Of a DNA stretch of 64,000 nucleotides, positions 1 through 64,000 are shown in pieces; the stretch's first letter is position 1; the number at the start of each line of letters is the position of its first letter. Below the pieces are notes generated by a model. That model was given only the letters and a program-made list of their open reading frames with translations, ran no database searches and was not told where the DNA came from. Location: assembly GCA_049852185.1 (NCBI GenBank), contig CP187540.1. The stretch is one strand, 5' to 3'. This stretch comes from Methanocaldococcus sp. 28A. GTDB taxonomy: Archaea > AGJL01 > Methanococci > Methanococcales > Methanocaldococcaceae. The position numbers and the translations under genes are program-made.

Positions 1-177
1 GTTTTTCCAATAAAAAATAAAGTTGAATTAGCAGAAGCTTTACCTTGCGGTTTATCACTACCATGTGGAGAAATTGAAGCAGGAGAGTTGGTTAAATTAT
101 TAACTGACGATGATTTCCCAATAAAAGACCCTGAAGATTTAGCAATGAAATTGGCAAATAAATGCTTAATAAAATAA
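1..177 (+). CDS. 3' part of an MTH865-like small protein (5'-truncated by window)
   Basis: Frame +1 reads VFPIKNKVELAEALPCGLSLPCGEIEAGELVKLLTDDDFPIKDPEDLAMKLANKCLIK*; FP..LP.G..C..AGEL..L...DFP pattern. Confidence 0.55.
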   Translation, partial: VFPIKNKVELAEALPCGLSLPCGEIEAGELVKLLTDDDFPIKDPEDLAMKLANKCLIK

Positions 178-201
178 AATCTATAAATTTTTGGTGAAGT
201 T

Positions 202-387
202 ATGAGTTGGTGGAAATGTTCAAATTGTGGTTATATATTTGAGGCAGAGAAACCTCCCGAAAAATGTCCAAACTGTGGGGAAATTTGCACATTCTATGAC
301 GTAACCTGCTATACACCAGAATGTGGATGTCAAGGTTATGACCCTAAATTAGTTGCGAGAAGACCAAACGAAGAAAGTAAATTCTAA
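202..387 (+). CDS. Small rubredoxin-like / Zn-ribbon protein
   Basis: WKCSNCGY...PEKCPNCG; RBS GGTGA upstream. Confidence 0.8.
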
Positions 388-471
388 TTTCATTAATTTT
401 ATAATTTTATATTTTATTTCATCTTCAAAAAATAAAAAATAAAAAAATAAATAAATGAAGGAGGGATACTT

Positions 472-1140
472 ATGTGTGAAGGAAAAATGCCAGTTATTGG
501 AGAAAAATTCCCAGAAGTAGAAGTTAAAACAACTCATGGGACTATTAAATTACCAGATTATTATGTCGAAAAGGGTAAGTGGTTTGTCTTATTTAGCCAT
601 CCTGCTGACTTCACACCAGTTTGTACAACAGAGTTTGTAGGATTCCAAAAAAGATACGATGAGTTTAGGAAACTAAATACTGAATTGATTGGGTTAAGTA
701 TAGACCAAGTATTTAGCCATTTACAATGGCTTCAATGGATTAAAAATAAACTAGGAGTAGAAATTGAATTCCCAATAATTGCTGATGATAGAGGAGAATT
801 AGCAGAGAAATTAGGAATGATAAGCCCATATAAAGGAAATAATACAGTTAGAGCAGTATTTATTGTAGATAACAAAGGGGTTATTAGAGCTATCATCTAC
901 TACCCACAAGAAGTCGGTAGAAACTTGGATGAAATTGTTAGATTGGTCAAAGCTCTTCAAATTTCAGATGAGAAAGGGGTAGCAATACCTGCAAACTGGC
1001 CAGAGAATGATATAATAGGAGATAAAGTTATAATTCCTCCTGCATCATCAATAAATGAGTTAAAGCAGAGAAAAGAAGCTTGTGAAAAAGGAGAAATCGA
1101 ATGTTTCAGTTGGTGGTTCTGTTACAAAAAGTTAGAATAG
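472..1140 (+). CDS. ahpC: Peroxiredoxin (archaeal AhpC/Prx6-type)
   Basis: [12 protein letters not shown] motif, C-terminal WWFCYK. Confidence 0.93.
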
Positions 1141-1208
1141 AATTAATACAATAATTCTATTTTATTTCAATTATTTTGTCCTATAATAATTATTTTGGGG
1201 GGAGGTAC

Positions 1209-1448
1209 ATGGTTGAACTTAAAATAGCATGTAAATTAGACAAAACCTGTGAAAAACCCAGATATAGAAAATACAAATGTAGAGTATGTGGTTGGGTATA
1301 TGACCCATTGAGAGGAGACCCTTCTCAAAATATTCCTCCAAAAACTCCATTTGAAAAACTTCCAGATACTTGGATTTGCCCAGTTTGCAGAGGAAAAGTT
1401 GGAAAGGAATACTTTGAACCTTTGGATGAGTGGGTAGAATTCGATTAA
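1209..1448 (+). CDS. Rubredoxin
   Basis: [10 protein letters not shown]...[10 protein letters not shown]; RBS GGAGG before ATG 1209. Confidence 0.9.
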
Positions 1449-1466
1449 ATATTAGGTGAATTATTT

Positions 1467-2054
1467 ATGAAAGAGACTTTAATGAACTTAACAAAAGCAT
1501 ATATTGGAGAAAGTTTAGCAAGAAACAGATATACATGCTATGCAAAAATTGCAAAGCATGAAGGATATGAGCAGATAGCTGATATATTTTTATTAACTGC
1601 AGAAAATGAGAGGGAACATGCTAAATGGCTATATTATTTAATAACTGAACTAAAAAAGAAATATAACATTAATGAAAATTCAATAAATGTTGATGATGTG
1701 GAAGTTCCTATTGTATTAGAAAATACCGCTGAAAATTTAAAAGCTTCTATTGAAGGAGAACATTATGAACACACAGAGATGTATCCAAAGTTTGCTGAAA
1801 TTGCAGAGAAAGAAGGGTTAAAAGAAATAGCTGAAAGGTTGAGAGCTATTGCAATAGCAGAAAAGCATCATGAAGAAAGATTTAAAAAATTATTAAAAGA
1901 GCTTGAAAACGGAACATTATATAAGAAAAATGAACCTATAGAATGGGTTTGTAAAAAATGCGGCTATATTCATCTTGGAAATGAACCTCCTGAAGAATGT
2001 CCATCTTGTAGTCATCCAAGAAAATACTTTGAAGTTAAATGTGAAAAATACTAA
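1467..2054 (+). CDS. rbr: Rubrerythrin
   Basis: Diiron EREH/EKHH motifs, C-terminal CKKC..CPSC. Confidence 0.93.
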   Translation: MKETLMNLTKAYIGESLARNRYTCYAKIAKHEGYEQIADIFLLTAENEREHAKWLYYLITELKKKYNINENSINVDDVEVPIVLENTAENLKASIEGEHYEHTEMYPKFAEIAEKEGLKEIAERLRAIAIAEKHHEERFKKLLKELENGTLYKKNEPIEWVCKKCGYIHLGNEPPEECPSCSHPRKYFEVKCEKY

Positions 2055-2068
2055 AATGGGGAGGAAAT

Positions 2069-2419
2069 ATGAAAGTTGCATTCTTAATTTTCTCATATTT
2101 ACACAAAAATAAACCTAACATGCCAGTAATGTTCCACACATTGTTGTTTGCAAATGAGATGAAAGAAAAAGGGGATGTAGTAAAGATTATATTAGAGGGG
2201 GAAGGAGTTTTATGGGCAAAAGATTTGTTAAGTGAAAATCATCCATTAAAAAATCATTTTGAAAAATTAAAAGAGGATTTTGTAGTTTGTGAAGCATGTG
2301 CAAGTATGTTTAACATTAAAGATGAAATTAAAGAAAAATTAAAGTTGGAGAATGATTTATTTGGGCATATAAGCTTAAAGAAATATTTGGATGAGGGCTA
2401 TAGAATAATTGAACTTTAA
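2069..2419 (+). CDS. DsrE/DsrF-like protein
   Basis: IILEGEGV, CEACA motifs. Confidence 0.65.
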   Translation: MKVAFLIFSYLHKNKPNMPVMFHTLLFANEMKEKGDVVKIILEGEGVLWAKDLLSENHPLKNHFEKLKEDFVVCEACASMFNIKDEIKEKLKLENDLFGHISLKKYLDEGYRIIEL

Positions 2420-2493
2420 AAATTAAATTTCTTTATAATTATTTATTTCATTTTATATTAGGTATAATCTCTCTTTTATTTGAGGTGATTTTA

Positions 2494-3666
2494 ATGGTTG
2501 TTGAAATAAAGAAAGATATATTTTGGGTTGGTGTAATTGATTGGGAAATTAGGGATTTTCATGGATATATAACTCAAGATGGTTCTACATATAACTCTTA
2601 TTTAATAAAGGATGAAAAAAATGTTTTAATAGATACCGCAAAAAGTTATATGTTTGATGAACTAATTAAAGGAATTAACAAAGTTATCAGTCCCGAGGAT
2701 ATTGATTATATAGTAGTAAATCATGTAGAACCTGACCACAGTGGTTGTGTTGATAAGATTGTTAAACTTAGTGGTGCAACAGTAATTACGAATGAAAAAG
2801 GGAAGGAGCATTTATCTCTATATTATGATACTAAAGGATGGGACTTTATTGTTGTAAATTCTGGAGATGAAATATCTATTGGAAAAAGAACTTTAAATTT
2901 CATAAAAACACCTATGCTCCACTGGCCGGATAATATGGTAACATACTGTAAAGAAGAAAAGATTTTATTTTCAAACGATGCATTTGGACAACATATAGCA
3001 ACATCTGAAAGATTTGATTATGAAGTAGGAGATATAATTTTTGAGTATGCAAAAGAGTATTTTGCAAATATATTAATGCCTTATAAAATGTTAATTCCTA
3101 ATGTAATAAATTCCTTAAAAGATTTAGATATAGAATATATATGTCCTTCTCATGGAGTTCTATGGAAAGATATGAAAGATGAAATTATTAAAAAGTATCT
3201 CGATTGGGCAAATAATAAAGTAGAAAATAAGGCGATTATTGTTTATGACACAATGTATAACTCCACAAAAAAGATGGCCCATGCTATTGCAAATGGTTTG
3301 ATAGAAAAAGGCATTACTGTAAAAGTATATAGAATTTCTGAAACTCCTATGAATGTAATTATAAGAGAAATTTTAGATGCAAAATATGTTATTATTGGCT
3401 CACCAACATTAAATCAAAACATTTTACCGAACATTGCAAAATTTTTAGCTTATATGGAGGGATTAAAGCCCACAAGTAAAATAGGTGTTGCATTTGGCTC
3501 CTATGGTTGGATGGAAATGGCTACTGAAAAAATAAAAGAAGTATTTAAAAGATTAAATTTTAAAATCATTGATGATGATTCTCTAAAAGTTAGATTTGCT
3601 CCTAAAGAAGAAGATTTAAAGAAATGTTATGAATTTGGTAAAAGATTAGCAGAAGAAGACTTATAA
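2494..3666 (+). CDS. fprA: Flavodiiron protein (F420H2 oxidase family)
   Basis: HVEPDH, HWPD, SNDAFG metallo-beta-lactamase motifs plus flavodoxin domain. Confidence 0.92.
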   Translation: MVVEIKKDIFWVGVIDWEIRDFHGYITQDGSTYNSYLIKDEKNVLIDTAKSYMFDELIKGINKVISPEDIDYIVVNHVEPDHSGCVDKIVKLSGATVITNEKGKEHLSLYYDTKGWDFIVVNSGDEISIGKRTLNFIKTPMLHWPDNMVTYCKEEKILFSNDAFGQHIATSERFDYEVGDIIFEYAKEYFANILMPYKMLIPNVINSLKDLDIEYICPSHGVLWKDMKDEIIKKYLDWANNKVENKAIIVYDTMYNSTKKMAHAIANGLIEKGITVKVYRISETPMNVIIREILDAKYVIIGSPTLNQNILPNIAKFLAYMEGLKPTSKIGVAFGSYGWMEMATEKIKEVFKRLNFKIIDDDSLKVRFAPKEEDLKKCYEFGKRLAEEDL

Positions 3667-3719
3667 TATTTTCAATTATTTCAATTATATAATTTTATTT
3701 TTTTATTTATGGTGGAAAT

Positions 3720-4310
3720 ATGAGAATCTTTGGAATTAGTGGGAGCCCAAGATTGCAAGGAACTCATTTTGCAGTAAATTATGCTCTACAATATTTAAAA
3801 GAGAAAGGCGTAGAGGTTAGGTATTTTTCTGTTCATAGAAAGACTATAAATTTTTGTATCCATTGTGATTACTGTATAAAAAAGAAAGAAGGTTGCATAC
3901 ATAAAGATGATATGAATGATGTTTATGAAAACCTTATTTGGGCTGATGGAATTATAATAGGAACTCCAGTTTATCAAGGAAATGTAACAGGACAATTAAA
4001 AACATTGATGGATAGATGCAGGGCAATATTGGCAAAAAATCCAAAGATTTTGAGAGGAAAAATTGGAATGGGTATTGCTATTGGTGGGGATAGAAACGGA
4101 GGGCAAGAGATTGCTTTAAGGACAATACATGACTTTTTTATAATAAATGAAATGATTCCCGTGGGAGGGGGTTCTTTTGGAGCAAACTTAGGAGCTACGT
4201 TTTGGTCTAAAGATAAAGGTAAAAAAGGTATTGAAGAAGATGAGGAAGGATTGAGAGTTTTGAGAAAAACACTTAATAGATTCTATGATGTTTTAAAAAG
4301 CACTAAATAA
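3720..4310 (+). CDS. isf: Iron-sulfur flavoprotein
   Basis: GSPR, CIHCDYC-x5-C, GTPVY, GGQE. Confidence 0.88.
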   Translation: MRIFGISGSPRLQGTHFAVNYALQYLKEKGVEVRYFSVHRKTINFCIHCDYCIKKKEGCIHKDDMNDVYENLIWADGIIIGTPVYQGNVTGQLKTLMDRCRAILAKNPKILRGKIGMGIAIGGDRNGGQEIALRTIHDFFIINEMIPVGGGSFGANLGATFWSKDKGKKGIEEDEEGLRVLRKTLNRFYDVLKSTK

Positions 4311-4322
4311 AGAGGGATAACA

Positions 4323-4895
4323 ATGCTAAAAATTGCATGGGGGATAACTGGATGTGGGGATAAACTTCCAGAAGTTGTTGAAATAATGAGAAATTTAAAA
4401 AATAAATACAATTTGGACATAGATGTTTATTTATCAAAAAACGCAAAGATTGTTGTAAAGTGGTATAAACTTTGGCAAGTTTTAGAAGATGAGTTTTATG
4501 ATTTAAGGGTTGAGGTTAATGCAAACGCTCCATTTTTAGTTGGAAAATTACAAACTGGAAAGTATGATTTGTTTTTAGTAGCTCCAGCAACAGCAAATAC
4601 AACAGCAAAAATTGCTTATGGGATAGCAGATACATTAATAACCAACTCAGTAGCCCAAGCAATGAAGGCAAGAGTTCCTGTCTATATCTTCCCACCAGAT
4701 AATAAAAAAGGAAAAATAGAAACGCTTCTACCAGGAAATAAAAAATTAACATTATACATGAGAGATGTTGATGTTGAGAATGTTGAAAAAATTAGAAAAA
4801 TGGAAGGGATTGAAGTTTTAGATAAACCAGAGGATATAGAGAAGGTTATTTTAAAGCATTTGGAAATGAAAAAACAGAAAGAAAAAGAAGATTGA
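4323..4895 (+). CDS. afpA: Archaeoflavoprotein AfpA
   Basis: AWGITGCG, APATANTTAKIA flavoprotein motifs. Confidence 0.88.
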   Translation: MLKIAWGITGCGDKLPEVVEIMRNLKNKYNLDIDVYLSKNAKIVVKWYKLWQVLEDEFYDLRVEVNANAPFLVGKLQTGKYDLFLVAPATANTTAKIAYGIADTLITNSVAQAMKARVPVYIFPPDNKKGKIETLLPGNKKLTLYMRDVDVENVEKIRKMEGIEVLDKPEDIEKVILKHLEMKKQKEKED

Positions 4896-4931
4896 ATTTT
4901 CATCATTTTTCTATTTTTTATTTTATTAAAT

Positions 4932-5046
4932 CCGTTAATCTAAATTCGTTATTTTAATGTGAATATCGTTTTTAATAAAATTTTTGGAGACGATTTTCAA
5001 ACCGTTAATGATATTTATTCGTTACTATACTAATGATTATCGTAAA
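4932..5046 (+). promoter_or_regulatory. Cluster of CGT-containing operator-like sites upstream of cooS, including a Ptr2-like site
   Basis: Repeated ccgttaat / ttcgtta / tatcgt units; AGACGATTTTCAAAC at 4988-5002 matches 11/15 of the recalled Ptr2 consensus GGACGATTTTCGTCC. Confidence 0.4.
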
Positions 5047-5074
5047 TCAGTTAAAAATATACTTGGTGATAGGT

Positions 5075-7120
5075 ATGAAAAACTGCATCGCTGCCATACC
5101 AGAAATTAAGGAGATGGTTGAAAAGGCAAAATTAAAAGGTATTGAAACCCCTCACACAAGATTCCCTAACCAATTTCCAAAATGTCCTTATGGATTAAAG
5201 GGGGTTTACTGTATATTATGTGCTAATGGACCTTGTAGAATAACTGAAAAAACACCATATGGTGTTTGTGGTGCTACAGCAGATGTTATAGTTGCAAGAA
5301 ACCTCTGTAGAGCAGTAGCTGCTGGAACTTCATGTTATGTCCATTGTGCTGAAAACGCTGCAAGAGCTTTATTGTCAGCAGGTAAAGGAGAAGGAAACTA
5401 TGAGATAAGAAATGAGAAAAAATTAAGATTTTTAGCAAAAAAACTTGGATTTGATGCAAATAAAGATGCTAAGCAGTTGGCTGTTGAAGTTGCTGAGTTC
5501 ATATTAGAGGATATGTACAAACCAAGATGGGAAAAGAGTGAATTAGTCCCTAAATTATGTCCAGAAAAGAGATTAGAAGTATTTAAAAAATTAGATATCC
5601 TTCCAGGAGGGGCAAAAGGAGAGATTGTTGATGCATTAACAAAGACTTCAACAAACTTAAACAGCAATCCAATGGATTTATTGGTTCATTGCCTTAGATT
5701 AGGATTACATGCTGGATTTACAGGGCTTTTGATGACATGTTGGTTAAACGATATATTATTTGGCTCACCAAAGATTACAGTTGTAGAAAATGGATTCAGC
5801 TCAGTTAAGCCAAACAACGTAAACATTATGATAACTGGGCATCAGCATGCATTAATTCAGCCATTATGTGAAGTAGCAATGGAAGAAGATTTAATAAAAA
5901 TGGCAAAAGAAGCTGGAGCTGATGAGATTAAGATTATTGGAGCTACATGTAATGGACAAGATGGATTCAGCTCAGTTAAGCCAAACAACGTAAACATTAT
6001 GATAACTGGGCATCAGCATGCATTAATTCAGCCATTATGTGAAGTAGCAATGGAAGAAGATTTAATAAAAATGGCAAAAGAAGCTGGAGCTGATGAGATT
6101 AAGATTATTGGAGCTACATGTAATGGACAAGATATGGAGACAAGAATTGCTCATTTACCAGAAAGCTTTGTTGGTTACATAGCTAACAACTTTACAACAG
6201 AGCCATTAGTAGCTACTGGATTAATTGATGCTGTAGTTTCAGAATTCAACTGTACATTCCATGGATTGAAGTTTGTTGCTGAAAAAACCAAAACAAAATT
6301 AATCTGTATTGATGATATGGCTTACATTGAAGGAGCTGAATACATCCCATGGGAGCCAGAAAATGCAAAAGAAAAAGCAAGAGAGATTATTAAGAAAGCA
6401 ATTGAAGCATTTAAAGAGAGAAAGAACATACAGAAAGATTACTATGACACAAAAGTTAAATCAGTAGTAGGAGTTGGAGAAGAATCATTAGTTGAATTCT
6501 TAGGAGGTAGTGTAAAGCCATTAATTGATTTAATAGCCAAAGGAAAGATTAAAGGGGTTGTTGGAGTTGTTGGATGCTCTAACATAGCAAGTGGAGGTCA
6601 TGACAATATAATTGTAACATTAACAAAAGAACTCATCAAGAGAGATATTTTAGTCTTAGCAGGAGGTTGTGTAAATAGTCCATTAAAACACGCAGGTTTA
6701 TTCTCTCCTGAAAGTGCTGAATTGGCAGGAGAGAACTTAAAAGAGGTTTGTAAGAGCTTAGGAATTCCTCCAGTATTAAACTTTGGAGCATGTTTGAGTA
6801 TTGCAAGAATTGAGCAAGTTGCTGTTGCAATTGCTGAAGAATTGGGAGTTGATATTCCAGATTTACCAGTTGCAGCTTCAGCTCCTCAGTGGTTGGAGGA
6901 GCAAGCGTTAGCAGATGCAACTTATGCAGTAGATATGGGTTTCACCGTCCACGTTTCACCGGTTCCATTTGTTACTGGCAGTGATTTAGTAACAAAGGTC
7001 TTAACAGAGGCTGTTGAAGGCTTAACAGGAGGTAAATTAATTCCTGAACCAAATCCATACAAAGCTGCTGATATCTTAGAGAATGTAATTATGGAGAAGA
7101 GGAAGAAATTAGGACTCTAA
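5075..7120 (+). CDS. cooS: CooS-family (Ni-CODH/HCP superfamily) protein, atypical active site, with internal 57-aa duplication
   Basis: CILCANGPC B-cluster motif; GHQH, TCNG, FNC, VGCSN, GGC, GAC ligand positions; RBS GGTGA before ATG 5075. Confidence 0.9.
   Translation: MKNCIAAIPEIKEMVEKAKLKGIETPHTRFPNQFPKCPYGLKGVYCILCANGPCRITEKTPYGVCGATADVIVARNLCRAVAAGTSCYVHCAENAARALLSAGKGEGNYEIRNEKKLRFLAKKLGFDANKDAKQLAVEVAEFILEDMYKPRWEKSELVPKLCPEKRLEVFKKLDILPGGAKGEIVDALTKTSTNLNSNPMDLLVHCLRLGLHAGFTGLLMTCWLNDILFGSPKITVVENGFSSVKPNNVNIMITGHQHALIQPLCEVAMEEDLIKMAKEAGADEIKIIGATCNGQDGFSSVKPNNVNIMITGHQHALIQPLCEVAMEEDLIKMAKEAGADEIKIIGATCNGQDMETRIAHLPESFVGYIANNFTTEPLVATGLIDAVVSEFNCTFHGLKFVAEKTKTKLICIDDMAYIEGAEYIPWEPENAKEKAREIIKKAIEAFKERKNIQKDYYDTKVKSVVGVGEESLVEFLGGSVKPLIDLIAKGKIKGVVGVVGCSNIASGGHDNIIVTLTKELIKRDILVLAGGCVNSPLKHAGLFSPESAELAGENLKEVCKSLGIPPVLNFGACLSIARIEQVAVAIAEELGVDIPDLPVAASAPQWLEEQALADATYAVDMGFTVHVSPVPFVTGSDLVTKVLTEAVEGLTGGKLIPEPNPYKAADILENVIMEKRKKLGL
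5790..6133 (+). repeat. Perfect in-frame 171-bp tandem duplication inside cooS
   Basis: 5790-5960 is identical to 5961-6131. Confidence 0.97.
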
Positions 7121-7190
7121 ATTTTTAGTTCAGATTTTTTAATTTTAAATCTTTTTCTTTATTTAAATAAAAATTTAATTAGGTGGAATT

Positions 7191-8087
7191 ATGAAAATTA
7201 GAGGGTTTGAGAGCTCAATGATGGGGAGAGATATAGATTTTATTCCCCCAGCAATGACAAGATTATGTTGCTTAAATGAAATTTCACATGCGTTAGCAGG
7301 AGTTATGGCTGTTGAGAAAGCTTATAATATAACTGTCCCAAATGAAGGACAGTATTTGAGAGAAATTGCAAGATTGGGAGAGATTGTTGAAGTAGATGCA
7401 ATAAAGTTAGATGAATTCATAGATACAGATAAATTAGCAGATATTGGAAACAAAATAAAATCAATCTTAGGAAAAAAAGGAAAATATTTAGCAGTTGGTG
7501 GAGTCTTAGAAAATATAAGTGAAAAAAGAAAAGAAAAATTAATTAAATTAGCAAAAGAGGGATTAAGCTTAGTTGATAAAGATTTTGTTAAGTTAGTTGA
7601 TGAGAGAAAGAAAAAGATACCACTTCCAGATGTTAATTTAATTGATGCTTACAACTTTAATGTTAATAAAGTAGAAACAAAGGGTTTGCCTAAAATTGCT
7701 CTTTATGATGGAAAAGCAGTTTATAGTGGAGCTTTAGCAAGAATGTATAAAGAAGGATTAATAAACTCAAAAAATATGTGGAATGTATTATCTTCAAGGA
7801 TGATTGAAATAGAATTCTGCTTAAATAAAATTATCATGCTTTTAAACAAATTAAAATTAACTCATCCATACATGGAGCCAATTATAAGGGATGGAAAGGC
7901 TGTTGGGGAAGTTGTTATAGAAGGTGGTGAAGGAATCATTTATCACAAAGTTGAATTACTTGGAAGAGAGATTTTGGATTACACAATACTAACAAGTGAA
8001 AACTTCAACAAAGCAGTATTAAATAGCATAAACAATGAGGAAGCAAAAAGAATCATCCAGCTTTGTGAAAGATGTTACTATTTATAA
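7191..8087 (+). CDS. Short FrhA-like (NiFe hydrogenase large-subunit-like) protein with degenerate Ni motif
   Basis: RGFES, TRLCCLNEISH (cf. RICGxC), C-terminal LCERC. Confidence 0.75.
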   Translation: MKIRGFESSMMGRDIDFIPPAMTRLCCLNEISHALAGVMAVEKAYNITVPNEGQYLREIARLGEIVEVDAIKLDEFIDTDKLADIGNKIKSILGKKGKYLAVGGVLENISEKRKEKLIKLAKEGLSLVDKDFVKLVDERKKKIPLPDVNLIDAYNFNVNKVETKGLPKIALYDGKAVYSGALARMYKEGLINSKNMWNVLSSRMIEIEFCLNKIIMLLNKLKLTHPYMEPIIRDGKAVGEVVIEGGEGIIYHKVELLGREILDYTILTSENFNKAVLNSINNEEAKRIIQLCERCYYL

Positions 8088-8113
8088 ATATTTTAGCATA
8101 AAGAGGTGATTTT

Positions 8114-8773
8114 ATGACCGGATGCGGTTCTTGTGGCAAGATTATCAAAAATATTGAAAAGAAATATTACAACAAATTAAAAGAAAAAGGCATTGTGTTG
8201 GTTGGTGGGGCTGTAAATTTAGATGATGAAGAAGAAGTTAAAAAAATAAAGGAAATTAGAAAAAATGCAAAGATATTAATTGCTGTTGGTAGCTGTGCTG
8301 TAAGTGGAGGTTTCCAAAGAATGCTTATTGGCTTAGAGAATGGATTCCCACAAAGATTTGTTAGAGTTGGAGATGTTGTTAAGGTAGATTATGCAATAAT
8401 TGGCTGCCCACCAGATGAAAAAGAGGTTGAAAAAGTAGTGAGAGCAGTTATTGAAAAAGATACTGCAATAGTTGATTCATATTTAATACTAAAACCTTAC
8501 GAAATTATTGCTGGAAAACCAATTATTGATGCTTACATGAAAGTTAATGAGGTTTTATTAACTTCAAATAAAGAGTTATGTTTAGGATGTGATGATAAAC
8601 CAATAAATGATGAGTTCTGCACAGGTTGTGGGACATGCGTTGCTAAATGTCCAGCAAACGCTTTAACAATTGATGAAAAGCCAAAAGTCAATATAAGTAA
8701 GTGTATTAAGTGCGGTACTTGTTTCTTTAACTGTATAAGAGTAAAAGAGGCACTACTAAGCGAAGCGAGGTAG
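8114..8773 (+). CDS. FrhG-like small subunit with 2[4Fe-4S] domain; last codons supplied by repeat element
   Basis: GCGSC, GSCAVSGG, IGCPP, CTGCGTCVAKCP, CIKCGTCFFNC. Confidence 0.8.
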   Translation: MTGCGSCGKIIKNIEKKYYNKLKEKGIVLVGGAVNLDDEEEVKKIKEIRKNAKILIAVGSCAVSGGFQRMLIGLENGFPQRFVRVGDVVKVDYAIIGCPPDEKEVEKVVRAVIEKDTAIVDSYLILKPYEIIAGKPIIDAYMKVNEVLLTSNKELCLGCDDKPINDEFCTGCGTCVAKCPANALTIDEKPKVNISKCIKCGTCFFNCIRVKEALLSEAR

Positions 8774-8810
8774 TGCATCCTAAGTCTCCCAATAGGGCAA
8801 AGCCCTATGG
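8747..8810 (-). repeat. Double-hairpin element (Z cap hairpin + Y hairpin)
   Basis: Reverse complement ccatagggctttgccctattgg-gagactta-ggatgcactac...agtagtgcctc is homologous to 10401-10465. Confidence 0.85.
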
Positions 8811-8863
8811 GTGTTGGAACTTGCTTCTTCAACTGTATAAGAGTTAGAGGTGATGATAAATGA
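8811..8863 (+). pseudogene. Orphan second copy of the frhG-like 3' end (GTCFFNCIRVRGDDK*)
   Basis: Matches 8710-8743 with third-position differences; its stop overlaps the next ATG (ATGA). Confidence 0.85.
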
Positions 8864-9645
8864 AATATCTCTCAGTAAAATCAAAATTAAATATTGAAGC
8901 ACAAGATGGGGGATTCACAACAACCTTTTTAGGTTATTGTTTAGAGAGTGGAATATTAGATGCAGTAGTAGTAGTTAAAGATAAAAATTGGAAACCAATT
9001 GCCTATTTAGCTACAAACACAGTTGAATTATTAAAATCACCAAAAAGTAAATACTCTATCTCACCAAACAACAAGTTGTTAGAATATGCAACTGAAAATT
9101 ATGATAAAGTTGGATTGGTTGGTTTGCCTTGCCATATATTAGGAGGATTGCAGTTTGATTTAGCTTTAAAAGTTGGTTTATTCTGTACAAAAAATTTCCA
9201 CTATGAAACAATAAAAAACATTATAAAAGAGAGATTTGGACTTGATATGGATGAAGTTGTTAAAATGAATATCACAAAAGGAAAATTTGTTGTTGAAACC
9301 TTAAAAAGTACTGATTTAGTCCATTCAGAAAAAGTAATTTATGAAATTCCAATAAAAGAGATTGAAAAGTTCTGCAACTTAGGATGTAGATTATGCACAG
9401 ATTTCTCAGCAAAATACGCAGATGTATCAGTTGGAAGTGTTAGTAGTGAAAATGGATGGAATACTATAATTATAAGAAACAAGAAAGTTGAAGATATAAT
9501 AAATGAAATGGTTGAGAAGGGATTAATTGAAGTTAAAGAGGCTGTTGATATTAAAGCAGTTGAAAAATTAGAAAACATTAAAAAGAAAAATGAAGAAATT
9601 AACAAATGTTCTGCATACTTTGCTGTATGCCCTGCTCTATTTTAA
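8860..9645 (+). CDS. FrhB-family F420-binding subunit
   Basis: AQDGG, VGLPCH, GLFC, GCRLCTDFSA..ADVSVGS. Confidence 0.87.
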   Translation: MKYLSVKSKLNIEAQDGGFTTTFLGYCLESGILDAVVVVKDKNWKPIAYLATNTVELLKSPKSKYSISPNNKLLEYATENYDKVGLVGLPCHILGGLQFDLALKVGLFCTKNFHYETIKNIIKERFGLDMDEVVKMNITKGKFVVETLKSTDLVHSEKVIYEIPIKEIEKFCNLGCRLCTDFSAKYADVSVGSVSSENGWNTIIIRNKKVEDIINEMVEKGLIEVKEAVDIKAVEKLENIKKKNEEINKCSAYFAVCPALF

Positions 9646-9736
9646 AATGGCCCCTTATTTTTATTTATCCAACCGTAAGAGATATAAATTTAATAAAATT
9701 TTTTACTTTTTTATAATTTTATTTGGAGATGAAAGT

Positions 9737-10357
9737 ATGCTAATTAAAAAAATTGAAGCACTAAAAAATTCACAGATTAAAGATATTATTGATAAAAGAA
9801 TCCAAGAATTTAAATCTTTTAAAAATAAATCCAATGAAGAATGGTTTAAAGAACTATGCTTTTGCATATTAACAGCTAATTTTACAGCTGAGGGTGGAAT
9901 AAAAATACAGAAAGAAATAGGGGATGGATTTTTAACACTTCCAAGAGAAGAGTTAGAAGAAAAATTAAAAAATTTGGGGCATAGATTTTATAGAAAAAGA
10001 GCAGAATATATTGTTTTAGCTCGAAGATTTAAAAATATCAAAGATATCGTTGAGAGTTTTGAAAATGAAAAGATAGCGAGAGAGTTTTTAGTGAGAAATA
10101 TAAAAGGGATTGGATACAAGGAAGCAAGCCACTTTTTGAGAAATGTTGGCTATGACGATATTGCCATAATTGACAGACATATACTAAGAGAGCTTTATGA
10201 AAACAACTACATTGATGAGATTCCAAAAACATTGAGTAGGAAAAAATATTTAAAAATTGAAAATATATTGAGAGCTATTGGAGAGGAGGTAGATTTAAAA
10301 CTCTCTGAATTAGATTTGTATATATGGTATTTAAGGACTGGAAAAGTTTTAAAGTGA
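9737..10357 (+). CDS. ogg: 8-oxoguanine DNA glycosylase/AP lyase (Ogg2)
   Basis: ELCFCILTAN, GIGYKEASHFLRN, IIDRH, C-terminal KVLK. Confidence 0.93.
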   Translation: MLIKKIEALKNSQIKDIIDKRIQEFKSFKNKSNEEWFKELCFCILTANFTAEGGIKIQKEIGDGFLTLPREELEEKLKNLGHRFYRKRAEYIVLARRFKNIKDIVESFENEKIAREFLVRNIKGIGYKEASHFLRNVGYDDIAIIDRHILRELYENNYIDEIPKTLSRKKYLKIENILRAIGEEVDLKLSELDLYIWYLRTGKVLK

Positions 10358-10361
10358 GATT

Positions 10362-10400
10362 ATGGTAAATGTTGAAAGAATTAGCATATCATTCTCTAAA
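10362..10400 (+). pseudogene. Orphan copy of the first 13 codons of the downstream NikR-like gene
   Basis: MVNVERISISFSK, 36/39 nt identical to 10489-10527; all 3 differences synonymous. Confidence 0.9.
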
Positions 10401-10465
10401 CCATAGGGCCTCGCCCTATTGGTATACTCGGGATGCGTTGATTAGCTTTAGCTAATCAACGCCTC
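10401..10465 (+). repeat. Double-hairpin element (Z cap hairpin + Y hairpin)
   Basis: ccatagggc-ctc-gccctattgg tatactcg ggatgcgttgattagc-ttta-gctaatcaacgcctc. Confidence 0.88.
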
Positions 10466-10488
10466 TTAAGTAGAGATAGGTGAAATAA

Positions 10489-10899
10489 ATGGTAAACGTT
10501 GAAAGAATTAGCATATCATTTTCAAAATTTCTTTTAAAAGAGATAGATGATGTTGTTAAAAAGAAGGGATATTCAAGTAGAAGTGAATTAATAAGAGACG
10601 CTGTGAGAAAACATATCCTAGAAAGTAACTCATTATTAGATAAAGAAGGAAACATTAGTGGGATAATTATTGTTGTCTATACACCAACAAAAGAGTCTAT
10701 GGAAAAAATGAGTAAGTTGTATTTTGAATATAACGATATAGTTAAATCATTAAATCAATCCTACATAACAACTTCATGTGGTAAAAATAAGAAGGTAGAG
10801 ATTTTTGTTGTTGAAGGGAATGCAAAGAGAATATCTGAATTTTACGATGGAATTTCAAAGATTGATGGAAAGATTTATGATAAAGTTATTGTATTCTAA
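10489..10899 (+). CDS. NikR-like ribbon-helix-helix regulator
   Basis: ERISIS...GYSSRSELIRDAVR RHH plus ACT-like C-domain; canonical His-rich Ni site not evident. Confidence 0.8.
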   Translation: MVNVERISISFSKFLLKEIDDVVKKKGYSSRSELIRDAVRKHILESNSLLDKEGNISGIIIVVYTPTKESMEKMSKLYFEYNDIVKSLNQSYITTSCGKNKKVEIFVVEGNAKRISEFYDGISKIDGKIYDKVIVF

Positions 10900-11062
10900 C
10901 GTAAGATAAATTAATAATAATTTGTAATAATTTGTCATTCAATTCTTTATTACCTTTTTATTGTTATTTCATAATAATTATAACAAATTTACATCAGTAA
11001 AGATATAATAATTATATCCATTTTGAGTTATATTTTGGCAAAAAAAGGTTTCTGGTTTCTCG

Positions 11063-11076
11063 GGAAATAGGTTTTC
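11063..11076 (+). promoter_or_regulatory. Possible NrpR operator upstream of nitrate transporter relic
   Basis: GGAA-ATAGGT-TTTC, one mismatch to GGAA-N6-TTCC. Confidence 0.4.
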
Positions 11077-11087
11077 TATTATTATAA

Positions 11088-11361
11088 ATGGGATAATAAT
11101 TATAAAAAGAAAGTCAGTATTATTGAAGCCCTTAAAAGTGGAGATATAAAAACATTGATTGCATCGTTATTATATTTTGATACAGGATTCCTGGTTTGGT
11201 TATTATTTGAACCTGCTTTAGGTTTATTTATTGCACAGGACCTGGGTTTATCACCTGCTGAGAAAGGATTTATGATTGCAGTTCCAATCCTCGCTGCGAC
11301 ACTATTTAGGATTCTTTTTGGTTACATTTACCAGGCAATAAATGGAAAATACATTGCAATG
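11088..11361 (+). pseudogene. narK: Truncated NarK/NasA-type MFS nitrate/nitrite transporter (N-terminal ~90 codons)
   Basis: LKSGDIKTLIASLLYFDTGFLVWLLF..LGLFIAQDLGLSPAEKGFMIAVPILAATLFRILFG resembles NasA N-terminus; ATG 11088 is out of frame by one G; truncated at a hairpin element. Confidence 0.8.
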
Positions 11362-11449
11362 AGGGCCCTCTATTGCTATACTCCTTAACACCTCTACTAA
11401 AGGAAGAGGAGTAAATTTTGGTTATACCAATAAGGGCGGAGCCCTATGG
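11358..11449. repeat. Composite hairpin element (degenerate Z + W-like hairpin + inverted Z)
   Basis: agggccctctattgctatac...aacacctctactaaaggaagaggagtaa...tataccaataagggcggagccctatgg. Confidence 0.7.
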
Positions 11450-11507
11450 TTCGAGACACCCCCGTATGCTTGCATTTTTTATTAATTAAAATAAAATTCT
11501 GTTCTTA

Positions 11508-12164
11508 TTATAAAACTCTTCCTCTAACTTTATTTATGTCAAATTTTGCTGTTTCTGCAATAGCCATAACTGCCAAAACTCCTGCTTGTAATGGGTCTCC
11601 AACAACTAAATCAGCTACTTTTGGAACAGAGCCAAACATCTTTAAGCTTATTACTGGAATACCTGTCTTTTCTTTCAACTCTTTAACTGCTTCAGTTATC
11701 TTTCCCCCCATTAGAGAGCCAGCTAAAACTAAAATCCCTACTCTTGGTAAGGTTGCTACAGCTCTAACAGCCTCATATAAATTTTCTTCACCTACAATAG
11801 GAAGAGTGTCAACGCTAATCCTTTCCCCTCTTATATTATGTCTATCTGCTTCACTTATAGCTCCTCTTGCAACTTCAGCAACTTGAGCTCCTCCACCAAT
11901 AATAATAACTCTCTTACCATAAATCTTTTTTAATGAGCTGTGAATCTCAAAGCTTTTTACATATTCACAGCTTTCTATTCTTTTTTTTAATTCATTAATA
12001 TCTTTAATTCCTTCAACTTCCATATAAATAAATCCAATTTTGCCATCATCTTTAATAAATTGTTGAGTATAAGTTATATTTCCACCCAATTCAGATAAAA
12101 TGCCAGTAAGTTTATGTAAAACTCCAACTTTATTCTCAGCCTCTATGCTTATTCCTATCTCCAT
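11508..12164 (-). CDS. ACT-domain protein (MJ1458/DUF5612-like)
   Basis: N-terminal ACT (ENKVGVLHKLTG), GGGAQVAEVARGAISEADRHNIRGERISVDT. Confidence 0.8.
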   Translation of the reverse strand: MEIGISIEAENKVGVLHKLTGILSELGGNITYTQQFIKDDGKIGFIYMEVEGIKDINELKKRIESCEYVKSFEIHSSLKKIYGKRVIIIGGGAQVAEVARGAISEADRHNIRGERISVDTLPIVGEENLYEAVRAVATLPRVGILVLAGSLMGGKITEAVKELKEKTGIPVISLKMFGSVPKVADLVVGDPLQAGVLAVMAIAETAKFDINKVRGRVL

Positions 12165-12173
12165 ACTCTCACA

Positions 12174-13457
12174 TTAAATTTTTCTAATTCTTCTTCTAAC
12201 AGCTTCAGCATGCCCCAACAATCCTTCAGCTTCAGCTAATGTGATAACAATATCAGCAATATTTTTTAAACTCTCCTTATCTAATTTTTGGAATGTTATT
12301 TTCTTTAAAAATGTCTCTACATTTAAACCAGAACTCATTCTTGCAAATTGTGAAGTTGGCAAAACATGGTTTGTTCCAGAAGCATAATCTCCAACAGGAA
12401 CTGGGCTATACTCACCTAAAAACACACTTCCAGCATGTTTAATTTTATTTAAAACTTCTTCTTGGTTTTTGGTTAATATTTCCAAATGCTCTGGGGCATA
12501 TTTATTTGAGAACTCAATACACTCTTCTAAATCACCAATCAATATGGCAGAGTTTTCCAAAGCTTTTAATATAATTTCTTTTCTTTCAGCTTTTTCTATC
12601 TCTTCAAATATTTTATTTTTAATTTCTTCTGCCTTCTTTTCAGATGTTGTGGTTATTATGCAAGAGGCATTAGGGTCGTGCTCAGCTTGGGCTATAAAAT
12701 CTAAAGCAACAAACTCTGCATTAGCTGTTTCATCAGCTATAATTAAAACTTCTGAAGGACCTGCTAAAAAATCTATTGCCACATCTCCATAAACCATTTT
12801 TTTGGCTGTTGTTACATATATATTTCCAGGACCTACAATAATATCAACTTTTGGAATAGTTTCTGTTCCATATGCTAAAGCTCCTATAGCTTGAACTCCT
12901 CCAACTTTAAAAATGGCATCAACTCCTACGATGTCTCCAGCTATCAATGTAGCTGGATTTCCCTTCCCTTCTTTTGTTGGTGGGGAAGTTATATATATTT
13001 CTTCACATCCAGCAACCTTTGCAGGGATTGTAGTCATTAAAACAGTTGAAGGATAAAATGCCCTTCCTCCAGGAACATAGCATCCAACTTTTTCTATTGC
13101 TCTAACGACCTGTCCTAAAATTATTCCGTTATTTTTAACCTCTAAGTCTTTAATTTGCTCCATTTGCTTTTTGTGGAAGAAGTAAATATTTTCCTTAGCT
13201 TTTTCTATTGCTTCAATAATTTTGTAATCTACTAAATTATATGCCTCTTTTATCTCCTCTTCACTAACTTTAAAATCTTCTATTTCAACACCATCAAACT
13301 TTTTTGTGTAATATTTTAAAGCTTCATCTCCCTTCTTTTTAACATCCTTCAAAATCTCCATTACTGTTGGTAAAATTTCTTCAAAGTTTGTTTTATTTCT
13401 ATTAATTATTTTTTCCTCCTCTTCCTTAGATAAATCCCTAATCTTTTTAATTATCAT
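12174..13457 (-). CDS. hisD: Histidinol dehydrogenase
   Basis: YVPGG, GPGNIYV, AGPSE, QAEHD, APEHL. Confidence 0.97.
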   Translation of the reverse strand: MIIKKIRDLSKEEEEKIINRNKTNFEEILPTVMEILKDVKKKGDEALKYYTKKFDGVEIEDFKVSEEEIKEAYNLVDYKIIEAIEKAKENIYFFHKKQMEQIKDLEVKNNGIILGQVVRAIEKVGCYVPGGRAFYPSTVLMTTIPAKVAGCEEIYITSPPTKEGKGNPATLIAGDIVGVDAIFKVGGVQAIGALAYGTETIPKVDIIVGPGNIYVTTAKKMVYGDVAIDFLAGPSEVLIIADETANAEFVALDFIAQAEHDPNASCIITTTSEKKAEEIKNKIFEEIEKAERKEIILKALENSAILIGDLEECIEFSNKYAPEHLEILTKNQEEVLNKIKHAGSVFLGEYSPVPVGDYASGTNHVLPTSQFARMSSGLNVETFLKKITFQKLDKESLKNIADIVITLAEAEGLLGHAEAVRRRIRKI

Positions 13458-13715
13458 AATTTATCACCAAATTTTGATTAACAAACTTTAAATAGGACTT
13501 TTACACTTTATATAATAATAAGGAAAATATAATGCCAAGAGCATCAATACTGTTCGAATGCAAGAGAACTGATTGAGGTTATAGGCTTCAAAGTTATAGA
13601 TATTTAAATTGCATTCAGACCGTTATACCTTTCAATATTTATTAGAGAAAGTTCTAATTTAATATATATTTAGTGCTTATAATATTTACTATTAAGAAAA
13701 ATTTAAGGTGAGAAG

Positions 13716-14630
13716 ATGATACTCTTTGAGTGGGGGACTTATAACGCTTTATCAACATTAAAACAGGCAGCATTATTAGGAACAAGAATTACAGAAATTC
13801 CACCAGCAGTGTTATCAAGAAGATTACCAACTGGATACTATGAGAGTTATAAAAAGTTAAGTAAGGAATATTTTACATCAATCTTAGCTCATGGCCCATA
13901 TTACAGCTTAACATCAGAGAAAGGGTTAAATGCTCATCTTTCAGCCATAGAAAAAGCTACACTATGTGGGGCTGAGATTTATAATTATCATCTTGGTAAA
14001 AGAGTGGGGGATGATTTGAACTACCACTTAGAAGTCTTAAAAAAATTCAGTGAAGTTAATAGTGAGATGATTTACTCTCCAGAGCCAGCGACAAATATTG
14101 GCGAGTTTGGAACATTGGATGAAGTTGAAGAGTTAGTAAAAGCAGCTAAAGAGGAAGATATAAAAGTCATTCCATCTTTGCAGTTAGAAAACATCTTCTT
14201 AAATGAATTAGGAGTTTATGAAAAGGATGATTTAGATGAAGCAGCAGAAAAGGCTGATGTTGATTGGGGGCTAAAAATCTTTAAAAGAATGGATAAAATA
14301 TCAGATTATATAATGCATTTCAGATTTTCACAGGTTATAGGGCTAAAATATGGAAAGAGATTTTATAAGAAAAGAGTTCCTTTAGGAAAAGGTTATCCTC
14401 CAATTGAACCATTAACTGAAGCTTTATCTATATACTTAGTTGAGAACGCTACAAGAGGGGGCTTTAAGAAAGTTCTATTTGTCTATACTGGATTGCCAGA
14501 GGTTAAGTATAGAGATTTAATTGATTTATATGCAATGATTATGAAGAAATCTGTAGATAAGTTAATGAGCAAAGAGAGCCAGGTTGAATATGGAGAGTTC
14601 TATAAGGTTATGAGTTCAGAGGAAGAATAA
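13716..14630 (+). CDS. Conserved hypothetical TIM-barrel protein (endonuclease IV/xylose isomerase-like)
   Basis: HGPYY, YHLG, EFGTLDE; RBS GGTGA. Confidence 0.6.
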   Translation: MILFEWGTYNALSTLKQAALLGTRITEIPPAVLSRRLPTGYYESYKKLSKEYFTSILAHGPYYSLTSEKGLNAHLSAIEKATLCGAEIYNYHLGKRVGDDLNYHLEVLKKFSEVNSEMIYSPEPATNIGEFGTLDEVEELVKAAKEEDIKVIPSLQLENIFLNELGVYEKDDLDEAAEKADVDWGLKIFKRMDKISDYIMHFRFSQVIGLKYGKRFYKKRVPLGKGYPPIEPLTEALSIYLVENATRGGFKKVLFVYTGLPEVKYRDLIDLYAMIMKKSVDKLMSKESQVEYGEFYKVMSSEEE

Positions 14631-14722
14631 ATTATAATCTATTTTTTATTTTTTTATTTTTAATTTTTATTTTTACACTTTATATTGGTGTTCTCATTTT
14701 TAAATAAAAAAAGGTAGAGAAT

Positions 14723-15391
14723 ATGATATGTTTGCCAGTAATTGAAAATAATGTGGAAGACGCAATAAAAACAGCTGAGAAGTATTTAGAAATAGTAGAT
14801 ATTGTTGAATTTAGGATAGATATGCTTAAAGAAGTTAGTGAAAATGATATAGAAAAATTTACCCAATATCCTTGCATAATAACAGTTAGAGCGGATTGGG
14901 AAGGGGGTTATTGGAAAAAATCTAATGAAGAAAGATTAAATCTAATAAAAAAGGCAATTGAATGTAATGCTAAATTTGTAGATATTGAGTTAAAAGAAGA
15001 GAAGAATAAAGAACTTGTAAAATTTAGAGATGAGATTGGTTCAAAAACACAAATTATAATTTCATATCATGATTTTGAAAAAACACCTTCAAAAGATAAA
15101 TTAATTGAGATAATTGAAAAAGCTCTTAGCATTGGAGATATAGCAAAATTTGCAGCTATGGCAAATAGTAAAGAAGATATTATCAATATTTTGGATGTGA
15201 TAAACAAATATTCAGGAAAAATTATTGGCATTGGAATGGGAGAAAAAGGAAAACTAACAAGAATCTTAGGGGTTTATTTTGGTTCAATATTAACCTTTGC
15301 CTCTTATAAAGGTAAAAGCTCAGCTCCTGGGCAGATTGATATTTACACTCTAAAAGAGATTTGGAAACTTATGGATTTAAAAGCATATTAA
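14723..15391 (+). CDS. aroD: Type I 3-dehydroquinate dehydratase
   Basis: [27 protein letters not shown]. Confidence 0.95.
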
Positions 15392-15947
15392 GCATAGTTT
15401 CAGCCAATTGTTTATGCTCTTTATTGCCAACTTTTTTAATTATTGAAAAATATTTTTTCATATCTTCCAGCATATTTTTTTTCTCATTTTCATCAATTTT
15501 TATACTTTTATTTATTAATCTTGAGTAAATAACTGCCATCTCAACTAACAAGCCATCTGCTCTATTATATGGCTGTGGAATATTGTTTAAATATATTCTA
15601 TCTATTTCCTCTCCTTCTAAAATCATTAATTTATTTTTTCCAAATTTATCTTCTCTATCAACAAATTCTCTTTTTATAACTTTGTAAAGTATAACATAAT
15701 AAGAATTTTTTAAGTAAGGGATGTTGTTATAGTAAAGATATTCATCATTATCATCTAAAACTGCCTTTGTTATCTCTATTGGTGGAACTACATTAACTGA
15801 AAAATAATCTTCAGTTAAAAGATTTTCATAAGTATGAGAGCCAGAAAAAAGATGCATAATAACTTTTTTATCTTTAAAATAAACACCTATTGGAGCTTTG
15901 TTATCTTTATCATTTCTTCTTGTTGCTACAACCACTTCATTTATCAT
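15369..15947 (-). CDS. DUF447-family protein
   Basis: [22 protein letters not shown]. Confidence 0.7.
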
Positions 15948-16729
15948 AGATATCCCAAATTCACTTTTATACTCTCTAAATCTTTTCCTCTTCCATAAGA
16001 TAAATTTATCTTAACTTTTCCTTTATTTGCCTTTTTGTTTAATGGAATCACCAATGGAGGGTTTAGCATTGGTGTTTGCCCTGCAATATGTTTATCATCT
16101 AATATTGTATATGTCCTTAATTTTATTCCTAAGTTTTCACAGCTTTTTTCAAGCTCTAACTCTATATTATAGCTTACTTCAATAGGATTTATCTTATAGA
16201 AATTAACTTCCTCATAAATAATCTCTTCAGAAACTTCTTCTGATTTAATATCTTCATCATAATAGATATGGTTCATTTTTGCCTCTACAAGTTGTATAGT
16301 GGAGATTGCCTTAGCTGGAATAATCTTAGCATCTTCTTTTAAAAAACCTCTCTCTATTATTGAGTTCATAACCTTAACTTGTGGTTCAGTAATTAAAGCA
16401 GTGTCTAAAAGCTCGGCTATAACTACATCAGCTTTTTCTTTAAATTTGTATGTTGTAGCATCTCCTTCAATAATCTCAATGTTATTGAATCCATTAACTT
16501 TTATATTTTCCTTTGCGTAATCATATGTGAAACTATCTAACTCAATAGCATAAACCCTCTTAGCATTTTTTGCCGCAATCATCGCTAATATTGCAGAACC
16601 AGTCCCTAAATCAAAGACTACATCATCTTTATCTACAACCCTTTCTATAGCATTTTTAAAGATTGCTAATCTTTCATAATCAGTTAATAAAGAATAGTGC
16701 CACTGTGGGACTTTCAATTTTAGCATCAT
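15944..16729 (-). CDS. SAM-dependent methyltransferase (PRMT/PrmA-like)
   Basis: LLTDYERL, DLGTGSAILA, AELLDTALITEPQ. Confidence 0.8.
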   Translation of the reverse strand: MMLKLKVPQWHYSLLTDYERLAIFKNAIERVVDKDDVVFDLGTGSAILAMIAAKNAKRVYAIELDSFTYDYAKENIKVNGFNNIEIIEGDATTYKFKEKADVVIAELLDTALITEPQVKVMNSIIERGFLKEDAKIIPAKAISTIQLVEAKMNHIYYDEDIKSEEVSEEIIYEEVNFYKINPIEVSYNIELELEKSCENLGIKLRTYTILDDKHIAGQTPMLNPPLVIPLNKKANKGKVKINLSYGRGKDLESIKVNLGYL

Positions 16730-16890
16730 ATTCTCACATAAATTTATATAACATAATAATTTTATAATTGATAATTATCCATATAGTTCGAAATTGGACA
16801 TTGTCGGAAATATTAAACTGATAGTAATACCTGGTTGTGCATAATTTAGTGTATATCCATAGATAAAGAATAAAAGATATAATGATGGTT

Positions 16891-18450
16891 TTATGATTTT
16901 TCTTTTTTTGCTAATATTTTGTTGATTCCATCTATAACTGCTTCAACTGAAGCTCTAACTATGTCTTCACTTGCTGCTTTTGTAGTAATTTCTTTTCCAT
17001 ATCCTTCTAATGTTACAATAACCTCTGCCAATGCATCAGTTCCTCCGGTTATGGCGTTTATATGATACTCTTTAAGTTTAATTTTCTCTCCTATAGCTTT
17101 TTGTATTGCCTTAACAGCAGCATCTACTGGCCCAACACCAATAGCTGAACTTTTTTTAAGGTTTTCTTCAATCTTTAAAGCAACTGATGCTGTAGGAATT
17201 ACTTTATTTCCAGTCATAACTGCTATTTGCTCTAATTCAACAACTCTATCTTCTTTAGCTAACTTACCGACAACGTCTTCAACTATTGCTTCAACATCTC
17301 TATCAGTAACTCTCTTTCCTTTGTCTCCAAGGGCTTTAATTCTCTTAACTATCTCATCAAATTGCTCTTTATTTATGTCTTTACCTATCTCAATGCCAAG
17401 CTCTTTTAACTTTGCTTCAATTGCATGAGTTCCTGTATGCTTACCTAATATTATTTTTCTCTTCTGTCCAACTAATTCTGGAGGAATTGGTTCATAGGTT
17501 AATGCATGAGCTAAAACTCCATGGGCATGTATTCCACTTTCATGAGCAAAGGCATTTTCTCCAACAATTGCCTTATTTGGTTGAACCTTAATTTCAGTGT
17601 ATTTTGATACAAGTTGAGAAATTTCATAAAGTTTTTCAGTCTTAATTTTAGTTTTTATACCATAAATTGACATTAAGCTCATAACAACCTCTTCTAATGC
17701 CGCATTCCCACCTCTTTCCCCTAAACCATTTATTGTACAATGCACTTGCTCTGCTCCAGCTTCAACTGCAGCTAATGAATTAGCTACTGCTAATCCAAAA
17801 TCATTATGGCAATGAACTGATATTGGGACTTTTATTTCTTTTTTTATCTCATTTATTAAGTAATACATTGCCCTTGGAATCATAACACCAACAGTATCTG
17901 GGACATTGATAATATCTGCCCCAGCATCAACTGCCTTTTTATAAACCTCTATTAAATAATCAAGCTCTGTTCTTGTGGCATCTTCTGCAGAAAACTCTAC
18001 TCTAATTCCATGTTCCTTTATATATTCAATAGCATTAATTGCTATGTCAATAATTTCTTCCTTAGATTTCTTTAATTTGTATTTTCTATGCAATGGGGAT
18101 GTTGCTATAAATGTGTGTATTCTATCTACACCACAATCAATAGCCACGTCAATATCTTTTTTAACAGCTCTTGCCAATCCACAAATCTCAGCATTTAAAT
18201 TTAATGAGCAGATTTTTTTAATAGCCTCTTGCTCACCTAAGGAAGAAACAGGGAATCCAGCTTCAATAACATCAACACCTAAATCATCTAACTTTATAGC
18301 AATTTCTATCTTTTCTTCTGGAGTTAATGAAACTCCTGGAGTTTGCTCACCATCTCTAAGTGTTGTATCAAAAATATAAACTCTATTTGGAATATCTATG
18401 TTTTCAAGAGCCTTTTTGATAATTTCGTTCTCTTCTTTATAAATTATCAT
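16891..18450 (-). CDS. leuA: 2-isopropylmalate synthase
   Basis: [23 protein letters not shown]-terminal regulatory domain. Confidence 0.88.
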
Positions 18451-18510
18451 AATCCCACCAAAAACTTTATTATCATATTTTACCTATTCGATGAGATATT
18501 ATAAAAATTT

Positions 18511-19620
18511 TTATAGAAAAATTTTTTCTATGAAGCTATAGACTCTAAACGATATTAGCATCCCAGATATTAATAGAGAAAGTAATGAGATGATTTTTAT
18601 TTTTCCTGAAGATTCTTTGAACACAGCCAAATAAAGCAAAAAATAAGCTATTAGTGTAAAGAACATGCTTATATCCACCAATGTTTTTGCATCAAAAATT
18701 AATAGAATTATAACTAATAGAGTATTTAAGATAACTCCATAATGTGGAATTTCTTTTCTCAATTTTGTAAATATTTGAGGAAATATTTTATCCCTTCCCA
18801 TCCCATAAGGCATATAAGATAATGTAAATAAAACGCTAAACGCACAGCTTGATATAATAATCAATACTCCAACAAACAAAAATAAGTTATCCCCGATTAA
18901 TATCCTTAATATCTCATTCAAGTTGTTTGTTTTTACATTTAAAGATATTACAGTTAAAGAAAATAATAAATAAAGAATTCCAATAATAAAAGTTCCTATT
19001 AATAGCCCATAAGCTATAGCTTTTTGATTTTTAAATGCAGATAATGGCATTGTTATGCCTTCCCAGCCAGTAGCTGCCCATAATCCAAAATAAATTGTTA
19101 GAATAGTATTTTTTAAATTAAACTCTCCAATGCTACCAATTTTTATGCCGTTTGAAAATACTATATACAAAATAATCGTTATCGTTAAAATCCCAAAGAT
19201 TCTGACAAAGTTTCCTACAATTTTTAAACCACACAATATTAAAGCTGTTAAAACAATAATTAAGAGCAATCCAACATAAGGAACATTAAATACTGTATTA
19301 AAAATTATCTCAAAGAATGACACAACTCCAGATAGGGCAAAAACTCCAGAGAGCCACAATATATAAGCTGAAAAAACTCCAATCACTCTCCCTAAAATTT
19401 TCATTACAAACTTATAAACTCCTCCACTTTCACTAATCTTTGTTGAAGCATAAGCAAAAGGAGAAGCCATAATTAAAGATACAAATATTAGTAGAATCCA
19501 ACCCCATACTATAGATTTCCCAAACATCATATATGTCAAAGGAGATAAAACAAAAATCCCTCCACCAACAATAGAAGTTATTGTTAAAAATACAGCATCT
19601 TTAAGAGTTAAATGTCCCAT
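18511..19620 (-). CDS. APC-family amino acid permease
   Basis: IVGGGIF, SGGVY, GWE; many TM segments. Confidence 0.8.
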   Translation of the reverse strand: MGHLTLKDAVFLTITSIVGGGIFVLSPLTYMMFGKSIVWGWILLIFVSLIMASPFAYASTKISESGGVYKFVMKILGRVIGVFSAYILWLSGVFALSGVVSFFEIIFNTVFNVPYVGLLLIIVLTALILCGLKIVGNFVRIFGILTITIILYIVFSNGIKIGSIGEFNLKNTILTIYFGLWAATGWEGITMPLSAFKNQKAIAYGLLIGTFIIGILYLLFSLTVISLNVKTNNLNEILRILIGDNLFLFVGVLIIISSCAFSVLFTLSYMPYGMGRDKIFPQIFTKLRKEIPHYGVILNTLLVIILLIFDAKTLVDISMFFTLIAYFLLYLAVFKESSGKIKIISLLSLLISGMLISFRVYSFIEKIFL

Positions 19621-19728
19621 AACTAACACCAATTATTGTTAATAAATATTTAATGTATAGCTTAAAGCAAAAATATTTAATACATTCTTTTATAATTATC
19701 TTTATTCAAAAGTTGATTGAGGGATAAG

Positions 19729-21591
19729 ATGAAGATGCTATTAATCCACTCTGATTATTTAGAGTTTGAGGCAAAACAAAAAACTAAAATTGCAGAAGAA
19801 ACTGAGAATTTAAAAGGTAAATTAGATGAGTGTTTAGCTTGCTTTATTGCAGTGGAGAGAGAGGATGAAAATAACCCAAAAGGAACTGCTATAGGGGCAG
19901 TAGAAGAGATTGAGAAAGTTGCTAATCAGTTAAAAGTTAATAATATTGTTGTTTATCCTTATGCCCATTTATCAAGTGATTTATCTTCACCTGAAACAGC
20001 TATAAAGGTTTTGAAAGAGATTGAGAATATTTTGAAAGAAAGGGGCTATAATGTGTTAAGGGCTCCATTTGGATGGTATAAAGCATTTAAAATTAGTTGT
20101 AAAGGCCATCCATTAAGTGAGTTATCAAGAAAGATTGTAGCTAAGGAAGAGAAGAAAGAGAAAGGAGAAGAATCTAAGTTTTATTTATTAAATCCAGAAA
20201 CAGAAGAAGCTGTTGAGCTAAGTGAAGAAAATATTAATATAATAAAAGATGAAGAGCTTTTGGCATTAGCTAAACATGAATTGGGAATTAAAGAAAATAA
20301 AGAAAGAGAAGAACCACCACATGTAAAGTTTATCAAAGAAAAAGATATTTGCAGTTATGAAGAGGCATCAGACCCTGGGCACTTTAGATGGTATCCAAAA
20401 GGTAAGTTGATTAGAGATTTATTAGCAGATTATGTCTATAACATGGTAGTTAGATTAGGAGCTATGCCAGTAGAAACACCAATTATGTATGATTTAGGAA
20501 ATCCTGCTATTAGAGAGCATGCTGATAAATTTGGTGAGAGGCAGTATAGGTTTAGACAAGGAAATAGGGAGTTAATGTTAAGATTTGCGGCATGTTTTGG
20601 GCAGTTTATGATGAAAAAAGACATGTATTTGTTGCCAAGATATTTGCCTTTAAAACTTTATGAGCTATCAACATACAGCTTTAGATATGAGCAAAGAGGG
20701 GAGTTAGTAGGTTTAAAGAGGTTGAGAGCATTTACAATGCCAGATATGCATACTGTCTGCTTAGACATAAAACAAGCAATGGAAGAGTTTGAAAAACAAT
20801 TTTGGGAGTGTTTAAAGACAGGAGAGGATTTGAATTTAAGTTATTCAGTAATCTTTAGATTCACAAAAGATTTCTTTGATGAGCATAGAGATTGGTTCTT
20901 TAAGATAGCTAAGGAATACAAAAATAAATACGGAAAAGATGTTATCTTAGAAATTCTTCCTAAAAGAAAACACTATTGGGTTGGTAAGGTAGATATTGCT
21001 GTAATAGATAGCTTAGGAAGACCTATTGAAAATCCAACTGTTCAAATAGATGTTGAAAGTGCTAAAAGGTTTGACATAAAAGTGCATACAAATGAAGGAG
21101 AAGTATATCCAATAATATTGCATTGCTCTCCTACTGGCTCAATTGAGAGAGTCTTATGTGGTTTGTTAGAAAAAGCAGCTATAGAAGCTAAAGAAGGAAA
21201 AGCTCCAATGCTTCCTGTTTGGCTCTCCCCTATACAAGTTAGAGTTATTCCAGTAGCTGATAGACATTATGACTATGCTTTAAAAGTTGCTGAAAAGCTG
21301 AGAGAAAATAATATTAGAGCAGATTTTGATGATAGAGAAGATAGGGTAAGCAAAAAGATTAGAAATGCAGGAAGTGAATGGATACCTTATGTTGTTGTTA
21401 TTGGAGATGAAGAAATGGAGTCTGGAAAATTAACAGTAACAATTAGAGAAAAATCAACTTTAAAAAAGCCTTATAAAGAGAAGATGACATTAGATGAGTT
21501 GATTGAGAGAATCAAAAAAGAAACTGCTGGATATCCATATAGACCTTTACCATTACCAATAAGATGTTCATTACAGCCAAAGTTCCATTAA
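19729..21591 (+). CDS. thrS: Threonyl-tRNA synthetase (archaeal editing domain)
   Basis: LLIHSD, YPYAHLS, FRYEQRGEL, MPDMH. Confidence 0.97.
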   Translation: MKMLLIHSDYLEFEAKQKTKIAEETENLKGKLDECLACFIAVEREDENNPKGTAIGAVEEIEKVANQLKVNNIVVYPYAHLSSDLSSPETAIKVLKEIENILKERGYNVLRAPFGWYKAFKISCKGHPLSELSRKIVAKEEKKEKGEESKFYLLNPETEEAVELSEENINIIKDEELLALAKHELGIKENKEREEPPHVKFIKEKDICSYEEASDPGHFRWYPKGKLIRDLLADYVYNMVVRLGAMPVETPIMYDLGNPAIREHADKFGERQYRFRQGNRELMLRFAACFGQFMMKKDMYLLPRYLPLKLYELSTYSFRYEQRGELVGLKRLRAFTMPDMHTVCLDIKQAMEEFEKQFWECLKTGEDLNLSYSVIFRFTKDFFDEHRDWFFKIAKEYKNKYGKDVILEILPKRKHYWVGKVDIAVIDSLGRPIENPTVQIDVESAKRFDIKVHTNEGEVYPIILHCSPTGSIERVLCGLLEKAAIEAKEGKAPMLPVWLSPIQVRVIPVADRHYDYALKVAEKLRENNIRADFDDREDRVSKKIRNAGSEWIPYVVVIGDEEMESGKLTVTIREKSTLKKPYKEKMTLDELIERIKKETAGYPYRPLPLPIRCSLQPKFH

Positions 21592-21703
21592 AAATTTCAT
21601 AACAACAATAATATCTTTTTCATGCATGTATGAAAAAATATATAAATAGCAATCCATATTTTTAAATAATTATCTACTGCTATTTTTTATATAATCTCAT
21701 TAT

Positions 21704-21780
21704 TATAGGACTTTCGCAGTGTGTATATTAACTATGGAAATTAGGTGCCTTAAAACATTAATTCCTGCAAAAGTCCTATA
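21704..21780. mobile_element. MITE family A copy
   Basis: TIR tataggactttcgcag / ctgcaaaagtcctata. Confidence 0.8.
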
Positions 21781-21822
21781 TTATATAAACTAATAAATTT
21801 AAAGTCATTAAGCTTTTTTATT

Positions 21823-21908
21823 ATAGGACTTTCACAGGAATGAATATAACAATGAACTTTGATGCCCTTTGGGCATCTAAGAGAATATATAAACTGTGAA
21901 AGTCCTAT
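21823..21908. mobile_element. MITE family A copy
   Basis: TIR ataggactttcacag / ctgtgaaagtcctat; internal gatgccc-ttt-gggcatc hairpin. Confidence 0.82.
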
Positions 21909-21930
21909 TACAATCATTTTGGGGGAGAAT

Positions 21931-24213
21931 ATGATAGTAAAATGTCCAATTTGTGATGGTACTGGAAAAAAGGTAGTCAAATATAAAACATGCCCTGTAT
22001 GTGAAGGAACTGGATTTATAGATGAATTTTCACCAAAGCAACATATGAAAAGAGTTTCTAAGAGAGCAAACTATGACTTAGATTATGGAGAAATAGAATG
22101 TCCAAAGTGTAAAGGAACAGGAAAAGTTCCAATTTATGCAAAATGTGATTTTTGTGGTGGTAGTGGAAAAGTAGTTAAATGTGATAGATGTGGAGCTGTG
22201 ATTGGTAGATATCCTGACTTTAAAGATAGAACATTGTGTGATAAATGTTTAAAAGAAGAGGAAGAGAGGAAGAAAGGATTAAGAAATGTATATGTGTTTG
22301 ATGAATTAGCTACATTTTACGATGTTGAGCCTGGTAAATTCTATAAAGGAGTTGTTACAAGAATTGAAAAATATGGGGCTTTTATTAACTTAAATGAGCA
22401 AGTTAGAGGGCTTTTAAGACCAAGAGATAGGATAAGCTTAAGATTAGAGAATTTAAATGTTGGAGATGAAATAATAGTTCAGGCAATAGATGTAAGACCT
22501 GAAAAAAGAGAGATAGACTTTAAATACATTCCATTAACAACCTATGATTTAGTTAAATATGAAAAAGAAGTTCCTCTCTCTAATATAAAGGATATCTCTC
22601 AAAACTTAGTCGAGATGAGAGACCAGGTTGTGCATATAAGAGGAGAGGTAGTTCAAATAGTTCAAACTCCTGGACCAACAGTATTTACAATAACCGATGG
22701 AACTGACTTTGCTTGGGTAGCTGCTTTAGAAATAGCTGGTTTGAGAGCTCATCCCGATGTTAAAGTTGGAGATATAGTTGATGTTATTGGAAGAGTTACA
22801 ATAAGAGATGGAAGATTACAGATTGAGAGGATAAAACTCAATAAGTTAGTAGGTGAAGAGGCAGAAGAAATTAAGAAAAAGATAGAGGAAGAAATTGATA
22901 GAAGGGCAGAGCCTGCTAAGAATATACCATTCTTAGTTAAGAGTGAAGTTTTAGAGAGATTGAGACCAAAAATGGTGGATGTTGCTAAGAGAATTAGGAA
23001 GGCAGTTTTGGATGGAAGACCAATAATTATTAGACATCACGCAGATACTGATGGTTACTGTGGAGGAATTGCGTTAGAAAAGGCCATATTACCAATAATT
23101 GATAAATTTGCCATAGATGTTGATGCAATATGGCATTTCTTTAAGAGAAGACCTTCAAAGGCTCCATTCTATGAGTTGGAAGATGTAACAAAGGATTTGG
23201 TATTCTCTATAGAAGATGCCCTAAAGTTTGGGCAGAAATTGCCTTTAATTGTATTAATTGATAATGGAAGTACTGATGAAGATATTCCAGCTATATCCAA
23301 AGCTAAAGCCTATGGTATAGAGGTTATAGTTATAGACCACCACTTCCCTGGAGAGGTCGTTGATGGTAGAGTAGAAGTTGACGACTACGTAGATGCCCAT
23401 GTTAATCCTTATTTAGTTGGTGGAGATAGCAACTTAACTGCTGGTGTATTAGGAACTGAAATAGCGAGAATGATAAATCCAGAAGTAGAAGACGAGATAA
23501 AACACCTTCCAGGAATAGCGGTTGTTGGAGACCATGCTAAGGGAGAGGAGGCAGAGCAGTATATAAAAATAGCCCTTGATAGATTAAATGAATTTAGTAA
23601 AAAATATGGTAAGGGAAGAACCTATGATAGAGAGTATTTAGAGAAAATAGCTCTATGTATGGATTTTGAGGCATTTTACTTAAGATTCATGGATGGTAAG
23701 GGGATTGTTGATGATATATTGGCAACAAATATAAAAGAGTTTGGAAGACATGAGAAGTTAATAGATATATTGTATGAGCAGGCAATGAAGATGGTTGAAA
23801 GACAGATGAAAGCTGTAATTCCCGCTCTAAAAACAGAGTTCTTAGAGAATGGAATTATATTAAATACTTTAGATGTTGAAAAATTTGCTCACAAATTTAC
23901 ATTCCCAGCTCCAGGAAAAACCACTGGATTTGCTCATGACTATATTGTCCAAAAATATGGTGAGGATAAGCCAATTATAACTCTTTCCTATGGTCCAGAC
24001 TTTGGAGTTGTTAGAGCAACAGATGCAGTTCATGAAAAGTATAACTTCAATTTAAACTTAATAGTTGAGCAGTTAATGGAAGAAATTCCTGAAGCATCAA
24101 TAGATGGAGGAGGACATGAGTGTGCTGGTAGCTTAAAATTTGTTGAAGGTTTGAGAGATAAGGTAATAAATAGATTTATAGAAATTATTAAAAGTTTAAA
24201 GCCAAAAGAGTAA
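21931..24213 (+). CDS. RecJ-like DHH protein with DnaJ-type Zn finger, S1 and OB domains
   Basis: CxxCxGxG repeats, HHADTDG, DHH, GGGH. Confidence 0.88.
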   Translation: MIVKCPICDGTGKKVVKYKTCPVCEGTGFIDEFSPKQHMKRVSKRANYDLDYGEIECPKCKGTGKVPIYAKCDFCGGSGKVVKCDRCGAVIGRYPDFKDRTLCDKCLKEEEERKKGLRNVYVFDELATFYDVEPGKFYKGVVTRIEKYGAFINLNEQVRGLLRPRDRISLRLENLNVGDEIIVQAIDVRPEKREIDFKYIPLTTYDLVKYEKEVPLSNIKDISQNLVEMRDQVVHIRGEVVQIVQTPGPTVFTITDGTDFAWVAALEIAGLRAHPDVKVGDIVDVIGRVTIRDGRLQIERIKLNKLVGEEAEEIKKKIEEEIDRRAEPAKNIPFLVKSEVLERLRPKMVDVAKRIRKAVLDGRPIIIRHHADTDGYCGGIALEKAILPIIDKFAIDVDAIWHFFKRRPSKAPFYELEDVTKDLVFSIEDALKFGQKLPLIVLIDNGSTDEDIPAISKAKAYGIEVIVIDHHFPGEVVDGRVEVDDYVDAHVNPYLVGGDSNLTAGVLGTEIARMINPEVEDEIKHLPGIAVVGDHAKGEEAEQYIKIALDRLNEFSKKYGKGRTYDREYLEKIALCMDFEAFYLRFMDGKGIVDDILATNIKEFGRHEKLIDILYEQAMKMVERQMKAVIPALKTEFLENGIILNTLDVEKFAHKFTFPAPGKTTGFAHDYIVQKYGEDKPIITLSYGPDFGVVRATDAVHEKYNFNLNLIVEQLMEEIPEASIDGGGHECAGSLKFVEGLRDKVINRFIEIIKSLKPKE

Positions 24214-24235
24214 TTAAAAAATAAAAATAACTCTT

Positions 24236-24667
24236 TTAGATTTTTTTGCTCATTTCATATAAGAAGATAGATAAATTACCTAAAGCTCCAATCTCATTTT
24301 CAACAATGTATCTTCCTAATCCTTTTTCTAACTCTAATTTTGTAAATCCTGTTGAAGCTCCACAGAAAACAACTAAATCATTTTCTCCAATTTCATTAAA
24401 ATCTAATTTTTCCTCACAAATATTTTTGTTGCCTATTAAAAACACTTTCTCAGGTCTTAAAACTTCTATAGCATCATCCAACTCTTCAAAGAATAAAACA
24501 TTTTTTCCTAATTTGTATGCCATTTTATGCAATGTAGGAATTCCACTTTGAGCAGCTGATGCTGTTGCTTTTGTAACAACTATTGTATTGACATCAAATC
24601 CATATGCAATTCTTCCAAACTCTTCTACCTGCTTAGAACTGTATGTGTTATGCAAGCAAATAAACAT
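24236..24667 (-). CDS. DUF2122 / SPOUT-like protein
   Basis: LHN..S, SAAQSGIP, GFTKLEL. Confidence 0.6.
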   Translation of the reverse strand: MFICLHNTYSSKQVEEFGRIAYGFDVNTIVVTKATASAAQSGIPTLHKMAYKLGKNVLFFEELDDAIEVLRPEKVFLIGNKNICEEKLDFNEIGENDLVVFCGASTGFTKLELEKGLGRYIVENEIGALGNLSIFLYEMSKKI

Positions 24668-24746
24668 AACCTCTCACCTTTTTAGTTTTTTAGTCTTTTA
24701 TTATTACAAGACAGATTATTTATTCTAAATTACTTTCTAAACTACT

Positions 24747-24809
24747 TTATTTTAAGTTTTCTTTAACTACCTTAGCTATAGCTTTACTCAAAGCTACAGG
24801 AACACTCTC
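24747..24809 (-). pseudogene. Orphan second copy of the DNA methyltransferase 3' end (ESVPVALSKAIAKVVKENLK*)
   Basis: Aligns to 24878-24937 (ESVPVALSRAIAREIKNNL*); frame intact. Confidence 0.85.
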
Positions 24810-24813
24810 CTCC

Positions 24814-24877
24814 GAACCTTTTAGTAAAAGCTTCACTAAAATATAACACCTCCTCGCTTACGCTCGGAGGTGTAACT
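24814..24877 (+). repeat. Double-hairpin element (X cap hairpin + W hairpin)
   Basis: gaaccttttagtaaaagcttc actaaaatata acacctcctcgcttacgctcggaggtgt; X also at 52775. Confidence 0.8.
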
Positions 24878-25966
24878 TTATAAATTATTTTTAATTTCTC
24901 GTGCTATAGCTCTACTCAAAGCTACAGGAACACTTTCTCCTATCTGATTATAACAGCTTCTTATTCCCCCAGCAAATAGGTGATAATCAGGATAACTCAT
25001 CAACCTTGCCTGTTCTCTTGGTGTTAATAATCTATCTTCATAAGGATGGATAAAGAATCTCTTACCCATAACTGTCTCAGCTAATTTTAGAGGATGTAAT
25101 CTTATGTAATTTCCTAACCTTCTATTAGCCCCTTTGAAATAGATAAATGCATCCCCCCAACCTAATCTATGAACTCTCTTCCTAAATCTTGCAGGTAGAG
25201 CGGCAAATTCATGATTTGGAATATCTCTACCTTTATACATTAAATCTCCTATAGCCTCAATAACAGTTTTTGGCTGAGTTTTTTCTGGATTAATTTCTAT
25301 GTTTGAGACAAAGACTCTCCTTCTAACAGATGGATTTCCATAATCCTCTGCTTTTAATGTGTTGAAATAGACATTTTCATAACCAATTTCTCTAAACTCT
25401 TTTATTATTTCTCCTCTAACCTCTTTAATTCCAGGAACATTTTCCATAACAAATATTTTTGGCTGTAAGTCCCCAACAATCCTTATATACTCTAAAACTA
25501 ATCTTCCAGTTTCATCTTTATATAATCTATCATAAGGATTTTTCTCTCTTTTTGGATTAGCTCCTGTATATCCTTCACAAGGCGGACCTCCAATAATAAC
25601 ATCTACTTTTTTATTTTTGATGAACTTTTTTATCTCAAGTGAATGAATTTCTCTAATATCATCATTAATAACAACTGGATTTAGTTTTTCAGTTTTTTTA
25701 TTTAAAGTTCCCAATTTTTTTAACCACTTTATATCTTCCTCCTCAAAAGGAAATTTAAATGAGTATATCCCAACATAACCCTTTAATTCTTTCAATTTGA
25801 ATTCTCCAGGTCTTACTTTTTCATATATTCTACCATTAAAATTTAATGCATAAGAAAAAGCAGCATCTTCCTCTATTTCAATAGCCACTAATGGCTCAAA
25901 ACCCACATCTACAAACCCTCTTGAAAATCCCCCACATCCACAAAATAAATCAATAAATTTCAACAT
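24878..25966 (-). CDS. dcm: C5-cytosine DNA methyltransferase
   Basis: DLFCGCGG, GGPPCEG, ENV, R.R, QIGESVP. Confidence 0.92.
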   Translation of the reverse strand: MLKFIDLFCGCGGFSRGFVDVGFEPLVAIEIEEDAAFSYALNFNGRIYEKVRPGEFKLKELKGYVGIYSFKFPFEEEDIKWLKKLGTLNKKTEKLNPVVINDDIREIHSLEIKKFIKNKKVDVIIGGPPCEGYTGANPKREKNPYDRLYKDETGRLVLEYIRIVGDLQPKIFVMENVPGIKEVRGEIIKEFREIGYENVYFNTLKAEDYGNPSVRRRVFVSNIEINPEKTQPKTVIEAIGDLMYKGRDIPNHEFAALPARFRKRVHRLGWGDAFIYFKGANRRLGNYIRLHPLKLAETVMGKRFFIHPYEDRLLTPREQARLMSYPDYHLFAGGIRSCYNQIGESVPVALSRAIAREIKNNL

Positions 25967-26048
25967 TATCACCAAAAATAAAATGTTATTTAAAAAATAA
26001 AGTAACGCTTAAAAATTTTTAATTGAAGGGTAAAAAAGCTATAATAAT

Positions 26049-26261
26049 TTATTGTGATTCTTGAGCTTTCTTTAACTCTGCTTTCATATCTTGATAAACC
26101 TTAGTCCATTTTAATTTTCTTGGGTTTCTTCCCATTTTATAACTCTTCTCACATTTTGATGAGCAGAAATACAATACAGTTCCATCTTTTTCTACTATCA
26201 TTTTTCCTTTTCCTGGCTCAATTTCATAACCGCAAAAGCTGCAAGTTCTCCATTCTGGCAT
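26049..26261 (-). CDS. rpl24e: 50S ribosomal protein L24e
   Basis: [26 protein letters not shown]. Confidence 0.97.
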
Positions 26262-26322
26262 AGCTATCCCTCTTTAAATAGTGTTTCAATGATTTAAAAT
26301 AATAGTTAGAGTATTAAGTTAT

Positions 26323-26550
26323 TTATCTTCTTCTGTCTAATGGTCTTGCTTCTCTTTCTGTCTCTCTTAACATTATGATGTCTCCAACTTTAACTGGACC
26401 TTTAACGTTTCTAACTAAAACTCTACCCGTATCTTTTCCACCTAAGATTTTACATCTAACTTGTATGATTCCTCCAGTAACTCCTGTTCTACCAATAACT
26501 TCAATAACCTCAGCAGCTACTGCCTCTTTATAAACAAATTCATCTTCCAT
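26323..26550 (-). CDS. rps28e: 30S ribosomal protein S28e
   Basis: GRTG, RNVKGPV, ETEREAR. Confidence 0.97.
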
Positions 26551-26622
26551 CCTCATCACCTATAAAAAGGCTAAATTAGAAAATTTATAAAAAAATATTT
26601 GATAAATTCAGCTTCTAATAAT

Positions 26623-26976
26623 TTACTGTTTCAAAGCATTTACTTTTTCAATTAATGCCTTCAACTCTTCAGCATCTCCTTCGTTGACGATAGCAACTGA
26701 TGATGCAGCAACTTCTAATCCAGCTGCTCTACCTAAATCTTGTTTTGAAGCTACGTAAGCGTAAGGGATTCCTTTTTCTTCACATAAGTATGGAAGGTGA
26801 GCAACAACTTCTTCTGGTTTAACATCTTCAGCAATGATAACTAATTTTGCTATTCCTCTCTCTACAGCTTTTGTAACTTCATTAGCCCCTTTCTTTATTT
26901 TTTGTGCTTTTGCAACTGCATCTAATAACTCTTTTTGAATTTCTTCTGGAACTTTAAATTTTACATAAACTGCCAT
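26623..26976 (-). CDS. rpl7ae: 50S ribosomal protein L7Ae
   Basis: [23 protein letters not shown]. Confidence 0.97.
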
Positions 26977-27006
26977 AGCTTTCAACCTCCTTCATTTATT
27001 AAAAAA

Positions 27007-27067
27007 TGGGCAATCCGGAGGGAATTGCCCACTCCTACAGGGCAAAAGCCCTGTAGTATCATCGTGG
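27007..27067 (-). promoter_or_regulatory. K-turn in rpl7ae 5' UTR (L7Ae autoregulation) with overlapping second hairpin
   Basis: Minus strand CCAC-GAU-GA-UA-CUACAGGGC-UUUU-GCCCUGUAG-GA-GUGG; BRE/TATA ccaaaagttttatatac at 27117-27101. Confidence 0.78.
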
Positions 27068-27123
27068 TTTAGAATAGGTATAACAACTTATTGATTTTTA
27101 GTATATAAAACTTTTGGATAAAT

Positions 27124-27990
27124 TTATAGAATTCTTTCAATTGGCACTACTAATATATCTCTTGCCCCCAAAGCGTGAAGTTTAGGAACTAATGTAAATA
27201 TCTCATCCTCATTAACAACGGCATGGATTGCAACCATGCTGTCATCAGATAGGACTTCAGAAACTGTTGGACCAGCCATTCCTGGAATTAGCTTTCTAAT
27301 TTCCTCAACCTTATCTTTCGGGGCATTCATCATAATTAATCTTTTTGTTTCGGCAAATAAAACACTTTTTATGGCAATAACTATTTGATTTATCTTTTCT
27401 CTCTTTTCTTTATCCTTTAAGCTATTTTTATTGGCTATTAACCTTGTAGTTGATGAGACAATCTCATCTATAACTTTCAACCTATTTAACTTTAAAGTAG
27501 TCCCTGTAGATGTTAAATCACTAATTAAATCAGCTATACCTATGAATGGAGCTATTTCTGTTGCTCCACTAAGTTCAATGATTTCAACTTTCTTATTTAA
27601 TTTTTCAAAATATTTTTTTGTTAGATTGGGAAACTCTGTAGCTACTCTCATCCCTTCTTTTATGTCATCAATACTGTTTATCTCTGAACTCTCCGGAGCA
27701 GCCAAAACCAATTTTGCAAATCCAAAACCAAAATCTAATAGAAAATCAACTTTATCTTCAACATTTCTCTCTAAGACCAAATCATAGCCAGTAACTCCAA
27801 TGTCAGCAACACCATCAGCTACAAATTCAGGAATGTCTCTTGCCCTTGCAAACATTACTTTAATGTTGTCATCTACAGTATTTGCAAATAAACTTCTGCC
27901 TTTAATAGTAATCTTTAACCCTGCTTTCTCTAAAACTTTCATTACTGGCTCTGAAATTCTCCCTTTATTTGGTAGTGCAAACATTATCAT
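27124..27990 (-). CDS. hisG: ATP phosphoribosyltransferase (long form)
   Basis: [23 protein letters not shown]. Confidence 0.96.
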
Positions 27991-28007
27991 CCTATCACGT
28001 AAAAAAT

Positions 28008-28319
28008 TTATGTATTTATATTTCTTATTTTTCCTCTCTTTCTTAGAATTTCCTTTTTTATTTTTTCTCCACTAACTCTAAGTAAATTTGAAACACTTCT
28101 TGGTATTTTTCCATTATCAGAAAGTATTTTTGCAATAATGCTTGATAATAAAAAGATGGCATATATATGCTCAGCTTTTGTTCTATGTATGTGATGTGGA
28201 TAAATATTTAACTCATCATACTCTTTAAATTCGTTATTATCGCAATTATATTTTTTTTCAATATATTTTCTTAAATAAATAAGGAGTTGATGTAATTGTA
28301 TAAGCTCATCTTTATGCAT
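28008..28319 (-). CDS. UPF0058-family protein
   Basis: [24 protein letters not shown]. Confidence 0.8.
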
Positions 28320-29589
28320 TTAAATCACCAAAAGTGATAACTGTCAAATTAACAGGTTTTTTTATAATTTTTGCATCCTTACAGAAAATTAAATTAGTTT
28401 TCTCATAAAGTATATCTATAAGCTTTTGATTAACAGTTCCATTAATTATAATTGTATCAACGGTTTTATAGTTATCTATATTACTTATTAGTTCTTCAAC
28501 ACCAACAATAACCTCTTCTTTATCTCCAAAAATTATTAATGCCTCAGAATCTTTTAATTTGTTGAACTTTTCATAAAACTTTCGATATTTCTTGATTTTT
28601 GGAGGAAGCCTTTCTATATCATTTAAGGGATTGCATTCATTACTTACATCTATTTCATTAATTTTATTATAACTTATGTTTATTTCTGCCTTTGTTTCTG
28701 GCATTATTTGGACTTCTATATTTTTAATATCTTCTTTGCATATAATTTTTTCATCAACTTTTTGCTTATCTTTTAATATTTGACTTAATATATGTTCAGC
28801 AGGGATTTTGCTTCTTAAGCATTTTATTATTTCTTTTTTAGATAACTCTTCAACTTCTTTTCCTTGAGGAGCTCTTGCTATAAAATCAACATCACAAACA
28901 TGTAATAGCTCTTTTAAAATCAGTTCTCCTCCTCTATCCCCATCTGTAAAGACAGTTACTATCTTTTTCTTACTAAGCTCTATTATGGTTTTTGGAACTG
29001 AAGTTCCCTCAACTGCTATCACATTTTTAATACCACATCTCAATAAATTGAGAACATCAGCTCTTCCCTCAACAATTATAATATCGTCTGAGCTATCAAC
29101 TGCAGGACCTGCAGGAAGTTTTTCAGGCCCATACTCAATAATCTCCCCCATCCTTACACTTTCTTTAACTTCTTCAACAATTGTATTTATATCAATATTA
29201 CTCATTAACTGCTTTAATATCTCCTTAGCTCTCTCAACTATGTATTCTCTCTTTTTCTTTCTAACATCTTCAATATCTATTACTTTAACTGTTGCTACAC
29301 ACGGCCCTACTCTATCTATTGTTTCTAAGGTAGCAGCTAATATTGATGTTTCAATTCTATCTAAACTTGAAGGGACTGTTATCTTAGCTATTGACTTTCC
29401 ATTAATATTGGTTAGCTCAACATCTATTCTTCCAACTCTTCCTGTCTTTTGTAGCTCTCTTAAATCTAATTCATCTCCCAACAGCCCCTCTGTCTGCCCA
29501 AATATTGCTCCAATGACATCATGTTTTTCAACGTAACCATCAGCGATGAGCTCGGCATAAATGATATACTTAGTAGTTCCTAAATCCAT
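28312..29589 (-). CDS. dnaG: DnaG-type primase / exosome-associated TOPRIM protein
   Basis: [26 protein letters not shown]. Confidence 0.95.
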
Positions 29590-29689
29590 GATAATCACCA
29601 GTAATAATTCTACCAGTCTCATGAGTGAGAGTAATCTCACAATATCTAACATATCTAATAGAACAAATTAAAGTATAAAAAATTATTTT

Positions 29690-29803
29690 TATAGTTGTGT
29701 GCAAAACTATCTTAAATAAAATAAGGAATTAGTGAATGCCTTCCATAAGGAAGGCATTCAAATTGTCCTTATAAAAGTTTATTTTATTTTGCACACAACT
29801 ATA
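29690..29803. mobile_element. MITE family B, full-length copy
   Basis: TIR tatagttgtgtgcaaaa / ttttgcacacaactata; internal tgaatgccttcc-ataa-ggaaggcattca hairpin. Confidence 0.85.
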
Positions 29804-29917
29804 TTTTGGAGCTTCTTACATTATTGAATATTATATTAAAATATTTGACATAATAAAACCAAAAAGTATATATAGTAGTTCTACGTATGTTATTCTTGCT
29901 TACAACCGCTCAAATGA

Positions 29918-29993
29918 GCGGCCTTGGTGTAGCCTGGTAACACACGGGCCTGCCACGCCCGGACCCCGGGTTCAAATCCCGGAGGCCGCACCA
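29918..29993 (+). tRNA. tRNA-Gly(GCC)
   Basis: GCGGCCT/AGGCCGC acceptor stem, cgggc-ctGCCac-gcccg arm, TTCAAAT, encoded CCA. Confidence 0.97.
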
Positions 29994-30027
29994 CTGGCTT
30001 TAATTAGCCAGGGCTTGATTTGAACAT

Positions 30028-30103
30028 GCGCCGGTGGTGTAGCCTGGTATCACTCTGGCCTTCCAAGCCAGCGACCCGGGTTCAAATCCCGGCCGGCGCA
30101 CCA
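30028..30103 (+). tRNA. tRNA-Gly(TCC)
   Basis: GCGCCGG/CCGGCGC acceptor stem, ctggc-ctTCCaa-gccag arm, encoded CCA. Confidence 0.97.
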
Positions 30104-30177
30104 TAATTTATTTTTTATTTTACTTCTATATATTCATGAAATTAAATTAATAAATTTAAAATTTTTCCTGTGAAATT

Positions 30178-30858
30178 ATGAGGGTTTATTTAAGATTTCA
30201 TTTAGATATACCAAAAGAAGTTTGTAAAAGCTTAGAGGTTGATAATTACATTAATGAAGATATTGAAATTAATTTAAAATGTGAGAAAAAGCCTATATTG
30301 TATGTTAAAACTCATTCTATAGGTTCTTTAAAATCAATATTGGATGATTTCTTTAGATGTTTAAATGCTGGAATGGAAGTTTATGGCATAACAAAATATT
30401 ATTTAATAAGGAATGTAACTAAGGATGATTTAAATAAATTTTTAGAATTATACTATAAAGCATATAGAGGTTTTGATAAATATTATTATAAAAAGAAGAA
30501 ATGGGCAAGATGGTATTTTAAATGGTTGATGAGGAGAGATGAAAATGGATTTTTTGTATATGAAATAGAAGGAAAGCCCATAGGTTTTGTAGCCTGTGAT
30601 TGCAATTGGATTAGTAATATAGAAAAAAGAGAAGTGGCTGAAATACATGAAATATTTGTTGACCCAGATTTTAGAGGAAAAGGAATTGGAACCGCTTTAA
30701 TAAACAAAGCTATTGAATATGCCAAGAAAAGAGGAAGAAATATTGTAGAGTTGTGGGTTGGGGTTGAGAATGAAAAGGCAATTGAATTTTATAAAAATTT
30801 GGGATTTGAGGAGAAAGAAGTAGTTAAAGAATGGTTAAGGATGGTAAAGAGGATTTAA
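30178..30858 (+). CDS. GNAT N-acetyltransferase with N-terminal Pcc1-like domain
   Basis: VDPDFRGKGIG, N..AIEFYKNLGF; N-terminal SLEVDN...GSLKSILDDFFRCL. Confidence 0.8.
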   Translation: MRVYLRFHLDIPKEVCKSLEVDNYINEDIEINLKCEKKPILYVKTHSIGSLKSILDDFFRCLNAGMEVYGITKYYLIRNVTKDDLNKFLELYYKAYRGFDKYYYKKKKWARWYFKWLMRRDENGFFVYEIEGKPIGFVACDCNWISNIEKREVAEIHEIFVDPDFRGKGIGTALINKAIEYAKKRGRNIVELWVGVENEKAIEFYKNLGFEEKEVVKEWLRMVKRI

Positions 30859-30961
30859 TTAATACTTTTTTAAATTTGTTGTTTTAATAAAGGATTAACT
30901 TTAAATATAAAAAATTTATCTTATCATTTTTACTGTTGATAATTAGGACTTGGTGATATAG

Positions 30962-32182
30962 ATGAGAAATATAATCGTAAAAAAATTAGATATTGAGCCA
31001 ATTGAGGAAAGACCTGTTGAAATTGTTGAAAGAAAGGGTCTAGGACATCCAGATTCAATTTGTGATGGTATAGCTGAGAGTGTTAGTAGGGCTTTATGTA
31101 AGATGTATATTGAAAAGTTTGGAACTATTTTGCATCACAACACAGACCAAGTTGAGCTTGTAGGAGGGCATGCCTATCCTAAATTTGGAGGAGGAGTAAT
31201 GGTAAGTCCTATTTATATTTTATTATCAGGAAGAGCTACTATGGAAATTTTAGATAAAGAGAAAAATGAAGTTATAAAGCTTCCAGTAGGAACAACAGCA
31301 ATCAAAGCAGCTAAGGAATATTTAAAGAAGGTTTTAAGAAATGTTGATATTGATAAAGATATAATTATTGACTGTAGAATTGGACAAGGTAGTATGGATT
31401 TAGTTGATGTCTTTGAAAGGCAAAAAAATGAAGTTCCTTTAGCTAACGATACATCATTTGGTGTTGGCTACGCTCCATTATCAACAACAGAAAGGTTAGT
31501 TTTAGAAACAGAGAGATTTTTAAATAGTTATGAATTGAAGAAAGAAATTCCAGCAGTAGGAGAGGATATAAAAGTTATGGGTTTAAGAGAAGGGAAGAAA
31601 ATTACTTTAACAATTGCTATGGCTGTTGTGGATAAGTATGTTAAAAATATTGAGGAATATAAAGAGGTTATTAAGAAAGTAAAAGAAAAAGTTGAAGAGT
31701 TAGCTAAAAAAATAGCTGATGGATATGAGGTTGAGATTAATATAAACACTGCAGATGACTACGAAAGAGAAAGTGTTTATTTAACAGTTACTGGAACCTC
31801 TGCAGAAATGGGAGATGATGGTTCTGTAGGTAGAGGGAATAGAGTTAATGGATTAATAACTCCATTTAGACCTATGAGTATGGAGGCTGCAAGTGGTAAA
31901 AACCCAGTAAATCATGTAGGTAAGATTTATAACATCTTAGCTAACTTAATAGCAAATGATATAGCTAAGTTGGAGGGAGTTAAGGAGTGTTATGTAAGAA
32001 TATTAAGTCAAATAGGTAAGCCAATAAATGAGCCAAAAGCATTAGATATAGAGATTATAACTGAAAATGGTTATGATATAAAGGATATTGAGCCAAAGGC
32101 AAAAGAAATTGCTGATAAATGGTTAGATAATATTATGGAAGTTCAAAAAATGATTGTTGAAGGTAAAGTAACTACATTCTAA
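30962..32182 (+). CDS. mat: S-adenosylmethionine synthetase (archaeal)
   Basis: [32 protein letters not shown]. Confidence 0.97.
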
Positions 32183-32218
32183 ATATAAAATAATAAAAAT
32201 AATTTTTTAATTTTTATT

Positions 32219-32986
32219 TTATCCAATGTATCTTAAATCTTCTTCACTTGGTGGTTTTGCTTGAGCTGCTTTTAACATCTCTTCTTCAAACTTCTTAATC
32301 TTTTCAATAAACTGCTCCATACCCTTAGCTCTTTTCTCTAACTCTGTCATATCAACTTCTATATTTTCAAGTTTGCAGAACTTTTCTAAGACAGCTTTTG
32401 CAGCATTTGGGTCTATTAAATAGCCAGGAGTTTCTCCCATTAAGCAAATTCCAGGAATTCCATTTAAGTCTGCAAACATTAACATTAAGCCAGCAGCTCC
32501 AACAATTCCCCCACCATCAGTTCTGAATAAAATTCCATGTTCTTTAAGATTTTCAGCAAGCTCTTTTGATGTTGTAGCTCCATAAACTTTAATTTCTTCA
32601 CATAACTTTCCTACACCAAAACCTCCTAAAGTATAGACAAAGTTAGCTCCATACTCTATACCAATTTTAACAATCTCTTCAGCTAAGTGGTATTGACCAA
32701 TTGGAGATAAAGCTTGAGTATTTCCTAAAACAACAATCATTGGTTTTGGTTCTTTTATTGCATAAAATTCAGCACACATATACTCTATAGTTCCATCATC
32801 CTTGACTAAAACTTGTGGTGGAAAGTCATAGCAAAATAACTCTAAGAATTTCTCACCATTAAATTCATGAACTAAATGCTCAGCCGCTAACCTACCAACG
32901 TGTCCAATTCCTGGCAACCCTTCAATTAATAAAGCATCTTTTAGAGGTTCAATGTCTTTTATTTTCCTTGTAATGATTTTGACCAT
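32219..32986 (-). CDS. PAC2-family proteasome assembly chaperone-like protein
   Basis: GLPGIGHVG, GIVGAAG, GETPGY, C-terminal YIG. Confidence 0.85.
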   Translation of the reverse strand: MVKIITRKIKDIEPLKDALLIEGLPGIGHVGRLAAEHLVHEFNGEKFLELFCYDFPPQVLVKDDGTIEYMCAEFYAIKEPKPMIVVLGNTQALSPIGQYHLAEEIVKIGIEYGANFVYTLGGFGVGKLCEEIKVYGATTSKELAENLKEHGILFRTDGGGIVGAAGLMLMFADLNGIPGICLMGETPGYLIDPNAAKAVLEKFCKLENIEVDMTELEKRAKGMEQFIEKIKKFEEEMLKAAQAKPPSEEDLRYIG

Positions 32987-33014
32987 AAGTTATCACCTTT
33001 TATTTATTTAGTCT

Positions 33015-33674
33015 TTAGAGTTTTTTATATGTTTTTGCAAATTTCCTTATAAATGTTATTTCGTCAATTCCAATATTTAGTTTTTCTCTTATGATTTTCG
33101 CAATCTTTCCCTCTCCAAATAATAAAGCTACAGCTCCAGTGAAATTTTTTGTAGTTCTTTTTTCCTTAGCTTTATCAAAGTCAATGATGTAGGTTTTTTT
33201 ATCAGTTACTAAAAAATGCCTCCCTCCTTGTATTTCTTTATGTTCAATTCCAAGCATATCAAGTTTTAATGTTATTTTTAAAATATCTTCAACTACTTTT
33301 AATAATCTATCATTATCTAATTTATTGACGGCTGATTTCAACTCCTCCCCATCTATAAACTCCATAATTAGATAATCATTATCAAACTCATAAACCTTTG
33401 GGGCTATATTGTATTTTTGTAGGAGCTTTAAAAATCTTGCTTCATTTAATATGGTGTTTTTTGGACTGTCTGTTCTTGGAATTTTTATAGCTACTTCTTT
33501 ATTGTTATAAATTCCTTTCAATACAACACCTCTATGCCCTTTTCCTAAAACATCTATAATTTTAACTCCTTTATTTTCTAACTTATTTATTACATATTTA
33601 TTTAAAATATTTTCTGGTACTTTTTTAAGAATTTCTTTTTTAATTGGTATCCCCTCCAATATAGAGACTGTCAA
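33015..33674 (-). CDS. Ser/Thr kinase-like protein (Bud32/RIO-like); true start probably near 33658
   Basis: GKGHRGVV, VAIK, IIDFDKA; annotated start lies inside the IS TIR. Confidence 0.78.
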   Translation of the reverse strand: MTVSILEGIPIKKEILKKVPENILNKYVINKLENKGVKIIDVLGKGHRGVVLKGIYNNKEVAIKIPRTDSPKNTILNEARFLKLLQKYNIAPKVYEFDNDYLIMEFIDGEELKSAVNKLDNDRLLKVVEDILKITLKLDMLGIEHKEIQGGRHFLVTDKKTYIIDFDKAKEKRTTKNFTGAVALLFGEGKIAKIIREKLNIGIDEITFIRKFAKTYKKL

Positions 33675-34095
33675 GATATGGATTAAATAAAAATGTGCAA
33701 ATGATAAAAAAACTAAATCTTGGAAATGAAATTATGTATGGTTTGCTATCGATGTGATATCTAAAGAATGTTTAGGTATCTATTTCTATAAAGCTATATA
33801 CTATCTCGATACTATCTTATTCGTAAGAAGTTTGTAAAAAATATATTATTAAAATTTTGCTAAAATAAACCAAAGATTTTAGTTGATAGTGGTAAATGGA
33901 CACTGCAAAGATTAAGACTAAAATTTGAAAGAGTTCGATTTGGATTAAGAAACTGTGCAGAAATTTTCTCTCTACACAAACGAAGAACCTAATCTTCATA
34001 TAACTAATTCCCTAATAACAATAAATTCTCAATCGTCATTAGCTGGCTTAAATCTTTCCCTGCCCTATATAATTGGTTCCTATCCATATCTTGAC
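33670..34095 (+). mobile_element. Internally deleted, decayed IS6-family element
   Basis: 14-bp perfect TIR gtcaagatatggat; internal sequence aligns to the reverse complement of 54842-55230. Confidence 0.85.
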
Positions 34096-34166
34096 GACTT
34101 ACATCATCAATAATAAAAATAATAAAAAATAAAGATTTAAATAAATGTAATGCCTAAAATATTATT

Positions 34167-34229
34167 ATGGCAGATGATGACGTTTATCCCCGTCTGAGTT
34201 GTGATGAGTAGCAAGCCGGCTGATGCCAT
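34167..34229 (+). ncRNA. Box C/D methylation-guide sRNA
   Basis: C ATGATGA 34174, D' CTGA 34194, C' GTGATGA 34201, D CTGA 34220; 13- and 12-nt guides; atggca/tgccat terminal stem; T-tract follows. Confidence 0.93.
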
Positions 34230-34266
34230 TTTTCTTTTTTAGAGAGTCTGGCTGTATATCTTAACA

Positions 34267-34831
34267 TACAGTATCTACGAATATGCATTAAACATACACA
34301 ACGGAGTATTACGCATAACCATGATTGAATATTCGAACTCCTCTAACAACTTTAGACTTATACAAACCAGTACTGCCTCTCTCTTTATTTGTGAGTTAAT
34401 TCTAAAAATTATTACCCTAATAACCCTCAAAATGCGTATCTATCGATAGGCAAAAATTTCCATTGCTTTTTTTTAAATTGAATACGATTTTTAACGAAAG
34501 ATTTATAAACTTCTTTAAACATAGTATCGTTTGCCTTATTTATATATCGATAGTAAGAGTCTGCCGATGGATAATTTAGCTTGCTAATGTTCTCTAAATA
34601 TATATTATTCGACATCGCCTCTATAAATCCTCTTGTATAATCTTCAACTCGATAAATCCTTGGACAAATTTGAAGAACATTGCTTATGAATTCGTTAAAT
34701 TCATTAAATGATTTTATAGCCAACAATCTTATGTCGTTCATTGTTCTACCTCCTCCTATTTTTTTAATAGCTATTCGATATTATGAAATATTAACTTTTC
34801 TGTTTATTTTATGATGTTCGGAGATACTGTA
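34267..34831 (-). mobile_element. Internally deleted ISH3/IS701-like element
   Basis: 18-bp TIR tacagtatctacgaatat / atgttcggagatactgta (2 mismatches); ORF 34427-34741 resembles a transposase N-terminus ending at first-Asp strand (LPID). Confidence 0.65.
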
Positions 34832-34853
34832 ATAAAATTATAGTGGGACTAAA

Positions 34854-35813
34854 ATGGATGAAGTAAAATTAATTGAAATTATCAAAAAAACTCTAAAGTT
34901 TTCTAATGAATATATAATAAAAGGCATTGATGATGACTGTGCAGTTATAAAACTTAATGACAATTTTTATTTAGTTGCTACGACAGATATGATGGTTAAA
35001 AAGGCACATATTCCTTCTATATTAACTCCTTACGAAATTGGAGGAAGAATTTTAACTGCAAATGTTTCAGATATTGCATCCATGGGAGCTAAGCCATTGG
35101 CATTTCTATTATCTATATCTTTATCTAAGGAAGAAGCAAATGAGAAGTTTATTAAAAATTTATATAAAGGATTAGATGATTTTTCTAAGCTTTATGACTG
35201 TCCAGTAGTTGGTGGAGATACAAATAGAGGAGATGAATTAATATTATCAGGAACAGCCTTTGGAATAACAGACAATCCAATTTATAGAAATGGAGAAGTT
35301 GGAGATGATATTTGTGTAACTAATGATTTAGGTAGGGTTTATTGTGCTTTAACTCTATATTATATGCTCAAAGATAACAAAATTAGCCATAGTGAGTTTG
35401 AAAAACTTTGCCAAAAATATCCAAAGATTATTGAAAAATTGAGAAAACCTATTGCAAGGGTTAATGAAGGGTTATTAATGAATAAACTCATAAATGGTTG
35501 CTGCGATATATCTGATGGTTTAGGAAAAGAAATTACTTATTTCAAAAATTTTGAGATATACAGTGATAAAATTTTTAAGGTTATTCCAAAAGATGTCATT
35601 GAATTTTGTGAAGAATTCAACCTAAATCCAATAAAAGTTGCTCTAAATAGTGGAGAGGAATTTGAGCTTTTATTTACAACATCTAAATTCAATAAAGTGA
35701 AAAATTCACTAAAAGGTTATTCAAAGATTTATAAAATTGGTAAAATTATAGAAGAAGGACAGTTTATTGATGGAGAGGAATTTTATGGAGGAGGATACAT
35801 TCACAAATGGTAA
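34854..35813 (+). CDS. thiL: Thiamine-monophosphate kinase
   Basis: GIDDDCA, NVSDIASMGAKP, GGDT, DISDGL, GEEFEL. Confidence 0.95.
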   Translation: MDEVKLIEIIKKTLKFSNEYIIKGIDDDCAVIKLNDNFYLVATTDMMVKKAHIPSILTPYEIGGRILTANVSDIASMGAKPLAFLLSISLSKEEANEKFIKNLYKGLDDFSKLYDCPVVGGDTNRGDELILSGTAFGITDNPIYRNGEVGDDICVTNDLGRVYCALTLYYMLKDNKISHSEFEKLCQKYPKIIEKLRKPIARVNEGLLMNKLINGCCDISDGLGKEITYFKNFEIYSDKIFKVIPKDVIEFCEEFNLNPIKVALNSGEEFELLFTTSKFNKVKNSLKGYSKIYKIGKIIEEGQFIDGEEFYGGGYIHKW

Positions 35814-36285
35814 ATTAACAAAAAAAGAGAAAATCTTATTTTTGATAAAATTTTATATTATATTTTTAGTGATGTTTTTTATTTTGAATTATTTTGGAGA
35901 ATATTTAGTAGGAATAGTTACTTATCTAAGTTACACATTTACAAAAATAATAATTCCAAATGCGAGATTGATGAATAATTTTATATATTTACCAAACAAC
36001 ACTGTTGAAATAGTTAAAGAATGCACTGGAAGTTTTTTAATCGCTGGATTTTTAGCTCTAATTATTGTTTATTCTAAATGTATTAAAGAGTTTTTAATTG
36101 GATTATTTTTTGTATTGTTGGCATTTTTTGTAAATATTTTTAGGATAGTGTTGGTTTGTTATTTAGTAAATATGCATCCGAAAAATCCTTGGTTATATCA
36201 TGAAATTGCAGGATATGGGATTATATTAACGTTTGTTCCAATATTAGTTTTTGGTTATTTAAAAATTATTGAAAGAAAGATTTAG
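35767..36285 (+). CDS. Archaeosortase-family protein (ArtE-like)
   Basis: ECTG, NIFRI and YH catalytic-triad pattern in a membrane protein. Confidence 0.75.
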   Translation: MMERNFMEEDTFTNGKLTKKEKILFLIKFYIIFLVMFFILNYFGEYLVGIVTYLSYTFTKIIIPNARLMNNFIYLPNNTVEIVKECTGSFLIAGFLALIIVYSKCIKEFLIGLFFVLLAFFVNIFRIVLVCYLVNMHPKNPWLYHEIAGYGIILTFVPILVFGYLKIIERKI

Positions 36286-37097
<812 letters not shown>

Positions 37098-37361
37098 AGA
37101 AAGTTGATGCAATGATAATTAACTATATTATAATTAAATGCTCATTAGTTTTTTGGGTTTTTTGGTTTTCTTGGAGCAACCATAATTTCACCCCCGTAGG
37201 TTCTAATATACAATGAATTTGTGGGGTATATAAAGAAATATTCAAAAAATTCAACGTCCCTTTTTGAAGTTTATTTTAAAAAGGAGTTTGCATATAAATA
37301 ATATATAACAAAAGATAAGAACATATAAATAAAGTAATGTGTGGAAATTTATAATACTATA

Positions 37362-37432
37362 TGAATGCCTTCCTTAAAGAAGGCATTCACTAATTCCTTA
37401 TTTTATTTAAGATAGTTTTGCACACAACTATA
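37362..37432 (-). mobile_element. MITE family B, partial inverted copy
   Basis: Near-exact reverse complement of 29690-29760. Confidence 0.85.
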
Positions 37433-37466
37433 TTCTCAATTTGCAGATAATCTCTTTAAAAAAAGT

Positions 37467-37883
37467 GTGAGTAGAATGCCAAAAAAAGTCCATGATAAAT
37501 TGAAAATAATGGAAGATATCATAACTCTTGGTAAAAAAGGAGAAGAACTAACGATATATAACATCACAAAGAAACTCAATCAAAATATTAAAAACCTAAA
37601 ATGGACTGATATGGAAAAGCATTATATCAAAGAACAAACTATAAGTGATGCAATAAACGAACTAAAAAAATTGAATTGTTTAGAGATTAAGTCCATTGAA
37701 AAAACAAAAACAGGGAAAGAAAAAAAGATTTATAAACTAACAGAAAATTCTGAAAAGATTTTTGATATTTACAAAAGAAATTATTCAAAAATACATAAAA
37801 TTTTAAAAATTATGAAGTCTGATAATATTTCTGATGAAGAATTAGACACTATTATTTTTATATTAAAAAGATTGTTAAGGTGA
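37467..37883 (+). CDS. Putative winged-helix transcriptional regulator
   Basis: [10 protein letters not shown]...[11 protein letters not shown]...[11 protein letters not shown] wing pattern. Confidence 0.6.
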
Positions 37884-37887
37884 TGTT

Positions 37888-38910
37888 TTGAGTAATGATG
37901 TAATTGTTATTAATGGAAGTTATTTAGAAGGAGGAGGGCAAATAATTAGGACTTCTATTGCATTATCCGCTTTAACAAAAAAACCAGTAAAAATTATTAA
38001 CATAAGGAAAAAAAGAAAAAATAAAGGTTTAGCTCCTCAACATGTAGCGGCAGTTAAGGCAGTTAAAAAACTATGTAATGCTAAAGTTTATGGATTACAT
38101 GTAGGTTCAGAAGAATTAACTTTTATACCTTCAAAATTAGGTCCAAAAGATTTTGAAATTAATATAGGAACTGCTGGAAGTATATCTTTAATTATTCAAA
38201 CTCTTCTTCCTTTATCATTAGGAATTAACAAAAAATTTACAGTTAAAATAAAAGGAGGTACTGACGTTAAGAGAGCTCCTCCAATTGATTATGTAAAAAA
38301 TGTAACCTTAAAAATTCTTAGAGATTTTGGAGTATTGACAGAGTTAAAAGTTTTGAAGAGAGGATTTTATCCAGAAGGTGGGGGAGAGGTTATTTTTGAG
38401 GTTAAACCATCAAAAGTTAAAAAATTTGATTTAATAGAGCATTCTAAAAGTAACTTAGTTGAAGGAGTAGCTTATGTGCAAAATTTAGATGAAAATATAG
38501 CAAGAAGAATGAGAAAAAAGGCTGTAGATTTGTTAAACAAAGAAAAACTTAATTCCAATATAAAAATAGAATGTTCTAAAGGTTTTTCTACTGGAGCAGG
38601 GATGGTTTTATGGAACGATACTTTAGGAAGTAGTTGCTTAGGAGAGAAAGGTTTAAGGGCTGAGATTGTTGCTGAAAGAGCAGTTAATGAGTTATTAAAA
38701 GAGAGAGAAAGTGGAATGGCGTTAGATAAATATATGGGAGACCAAATAATTCCATTCTTAGCTTTTGGTAAAGGAATTGTTGGAGTTTCTATCATAACAA
38801 ATCACACAAAAACAAATATGTGGGTTGTTAAGCATTTTTTAGATGTAGATTTTGAGATTAAAGAGTATAAAGAAAATAACTGTAGTGGATTTGTTATAGA
38901 GGTGGTTTAA
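37888..38910 (+). CDS. rtcA: RNA 3'-terminal phosphate cyclase
   Basis: [33 protein letters not shown]. Confidence 0.95.
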
Positions 38911-39327
38911 ATGTTTGATTATTTTGAAACTACTGCTGATTTGGGAGTAATTGCAAAAGGAAAAACTTTAGAAGAAGCTTTTAAAGAAGGAGCTAAAGGA
39001 CTTTATAATATTATGGTAGATATTGATAAAATTGATAAAAAAGAAAAAATTGAATTTGAATTAACAGGAGAAGATTTAGAAGAGCTATTATATAATTTTC
39101 TAAATGAATTACTTTTTTATACTGATGTTGAAGGCTTAGTTTTTAATGACTTTGATATAAAAATTGAAAAAAATGATAAATATAGATTAAAATGCACCGC
39201 CTATGGAGAAAAGATAAATAAAGAAAAACACAATATAAAAGAAGAAGTTAAAGCAGTAACCTACCACAAAATGGAAATTAAACAGGAGGATGATGGATGG
39301 AACATTAGATTTATAGTAGATTTATAA
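38911..39327 (+). CDS. Archease
   Basis: [14 protein letters not shown]-terminal VDL. Confidence 0.92.
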
Positions 39328-39348
39328 ATTAACAATAAAAAATATTAA

Positions 39349-40425
39349 CTATTTAAATTCCCCTAAGATATTTCCTTTCATATCTATAATTATACAACTA
39401 AATTTAATTCCATCCCATCTTTCACTTAACCTTTCAACAACTCTTTTAGCAATAGTATCAAAAACATCTTTTAAAACACCTTTTTCATTTAAAATTTTAA
39501 TAACCTCCTCTGTTGTATTTGCATATAAAATTTTTTTTATTGCCTCTTTGTCATCAATAAATAGAGATGAATAAGCAGCTAATATCTCATTTCTACAATC
39601 AGCTACCTTTGAATGAGTATTATATATTCCTCCAGCCAATTTAATTATTTTTCCTGCATGTCCAAAAATTAAAATCTCTTCAACTCCTTTCTCTTTAGCT
39701 TTATCAAGCATAAATCCCCAAAAGTTTGAAACTTCAATAATCTCATCATCATTAGCATTTAAAAGTAGTTTGGCATACTTAGTTCCAATATTTCCAGGAA
39801 CAAAAATTAACCTCTTATAACCATTAGCTAAAGCAACATCTATTTGTGGTGCTAAAGAGTTCATATATGCTTCATTTGACATTGGTCTAACAATTCCAGT
39901 AGTTCCTAATATAGATAAACCACCAATTATTCCAAGTTTTGGATTTAGTGTTTTTTTCGCCAACTCTTTACCTTTTGGTATTGAAATGGTAACTTCTACA
40001 ACTTCATCATCACTTAACAATTTTAAAAGGTTGTTTCTAATCATTTCTCTTGGTTTTGGATTTATAGCTGGCTCTCCTTTTTTTATTTGCAAACCATCTT
40101 TTGTAACTATCCCAACACCTTCTCCTCCTTTGATAATAACATCCTTTTTTCCTTTTTTTAACTCCACTTCAGTAATAATTTCAATTCCGTTGGTTATGTC
40201 TATGTCTTCTCCAGCATCTTTAATAACTACTGCCTTAGCTTTATTTTCACATTTTTCAATTTTTTCTATTGGAATAATTAATTTATCACCATTTAAATTC
40301 TCAATCTCAACATAACTAAGTTTTTTTCCAAATTTTAAATAGTATAATGCAGAATAAGCCCCAGCAGCAGCACAAGAGCCAGTAGTGTAGCCAAATTTTG
40401 ATTTTTTCCTGAAATCATAAATCAT
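39349..40425 (-). CDS. cbiD: Cobalt-precorrin-5B C1-methyltransferase
   Basis: GYTTGSCAAA, KDAGEDIDIT, GGLSILGTTG. Confidence 0.96.
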   Translation of the reverse strand: MIYDFRKKSKFGYTTGSCAAAGAYSALYYLKFGKKLSYVEIENLNGDKLIIPIEKIEKCENKAKAVVIKDAGEDIDITNGIEIITEVELKKGKKDVIIKGGEGVGIVTKDGLQIKKGEPAINPKPREMIRNNLLKLLSDDEVVEVTISIPKGKELAKKTLNPKLGIIGGLSILGTTGIVRPMSNEAYMNSLAPQIDVALANGYKRLIFVPGNIGTKYAKLLLNANDDEIIEVSNFWGFMLDKAKEKGVEEILIFGHAGKIIKLAGGIYNTHSKVADCRNEILAAYSSLFIDDKEAIKKILYANTTEEVIKILNEKGVLKDVFDTIAKRVVERLSERWDGIKFSCIIIDMKGNILGEFK

Positions 40426-40445
40426 AATCTCCCATTATTCCAAAT

Positions 40446-40531
40446 TATAATTTTGTGCAAAACTATCTTAAATAAATTTAATGTTTATTTCATTATGCAT
40501 AAAACTATATTATAAAACTGCGAAAGTCTTA
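40446..40531. mobile_element. Deleted MITE family B copy (40446-40509) plus family A half-TIR
   Basis: tataattttgtgcaaaactatcttaaataaa...tgcataaaactata, then aaactgcgaaagtctta. Confidence 0.65.
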
Positions 40532-40535
40532 TTAA

Positions 40536-41669
40536 CTATCTTCTTCTCCTTCTTCTAAACTTTAATTTTTTCGTTATTAATGGGATTCTTTCTACTTCTA
40601 AAGCATCAGCAGTTGGATAAACCTCTGAGATATAGGCAGAAAATGTTATGGGAAATCTCTGCCTTTTCATCTCCTCAATAATATCTTCCAATATAAATGG
40701 ATTTAAATATATATTTTTATCAATAATTTCAAACTCAATCTCGTTCTCTTCCAAAATCTCAGCTATTTCTTTTAAATCATCCTCATTGTCAAAAATCATA
40801 ATACCTCTCAACAACAATCCATCTTTTGTTATAACCTCATAAGGTTTAGCAACATTCTTAGCTCTATTTATTAACCTATTTTTCATTTGTATAGCATCTT
40901 TTAAAACTGATGGGCAGTAGTTAATGAATAAATCCCCATTAAATTCTTTTAAAACTTTTAAAGCTGTTTCTTCACTTCCAGCAATTGCATTGCTTACATC
41001 ATCCTTCGGCATAAAGCCTCTTTTTTCCAATTCATAATAGTTCTCTTCAGAGAATTCAAGCTCATTGATGTTCATAAATTTGGCTATTCCATCAATTGCC
41101 TCAGCCAATTTTAATATATCATTTTCCATATTTGGGATTGCTGGAATTTCAACTCCAACATCTTCAATATACTTATTGCATAAGCTCAATTTTTCACATA
41201 AAAGCTTTATATATTCTTCATCATATCCTTCATTGAATATCTTTGTTGGATGCAACCTTATTTCATCCAGACCTGCTTCTTTTAAAAGTTTTAGGTTCTC
41301 TTCATTTACTGTTTCTGGAGTTGTATAGAGATGAGCATGAAATTCATCAAACTCTTTTTTTAATGCCTTTAAGAATTTTACAGTTCTATTTATTTTTAAT
41401 AAAGGATTTCCTCCTGTTATCCCAACCCCTCTACTACTGCATACCTTAGCTTCTTCTATAGCCTCTTCAACGGTGGTTATTAATCTTTCATTCGCATAAA
41501 TTACATCTTTATTTTTTCTCTTTTCAGATAAAGGGCAATAATAGCAATTATTATTACAAATTCCTGTAATAAATAAAACTAATTTTTCTCCTCTAACACA
41601 TTGCTGACATCCTTTAGGTAGTTTTTTATAATTTTTTTCTAAATATTTTTCAATATCTTCCACATCCAT
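40536..41669 (-). CDS. Radical SAM protein (MJ0021-like)
   Basis: CNNNCYYC, GITGG. Confidence 0.88.
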   Translation of the reverse strand: MDVEDIEKYLEKNYKKLPKGCQQCVRGEKLVLFITGICNNNCYYCPLSEKRKNKDVIYANERLITTVEEAIEEAKVCSSRGVGITGGNPLLKINRTVKFLKALKKEFDEFHAHLYTTPETVNEENLKLLKEAGLDEIRLHPTKIFNEGYDEEYIKLLCEKLSLCNKYIEDVGVEIPAIPNMENDILKLAEAIDGIAKFMNINELEFSEENYYELEKRGFMPKDDVSNAIAGSEETALKVLKEFNGDLFINYCPSVLKDAIQMKNRLINRAKNVAKPYEVITKDGLLLRGIMIFDNEDDLKEIAEILEENEIEFEIIDKNIYLNPFILEDIIEEMKRQRFPITFSAYISEVYPTADALEVERIPLITKKLKFRRRRRR

Positions 41670-41735
41670 GATTTCACCTAACAAAATATGAAGATGATTA
41701 ATGGATAATATACGACTTTTATATTTTGAAATTTT

Positions 41736-42793
41736 TTAGTTGTTATTCTTATCACCCTCCAAATAAACCGTATATGTTGGAAATGCCATTTCAATCCCTT
41801 CTTTTTCAAATTCTTCTTTTATTTTTAAGTTTATTTCATCAACTGCATTTAAATAATAATCAAAACCTATATTTCTAACAAAGTATTCTACTCTTAAATT
41901 TAAACTCCAATCTCCATATTCATTAAAATGAACCCTATATGGAGGAAGAGTAGCAGGATGATTCTCTACAATTTCTTTTATTATATCCTTGGCTTTTTTA
42001 ATTTTCTCAACTGGTGTATCATATGTTAATCCTATAGTTGTTAAGACCCTTCTCCTATCTCTAACTGTTAGATTTTCAATAGCTGAATTTAACAATTCTG
42101 AATTTGGAATTGTTATTAAAGTATAATCAAATGTTCTAATTCTTGTGCTTCTTATACCTATTTCCTCGACAATACCTTCTATGTTGCTAACTTTAATCCA
42201 GTGACCTAAACTAAATGGCTTATCAACTAATATCAAAATCCCAGCAATGAAGTTTTTTATTGTATCTTGCATAGCTAATGCTACAGCCAAACCTCCAACT
42301 CCTAAACCAGCCAATAGAGCAGTGATATCATAACCTACAGAACTTAGAGCTGTTAATACCCCAAGGACTATGGTTATTATTTTTATAATTTTCTTTAATG
42401 GCTTTATTATATGTTCATCAAGCTCTGTTTCTGTTTTTTCAGTTAATGGAATTAAATAATGCTCAAATATTCCATCTATAAACTTAACTGCAATATATGT
42501 GGCTGAAAGAATTACAACTACTTTTATACCTTCCTCTATTAATTTAAATATGTAATCAGGCAGAATTAAAAACTTTATACCTAAATAAAAGAATGCTGTT
42601 ACTACTATCACAATAACTGGTAAATCTATTGCCTCCAATATTATATCGTCAAGTTTTGTTTTTGTTTTATTTATAATTTTTTTTTAAGATAATTTTTTAC
42701 TATTTTATCAACAATTCTTCCAATAAAAACACCTAACAAGACAATTCCAATAAATATAATTATATCGTAAATAGTGTTTCCAAAAATCTCCAT
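41736..42793 (-). pseudogene. mscS: MscS-family mechanosensitive channel, frameshifted in an A9 tract (42677-42685)
   Basis: MEIFGN.. N-terminal TM from ATG 42793 stops at 42671; remainder in another frame has LAGLGVGGLAVALAMQD, IGIRST, IPNS. Confidence 0.85.
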
Positions 42794-42829
42794 TTTTGTT
42801 TCACCCCTATCTAAATCTAAATAATCGAA

Positions 42830-42888
42830 TATAGTTGTTGTGCAAAATATACCTTATTTTATTTAAAATAGTTTTGCATACTACTATA
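42830..42888. mobile_element. Deleted MITE family B copy
   Basis: tatagttgttgtgcaaaa...atagttttgcatactactata. Confidence 0.7.
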
Positions 42889-42978
42889 ATTAAGTGCAAG
42901 TATTAGATATATAAAAATTTAAAAAATTATTAAAAAATAGATTTCAAAATATTTGTTAAAACCACTAAATATAAATAT

Positions 42979-44703
42979 TTATTTTTTTCTACCTCTTTGG
43001 ATTTCATATATTCTTTCTACATCTTCTATGGTGTTTATATCCTCTTTTCCTTTATCAAATCTAAACCTCACAACCCTTGGGAATCTCAAAGCATATCCAC
43101 AAGGATATTTATCAGATTTTTGTATCTCTTCATAAGCAACTTCAATAACTATTTTTGGTTCAACCTCAACCTCATCTCCTAAATCTCTAATTATTATTTT
43201 ATCAATCTCCTCCTTCAACATTTCTAAATCACTTTCAGTTAATCCAGTCCCTACATGCCCAACTGGGTAGAGATTTCCTTCCTCATCCCTAACACAAATC
43301 TCAAATGAACCATACCAATCTTTTCTCTTCCCCATTCCTCTTTTTGCCTTTGTAATTACAACATCTAAACTCTCAAGAGTTGGTTTAAATTTATACATAG
43401 TTCTAACTCTACTTCCTGGAGTGTAATGGGCTTTTAAGTTTTTAATCATAACTCCTTCATGTCCTATGGAGAGAGACCAATTGTAAAACTCTTTTGCTTC
43501 TTTTGCATCATTTGTAACCAATTTATAGGATATATCAATTACTTTATCTGATTTAAGCTCTTTCTCTATCCTTTCCTTTTCAGTCCTCCAATCATTCTCA
43601 TATCCTACAATATCCTCTAAAACTTTTCTTCTCTTCTCAAATTCTTCGTCTATAAATGATATTCCATCTTTATAAAGAATATCAAATAAATAAACTCTCA
43701 AATTTATTTCTTTCATCATCTTTCCAATATCATACTTCCTCCTAAACCTTCTAAGTATATCTTGGAACGGTCTTGGTTTTCCTGTCTCTTTATCAATAGC
43801 TACACACTCCCCTTCAACAATTAACTTATCTACATCAATTTTTTTTACTGCTTCAACAATCTCAGGCAATGCATTTGTAACATCCTCCAATCTTCTGCTG
43901 TATATTCTAACTTTATTTCCATCTTTGTGGATTTGCACTCTTGCTCCATCATATTTGGTTTCAAATTGGGCTTTACCCATCTCCAATAATGCATCTTCAA
44001 TTGAAGGAGTAAGCTGAGCTAACATTGGTTTTATTGGTCTAAATAATTTTAATTTTAACTCATCACTTTCTAAATCTCCTATCAATAATTTTTCAGCTAA
44101 AAGTCCAATGTCGTTGGTTATTGCATATATCTTCTCCAACTTTTCCTTTGGAACATTGAAGTATAAAGATAAAGCGTCTAATATTGTTGGGACGTTCATC
44201 CCTATTCTCATATCCTCTAAGATTAATCTTGCTAAATATCTACATTCAATTGGTGAAGCTCTAAGGAATAAACTACTTATTAACCTCAACTTTTTCTTTT
44301 GAGACCCTTCACCTTCTATCTCCCCTACTCTCTTTAAGGTTTCATAAACTTCATCAACTGTTAATGGTTGAAAAAATAAAGATACTTGTTTAATTTTTGA
44401 TTTTAACTGCTCTATGGCTAACCCTATATCACCCGTCTCTTTAATTTTTTCTAATAGCTCATCTTTATTAATGCCTATAGAAATAACAGCATTTATTAAA
44501 AGTTTTTCTCCAATTCCTAACTCTCTCTCATCATATTCTGGATAAACTCTTCCTATAGCCATATAACAAATCTTTTTTAAATCATCTGGCTTACCTTTCT
44601 CTTTAACCATTTCTATTAATTTTATAAAGTAATCCCTTTTTTCCAATCTTTTCGTAGTTTTCTCAATTTTGTCAAATATCTCACATACATCTTTCCACAG
44701 CAT
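42979..44703 (-). CDS. lig: ATP-dependent DNA ligase
   Basis: ETKYDGARVQIH, EGVMIK, LRFPR. Confidence 0.97.
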   Translation of the reverse strand: MLWKDVCEIFDKIEKTTKRLEKRDYFIKLIEMVKEKGKPDDLKKICYMAIGRVYPEYDERELGIGEKLLINAVISIGINKDELLEKIKETGDIGLAIEQLKSKIKQVSLFFQPLTVDEVYETLKRVGEIEGEGSQKKKLRLISSLFLRASPIECRYLARLILEDMRIGMNVPTILDALSLYFNVPKEKLEKIYAITNDIGLLAEKLLIGDLESDELKLKLFRPIKPMLAQLTPSIEDALLEMGKAQFETKYDGARVQIHKDGNKVRIYSRRLEDVTNALPEIVEAVKKIDVDKLIVEGECVAIDKETGKPRPFQDILRRFRRKYDIGKMMKEINLRVYLFDILYKDGISFIDEEFEKRRKVLEDIVGYENDWRTEKERIEKELKSDKVIDISYKLVTNDAKEAKEFYNWSLSIGHEGVMIKNLKAHYTPGSRVRTMYKFKPTLESLDVVITKAKRGMGKRKDWYGSFEICVRDEEGNLYPVGHVGTGLTESDLEMLKEEIDKIIIRDLGDEVEVEPKIVIEVAYEEIQKSDKYPCGYALRFPRVVRFRFDKGKEDINTIEDVERIYEIQRGRKK

Positions 44704-44718
44704 AACTATTCACCACTT

Positions 44719-45363
44719 TTATTGAAAACCTTCTTTACCGATTAATGGAACAAATGCTACAGGACCACAATCTTTTATTATTATATTATCTCCTCTCTTT
44801 TCAGCTAAAATTAATTTTTGCATGAATCTACCAACAGGCATTAGTAATTTTCCGCCATCTTTTAGCTGTTTTAATAAAGGCTCTGGAATCTTCGGTCCAG
44901 CAGCAGTTGCATATATTCTATCGTAAGGAGCTAATGGTTCATAACCTAAACTTCCGTCCCCCACTATTACAATAACATTATCATAACCCAATTTTCTTAA
45001 AGTTCTCTCAGCTTTCTCAGCTAATTCTGGTATTCTTTCAATACTAACAACTAAACCATCCTCTCCAACTATTTCAGCAGTCACAGCTGCATGATATCCA
45101 CAACCAGTTCCAATTTCTAAAACTTTCATTCCTGGCTTTAAATCTAAAAGCTCACACATCATTCCAACCATATGGATAGCTGAAATTGTTTGTCCATAAC
45201 CAATATCTAATGGAGTATCTACATAAGCATATTCTCTCAAATGTTTAGGAACAAACTCTTCCCTTGGGACTTTTAATAAGGCATCAATAACTCTTTTACT
45301 TTTTATATACCCCTCCCTAATTAATTTTTCAATCACTGATTTCTTTTGTTCTTCTAAGCTCAT
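44719..45363 (-). CDS. pcm: Protein-L-isoaspartate O-methyltransferase
   Basis: [25 protein letters not shown]. Confidence 0.96.
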
Positions 45364-45382
45364 GATTTCACCAAATAGGATT

Positions 45383-45496
45383 TATAGTTTTGTACAAAAC
45401 TATCTTAATTAAAATAAGGTATTAATGAATGCCTTCTTTAAGGAAGACATTCAAAATTTCCTTTTTAAAGTTTATTTCATTTTACACACAACTATA
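45383..45496. mobile_element. MITE family B, full-length copy
   Basis: Colinear with 29690-29803 including the central hairpin. Confidence 0.83.
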
Positions 45497-45586
45497 TATT
45501 AAGGAACATATATAAATGTTAATTATAGAAAATTACATAGCGGCTATAGATTTGTGCAAAATAAATTAAATTTTATGGTGTTGAAT

Positions 45587-46000
45587 ATGGTTGAAGAATC
45601 TTTCTTAACAGATACTCAAATTAAAGTTTTAAAATTAAGAAAAAAAGGATTAACTCAGGAAGAGATAGCAAAGATATTTGGAACAAGCAGAGCTAATATT
45701 AGTATGATTGAAAAAAGGGCAAAAGAAAATATAAAAAAGGCATATAATACAATAAAAATTTATAATAGAATAATGGCTCCTCTATCTATTGAAATTGAAG
45801 AGGGCACAGATGTTTTAGATATTCCAGATATCGTATTTAAAAAAGCAGATGAAGGAGATATAAAAGTAAAATACAACACCTTAGAGCTTATAGAATTTAT
45901 AAAAGAAAATGCTTCAGAATTTATAAAAAAAAGAATAGTTAAAAAGAAATTTAAAATATACATTCTTGAAAATGGGGAGTTAGATATTGGAGGGAGCTAA
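45587..46000 (+). CDS. tfx: Tfx-family DNA-binding protein
   Basis: SFLTDTQIKVL, TQEEIA, TSRANISMIEKRA. Confidence 0.88.
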   Translation: MVEESFLTDTQIKVLKLRKKGLTQEEIAKIFGTSRANISMIEKRAKENIKKAYNTIKIYNRIMAPLSIEIEEGTDVLDIPDIVFKKADEGDIKVKYNTLELIEFIKENASEFIKKRIVKKKFKIYILENGELDIGGS

Positions 46001-47044
46001 ATGAAAATCATAGAAGAAATCCCACAAAAAAATATTATTAAGCTTATGCCTGAAAATTTGGATGATTTGTGGGTTTTGTATAACATTATTGAAGAAGGAG
46101 ATAAAGTATTTGCAGTTACTGAAAGGAGAGTTCAAGATAAAGGAGATGTTATTAGAGCAGATAGAGGAGCTAAGAGAAAAATGTTTTTGGGAATAGAGGT
46201 AAAAAATGTAGAATTTGATGAAAACACAAAAAGAGTTAGAATTTTAGGGACTATAATTCATGGACCAGACGATGTTCCTCTCGGCAGTCATCATACAATT
46301 GAAATTAAACCATTTGATGAGCTTTCAATTGAAAAAAATTGGAAAAAATGGCAGATAGAGAGAATAAAAGAGGCTATTGAATCATCTAAGAGACCTAAGA
46401 TTTTAGTTGTTGTTATGGATGATGAAGAAGCTGATATCTTTGAGGTTAGAGATTACAGCATAAAAGAAATTTGCTCAATAAAATCTCATACTTCAAAAAA
46501 ATTAGATTATAAAATTAATGAAGAATTAAAAAAGGAGTATTATCATGAGATAGCTAAAGTTTTATCAGAGTATGATGTTGATAACATCTTAGTTGCAGGC
46601 CCTGGGTTTGCAAAAAATAGCTTTTACAATTTTATTTCTTCCCAATATCCTGAACTTAAAAATAAGATTGTAGTTGAAAGTATATCAACCACATCAAGAG
46701 CTGGATTAAATGAAGTTATTAAAAGAGGAATTATTAATAGAATATATGCTGAGTCAAGAGTCGCAAAAGAAACACAATTAATCGAAAAACTGTTAGAAGA
46801 GATTGCTAAAAAGGGATTGGCAGTTTATGGCATTGATGAAGTAAAAAAAGCCTTAGAATACTCAGCTATAGATACACTATTAGTTTCAGATAGCATCGTA
46901 AGGAATTATATAATAGAAGAAATAATAGACACTACAGAAGAGATGGGTGGGAAAGTAGTTATTGTTTCTTCTGAACATGATGCTGGAAAGCAATTAAAAG
47001 CATTAGGGGGAATAGCAGGATTATTGAGGTTTCCTATTGAATAA
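46001..47044 (+). CDS. pelA: Pelota (mRNA surveillance)
   Basis: PENLDDLW, GSHHT, AGPGF, LGGIAGLLRF. Confidence 0.96.
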   Translation: MKIIEEIPQKNIIKLMPENLDDLWVLYNIIEEGDKVFAVTERRVQDKGDVIRADRGAKRKMFLGIEVKNVEFDENTKRVRILGTIIHGPDDVPLGSHHTIEIKPFDELSIEKNWKKWQIERIKEAIESSKRPKILVVVMDDEEADIFEVRDYSIKEICSIKSHTSKKLDYKINEELKKEYYHEIAKVLSEYDVDNILVAGPGFAKNSFYNFISSQYPELKNKIVVESISTTSRAGLNEVIKRGIINRIYAESRVAKETQLIEKLLEEIAKKGLAVYGIDEVKKALEYSAIDTLLVSDSIVRNYIIEEIIDTTEEMGGKVVIVSSEHDAGKQLKALGGIAGLLRFPIE

Positions 47045-47647
47045 CTACTCTTGAACTCTTTTTAGAAGCTCTCTAAGCTTAAGGTTTTCAATAAATGTAA
47101 CAATATCACCATGGGTTTTTTCTAAGATTCCTCTGCAGATATCTTGCTTTCTTCTTAAATTATCCACTACATGGTAATAATCAAAGTTCATTAAAAATTC
47201 ATATAAATCTTCCATGAATTTGAAATATTTCTCAACCTCTTCTAAATTATCATTTTTCATTGCCTCTAATACCTCTCTCCTCAACTCTCCAATAACATCA
47301 GCCAATCCTAAAATGTAGTTCTCCTCTCTAATAAAATCAAGCTCTTTGAAACTTGGAATTTTATTATCAAATTTTATCATATACAAGGTGAGTGCTTCAA
47401 CAAATTCTTGTTGAGGTGTTGATAGATAATTAATAAACTCTGGAAATGTTGCTAAACTATTTAGCTTTTTAATTTTTTCTGATATTTCATTTAATTCGTC
47501 TTTAAAATTACCTTTATTATTTGACTTGTGGATTTTTCTAATTAACATAGCACAATCTCTTGTTATTTCTCTTGATAATTTTAAAATTTCTTCTCTAACA
47601 CTATCTTTATTTGCAAGGTAGTTTATTAAATAATTTAGCTCGTCCAT
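47045..47647 (-). CDS. Translin/C3PO-family protein
   Basis: QEFVEA, YILGLADVIGELRR, LRRKQD. Confidence 0.88.
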   Translation of the reverse strand: MDELNYLINYLANKDSVREEILKLSREITRDCAMLIRKIHKSNNKGNFKDELNEISEKIKKLNSLATFPEFINYLSTPQQEFVEALTLYMIKFDNKIPSFKELDFIREENYILGLADVIGELRREVLEAMKNDNLEEVEKYFKFMEDLYEFLMNFDYYHVVDNLRRKQDICRGILEKTHGDIVTFIENLKLRELLKRVQE

Positions 47648-47745
47648 AATATCACCAAAAATTTTATATACCCATTTGTTAGTATTTGTTTATACACTCC
47701 TTTTCTTTTATTACACTAATCCGTTATTAATTTATACCTCAATGA

Positions 47746-47842
47746 TGTAGGACTTTCGCAGGAATAAATTTCTTATGGTAAATTGACGCCATTTAAGTTA
47801 TTATATAAGGATATAATGTATATAAACTGCGAAAGTCCTACA
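47746..47842. mobile_element. MITE family A copy
   Basis: Perfect 16-bp TIR tgtaggactttcgcag / ctgcgaaagtcctaca. Confidence 0.85.
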
Positions 47843-47843
47843 A

Positions 47844-47885
47844 TGCAAACCTGAAAAGCCTAAATAGGGCAATGACAGGTTTGCA
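47844..47885 (+). promoter_or_regulatory. Stable stem-loop upstream of rpl3 (candidate leader)
   Basis: tgcaaacctg / caggtttgca 10-bp stem, purine-rich internal loop, apical stem. Confidence 0.5.
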
Positions 47886-47977
47886 AAATAAAGCTATTTA
47901 TATTTTATATATTAAATTAAACAAAACACTTAATAAAAAATTTTAAAAATATCAATAAATATGCTGGAGGTTAGATT

Positions 47978-48985
47978 ATGGGATTAAATGTTAATAGACC
48001 AAGAAGAGGTTCATTGGCATTCAGTCCAAGAAAAAGAGCAAAAAGACCAGTTCCAAGAATTAGAAGCTGGCCAGAAGAAGAGACAGTAAGGTTACAGGCA
48101 TTCCCTGTATATAAAGCAGGAATGAGCCATGCATTTATTAAGGAAGATAATCCAAAAAGTCCAAATGCTGGGCAAGAGATATTTACTCCAATCACAATAT
48201 TGGAAGCTCCACCAATCAACGTATGTGCTATAAGAGTTTATGGAAGAAATGAGAGAAACTACTTAACAACATTAACAGAAGTTTGGGCTGACAACTTAGA
48301 CAAAGAATTAGAAAGAAAAATCAAATTGCCAAAGAAAGAAGATAGAAAGACAGTAGAAGATTTAGAAGCATTAAAAGACAAAATTGAAGAAGTTAGAGTT
48401 TTAGTTCATACAAATCCAAAATTAACATGCCTTCCAAAGAAAAAGCCAGAAATCTTAGAAATTAGAATTGGAGGAAAAGATATCGAAGAAAGATTAAACT
48501 ATGCTAAAGAGATTTTAGGTAAGCAATTAAACATTACTGATGTCTTCCAAGAAGGAGAGTTAGTTGATACAATTGGAGTAACAAAAGGTAAAGGATTCCA
48601 AGGACAGGTTAAAAGATGGGGAGTTAAGATACAGTTTGGTAAGCATGCAAGAAAAGGAGTAGGTAGGCATGTAGGTTCTATTGGTCCATGGCAACCAAAG
48701 ATGGTTATGTGGAGTGTTCCAATGCCTGGACAAATGGGATATCACCAAAGAACTGAATACAACAAGAGGATATTAAAGATTGGAAACAATGGAGAAGAAA
48801 TTACACCAAAAGGTGGATTCTTACATTATGGAGTTATAAGAAACAACTATGTTGTATTGAAAGGTTCAGTTCAAGGACCTGCAAAGAGATTAATTGTATT
48901 AAGAAGAGCTATAAGGCCACAGGAACCATTAATCAAAGTACCTGAAATTACATACATAAGTACAACATCAAAGCAAGGTAAGTAA
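47978..48985 (+). CDS. rpl3: 50S ribosomal protein L3
   Basis: [19 protein letters not shown]. Confidence 0.98.
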
Positions 48986-49028
48986 ATAAAAAACACTTTA
49001 AAATAATTGAAATAAAAGGTGGATAATA

Positions 49029-49787
49029 ATGAAGGCCGTTGTTTATAATTTAAATGGAGAGGCAGTTAAAGAAATTGACTTACCAGCAGTATTTGAAGAA
49101 GAATACAGACCAGATTTAATTAAAAGAGCATTCTTGTCTGCATTTACAGCAAAATTGCAGCCAAAAGGTTCAGACCCAATGGCTGGAAAGAGAACAAGTG
49201 CTAAGAACATTGGTAAAGGGCATGGTATGGCAAGAGTAGATAGAGTCCCACAAGGATGGGCGGCATTTGTTCCACAAGCAGTTGGTGGAAGAAGAGCTCA
49301 CCCACCAAAAGTTGAAAAAATATTATGGGAAAGAATAAATAAAAAAGAAAGAATTAAAGCAATAAAGAGTGCTATTGCAGCTACAGCAAACCCTGAATTA
49401 GTTAAAGAGAGAGGGCATGTCTTTGAAGCAGAAAACTTACCTATAGTTGTTGAAAGCTCATTTGAAGAGTTGCAAAAAACAAAGGATGTATTTGCAGTAT
49501 TTGAAAAATTAGGTATTAGTAGTGATATTATAAGGGCTAAGAATGGAATTAAGATTAGAGCTGGAAAGGGTAAGATGAGAGGAAGAAGATACAAAAAACC
49601 AAGAAGTATTTTAGTTGTTGTTGGAGACAAATGCAATGCTATATTAGCTTCAAGAAACTTACCAGGAGTTGATGTAATTACAGCTAAGGATTTAGGAATT
49701 ATACACTTAGCTCCTGGAGGGGTTGCTGGAAGATTAACAGTATGGACTGAAAGTGCATTGGAGAAATTAAAAGAGAGATTTGAATAA
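49029..49787 (+). CDS. rpl4: 50S ribosomal protein L4
   Basis: [28 protein letters not shown]. Confidence 0.98.
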
Positions 49788-49815
49788 ATAAAAAGATAGA
49801 AACAAGGGGATAAAA

Positions 49816-50076
49816 ATGGATGCCTTTGATGTAATAAAAATGCCAGTTGTTACAGAAAAAACTGTTAGAATGATTGAAGAAGAAAACAAATTAGTATTTT
49901 ATGTTGATAGAAGAGCTACAAAAGAAGATATAAAGAGAGCTATGAAAGAATTATTTGATGTAGAAGTTGAGAAAGTAAATACATTAATAACTCCAAGAGG
50001 AGAAAAGAAAGCTTATGTTAAGTTGAAAAAAGGATATGACGCAAGTAAAATAGCTGCAAGTTTAGGAATCTACTAA
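49816..50076 (+). CDS. rpl23: 50S ribosomal protein L23
   Basis: PVVTEK, KKAYVKL. Confidence 0.98.
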
Positions 50077-50117
50077 ATAAATTGAAACACAAAAATTTAT
50101 TATAAGTGGTGGTGAAA

Positions 50118-50843
50118 ATGGGAAAAAGATTAATCTCTCAAAGAAGAGGTAGGGGAACTCCAACCTATACTTGCCCTTCACACAAAAGAAGAGGAGAAGC
50201 AAAATACAGAAGATTTGATGAATTAGAAAAAAAAGGAAAAGTTTTAGGTAAAATTATTGATATTTTACACGACCCAGGAAGAAGTGCTCCAGTAGCAAAA
50301 GTTGAATACGAAACAGGAGAAGAAGGATTGCTGATTGTTCCAGAAGGTTTAAAAGTAGGAGATGTCATTGAGTGTGGTGTTGCTGCTGAAATAAAACCAG
50401 GAAATATCTTACCATTAGGAGCTATTCCAGAAGGGATTCCTGTCTTTAATATAGAAACAATTCCGGGAGATGGGGGAAAATTAGTTAGAGCAGGAGGTTG
50501 CTACGCTCACATATTAACACACGATGAAGACAGAACTTATGTAAAATTACCTTCTGGACACATTAAAGCTTTACACTCCATGTGTAGAGCTACAATAGGA
50601 GTAGTTGCTGGTGGAGGTAGGAAAGAGAAGCCATTCGTTAAGGCAGGTAAAAAATATCACGCTATGAAAGCTAAAGCTGTTAAGTGGCCAAGAGTTAGAG
50701 GAGTTGCAATGAACGCTGTCGACCACCCATTTGGTGGAGGAAGACATCAACATACTGGTAAACCAACAACTGTTTCAAGAAGAATGCCCCCAGGAAGAAA
50801 GGTTGGACATATTGCTGCAAGAAGAACTGGAGTCAGAAAATAA
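50118..50843 (+). CDS. rpl2: 50S ribosomal protein L2
   Basis: HDPGRSAP, VRGVAMNAVDHPFGGG. Confidence 0.98.
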   Translation: MGKRLISQRRGRGTPTYTCPSHKRRGEAKYRRFDELEKKGKVLGKIIDILHDPGRSAPVAKVEYETGEEGLLIVPEGLKVGDVIECGVAAEIKPGNILPLGAIPEGIPVFNIETIPGDGGKLVRAGGCYAHILTHDEDRTYVKLPSGHIKALHSMCRATIGVVAGGGRKEKPFVKAGKKYHAMKAKAVKWPRVRGVAMNAVDHPFGGGRHQHTGKPTTVSRRMPPGRKVGHIAARRTGVRK

Positions 50844-50909
50844 TTTCTTCCTAATTAATAATAATATATATTTAATATATTTAAAAATATATATTAAAGG
50901 TGACTAATT

Positions 50910-51368
50910 ATGGCTTCAACAAAAAGGAGAAGAATTAAAAAGAAAAAACAAGTAATTTCAAGAAGAGTCGAATTTAGATACAGAGGTTATACATTAGAAG
51001 AACTCCAACAAATGCCTTTGAGAGAGTTTGCAAAGTTATTACCTGCAAGACAAAGAAGAACATTATTGAGAGGGTTAACCCCACAACAAAAAAAATTAGC
51101 TATGAAAATCAAAAAAGCAAGAAGATTATTAAACAAAGGTAAAGAGCCAAGAATTATAAGAACTCACTGCAGAGATTTTGTTATAACACCAGATATGGTT
51201 GGTTTAACATTTGGAGTTTATAACGGAAAAGAGTTTGTTGAAGTTAAAGTAACTCCAGAAATGATTGGACACTACTTAGGTGAGTTCTCATTAACAAGAA
51301 AACCAGTTCAGCACGGTTCACCAGGTATGGGTGCTACAAGAAGTTCAATGTTTGTTCCAATCAAGTAA
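50910..51368 (+). CDS. rps19: 30S ribosomal protein S19
   Basis: [14 protein letters not shown]. Confidence 0.98.
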
Positions 51369-51499
51369 ATTCGGAAGAATTTTTTACTATTTTTTATTTT
51401 ATTGGAAATTTTATTTAACTTTTTAATTTTATATTGAACATACCTTAAGGTGACTAAATACCAAAAATTAATAAATTAATAATATAAAGTGCGAAAATC

Positions 51500-51871
51500 C
51501 TATTCATACTCGACAGTTGCATTTTTTATATTAAATTCTTTCCCTCCAAAGAGTTTTAGCCTTATACTTTTACAATTTGGGCAATATATTTCAAACTCAT
51601 CCTCTATTATTGCCTCTCCTTCATATCCACAATCTAAGCATTTACATTTTGGTTTTATAAATTTAACATTAATTTTAGCATTCTCGCAAATAGTTCCTTC
51701 AGCAATAACTTCAAATGCAAATTTTAACTGCTCAATATTAATAAATGTTAGTTCTCCAATCTCTAAGTTAATTTCACTAACTTTCTTTATCTTTTTTCCT
51801 TTATCTTCTACTTTTTTTACACTATTTAGAATTGCCTCAAGCATAGCTGTGGCATAGGACAATTCATGCAT
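51500..51871 (-). CDS. hypA: Hydrogenase nickel chaperone HypA
   Basis: MHELS, CLDC...CPNC, GGKE. Confidence 0.95.
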   Translation of the reverse strand: MHELSYATAMLEAILNSVKKVEDKGKKIKKVSEINLEIGELTFINIEQLKFAFEVIAEGTICENAKINVKFIKPKCKCLDCGYEGEAIIEDEFEIYCPNCKSIRLKLFGGKEFNIKNATVEYE

Positions 51872-51873
51872 AC

Positions 51874-52326
51874 TTATCCCAGCCCTAATTCTTTAATAAT
51901 TATTTCTTTAACTTTATCTTCTTTATTTTTTGGAGTAAATATTTTGAAATTAAAAACAGCTCTTATAACATCATCCCCATCTACAACTCTACACTCTCCT
52001 AAATAAGCTCTTTGCTTGTCAAATCTAATATAAAATTTGTTATCCTCAACTCTTAAGTGTAAATCCTTTTTTAATTTGTTTAAATTTCTTTCATCTGATT
52101 TTATCAAATCTATAACATGTTTAAATATCTTCTTAGCTTCTTTTCCTTCAACATTAATATTGATAATCTTTATAGGATTTCCAAAATAACCTTGTGTTTC
52201 AACAACTTCTAAGTTTATTTTCTCCTCATCAACATCTTGTGGAATAATAAACTCCAATGCCTCTAAAACTTTATCTTCATCCTCAGTAGCATGTACTATT
52301 GCACTAATTTTTATAGAATTTAGCAT
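51874..52326 (-). CDS. Predicted RNA-binding protein (DUF54-like)
   Basis: VHATEDEDKV, GYFGNPI, RFDKQ. Confidence 0.8.
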   Translation of the reverse strand: MLNSIKISAIVHATEDEDKVLEALEFIIPQDVDEEKINLEVVETQGYFGNPIKIININVEGKEAKKIFKHVIDLIKSDERNLNKLKKDLHLRVEDNKFYIRFDKQRAYLGECRVVDGDDVIRAVFNFKIFTPKNKEDKVKEIIIKELGLG

Positions 52327-52436
52327 AGTAACACCTTTTCTAAATTATAGTTTTGTGCAATAAAAATTGCATATCCATAAAATAAGAATTTATTAAGAAT
52401 TTCCAATAGACAATTATAAAAAAGAACTATAAAAAT

Positions 52437-52700
52437 TTATTTAGCTAAAATGATTTCAATTGTTGAGACATTAACTTCTCTCCCATCTGGGTTTTTTACT
52501 TTGTCTGTCCCTATTTCTATTTTCTTAACTTTTATGTCTTTTATAAATCTGTTTCTTATCATCTCTGCAACATCCACTGCTTTATTAATGGCTTTTCCTC
52601 TTGCTTTTATTATCACTTCATCGTTACTTGTTAACTGTGTTAGAACTGCTACAACGTAGTTCATCACTGGCTTTTTCCCTATTAACACTACATTATCCAT
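52437..52700 (-). CDS. albA: DNA/RNA-binding protein Alba
   Basis: [25 protein letters not shown]. Confidence 0.97.
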
Positions 52701-52774
52701 ATTCTCAACCTATCTGATATCTGTTGTATAAATGCATATAGAATTAACTTCATTACCTATTTATATTTTTCATT

Positions 52775-52834
52775 GAAACTTTTAGTAAAAGTTTCATCAA
52801 AACGGATGCATTGCTTCCTAAAGGAAGTAATGCC
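52775..52834 (+). repeat. Double-hairpin element (X cap hairpin + Y hairpin)
   Basis: gaaacttttagtaaaagtttc atcaaaac ggatgcattgcttcc-taaa-ggaagtaatgcc. Confidence 0.78.
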
Positions 52835-52847
52835 CATATATAATAAC

Positions 52848-53094
52848 ATAGGACTTTCACAAGATAAAAATTTAGTTCCCATCAAGCATTCACATATTTG
52901 TTAATGTTGTTTAATTATATTAAGATATTGATGTGTTATAGGGCAATCGTGAATAAGACAATCTTAACGGATAATTTAGATATGGCTCGAATATGTTTTG
53001 GAACTTCTCAATGATAGGACTTTCGCAAGGATAAATAATAATGAACTTTAATGCCTTTGGCATCTATACCTTATTTAGTTAGTATATAAACTGC
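52848..53094. mobile_element. Two family A left ends (52848, 53014) enclosing a possible transposase C-terminal fragment
   Basis: ataggactttcacaag and ataggactttcgcaag; second copy runs to tatataaactgc; 53007-52936 minus reads EVPKHIRAISKLSVKIVLFTIAL*. Confidence 0.55.
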
Positions 53095-53095
53095 T

Positions 53096-54343
53096 TTATA
53101 GGACAGTATCTTCTGGGTAAGCAGGCATCTTGTGCTCTGCCAAGTCCAATCCCATTTTCTCTTCATCTTCACTAACTCTCAAACCTCCAAGAACCATTCC
53201 TACAATCTTAGCAAGTATAAATCCTAAGCCAGTTCCATAAATGATACAGAATATTGATGCAATAATTTGTTCAACTAAATTGACTCCTCCAGCTCCTCCT
53301 AAAGCAGGCAATCCAAAGATTCCTGCCAATATAGCTCCAACAACTCCTGAAGTTCCATGAACTGGAACAACACCACAGACATCATCCAACCCAAATTTTT
53401 CAACTAGTTTATAAACTATTGGAACTTGTAATCCAGCTATTAATCCTATTATTAATCCGCCAATTGGACTTACAATATCTGTTCCTGAACAAATTGCTAC
53501 TAAGCCAGCAACAATTCCGTTAGCTGTAAAGAGGACATCTTTCTTTGACGTAATTAAAGCTCCAAGACCTCCTCCAGCCATTGCCATTGTTGTTGTTGCA
53601 CATACGAGTCCTGAGATATCTTTTAATGCTAAGGAACTACCTACGTTGAATCCATACCAACCAATAGCCAATGCAAAAGCCCCAAAAACAGCCATTGGTA
53701 TGTTATGCCCTAATATTGGCACTGGTTTTCCATTAACGAATCTTCCTACTCTTGGTCCTATTGCTAAGATAGCCCCTAAAGCTAAGAATCCTCCCAAACC
53801 GTGAACTACCAAACTTCCAGCATAGTCATGCCATGGGACAATTCCCGCTCCCCAAGGTCCTAAATATACAAATAACGGATACAAGAGTGCTGTAATAATC
53901 AAAGATAATAATACATAAGCACTAAATTTAATTCTCTCAGCTACTCCTCCAGATACAATTGTTGCCGCTGTTGCACAGAATACCAAACCAAAGAACCAGC
54001 TTGCTAAATTTAATCCATTGTTTGGCCAGTTTGTACTAAATATTTGACTCCACCAGTGTATATATGCTGAAAGATTAAAACCTGATTTAGCTAATACTCC
54101 ACCTATAAACAACCATGCAACACAACCAATAAGCCAATCAACCATGTTTTTCATCATAACATTATTAACATTTTTCTTTCTAACCTGCCCGCCTTCAAGC
54201 ATTGCAAAGCCCCACTGCATCATGAAGACAAGAACTCCCATAACTACAAGGAAGAAAACATCTGAAGCATTAGCCATTATAGTCAAAGCCTGAACTATTG
54301 AATTTATATCAGTTGCATTTGCTAATAAATCTGCTGTAGCCAT
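53096..54343 (-). CDS. amtB: Ammonium transporter
   Basis: IVSGGVAER, DYAGSLVVH, WYGFN, DDVCGVVPVHG. Confidence 0.96.
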   Translation of the reverse strand: MATADLLANATDINSIVQALTIMANASDVFFLVVMGVLVFMMQWGFAMLEGGQVRKKNVNNVMMKNMVDWLIGCVAWLFIGGVLAKSGFNLSAYIHWWSQIFSTNWPNNGLNLASWFFGLVFCATAATIVSGGVAERIKFSAYVLLSLIITALLYPLFVYLGPWGAGIVPWHDYAGSLVVHGLGGFLALGAILAIGPRVGRFVNGKPVPILGHNIPMAVFGAFALAIGWYGFNVGSSLALKDISGLVCATTTMAMAGGGLGALITSKKDVLFTANGIVAGLVAICSGTDIVSPIGGLIIGLIAGLQVPIVYKLVEKFGLDDVCGVVPVHGTSGVVGAILAGIFGLPALGGAGGVNLVEQIIASIFCIIYGTGLGFILAKIVGMVLGGLRVSEDEEKMGLDLAEHKMPAYPEDTVL

Positions 54344-54386
54344 TGCCTTCACCTCTACGTTTTATTTTTTAATTTTATTTTTAATC

Positions 54387-54737
<351 letters not shown>

Positions 54738-54756
54738 TTATATCACACTTAGAAAC

Positions 54757-54828
54757 GGAAATCCTGTTCTTAAGGAAAAGGAAATTATATTCCTATATAC
54801 TCTAAAAATAGTATAAAAACTTTTCGGT
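54757..54828 (-). promoter_or_regulatory. glnK-amtB promoter with two NrpR operators
   Basis: GGAA-ATTATA-TTCC 54780-54793 (perfect), GGAA-ATCCTG-TTCT 54757-54770; BRE/TATA ccgaaaagtttttatac on minus strand 54827-54811. Confidence 0.85.
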
Positions 54829-54838
54829 TAGGAAGAGA

Positions 54839-55521
54839 TTGTCAAGATAAGATAAGGAATAAGTTATATAGGGAGAAGAAAGATTTGAGCCAGCTAATGG
54901 CGGTTGAGAATTTAGAATTATTAGGGAATCGGTTATAGAAAGATTTGGTTCTACGTTTGAGTAGGGAGAAGAAATTTTCGACACAATTTCTTAAACCGAA
55001 TCGAACTCTTTCGAATTTTAGTCCTAATCTCTGTAGAGCCCACGGATACCATTTACCACCATCAACCAAAATTTTTGGTTTATTCGAGCAAAATTTTCAT
55101 ATACTTTTTACGAATAAGATAGTATCGAGATAGCATCTTGTTTTAGAGGTGTAGATACCTAAACATTCTTTAGATTCCACATCGATGGCAGACCATACAT
55201 AAATAGTTTCATTTCCAAGCTTTAGTTTAGTTTTATCGATTGCAATTAGGTTTCTTGTCTTTCTTTCAGGTTCGTTTAAAATATCTTTAATCTTGTGGTA
55301 ATATTGTCTAACCGATTCGTGGCTTATACTCTCGAATTGAGAAAGAAACTAACCTTTCTTAACGATAATCCTAAATAATACAAAATTCCTGCCAAAATTT
55401 TAATCTCTATCGACTTTTTATTCCTTTTAACTACCTTCTTAATCCTTTCCTTTAACATTTCTATCGTAAGTTTCATATCTTCCTTTATTTACACATATCT
55501 ATTTAATCCTTATCTTGACAA
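54839..55521 (-). mobile_element. IS6-family (ISMja1-like) element with frameshifted/nonsense transposase
   Basis: TIR ttgtcaagataag / cttatcttgacaa; ATG 55476 [44 protein letters not shown]. Confidence 0.88.
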
Positions 55522-55577
55522 CTTCACCTCCACATTACCGAAAAGTTTATATATGTAAAGTATATTATTAGCAAGCT

Positions 55578-55644
55578 AATGCGGGTGGGACAGTAGTGAG
55601 CCCCCACCTCACTGCTGATAACCCGCGTCGTAGGAGCCGGCTCC
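55578..55644 (+). ncRNA. Candidate GC-rich structured ncRNA or leader
   Basis: BRE/TATA ccgaaaagtttatata 55538-55553; stems gcgggt/acccgc and cagtagtgag/ctcactgctg; palindromic ggagccggctcc. Confidence 0.7.
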
Positions 55645-55850
55645 ATTTAGTTTAACAAAATTTACAGCTTAACACCCCTCCCCCACATATATTTTTATTT
55701 GCTATTATAATTTATTTATTTAAATGTTTAGAATAATATTTTTATAGAAAATTATTTATACGAACTAATACAATATAAATAATAATATAAAAATATAAAA
55801 AAATAACAATAATTTTTATATTTATGATAATGCTGTGGGGGTAACATTCT

Positions 55851-56693
55851 ATGAAAAGCATAGAAGAATATATAAAAGACGCATTTGAATATTCTTATTC
55901 AGATATTAAGAATTTTATTGTTGGAGGGTTACTGTTATCAATTTCTACTGTTATTGGAGTTATTTTTGACATCTATTTATTAAAGTATATTAATTTATAT
56001 TCTTTTATGGCTGATATTTCAAAGATATTTGTATTGTTTATCTTGGTAATACTAATTTTGTTAATAATTGGAATTATAACAAGTGGTTACCTTGTTAGAG
56101 TTATGAAAACCACTGTAGAAGGTTCAAATATCCTACCAAATTGGGATAATATTGTTGAATTGTTTATAAAAGGGGTTTTATATACAATTGGTAGTACTAT
56201 TTTAGCAATAATCTTCTTTATAATTCCAATTATATTAATAGTCTTAGGGGTATTTTTATTAATAAAATCCCCTATAGGGTTTGCAATATCAATGTTAGGT
56301 TTTATTATATTATTAATTTCAGGAATTGCATTCTTTTTCTATTCTCTATTAGCAGAAGTTAATTTTTCAATTAAAGGTTTCTTTGGATTTTTTGAGTTTA
56401 AAAAAATATTTAAAATGATATCTTTAAAATATATTGTATTAGTAATCCTTGTTTTTATTATTAGCGTTATTATTAACATAATTGTTTCATTACCTTTTGT
56501 TATACTCTCAATAATATTGGCTCCACATAATATGATATATAGTTACTCAGCGTATACTGTCTCTCCGAGTATTGTAATTCTTCAGTTAATAGAAGGAATC
56601 ATTAAAGGATTTGTTGCATTTTTTATTATGATATTTATAGGTAGAGCAGTAGCATTATACTACAAAGATAAGATTGAAGAAGAAAATATTTAA
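55851..56693 (+). CDS. DUF4013-family membrane protein
   Basis: DAFEY, GY..RV...T..G...LPNW....ELFIKG; many TM segments. Confidence 0.75.
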   Translation: MKSIEEYIKDAFEYSYSDIKNFIVGGLLLSISTVIGVIFDIYLLKYINLYSFMADISKIFVLFILVILILLIIGIITSGYLVRVMKTTVEGSNILPNWDNIVELFIKGVLYTIGSTILAIIFFIIPIILIVLGVFLLIKSPIGFAISMLGFIILLISGIAFFFYSLLAEVNFSIKGFFGFFEFKKIFKMISLKYIVLVILVFIISVIINIIVSLPFVILSIILAPHNMIYSYSAYTVSPSIVILQLIEGIIKGFVAFFIMIFIGRAVALYYKDKIEEENI

Positions 56694-56702
56694 TTAAATT
56701 AA

Positions 56703-57620
56703 TTATTTAAATCTTAAATTATAAAGATATTCTGCTAACTTAAAAACATAATCTTTATTTTTTAGACCATCAATCCAATTTTTTGGAATTTTTTTAAAAC
56801 CATAATAAGCTCCAGCTATAGCTCCGTACATGGATGCTAAGCTATCAGTATCACCTCCAGCATTTATGCATTTTATCATCCCTTCTTTAAAGTTATCAGT
56901 CAGTAGATAGGTTGCTATAGCTGAAGGGACCACTTCTTTAGCTAAAACTCCTGTCCCAAAATAATCATAAGCAGAATCTATATCATCAAATTCTTTGATT
57001 TTAGATATAAGGTTAGCAAAATACTCATCTACCTCTTTTATATAATTATAGCATTCATCCAATAATCTAAAATCTTTTCTTTCTTTTAAAGCATTGCTTA
57101 CAAAAAATGCAATTGCTAAAGCTCCAGCAATCGCTTCAGGATGGTTGTGGGTTATTTTTGAAGCTTTTATAACTTCAACTTTTAATTTATTTATATTGTC
57201 ATAAAATAAAATAGCTATTGGATATATTCGCATAGCAGCCCCACATGTTGGACTATCTACTCCAGAGAAATCATTATTTTTCAATTTTTCAATAGCTTTT
57301 AATGATGTTAAACCAATATGTGGAGGATTTTTTTCTCCCCATTTTATTAAATAAGATGCAAATTTTTCTATATCTATGCCGTTTTTATCTAAAGATTTTA
57401 TAATAAAAATTGCTTGTTCTGTATCATCAGTCCATTCTCCTTTTTTAACTTTTCCTGCCAAATAATTTTTTGGCTCAACATAATCATCAACAAATCCATA
57501 AATATTTTTTATTTCATCTTTTTTTAAGCCCTCTGTAGGCATTCCTAAAGCGTCTCCAATTACTGCCCCAAATATGCAACCATATATTTTATCTTTCATT
57601 TTGTTTAATATATCGTTCAT
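56703..57620 (-). CDS. ADP-ribosylglycohydrolase (DraG-like)
   Basis: GDALG, WTDDT, GAAMR, GGDTDS. Confidence 0.92.
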
Positions 57621-57707
57621 AAAGACTCACCATTGAAGAATGATATTTTAATGAGTTAGAAAAAATATAATTATATATGTTTTAAAATACTTTGATTGGT
57701 GAAGTTT

Positions 57708-59551
<1,844 letters not shown>

Positions 59552-59696
59552 TCACCTTTTTAATAGGCTTCCAAAAGTAAAAGTATTTTGATTTCATATT
59601 TAAATATTATGTTCATCACTTTTAATTAACAAAACTTATAAAACATTAAAAATTCAAAAATAAAAATTGGACAATAAAAATCAAAGGTCTGAGACT

Positions 59697-61565
59697 ATGA
59701 AAAATGTTTTAATAAATGCAACAACAAAAAATTTTGAAATCATTGAAAAAAATATATTACCAATAACTTGGGGACTATATTGGCATAATAAATTTGAGAC
59801 ATGGAAGTACGATGTTTTTGATGAAAGAAATGTCTTTTGTTTTGGTAGAGGAGTTTTGCCAGTTATTGGAGGGCATAGATTGATATTTTCCTTTAGGTCT
59901 CCACTTTGGGATGGTTTCTATTTTTCATCAATGGGAGGAGCTGGATATCAGTTCAAAAGCACAGGATTAAATAATGTAGCAATTGTTGGAAAATGTGAGA
60001 AGCCATCAATATTGGTTATAGAAAATGAAGGACAATTAAGAGTTGATTTTATTGAGGTTAAAGAAGAATATAAGACTGTTTATGATGTTAGTAAATATAT
60101 CCTTGAGCTCTACAAAGACAAAAATATGAGAAGTGTTGTTGTAGGTGAAGCTTCCAAAAGAACAAATATGGGGGCTTTATTTTCTCAAACAGTTAGAAAT
60201 GGTGGATTTGTTGAGGGCTCAGAAGATTGGGCAGCAAGAGGGGGAGGAGGTTCTGTACTTTATAGAGCTCATAACATAGTAGGAATTGTCTTCTTTGGAG
60301 ATGAAAAAGAAAATAAAGAGGAAAAAGAAAAAGCTAAAAAAATTATTGAAGATTATTATAAAAAACCAATGAGTAAGGTTGTTTTAGAGCACACAAAAAA
60401 ATATAGGTATAATGAAGAAACAAAGACTGGAGGGACTTTTGGGAACAACTGGCTTTTGTATAAAGAGAAAGTTCCAATATTTAATTGGAGAATGCCCTAT
60501 ATAGATAAAGAGGATAGAAAAAAGATTTTAGATAAAATATTAAAACTTTATCTTGAAACATTCAATAAAGAAAGTATAGAATCAAAGAAATGGACAAACT
60601 GTGGGGAGCCATGTCCTGTTGTATGTAAAAAGTATAGAAATAAAAACAAAATTGATTATGAGCCTTATGCAGCTAATGGAACTTTATTAGGAATTTTTGA
60701 TTTATATGAAGCGGATAGAGTTGTTAAAACAGTTGATGCATTAGGATTTGATGCAATAGAAGTTGGAAATTTAATTGCATGGGTTTTTGAACTCTTAGAT
60801 GTTGGTTTGTTAAAAGAAGATGAGCTAAATATAAAAAAGCCAATATTTGACCATAAAAAGATTATAGATGGAAGTGATGAAGAGATTAAAGAGATTTCTA
60901 AGCACAATGCCGAGCAAGCAATAAAGTTATTGTATAATTTAGCAGAGAACTCAAATGAAATCTACAAAATCCTATCATTAGGAAAGAGAAAAGCATCTAA
61001 GATATTAAATGAGAGATTTAAAATCAGAGTTAAAGAATTTGGCAAAAAGTTTAATGATTTTGCTGTTTATGTTCCATTTGGCGATTGGGGAGAAATTGCA
61101 TCAAATTTATACTGGACTCCTGGATTCTTTATACCATTTGTTATTCAAGGAAGATATCTAACTTATTACAAACCAGAGTTTAATGAACCAGAAAAATTAG
61201 CAGAATTAGTTGTAGAAAATATAAAATTAGAACTGCCAATAGAAAACCTTGGAGTTTGCAGATTCCATAGAAAATGGCTTAAACCAGTATTAAATGATTT
61301 AGCTAAAGAGTTTTTAGGTATAGAAGATATTGTAGAAGATTCAATAAACCTCTATAAAGAAATCTGCAACTACAACAAAAAGATAGGATATCCTGCAAAA
61401 ATTGAAAGTGAAAGAGTTAGAGATTTAATTAAAGCATTAGCAAAAGAATTTGGCAATGAAAAATGGGTAAAAGAATTTGAAAATAGAGAAAATGTAGATA
61501 CCTATATAAAAAGAGTTTTAGATAGATATTCTGAACTCTTAGGTATTGATTGGAAGATTAATTAA
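59697..61565 (+). CDS. gor: Tungsten AOR-family enzyme, probably glyceraldehyde-3-phosphate:ferredoxin oxidoreductase
   Basis: DWAARGGGG, CGEPCPVVC, DYEPY, DALGFDAIE, CRFHR. Confidence 0.85.
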   Translation: MKNVLINATTKNFEIIEKNILPITWGLYWHNKFETWKYDVFDERNVFCFGRGVLPVIGGHRLIFSFRSPLWDGFYFSSMGGAGYQFKSTGLNNVAIVGKCEKPSILVIENEGQLRVDFIEVKEEYKTVYDVSKYILELYKDKNMRSVVVGEASKRTNMGALFSQTVRNGGFVEGSEDWAARGGGGSVLYRAHNIVGIVFFGDEKENKEEKEKAKKIIEDYYKKPMSKVVLEHTKKYRYNEETKTGGTFGNNWLLYKEKVPIFNWRMPYIDKEDRKKILDKILKLYLETFNKESIESKKWTNCGEPCPVVCKKYRNKNKIDYEPYAANGTLLGIFDLYEADRVVKTVDALGFDAIEVGNLIAWVFELLDVGLLKEDELNIKKPIFDHKKIIDGSDEEIKEISKHNAEQAIKLLYNLAENSNEIYKILSLGKRKASKILNERFKIRVKEFGKKFNDFAVYVPFGDWGEIASNLYWTPGFFIPFVIQGRYLTYYKPEFNEPEKLAELVVENIKLELPIENLGVCRFHRKWLKPVLNDLAKEFLGIEDIVEDSINLYKEICNYNKKIGYPAKIESERVRDLIKALAKEFGNEKWVKEFENRENVDTYIKRVLDRYSELLGIDWKIN

Positions 61566-61571
61566 AATCTA

Positions 61572-62060
<489 letters not shown>

Positions 62061-62066
62061 TTATTT

Positions 62067-62549
62067 TTATTCCTTACCATATATGGAGATTTTTATATGT
62101 CCATCAATTAAATAGTCAAACTCAATTTCTTTATCCCATCCCGCCTTTTTAAAGATACTCATAAAACATATACCAATAACTTTTTTAGGAGATAGTCTTT
62201 TTATTAATTCTTTAATTTTATCTGTCTCTACATTATACTTAGGCATTGCTAAACCTCCAAATAAAACGACTGCATCTACTTTATCTAAGCTTTCAAAGTT
62301 TTCCATTTGCATACCTACATCTTTAATAACAAGTTTTTTAACATTGCTTAAATCTCCATTTGGAATGAAATAACTCTCTTTATTTCTTATTGCATATCCA
62401 AACAATTCTGCAAAAGGCTGACAAACTCCAATAGAGCCTACAAATGCAACACTTTCTATATTGTTATTCTCTATAAAATTTTTAAATTCTCTTAACATTG
62501 GTGTAAGTCCATTTTCTTCTTTTAGCAATTTTAATACCAACTGTATCAC
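62067..62549 (-). CDS. DUF2124-family conserved methanogen protein
   Basis: GVCQPFAELFGY, GGLAMP, GICFMSIF. Confidence 0.75.
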   Translation of the reverse strand: MIQLVLKLLKEENGLTPMLREFKNFIENNNIESVAFVGSIGVCQPFAELFGYAIRNKESYFIPNGDLSNVKKLVIKDVGMQMENFESLDKVDAVVLFGGLAMPKYNVETDKIKELIKRLSPKKVIGICFMSIFKKAGWDKEIEFDYLIDGHIKISIYGKE

Positions 62550-62842
62550 CTATACCAATTTTTTGATATAAATAAAATATAGTTTCATAGTTTTTTTTGA
62601 GGCATATAATAAACACACCTTCTTATAGGATTAGTCTAATTGATTTTAATAAAGTTAGGACTTTGGAGTTTAATTACTTTTAACTAAAAATTAAAGTAGG
62701 ATGTAAGTAATAAAAATTTTATGTCTTATTTCTTAAAGCTAAATTTCCATTATCAAAATATTTATATTTATAAGATACTCAACTTTTTTATACAGTTTAT
62801 TCAATTTATTCAAAATAACACAAAAAAATAATTAGGGATAGA

Positions 62843-63484
62843 ATGCCAAAGTTGATGTTAGCCCTTGATGTTTTAAATAAAGAGGATGCCTTAAAAATAA
62901 CTAAAGAGATTAAAGATTACGTTGATGCTATAAAAGTTGGATATCCTTTAGTTTTATCTGCTGGAGTAGGAATTATAGAAGAAATAAAAAAAATCTGCAA
63001 TAAGGAGGTTATATGCGATTTTAAGGTTGCAGATATTCCATCAACAAATGAGAAGATAGCAAAGATAGCTTTAAAATATGCTGATGGGATAATAGTCCAT
63101 GGTTTTGTTGGAGAAGAATCTGTTAAGGCTGTTCAAGATGTTGCTAAAAAATTAAATAAAAAAGTAATAATGGTTACTGAAATGAGTCATCCTGGAGCAG
63201 TTCAATTTTTACAACCAATAGCTGATAAATTGGCAGAGATGGCTAAAAAGCTTAAAGTTGATGCTATTGTAGCCCCATCAACAAGACCAGAGAGGCTTAA
63301 AGAAATTAAAGAAATTGCAGAATTGCCAGTTATAACTCCAGGTGTTGGAGCTCAGGGAGGAAAAGTTGAAGATATAATAAATATCTTAGATGAAAATGAT
63401 TACGTCATTGTTGGAAGGGCAATATATCAATCAAAAAATCCTAAAGAGGAAGCTAAAAAATTTAAAGAAATGCTAACCAAGTGA
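62843..63484 (+). CDS. pyrF: Orotidine 5'-phosphate decarboxylase
   Basis: LALDV, DFKVADIP, PGVGAQGG, VGRAIY. Confidence 0.97.
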   Translation: MPKLMLALDVLNKEDALKITKEIKDYVDAIKVGYPLVLSAGVGIIEEIKKICNKEVICDFKVADIPSTNEKIAKIALKYADGIIVHGFVGEESVKAVQDVAKKLNKKVIMVTEMSHPGAVQFLQPIADKLAEMAKKLKVDAIVAPSTRPERLKEIKEIAELPVITPGVGAQGGKVEDIINILDENDYVIVGRAIYQSKNPKEEAKKFKEMLTK

Positions 63485-63488
63485 TAAA

Positions 63489-63956
63489 ATGAAAAAGAAA
63501 AAAGATATACTAATTGTTGGTTGTGGAAATCTCTTATTTGGAGATGATGGCTTTGGTTATGAGGTTGTTAGCAGATTAGAAAAAATGGAACTCCCAGAGA
63601 ACGTTGAAGTTATTGATGCTGGGGCTAGTGGAGCTTATTATTTAATGACCTTAGTTGATGAAGATATTAAGAAGATTATAGTTGTTGATGCTATTGATTT
63701 TAATTTAGAGCCTGGAACAATAAAAAAGATTGATGTTAATGAACTACCAAATATTAGGAAATATTCCTTTGATGCTCACAACGTTCCATTAGCACCATTT
63801 CTTAAAGAGTTGCATGAGAAAGGAATTGAAGTAGTTGTTATTGGTTGTCAAGGTAAGGAATTTACAATGCCTAATATAAAACCAGGGCTGTCTGAAGAAG
63901 TTGCTAAAGCTGTAGATAAAGCCATAGAAATGATTTTAGAAGAAATAAAGAAATAA
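63489..63956 (+). CDS. Hydrogenase maturation protease (FrhD-like)
   Basis: GCGNLLFGDDGFG, IDAG, VVDA, DAH. Confidence 0.9.
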   Translation: MKKKKDILIVGCGNLLFGDDGFGYEVVSRLEKMELPENVEVIDAGASGAYYLMTLVDEDIKKIIVVDAIDFNLEPGTIKKIDVNELPNIRKYSFDAHNVPLAPFLKELHEKGIEVVVIGCQGKEFTMPNIKPGLSEEVAKAVDKAIEMILEEIKK

Positions 63957-63966
63957 GGGATTTCAC

Positions 63967-64000
63967 ATGCTTAGAGAGATTTTGCAAGGTAATGCTGAAA
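63967..64000 (+). CDS. Start of an unidentified CDS (truncated by window)
   Basis: ATG 63967 MLREILQGNAE.. after GGGA, operon-like spacing. Confidence 0.4.
   Translation, partial: MLREILQGNAE

Follow-up and report, generated by a model that had tools for sequence, protein, structure and literature searches.

Results

Elements and duplicated gene ends in the window

The window, a 64,000-nucleotide stretch of contig CP187540.1 from Methanocaldococcus sp. 28A (G000), contains three loci at which one end of a gene is present twice, as imperfect direct copies on either side of a 64-69 nt double hairpin, all three as described in the initial annotation. The genes concerned encode an FrhG-like protein with Oxidored_q6 and Fer4 domains, NikR and Dcm. 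Each element is a two-hairpin unit, typically composed of a cap hairpin (Z or X) and a second hairpin (W, Y or another), and the layout runs from outside through copy A, the cap, the second hairpin and copy B into the gene body. The copy beside the second hairpin keeps the gene intact, while a truncated, dead copy sits against the cap. Folded as single-stranded DNA, the three elements were equalled by none of 200 shuffles. The elements belong to the MJRE kind of hairpin repeat, being modular, GC-rich and non-coding; their modules form 67 clusters in this genome, and the inserts are conserved hairpins of 60-330 nt that carry no ORF. Among the matches listed, those to the element only all fall in genomes of genus g1, and the named ones are Methanocaldococcus records. 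At some loci (L134, L094 and 776372 of G000) a W-end fragment is also found to the left of copy A.

At the FrhG-like gene, the working copy of the 3' end (8714-8747, + strand) lies beside the W hairpin, and its ORF (8114-8773) reads on into the element. The latter (8748-8811, - strand; fold z = -4.4) shows W-Z order on the + strand and is thus reversed relative to the element at nikR. The dead copy (8816-8849, +) adjoins the Z cap and runs into the frhB ribosome-binding site. The copies are 34 nt long and 85% identical, with 3/3 differences at third codon positions; all three are synonymous changes in the working copy, the dead copy having retained the ancestral letters. In relatives, the native C-terminus ends KEAL* or KEVV* and is followed by a spacer of 80-150 nt. 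Since the tail of the dead copy and this spacer were deleted in the G000 lineage, the native frhB ribosome-binding site is now read in frame. The suggestion that dead copies keep their original coupling to the neighbouring gene is therefore a deletion artefact at frhG, though it stands at nikR. In G010, a derived AGG is common to both frhG copies, a sign that one has converted the other.

At nikR, the dead copy comprises the first 13 codons (10362-10400, +), beside the Z cap and at their native position 4 nt after ogg; its stop is a TAG inside Z. Between the W hairpin of the Z-W element (10401-10469, +; fold z = -6.9) and the working start lies a tail (10470-10488, +) which supplies the ribosome-binding site and is similar to the leader that nikR natively has in G007; the empty sites in G011, G015 and G006 lack it. 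The working copy (10489-10527, +) begins the ORF at 10489-10899. These 39-nt copies are 92% identical and differ at third positions in 3/3 cases, as they do in 6/6 in the nikR of G001 by our own reading of the sequences. Further on, a cluster of modules without assigned strand (Z-like, Y, Z; 11361-11449) abuts a truncated MFS fragment (11155-11388), which had been taken for a Z end against a truncated narK. The hairpins do abut, but the fragment amounts to 77 aa with a weak Pfam match (E = 1.8e-5, below cut-off) and the site is not a duplication locus: the fragment has no second copy in the genome. The region has no synteny with G011 or G015.

At dcm, the X-Y element (24812-24877, +; fold z = -4.4) separates a dead copy of the 3' end beside the X cap (24750-24809, -) from the working copy (24878-24937, -; ORF 24878-25975). 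The copies, 60 nt long, are 80% identical; 5/12 differences are at third positions and the replacements are conservative. Across the three loci, the earlier description of non-identical copies with synonymous or mostly conservative differences is thus borne out. The dead copy retains the native tail AKVVKENLK*, as at the empty site of G011. The working gene ends in 8 codons (AREIKNNL*) that do not resemble the native dcm1 tail and come closer to that of the paralogue dcm2, a resemblance to be read against the modest similarity of the dcm1 tail to dcm2 (20-21/27 ungapped, in AT-rich sequence). The X junction is present in dcm1 of G000, G012, G001 and G007, and in dcm2 of G000, G011, G016, G001 and G008.

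Empty sites and origin of the duplication

Flank copies, defined by a flank-against-flank alignment score of at least 20, accompany 14 of the 67 module clusters in G000; among 1000 random sites this score has its 99th percentile at 19.5, and about 1% of random sites pass. Other Methanocaldococcus genomes have them at 22/36 Z-hairpin sites, compared with 16/997 random control positions. The duplication varies from 12 to 68 nt, and perfect examples of 43, 35 and 21 nt were found. Where relatives have an empty site (nikR, dcm, frhG, 1494736, 36056, 38948 and 776372), precisely one copy is present there, from which it follows that the duplication arrived with the insertion; together with the perfect examples, this indicates that host sequence itself can give rise to it. 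The closest relative, G011, with flanks 94-98% identical, is without 7 of the 10 insertions compared. The relatives compared are kin, and the loci are accordingly not fully independent.

These observations bear on three alternatives. An assembly artefact or strain chimera, in favour of which we found nothing, has a negligible chance of being correct, as several genomes assembled independently of one another, complete chromosomes among them, show the same arrangement of copy, element and copy at the homologous loci. In ectopic integration by Cas1-Cas2, the proteins of CRISPR adaptation, the stretch between two attack sites would be duplicated. The genome has many CRISPR arrays, and two Z elements lie inside CRISPR repeats with the repeat start duplicated (21 nt at 184656/184810 of G000; 28 nt in L092). 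However, homology-driven spread between repeats explains both cases equally well, the 12-68 nt duplications show no mode at the repeat lengths of 30 or 37 nt, and the inserts are conserved hairpins of 60-330 nt rather than spacers, so we consider this explanation very improbable. The third alternative is that a MITE simply inserted with a long target-site duplication and that the two copies have since done no more than decay in place, without exchange between lineages, the working copy being constrained and the dead copy neutral. Single-copy empty sites and perfect duplications speak for it, as does frhG, where all three synonymous changes lie in the working copy and the dead copy is ancestral. 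The polarity and sequence of the copies, described below, do not, and we regard decay alone as a poor candidate.

Polarity of the insertions and search for an enzyme

In other genomes, 18/22 loci (14 distinct loci) have the gene end in the copy away from the Z or X cap. A gene end was seen in the cap-side copy once, with a left-side overlap of 14 nt, and one ORF among the exceptions is probably spurious. Loci of G000 have the same polarity, and the claim that the cap adjoins the dead copy each time holds at 3/3 loci in the window. The event is asymmetric: the second-hairpin junction falls at the extremity of the gene, the cap junction at a variable point inside it. Thus, in dcm1 the cap junction differs between G006 and G000 while the other junction is fixed, and at a locus near 36 kb the same is true of G010 (33 nt) as compared with G000 and G007 (55 nt). 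Because the polarity is near absolute and the cap junction differs among genomes that share the other junction, the cap is probably the active cut-and-join end. Neither a symmetric staggered cut nor decay in place predicts this polarity.

Strict polarity, with a variable cap junction and a fixed junction opposite, is what would be expected of a one-ended graft, in which incoming DNA of a relative ends at the cap and is joined illegitimately by an HUH/Y1-type enzyme, while its other end is resolved by homologous recombination; the working copy would then be foreign and the dead copy native. In agreement with this, the working copies of dcm, nikR and the 36 kb locus have inner ends that look foreign. 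The existence of perfect duplications made from host sequence argues against it, and the HUH/Y1-type enzyme offered as an example in the initial annotation gains no support from our search. Y1_Tnp (PF01797) occurs in only 3/17 genomes of the genus (G000, G001 and G014) and elements are also found in genomes without it; TnpB occurs in 12/17, and neither tracks the elements. G009, which is 99% complete, has an element match and no match to Y1 or TnpB. Co-distribution with Y1/HUH genes, for which the initial annotation suggested looking, was thus not observed.

Codon positions, mosaics and shared junctions

Differences between the copies fall at third codon positions in 38/58 cases in this genome (p = 5.5e-7) and in 24/40 in an independent set, giving 62/98 for both together, where decay in place predicts by rough estimate about 44%. 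Changes specific to the dead copy, which decay in place would leave neutral, are themselves mostly at third positions (6/8 in a hand count over nikR, dcm and the 36 kb locus). On the explanation favoured below, the copies appear recoded because their differences mainly arose as substitutions in functional homologues.

At nikR, dcm and the 36 kb locus, the outer parts of the copies match the G011 allele and the inner, junction-proximal ends do not. The nikR mosaic reads AAT..TTC TCT in copy A and AAC..TTT TCA in copy B, against AAT..TTT TCA in G011. At 36 kb, copy A is G011-like on the left and copy B on the right; the inner ends carry 5 and 2 third-position changes, some of which match G015, G001 or G007. 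Inner ends in the state of other lineages or of a paralogue are again at odds with decay in place. The foreign-looking ends may reflect recent import or an old haplotype shielded from recombination, as both fit. The non-coding target at 1046738 has a cap-side copy with 3 changes in about 10 nt of a sequence invariant in 4 relatives, which may be due to junction mutagenesis as well as to import. At 776372, copy A has been converted to match copy B in G000 and not in G011.

Distant genomes and a paralogue (dcm1/dcm2) carry the same junctions, in a patchy distribution, indicating that sequence of a diverged homologue is present. At nikR, G000 and G001 have the cap junction in common down to two shared changes, despite different neighbouring genes, and shared derived bases of the cap-side copy likewise travel with the element between dcm1 and dcm2. 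Spread hence uses homology on both sides, contrary to the one-ended spread put forward initially; since donor-type bases in the cap-side copy would make at least the later spread two-sided, the one-ended graft is in our view unlikely. Of the related claim that both copies evolved under coding selection and that one came from a diverged relative, codon-aware differences in two sets sustain the former part, while the restriction of foreign sequence to one copy is not supported.

Mosaic breakpoints lie in the same interval of both copies at nikR and 36 kb, as would be produced by Campbell-type integration, in which a small circle or fragment with the element and the adjacent gene terminus enters an empty homologous site by a single crossover and thereby creates the duplication. 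Polarity would follow if capture always took place on the second-hairpin side, and the W-end fragments left of copy A would fit integration into an element-bearing allele. Nevertheless, an identical mosaic results if a broken empty site is repaired by synthesis-dependent strand annealing, and the precise cut at the cap that integration needs goes unexplained, leaving it with little probability, comparable to that of decay alone.

Discussion

In this study, we found hairpin elements of Methanocaldococcus to be flanked by long, polar and recoded duplications of gene ends. The explanation we favour, and consider reasonably probable, is that MJRE-like elements insert with an asymmetric long target duplication, followed by spread through homologous recombination, conversion and probable excision, with junction bases carried along. 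Insertion creates a direct repeat of 12-68 nt of target, and the resulting allele would behave like a homing allele without a nuclease of its own. Through homologous recombination, empty homologous sites of other lineages and of paralogues would acquire a copy of the element, as the mosaics support, and some 10-30 junction-proximal bases of both copies would travel with it. The two copies could convert each other, and could also recombine with each other and so excise the element.

A more far-reaching reading, which we put forward only tentatively, is that the elements are selfish DNA that patches the gene it enters: the founding event duplicates a gene terminus, the allele homes by break repair, and it can leave again. 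Repair synthesis or cleavage would stop at the cap (Z or X), a defined end that is joined illegitimately, the other side being joined by homology. Each founding event would duplicate the adjacent gene terminus and leave the gene working; in these polyploid archaea, break repair would then allow homing into empty orthologous or paralogous sites, with 10-30 foreign coding bases grafted on every occasion, and exit by recombination between the copies would leave a chimeric but intact gene end.

Compact archaeal genomes have almost no room for selfish DNA, and an element able to supply or generate a spare gene end can colonise termini without killing the gene. If the reading just outlined were true, it would describe a mobile-element lifestyle without an own transposase and a continuing supply of recoded gene ends. 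Polarity, variable long duplication and mosaics are testable handles on how archaeal hairpin repeats (MJRE, REP-like) move, on the amount of homologous exchange between Methanocaldococcus species and between paralogues, and on the rewriting of gene termini, ribosome-binding sites and stop codons. On the practical side, annotation of starts and stops in the genus will be misled by termini present twice and by genes that read through into hairpins.

Among known systems, the palindromic MJRE repeats of M. jannaschii, some of which are described as fused into protein genes without destroying them (Suyama, Lathe & Bork 2005, as described in PMC2229807), are alike by description in being short, GC-rich, palindromic, multi-copy, non-coding and of the same genus. 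Long polar terminus duplication, codon-aware divergence and spread between orthologues and paralogues are not known to belong to that description. MITE, REP/BIME, Correia and RPE repeats are similarly small, non-autonomous, strain-variable and often located at gene ends or in frame, and target duplications occur among them. A classical MITE, however, has a short duplication of fixed length, in contrast to 12-68 nt and a fixed orientation to the gene body here, and its ends are inverted repeats of each other, whereas Z and W, or X and Y, differ and are each self-complementary.

Derivation from IS200/IS605 (PATE or REP-RAYT) is not supported, as no target duplication is expected of it whereas long ones occur here, and as the Y1 transposase that should co-occur (PF01797) is confined to 3/17 genus genomes; in the junction sequences inspected, we saw by eye no conserved word of the tetra- or pentanucleotide type at Z or W junctions. 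A diversity-generating retroelement, with its template and variable repeats at the 3' end of a gene and a reverse transcriptase close by, does not fit either, since it changes template adenines only, at the first two codon positions, and the differences found here are mostly synonymous, at third positions and of several kinds. Target-primed insertion of the LINE type is alike in being an asymmetric two-step process with one junction at a preferred AT-rich site and the other at a varying distance, so that the duplication differs in length from case to case. The analogy is one of geometry alone; these elements have no poly-A and are not known to involve a reverse transcriptase.

Some integrative elements enter tRNA or protein genes at the 3' end and likewise keep the gene intact by supplying a slightly different replacement end, with the dead copy displaced to their far end, although they are of kilobase size, with an integrase and a fixed att core, compared with 60-330 nt and no gene here. 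Homing group I introns and inteins encode an endonuclease, whereas our elements carry none, are not spliced out, and duplicate rather than interrupt their target. Like them, our elements combine presence or absence at the same site with co-converted donor flanks; spread into empty homologous sites by recombinational repair, short donor flanks and a patchy distribution are features of both.

Hairpin elements and their flanking duplications

The window (G000:C1:640001-704000) lies in a host genome, G000, of 1.556 Mb with 30% G+C and many CRISPR arrays. Its three copy pairs, each around a two-hairpin element, are present as the initial annotation stated: at an FrhG-like subunit gene followed by frhB (copies at 8714 and 8816; 34 nt, 85% identical), at nikR, preceded by ogg (10362 and 10489; 39 nt, 92% identical), and at the gene for a Dcm methylase (24750 and 24878; 60 nt, 80% identical). 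A cap hairpin, Z or X, stands beside the duplicated, dead copy of the gene terminus, and a second hairpin, W or Y, beside the working copy that is joined to the gene body. Folded as single-stranded DNA, the three elements gave z = -4.4, -6.9 and -4.4, and equal folding was reached in 0/200 shuffles.

By motif scan, the four hairpin modules form 67 clusters in G000. When the 110 nt left of each cluster were aligned against the 110 nt on its right, with 1000 random sites as control, 14 of the 67 reached a score of 20 or more, against a 99th percentile of 19.5 for the random sites. Most of this signal comes from complete two-module units (Z+W 8/12, at a score of at least 16.5; X+Y 4/5). Solitary modules mostly have no flanking copies, and further solitary W and X modules of the window (18532-18563, 20362-20396 and 52775-52795) are without long flanking duplications. 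An unbiased scan for local direct repeats recovered the same loci together with a 333-nt element between 55-nt copies, and also returned a pair of neighbouring tRNA-like sequences separated by 41 nt, with 83% identity over 69 nt (window 29925-30103). The 333-nt element, outside the window at G000:C1:36111-36443 (locus L033, hereafter the 36 kb locus), holds a structured insert of ~260 nt in its Z hairpin loop; this insert recurs in G000 near 1425500, 216172, 1360567, 162223 and 1281717 as well as in the comparison genomes G005, G012 and G016, and has no Rfam match. Four element-bearing loci (15.9 kb), scanned against Rfam at E values up to 0.1, gave no known RNA family, the sole match being a chance one to a miRNA.

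With each species represented by one genome, a pattern scan found 51 stretches, 45 of them in Methanocaldococcus or unclassified Methanococci records. Among the comparison genomes, which are few and related, 22 of 36 evaluable Z sites lie between copies of 21-64 nt, the left one stopping at the Z terminus, compared with 16/997 random positions of those loci. Some of the counts given here come from inspecting alignments by eye. Homologous loci in independently assembled genomes carry the same structures, which rules out an assembly artefact. A search for read data gave a single run, a vent metagenome with 6% of the sampled words, and no RNA data.

The duplication arrived together with the insertion. 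Empty sites in relatives have the duplicated stretch once only, as seen for nikR in G011, G015, G006 and others, for dcm in G011, G010 and G005, for frhG in G007 and G019, at 1494736 in G011, at 776372 in G001 and G005, and at the 36 kb locus and 38948, where relatives have a single copy. The closest relative, G011, whose flanks are 94-98% identical to those of G000, is without 7 of the 10 G000 insertions compared, and several of the insertions are common to more distant genomes. Duplication lengths range from 12-18 nt (1046738) up to 68 nt, and none was detectable for the element at 1383890. At 1494736 both G000 copies are 43 nt long and identical, sharing letters absent from G011.

Polarity and the two junctions

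The fixed polarity first proposed from the window, with the second hairpin towards the gene body and the cap towards the dead copy, extends to other genomes. With each locus oriented Z left, the Z-distal copy contains a gene 3' or 5' end, with the gene body beyond, at 18 of 22 loci (14 distinct loci once homologues are merged); three of the remainder have no gene there and one is ambiguous. The Z-side copy holds a gene end once (L138, a 14-nt overlap), apart from one probably spurious ORF. The polarity in G000 is the same, and extends there to the X-only element at 254114. Were the cut symmetric and staggered and the orientation random, both neighbouring genes would be spared either way, so such a model does not predict this polarity. 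Selection acting through stop or start codons inside Z was likewise considered as its cause and set aside: of the three reading frames Z closes just one, and at L094 the frame continues through it.

In 11 of 13 3'-end cases, alignment of the working copy begins no more than 10 nt from the stop codon, in our opinion partly because donor-recipient homology stops at the gene extremity; on this view, the variable tails between second hairpin and working copy look like donor non-coding sequence. Inspected by eye, neither junction has an evident conserved target word; junctions are AT-rich, and TTTATAA-like words are frequent beside stop codons.

Comparison of homologous loci separates the two junctions further. 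At the window dcm (dcm1), G006 and G000 agree in the Y junction, and the X junction of G006 is ~20 nt shorter; at the 36 kb locus the W junction is common to G010, G000 and G007, with the Z junction at 33 nt in G010 versus 55 nt; and at the 1494 kb locus the Z junctions of G000 and of the G015/G001 pair lie 10 nt apart, the other junction being nearly constant, with W, Y or a third hairpin. From this mobile cap junction, together with the polarity, we infer that the cap is the active end. One cap junction can be paired with differing second hairpins (W, Y and a third, GGGGCT-type), as at the frhG locus in G008 (L028), G001 (L026) and G010 (L024) and at the 1494 kb locus in G015 and G001, so modules have been exchanged between elements.

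Origin of the differences between copies

Differences between the copies favour third codon positions. These take 38 of 58 differences in the coding columns of 12 G000 copy pairs (p = 5.5e-7 versus one third), 35 of the 58 being synonymous and 23 not, and 24 of 40 at 13 independent loci of other genomes (p = 4.9e-4); in the nikR pair of G001, read by eye, the figure is 6/6. In-place decay with a neutral dead copy would, on a rough estimate, place ~44% at third positions. DGR-like mutagenesis was rejected, the changes being synonymous and without adenine specificity.

Where the differences lie was examined against the single copy of G011 for nikR, the 36 kb locus and dcm: both copies are host-like in their outer parts and depart from the host type next to the junctions. 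For nikR the dead copy reads AAT...TTC TCT, the working copy AAC...TTT TCA and G011 AAT...TTT TCA. G011, G015 and G006 lack the 19-nt leader that precedes the working copy, and this leader resembles the one native to nikR in G007. G001 has a Z element at the same codon of nikR and a dead copy with the same two changes, among different neighbour genes. At the 36 kb locus, 5 third positions within the last 9 codons of the working copy depart from G011, and G015, G001 or G007 share some of these states; elsewhere the gene is 98% G011-like. A complementary pattern is seen in the dead copy. The dead dcm copy retains the native tail. No dcm1 allele seen resembles the working tail except that of G012, which has the whole 421-nt structure at 90% identity. 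In the paralogue, dcm2, of G000, G011, G016, G001 and G008, the same X-Y element occupies the corresponding position with the same cap junction, and the working dcm1 tail is somewhat nearer to dcm2 tails (20-21/27, ungapped) than to native dcm1 tails, which is modest evidence. These patterns, like the insertions missing from G011, are consistent with homologous recombination between orthologues and paralogues that transfers the element along with 10-30 nt of both inner ends or, equivalently, with old element-bearing haplotypes whose inner ends would have been shielded from exchange. At the dcm2 locus of G010 (L187), a lone X hairpin and a CRISPR-repeat-like remnant precede the 3' end, and the terminus is present only once; a simple insertion state or a deletion could account for this.

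The frhG insertion, common to G000, G011, G005, G008, G010 and G001, is old, and all three differences there are synonymous changes in the working copy. The dead copy was at first thought to keep its original coupling to frhB. Native frhG-like genes terminate in KEAL* or KEVV* and have a spacer after this end; in G000 the tail of the dead copy and the spacer have been lost by deletion, so that its apparent end, VRGDDK*, is an in-frame reading of the frhB ribosome-binding site. The narK reported beside hairpins is a truncated, weakly matching MFS remnant (window 11155-11388), unique in the genome and followed by three hairpin modules. It lies in the region right of nikR (window 10900-12400), which lacks synteny with G011 and G015; a rearrangement breakpoint is suggested by this arrangement.

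The two copies also interact. In G010 frhG a derived AGG is present in both, and in G011 the dead frhG copy acquired two letters of the working one. At 776372 the dead copy was overwritten by the working copy in G000, through a few bases of element tail, and not in G011. The single copy of G011 at the 36 kb locus resembles a dead-left/working-right chimera, matching what excision by recombination between copies is expected to leave; this reading is only suggestive, since one diagnostic letter is also in G006. Left of the dead copy at L134, L094 and G000:C1:776360-776372 lies a fragment of the W hairpin 3' end, up to 13 nt, which looks as if the duplicated unit began inside the element or conversion ran into it.

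Founding mechanism and relation to known systems

Among possible founding mechanisms, we rank first a cap-anchored, asymmetric event of insertion or repair, with later spread by recombination; one-ended graft and mini-circle variants come second, and plain duplication with in-place decay third.

The Y1/HUH partner initially proposed does not track the elements. Y1_Tnp occurs in 3 and TnpB in 12 of 17 genomes of the genus, both are also found in genera without elements, and G009 has an element match yet neither enzyme; over the 17 genomes and the other genera, no co-distribution of either with the elements was found. The only Y1 of G000, a 144-aa frame, sits beside TnpB-like frames in an IS200/IS605-type unit (G000:C1:829441-831249).

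Two elements lie inside CRISPR repeats. One, of Z type, interrupts the first repeat of an array (G000:C1:184656-184847), whose initial 21 nt are perfectly duplicated, and another Z-type element at L092 has the first 28 nt duplicated; both duplications begin at the repeat start. Ectopic integration by Cas1-Cas2, which these two elements brought to mind, was set aside because duplication lengths follow no ruler.

We found no description of the pattern in the literature searched, which included passages of PMC2229807, PMC12306157 and PMC6009581; the paper on MJRE, the palindromic repetitive elements reported from M. jannaschii, may mention flanking duplications.
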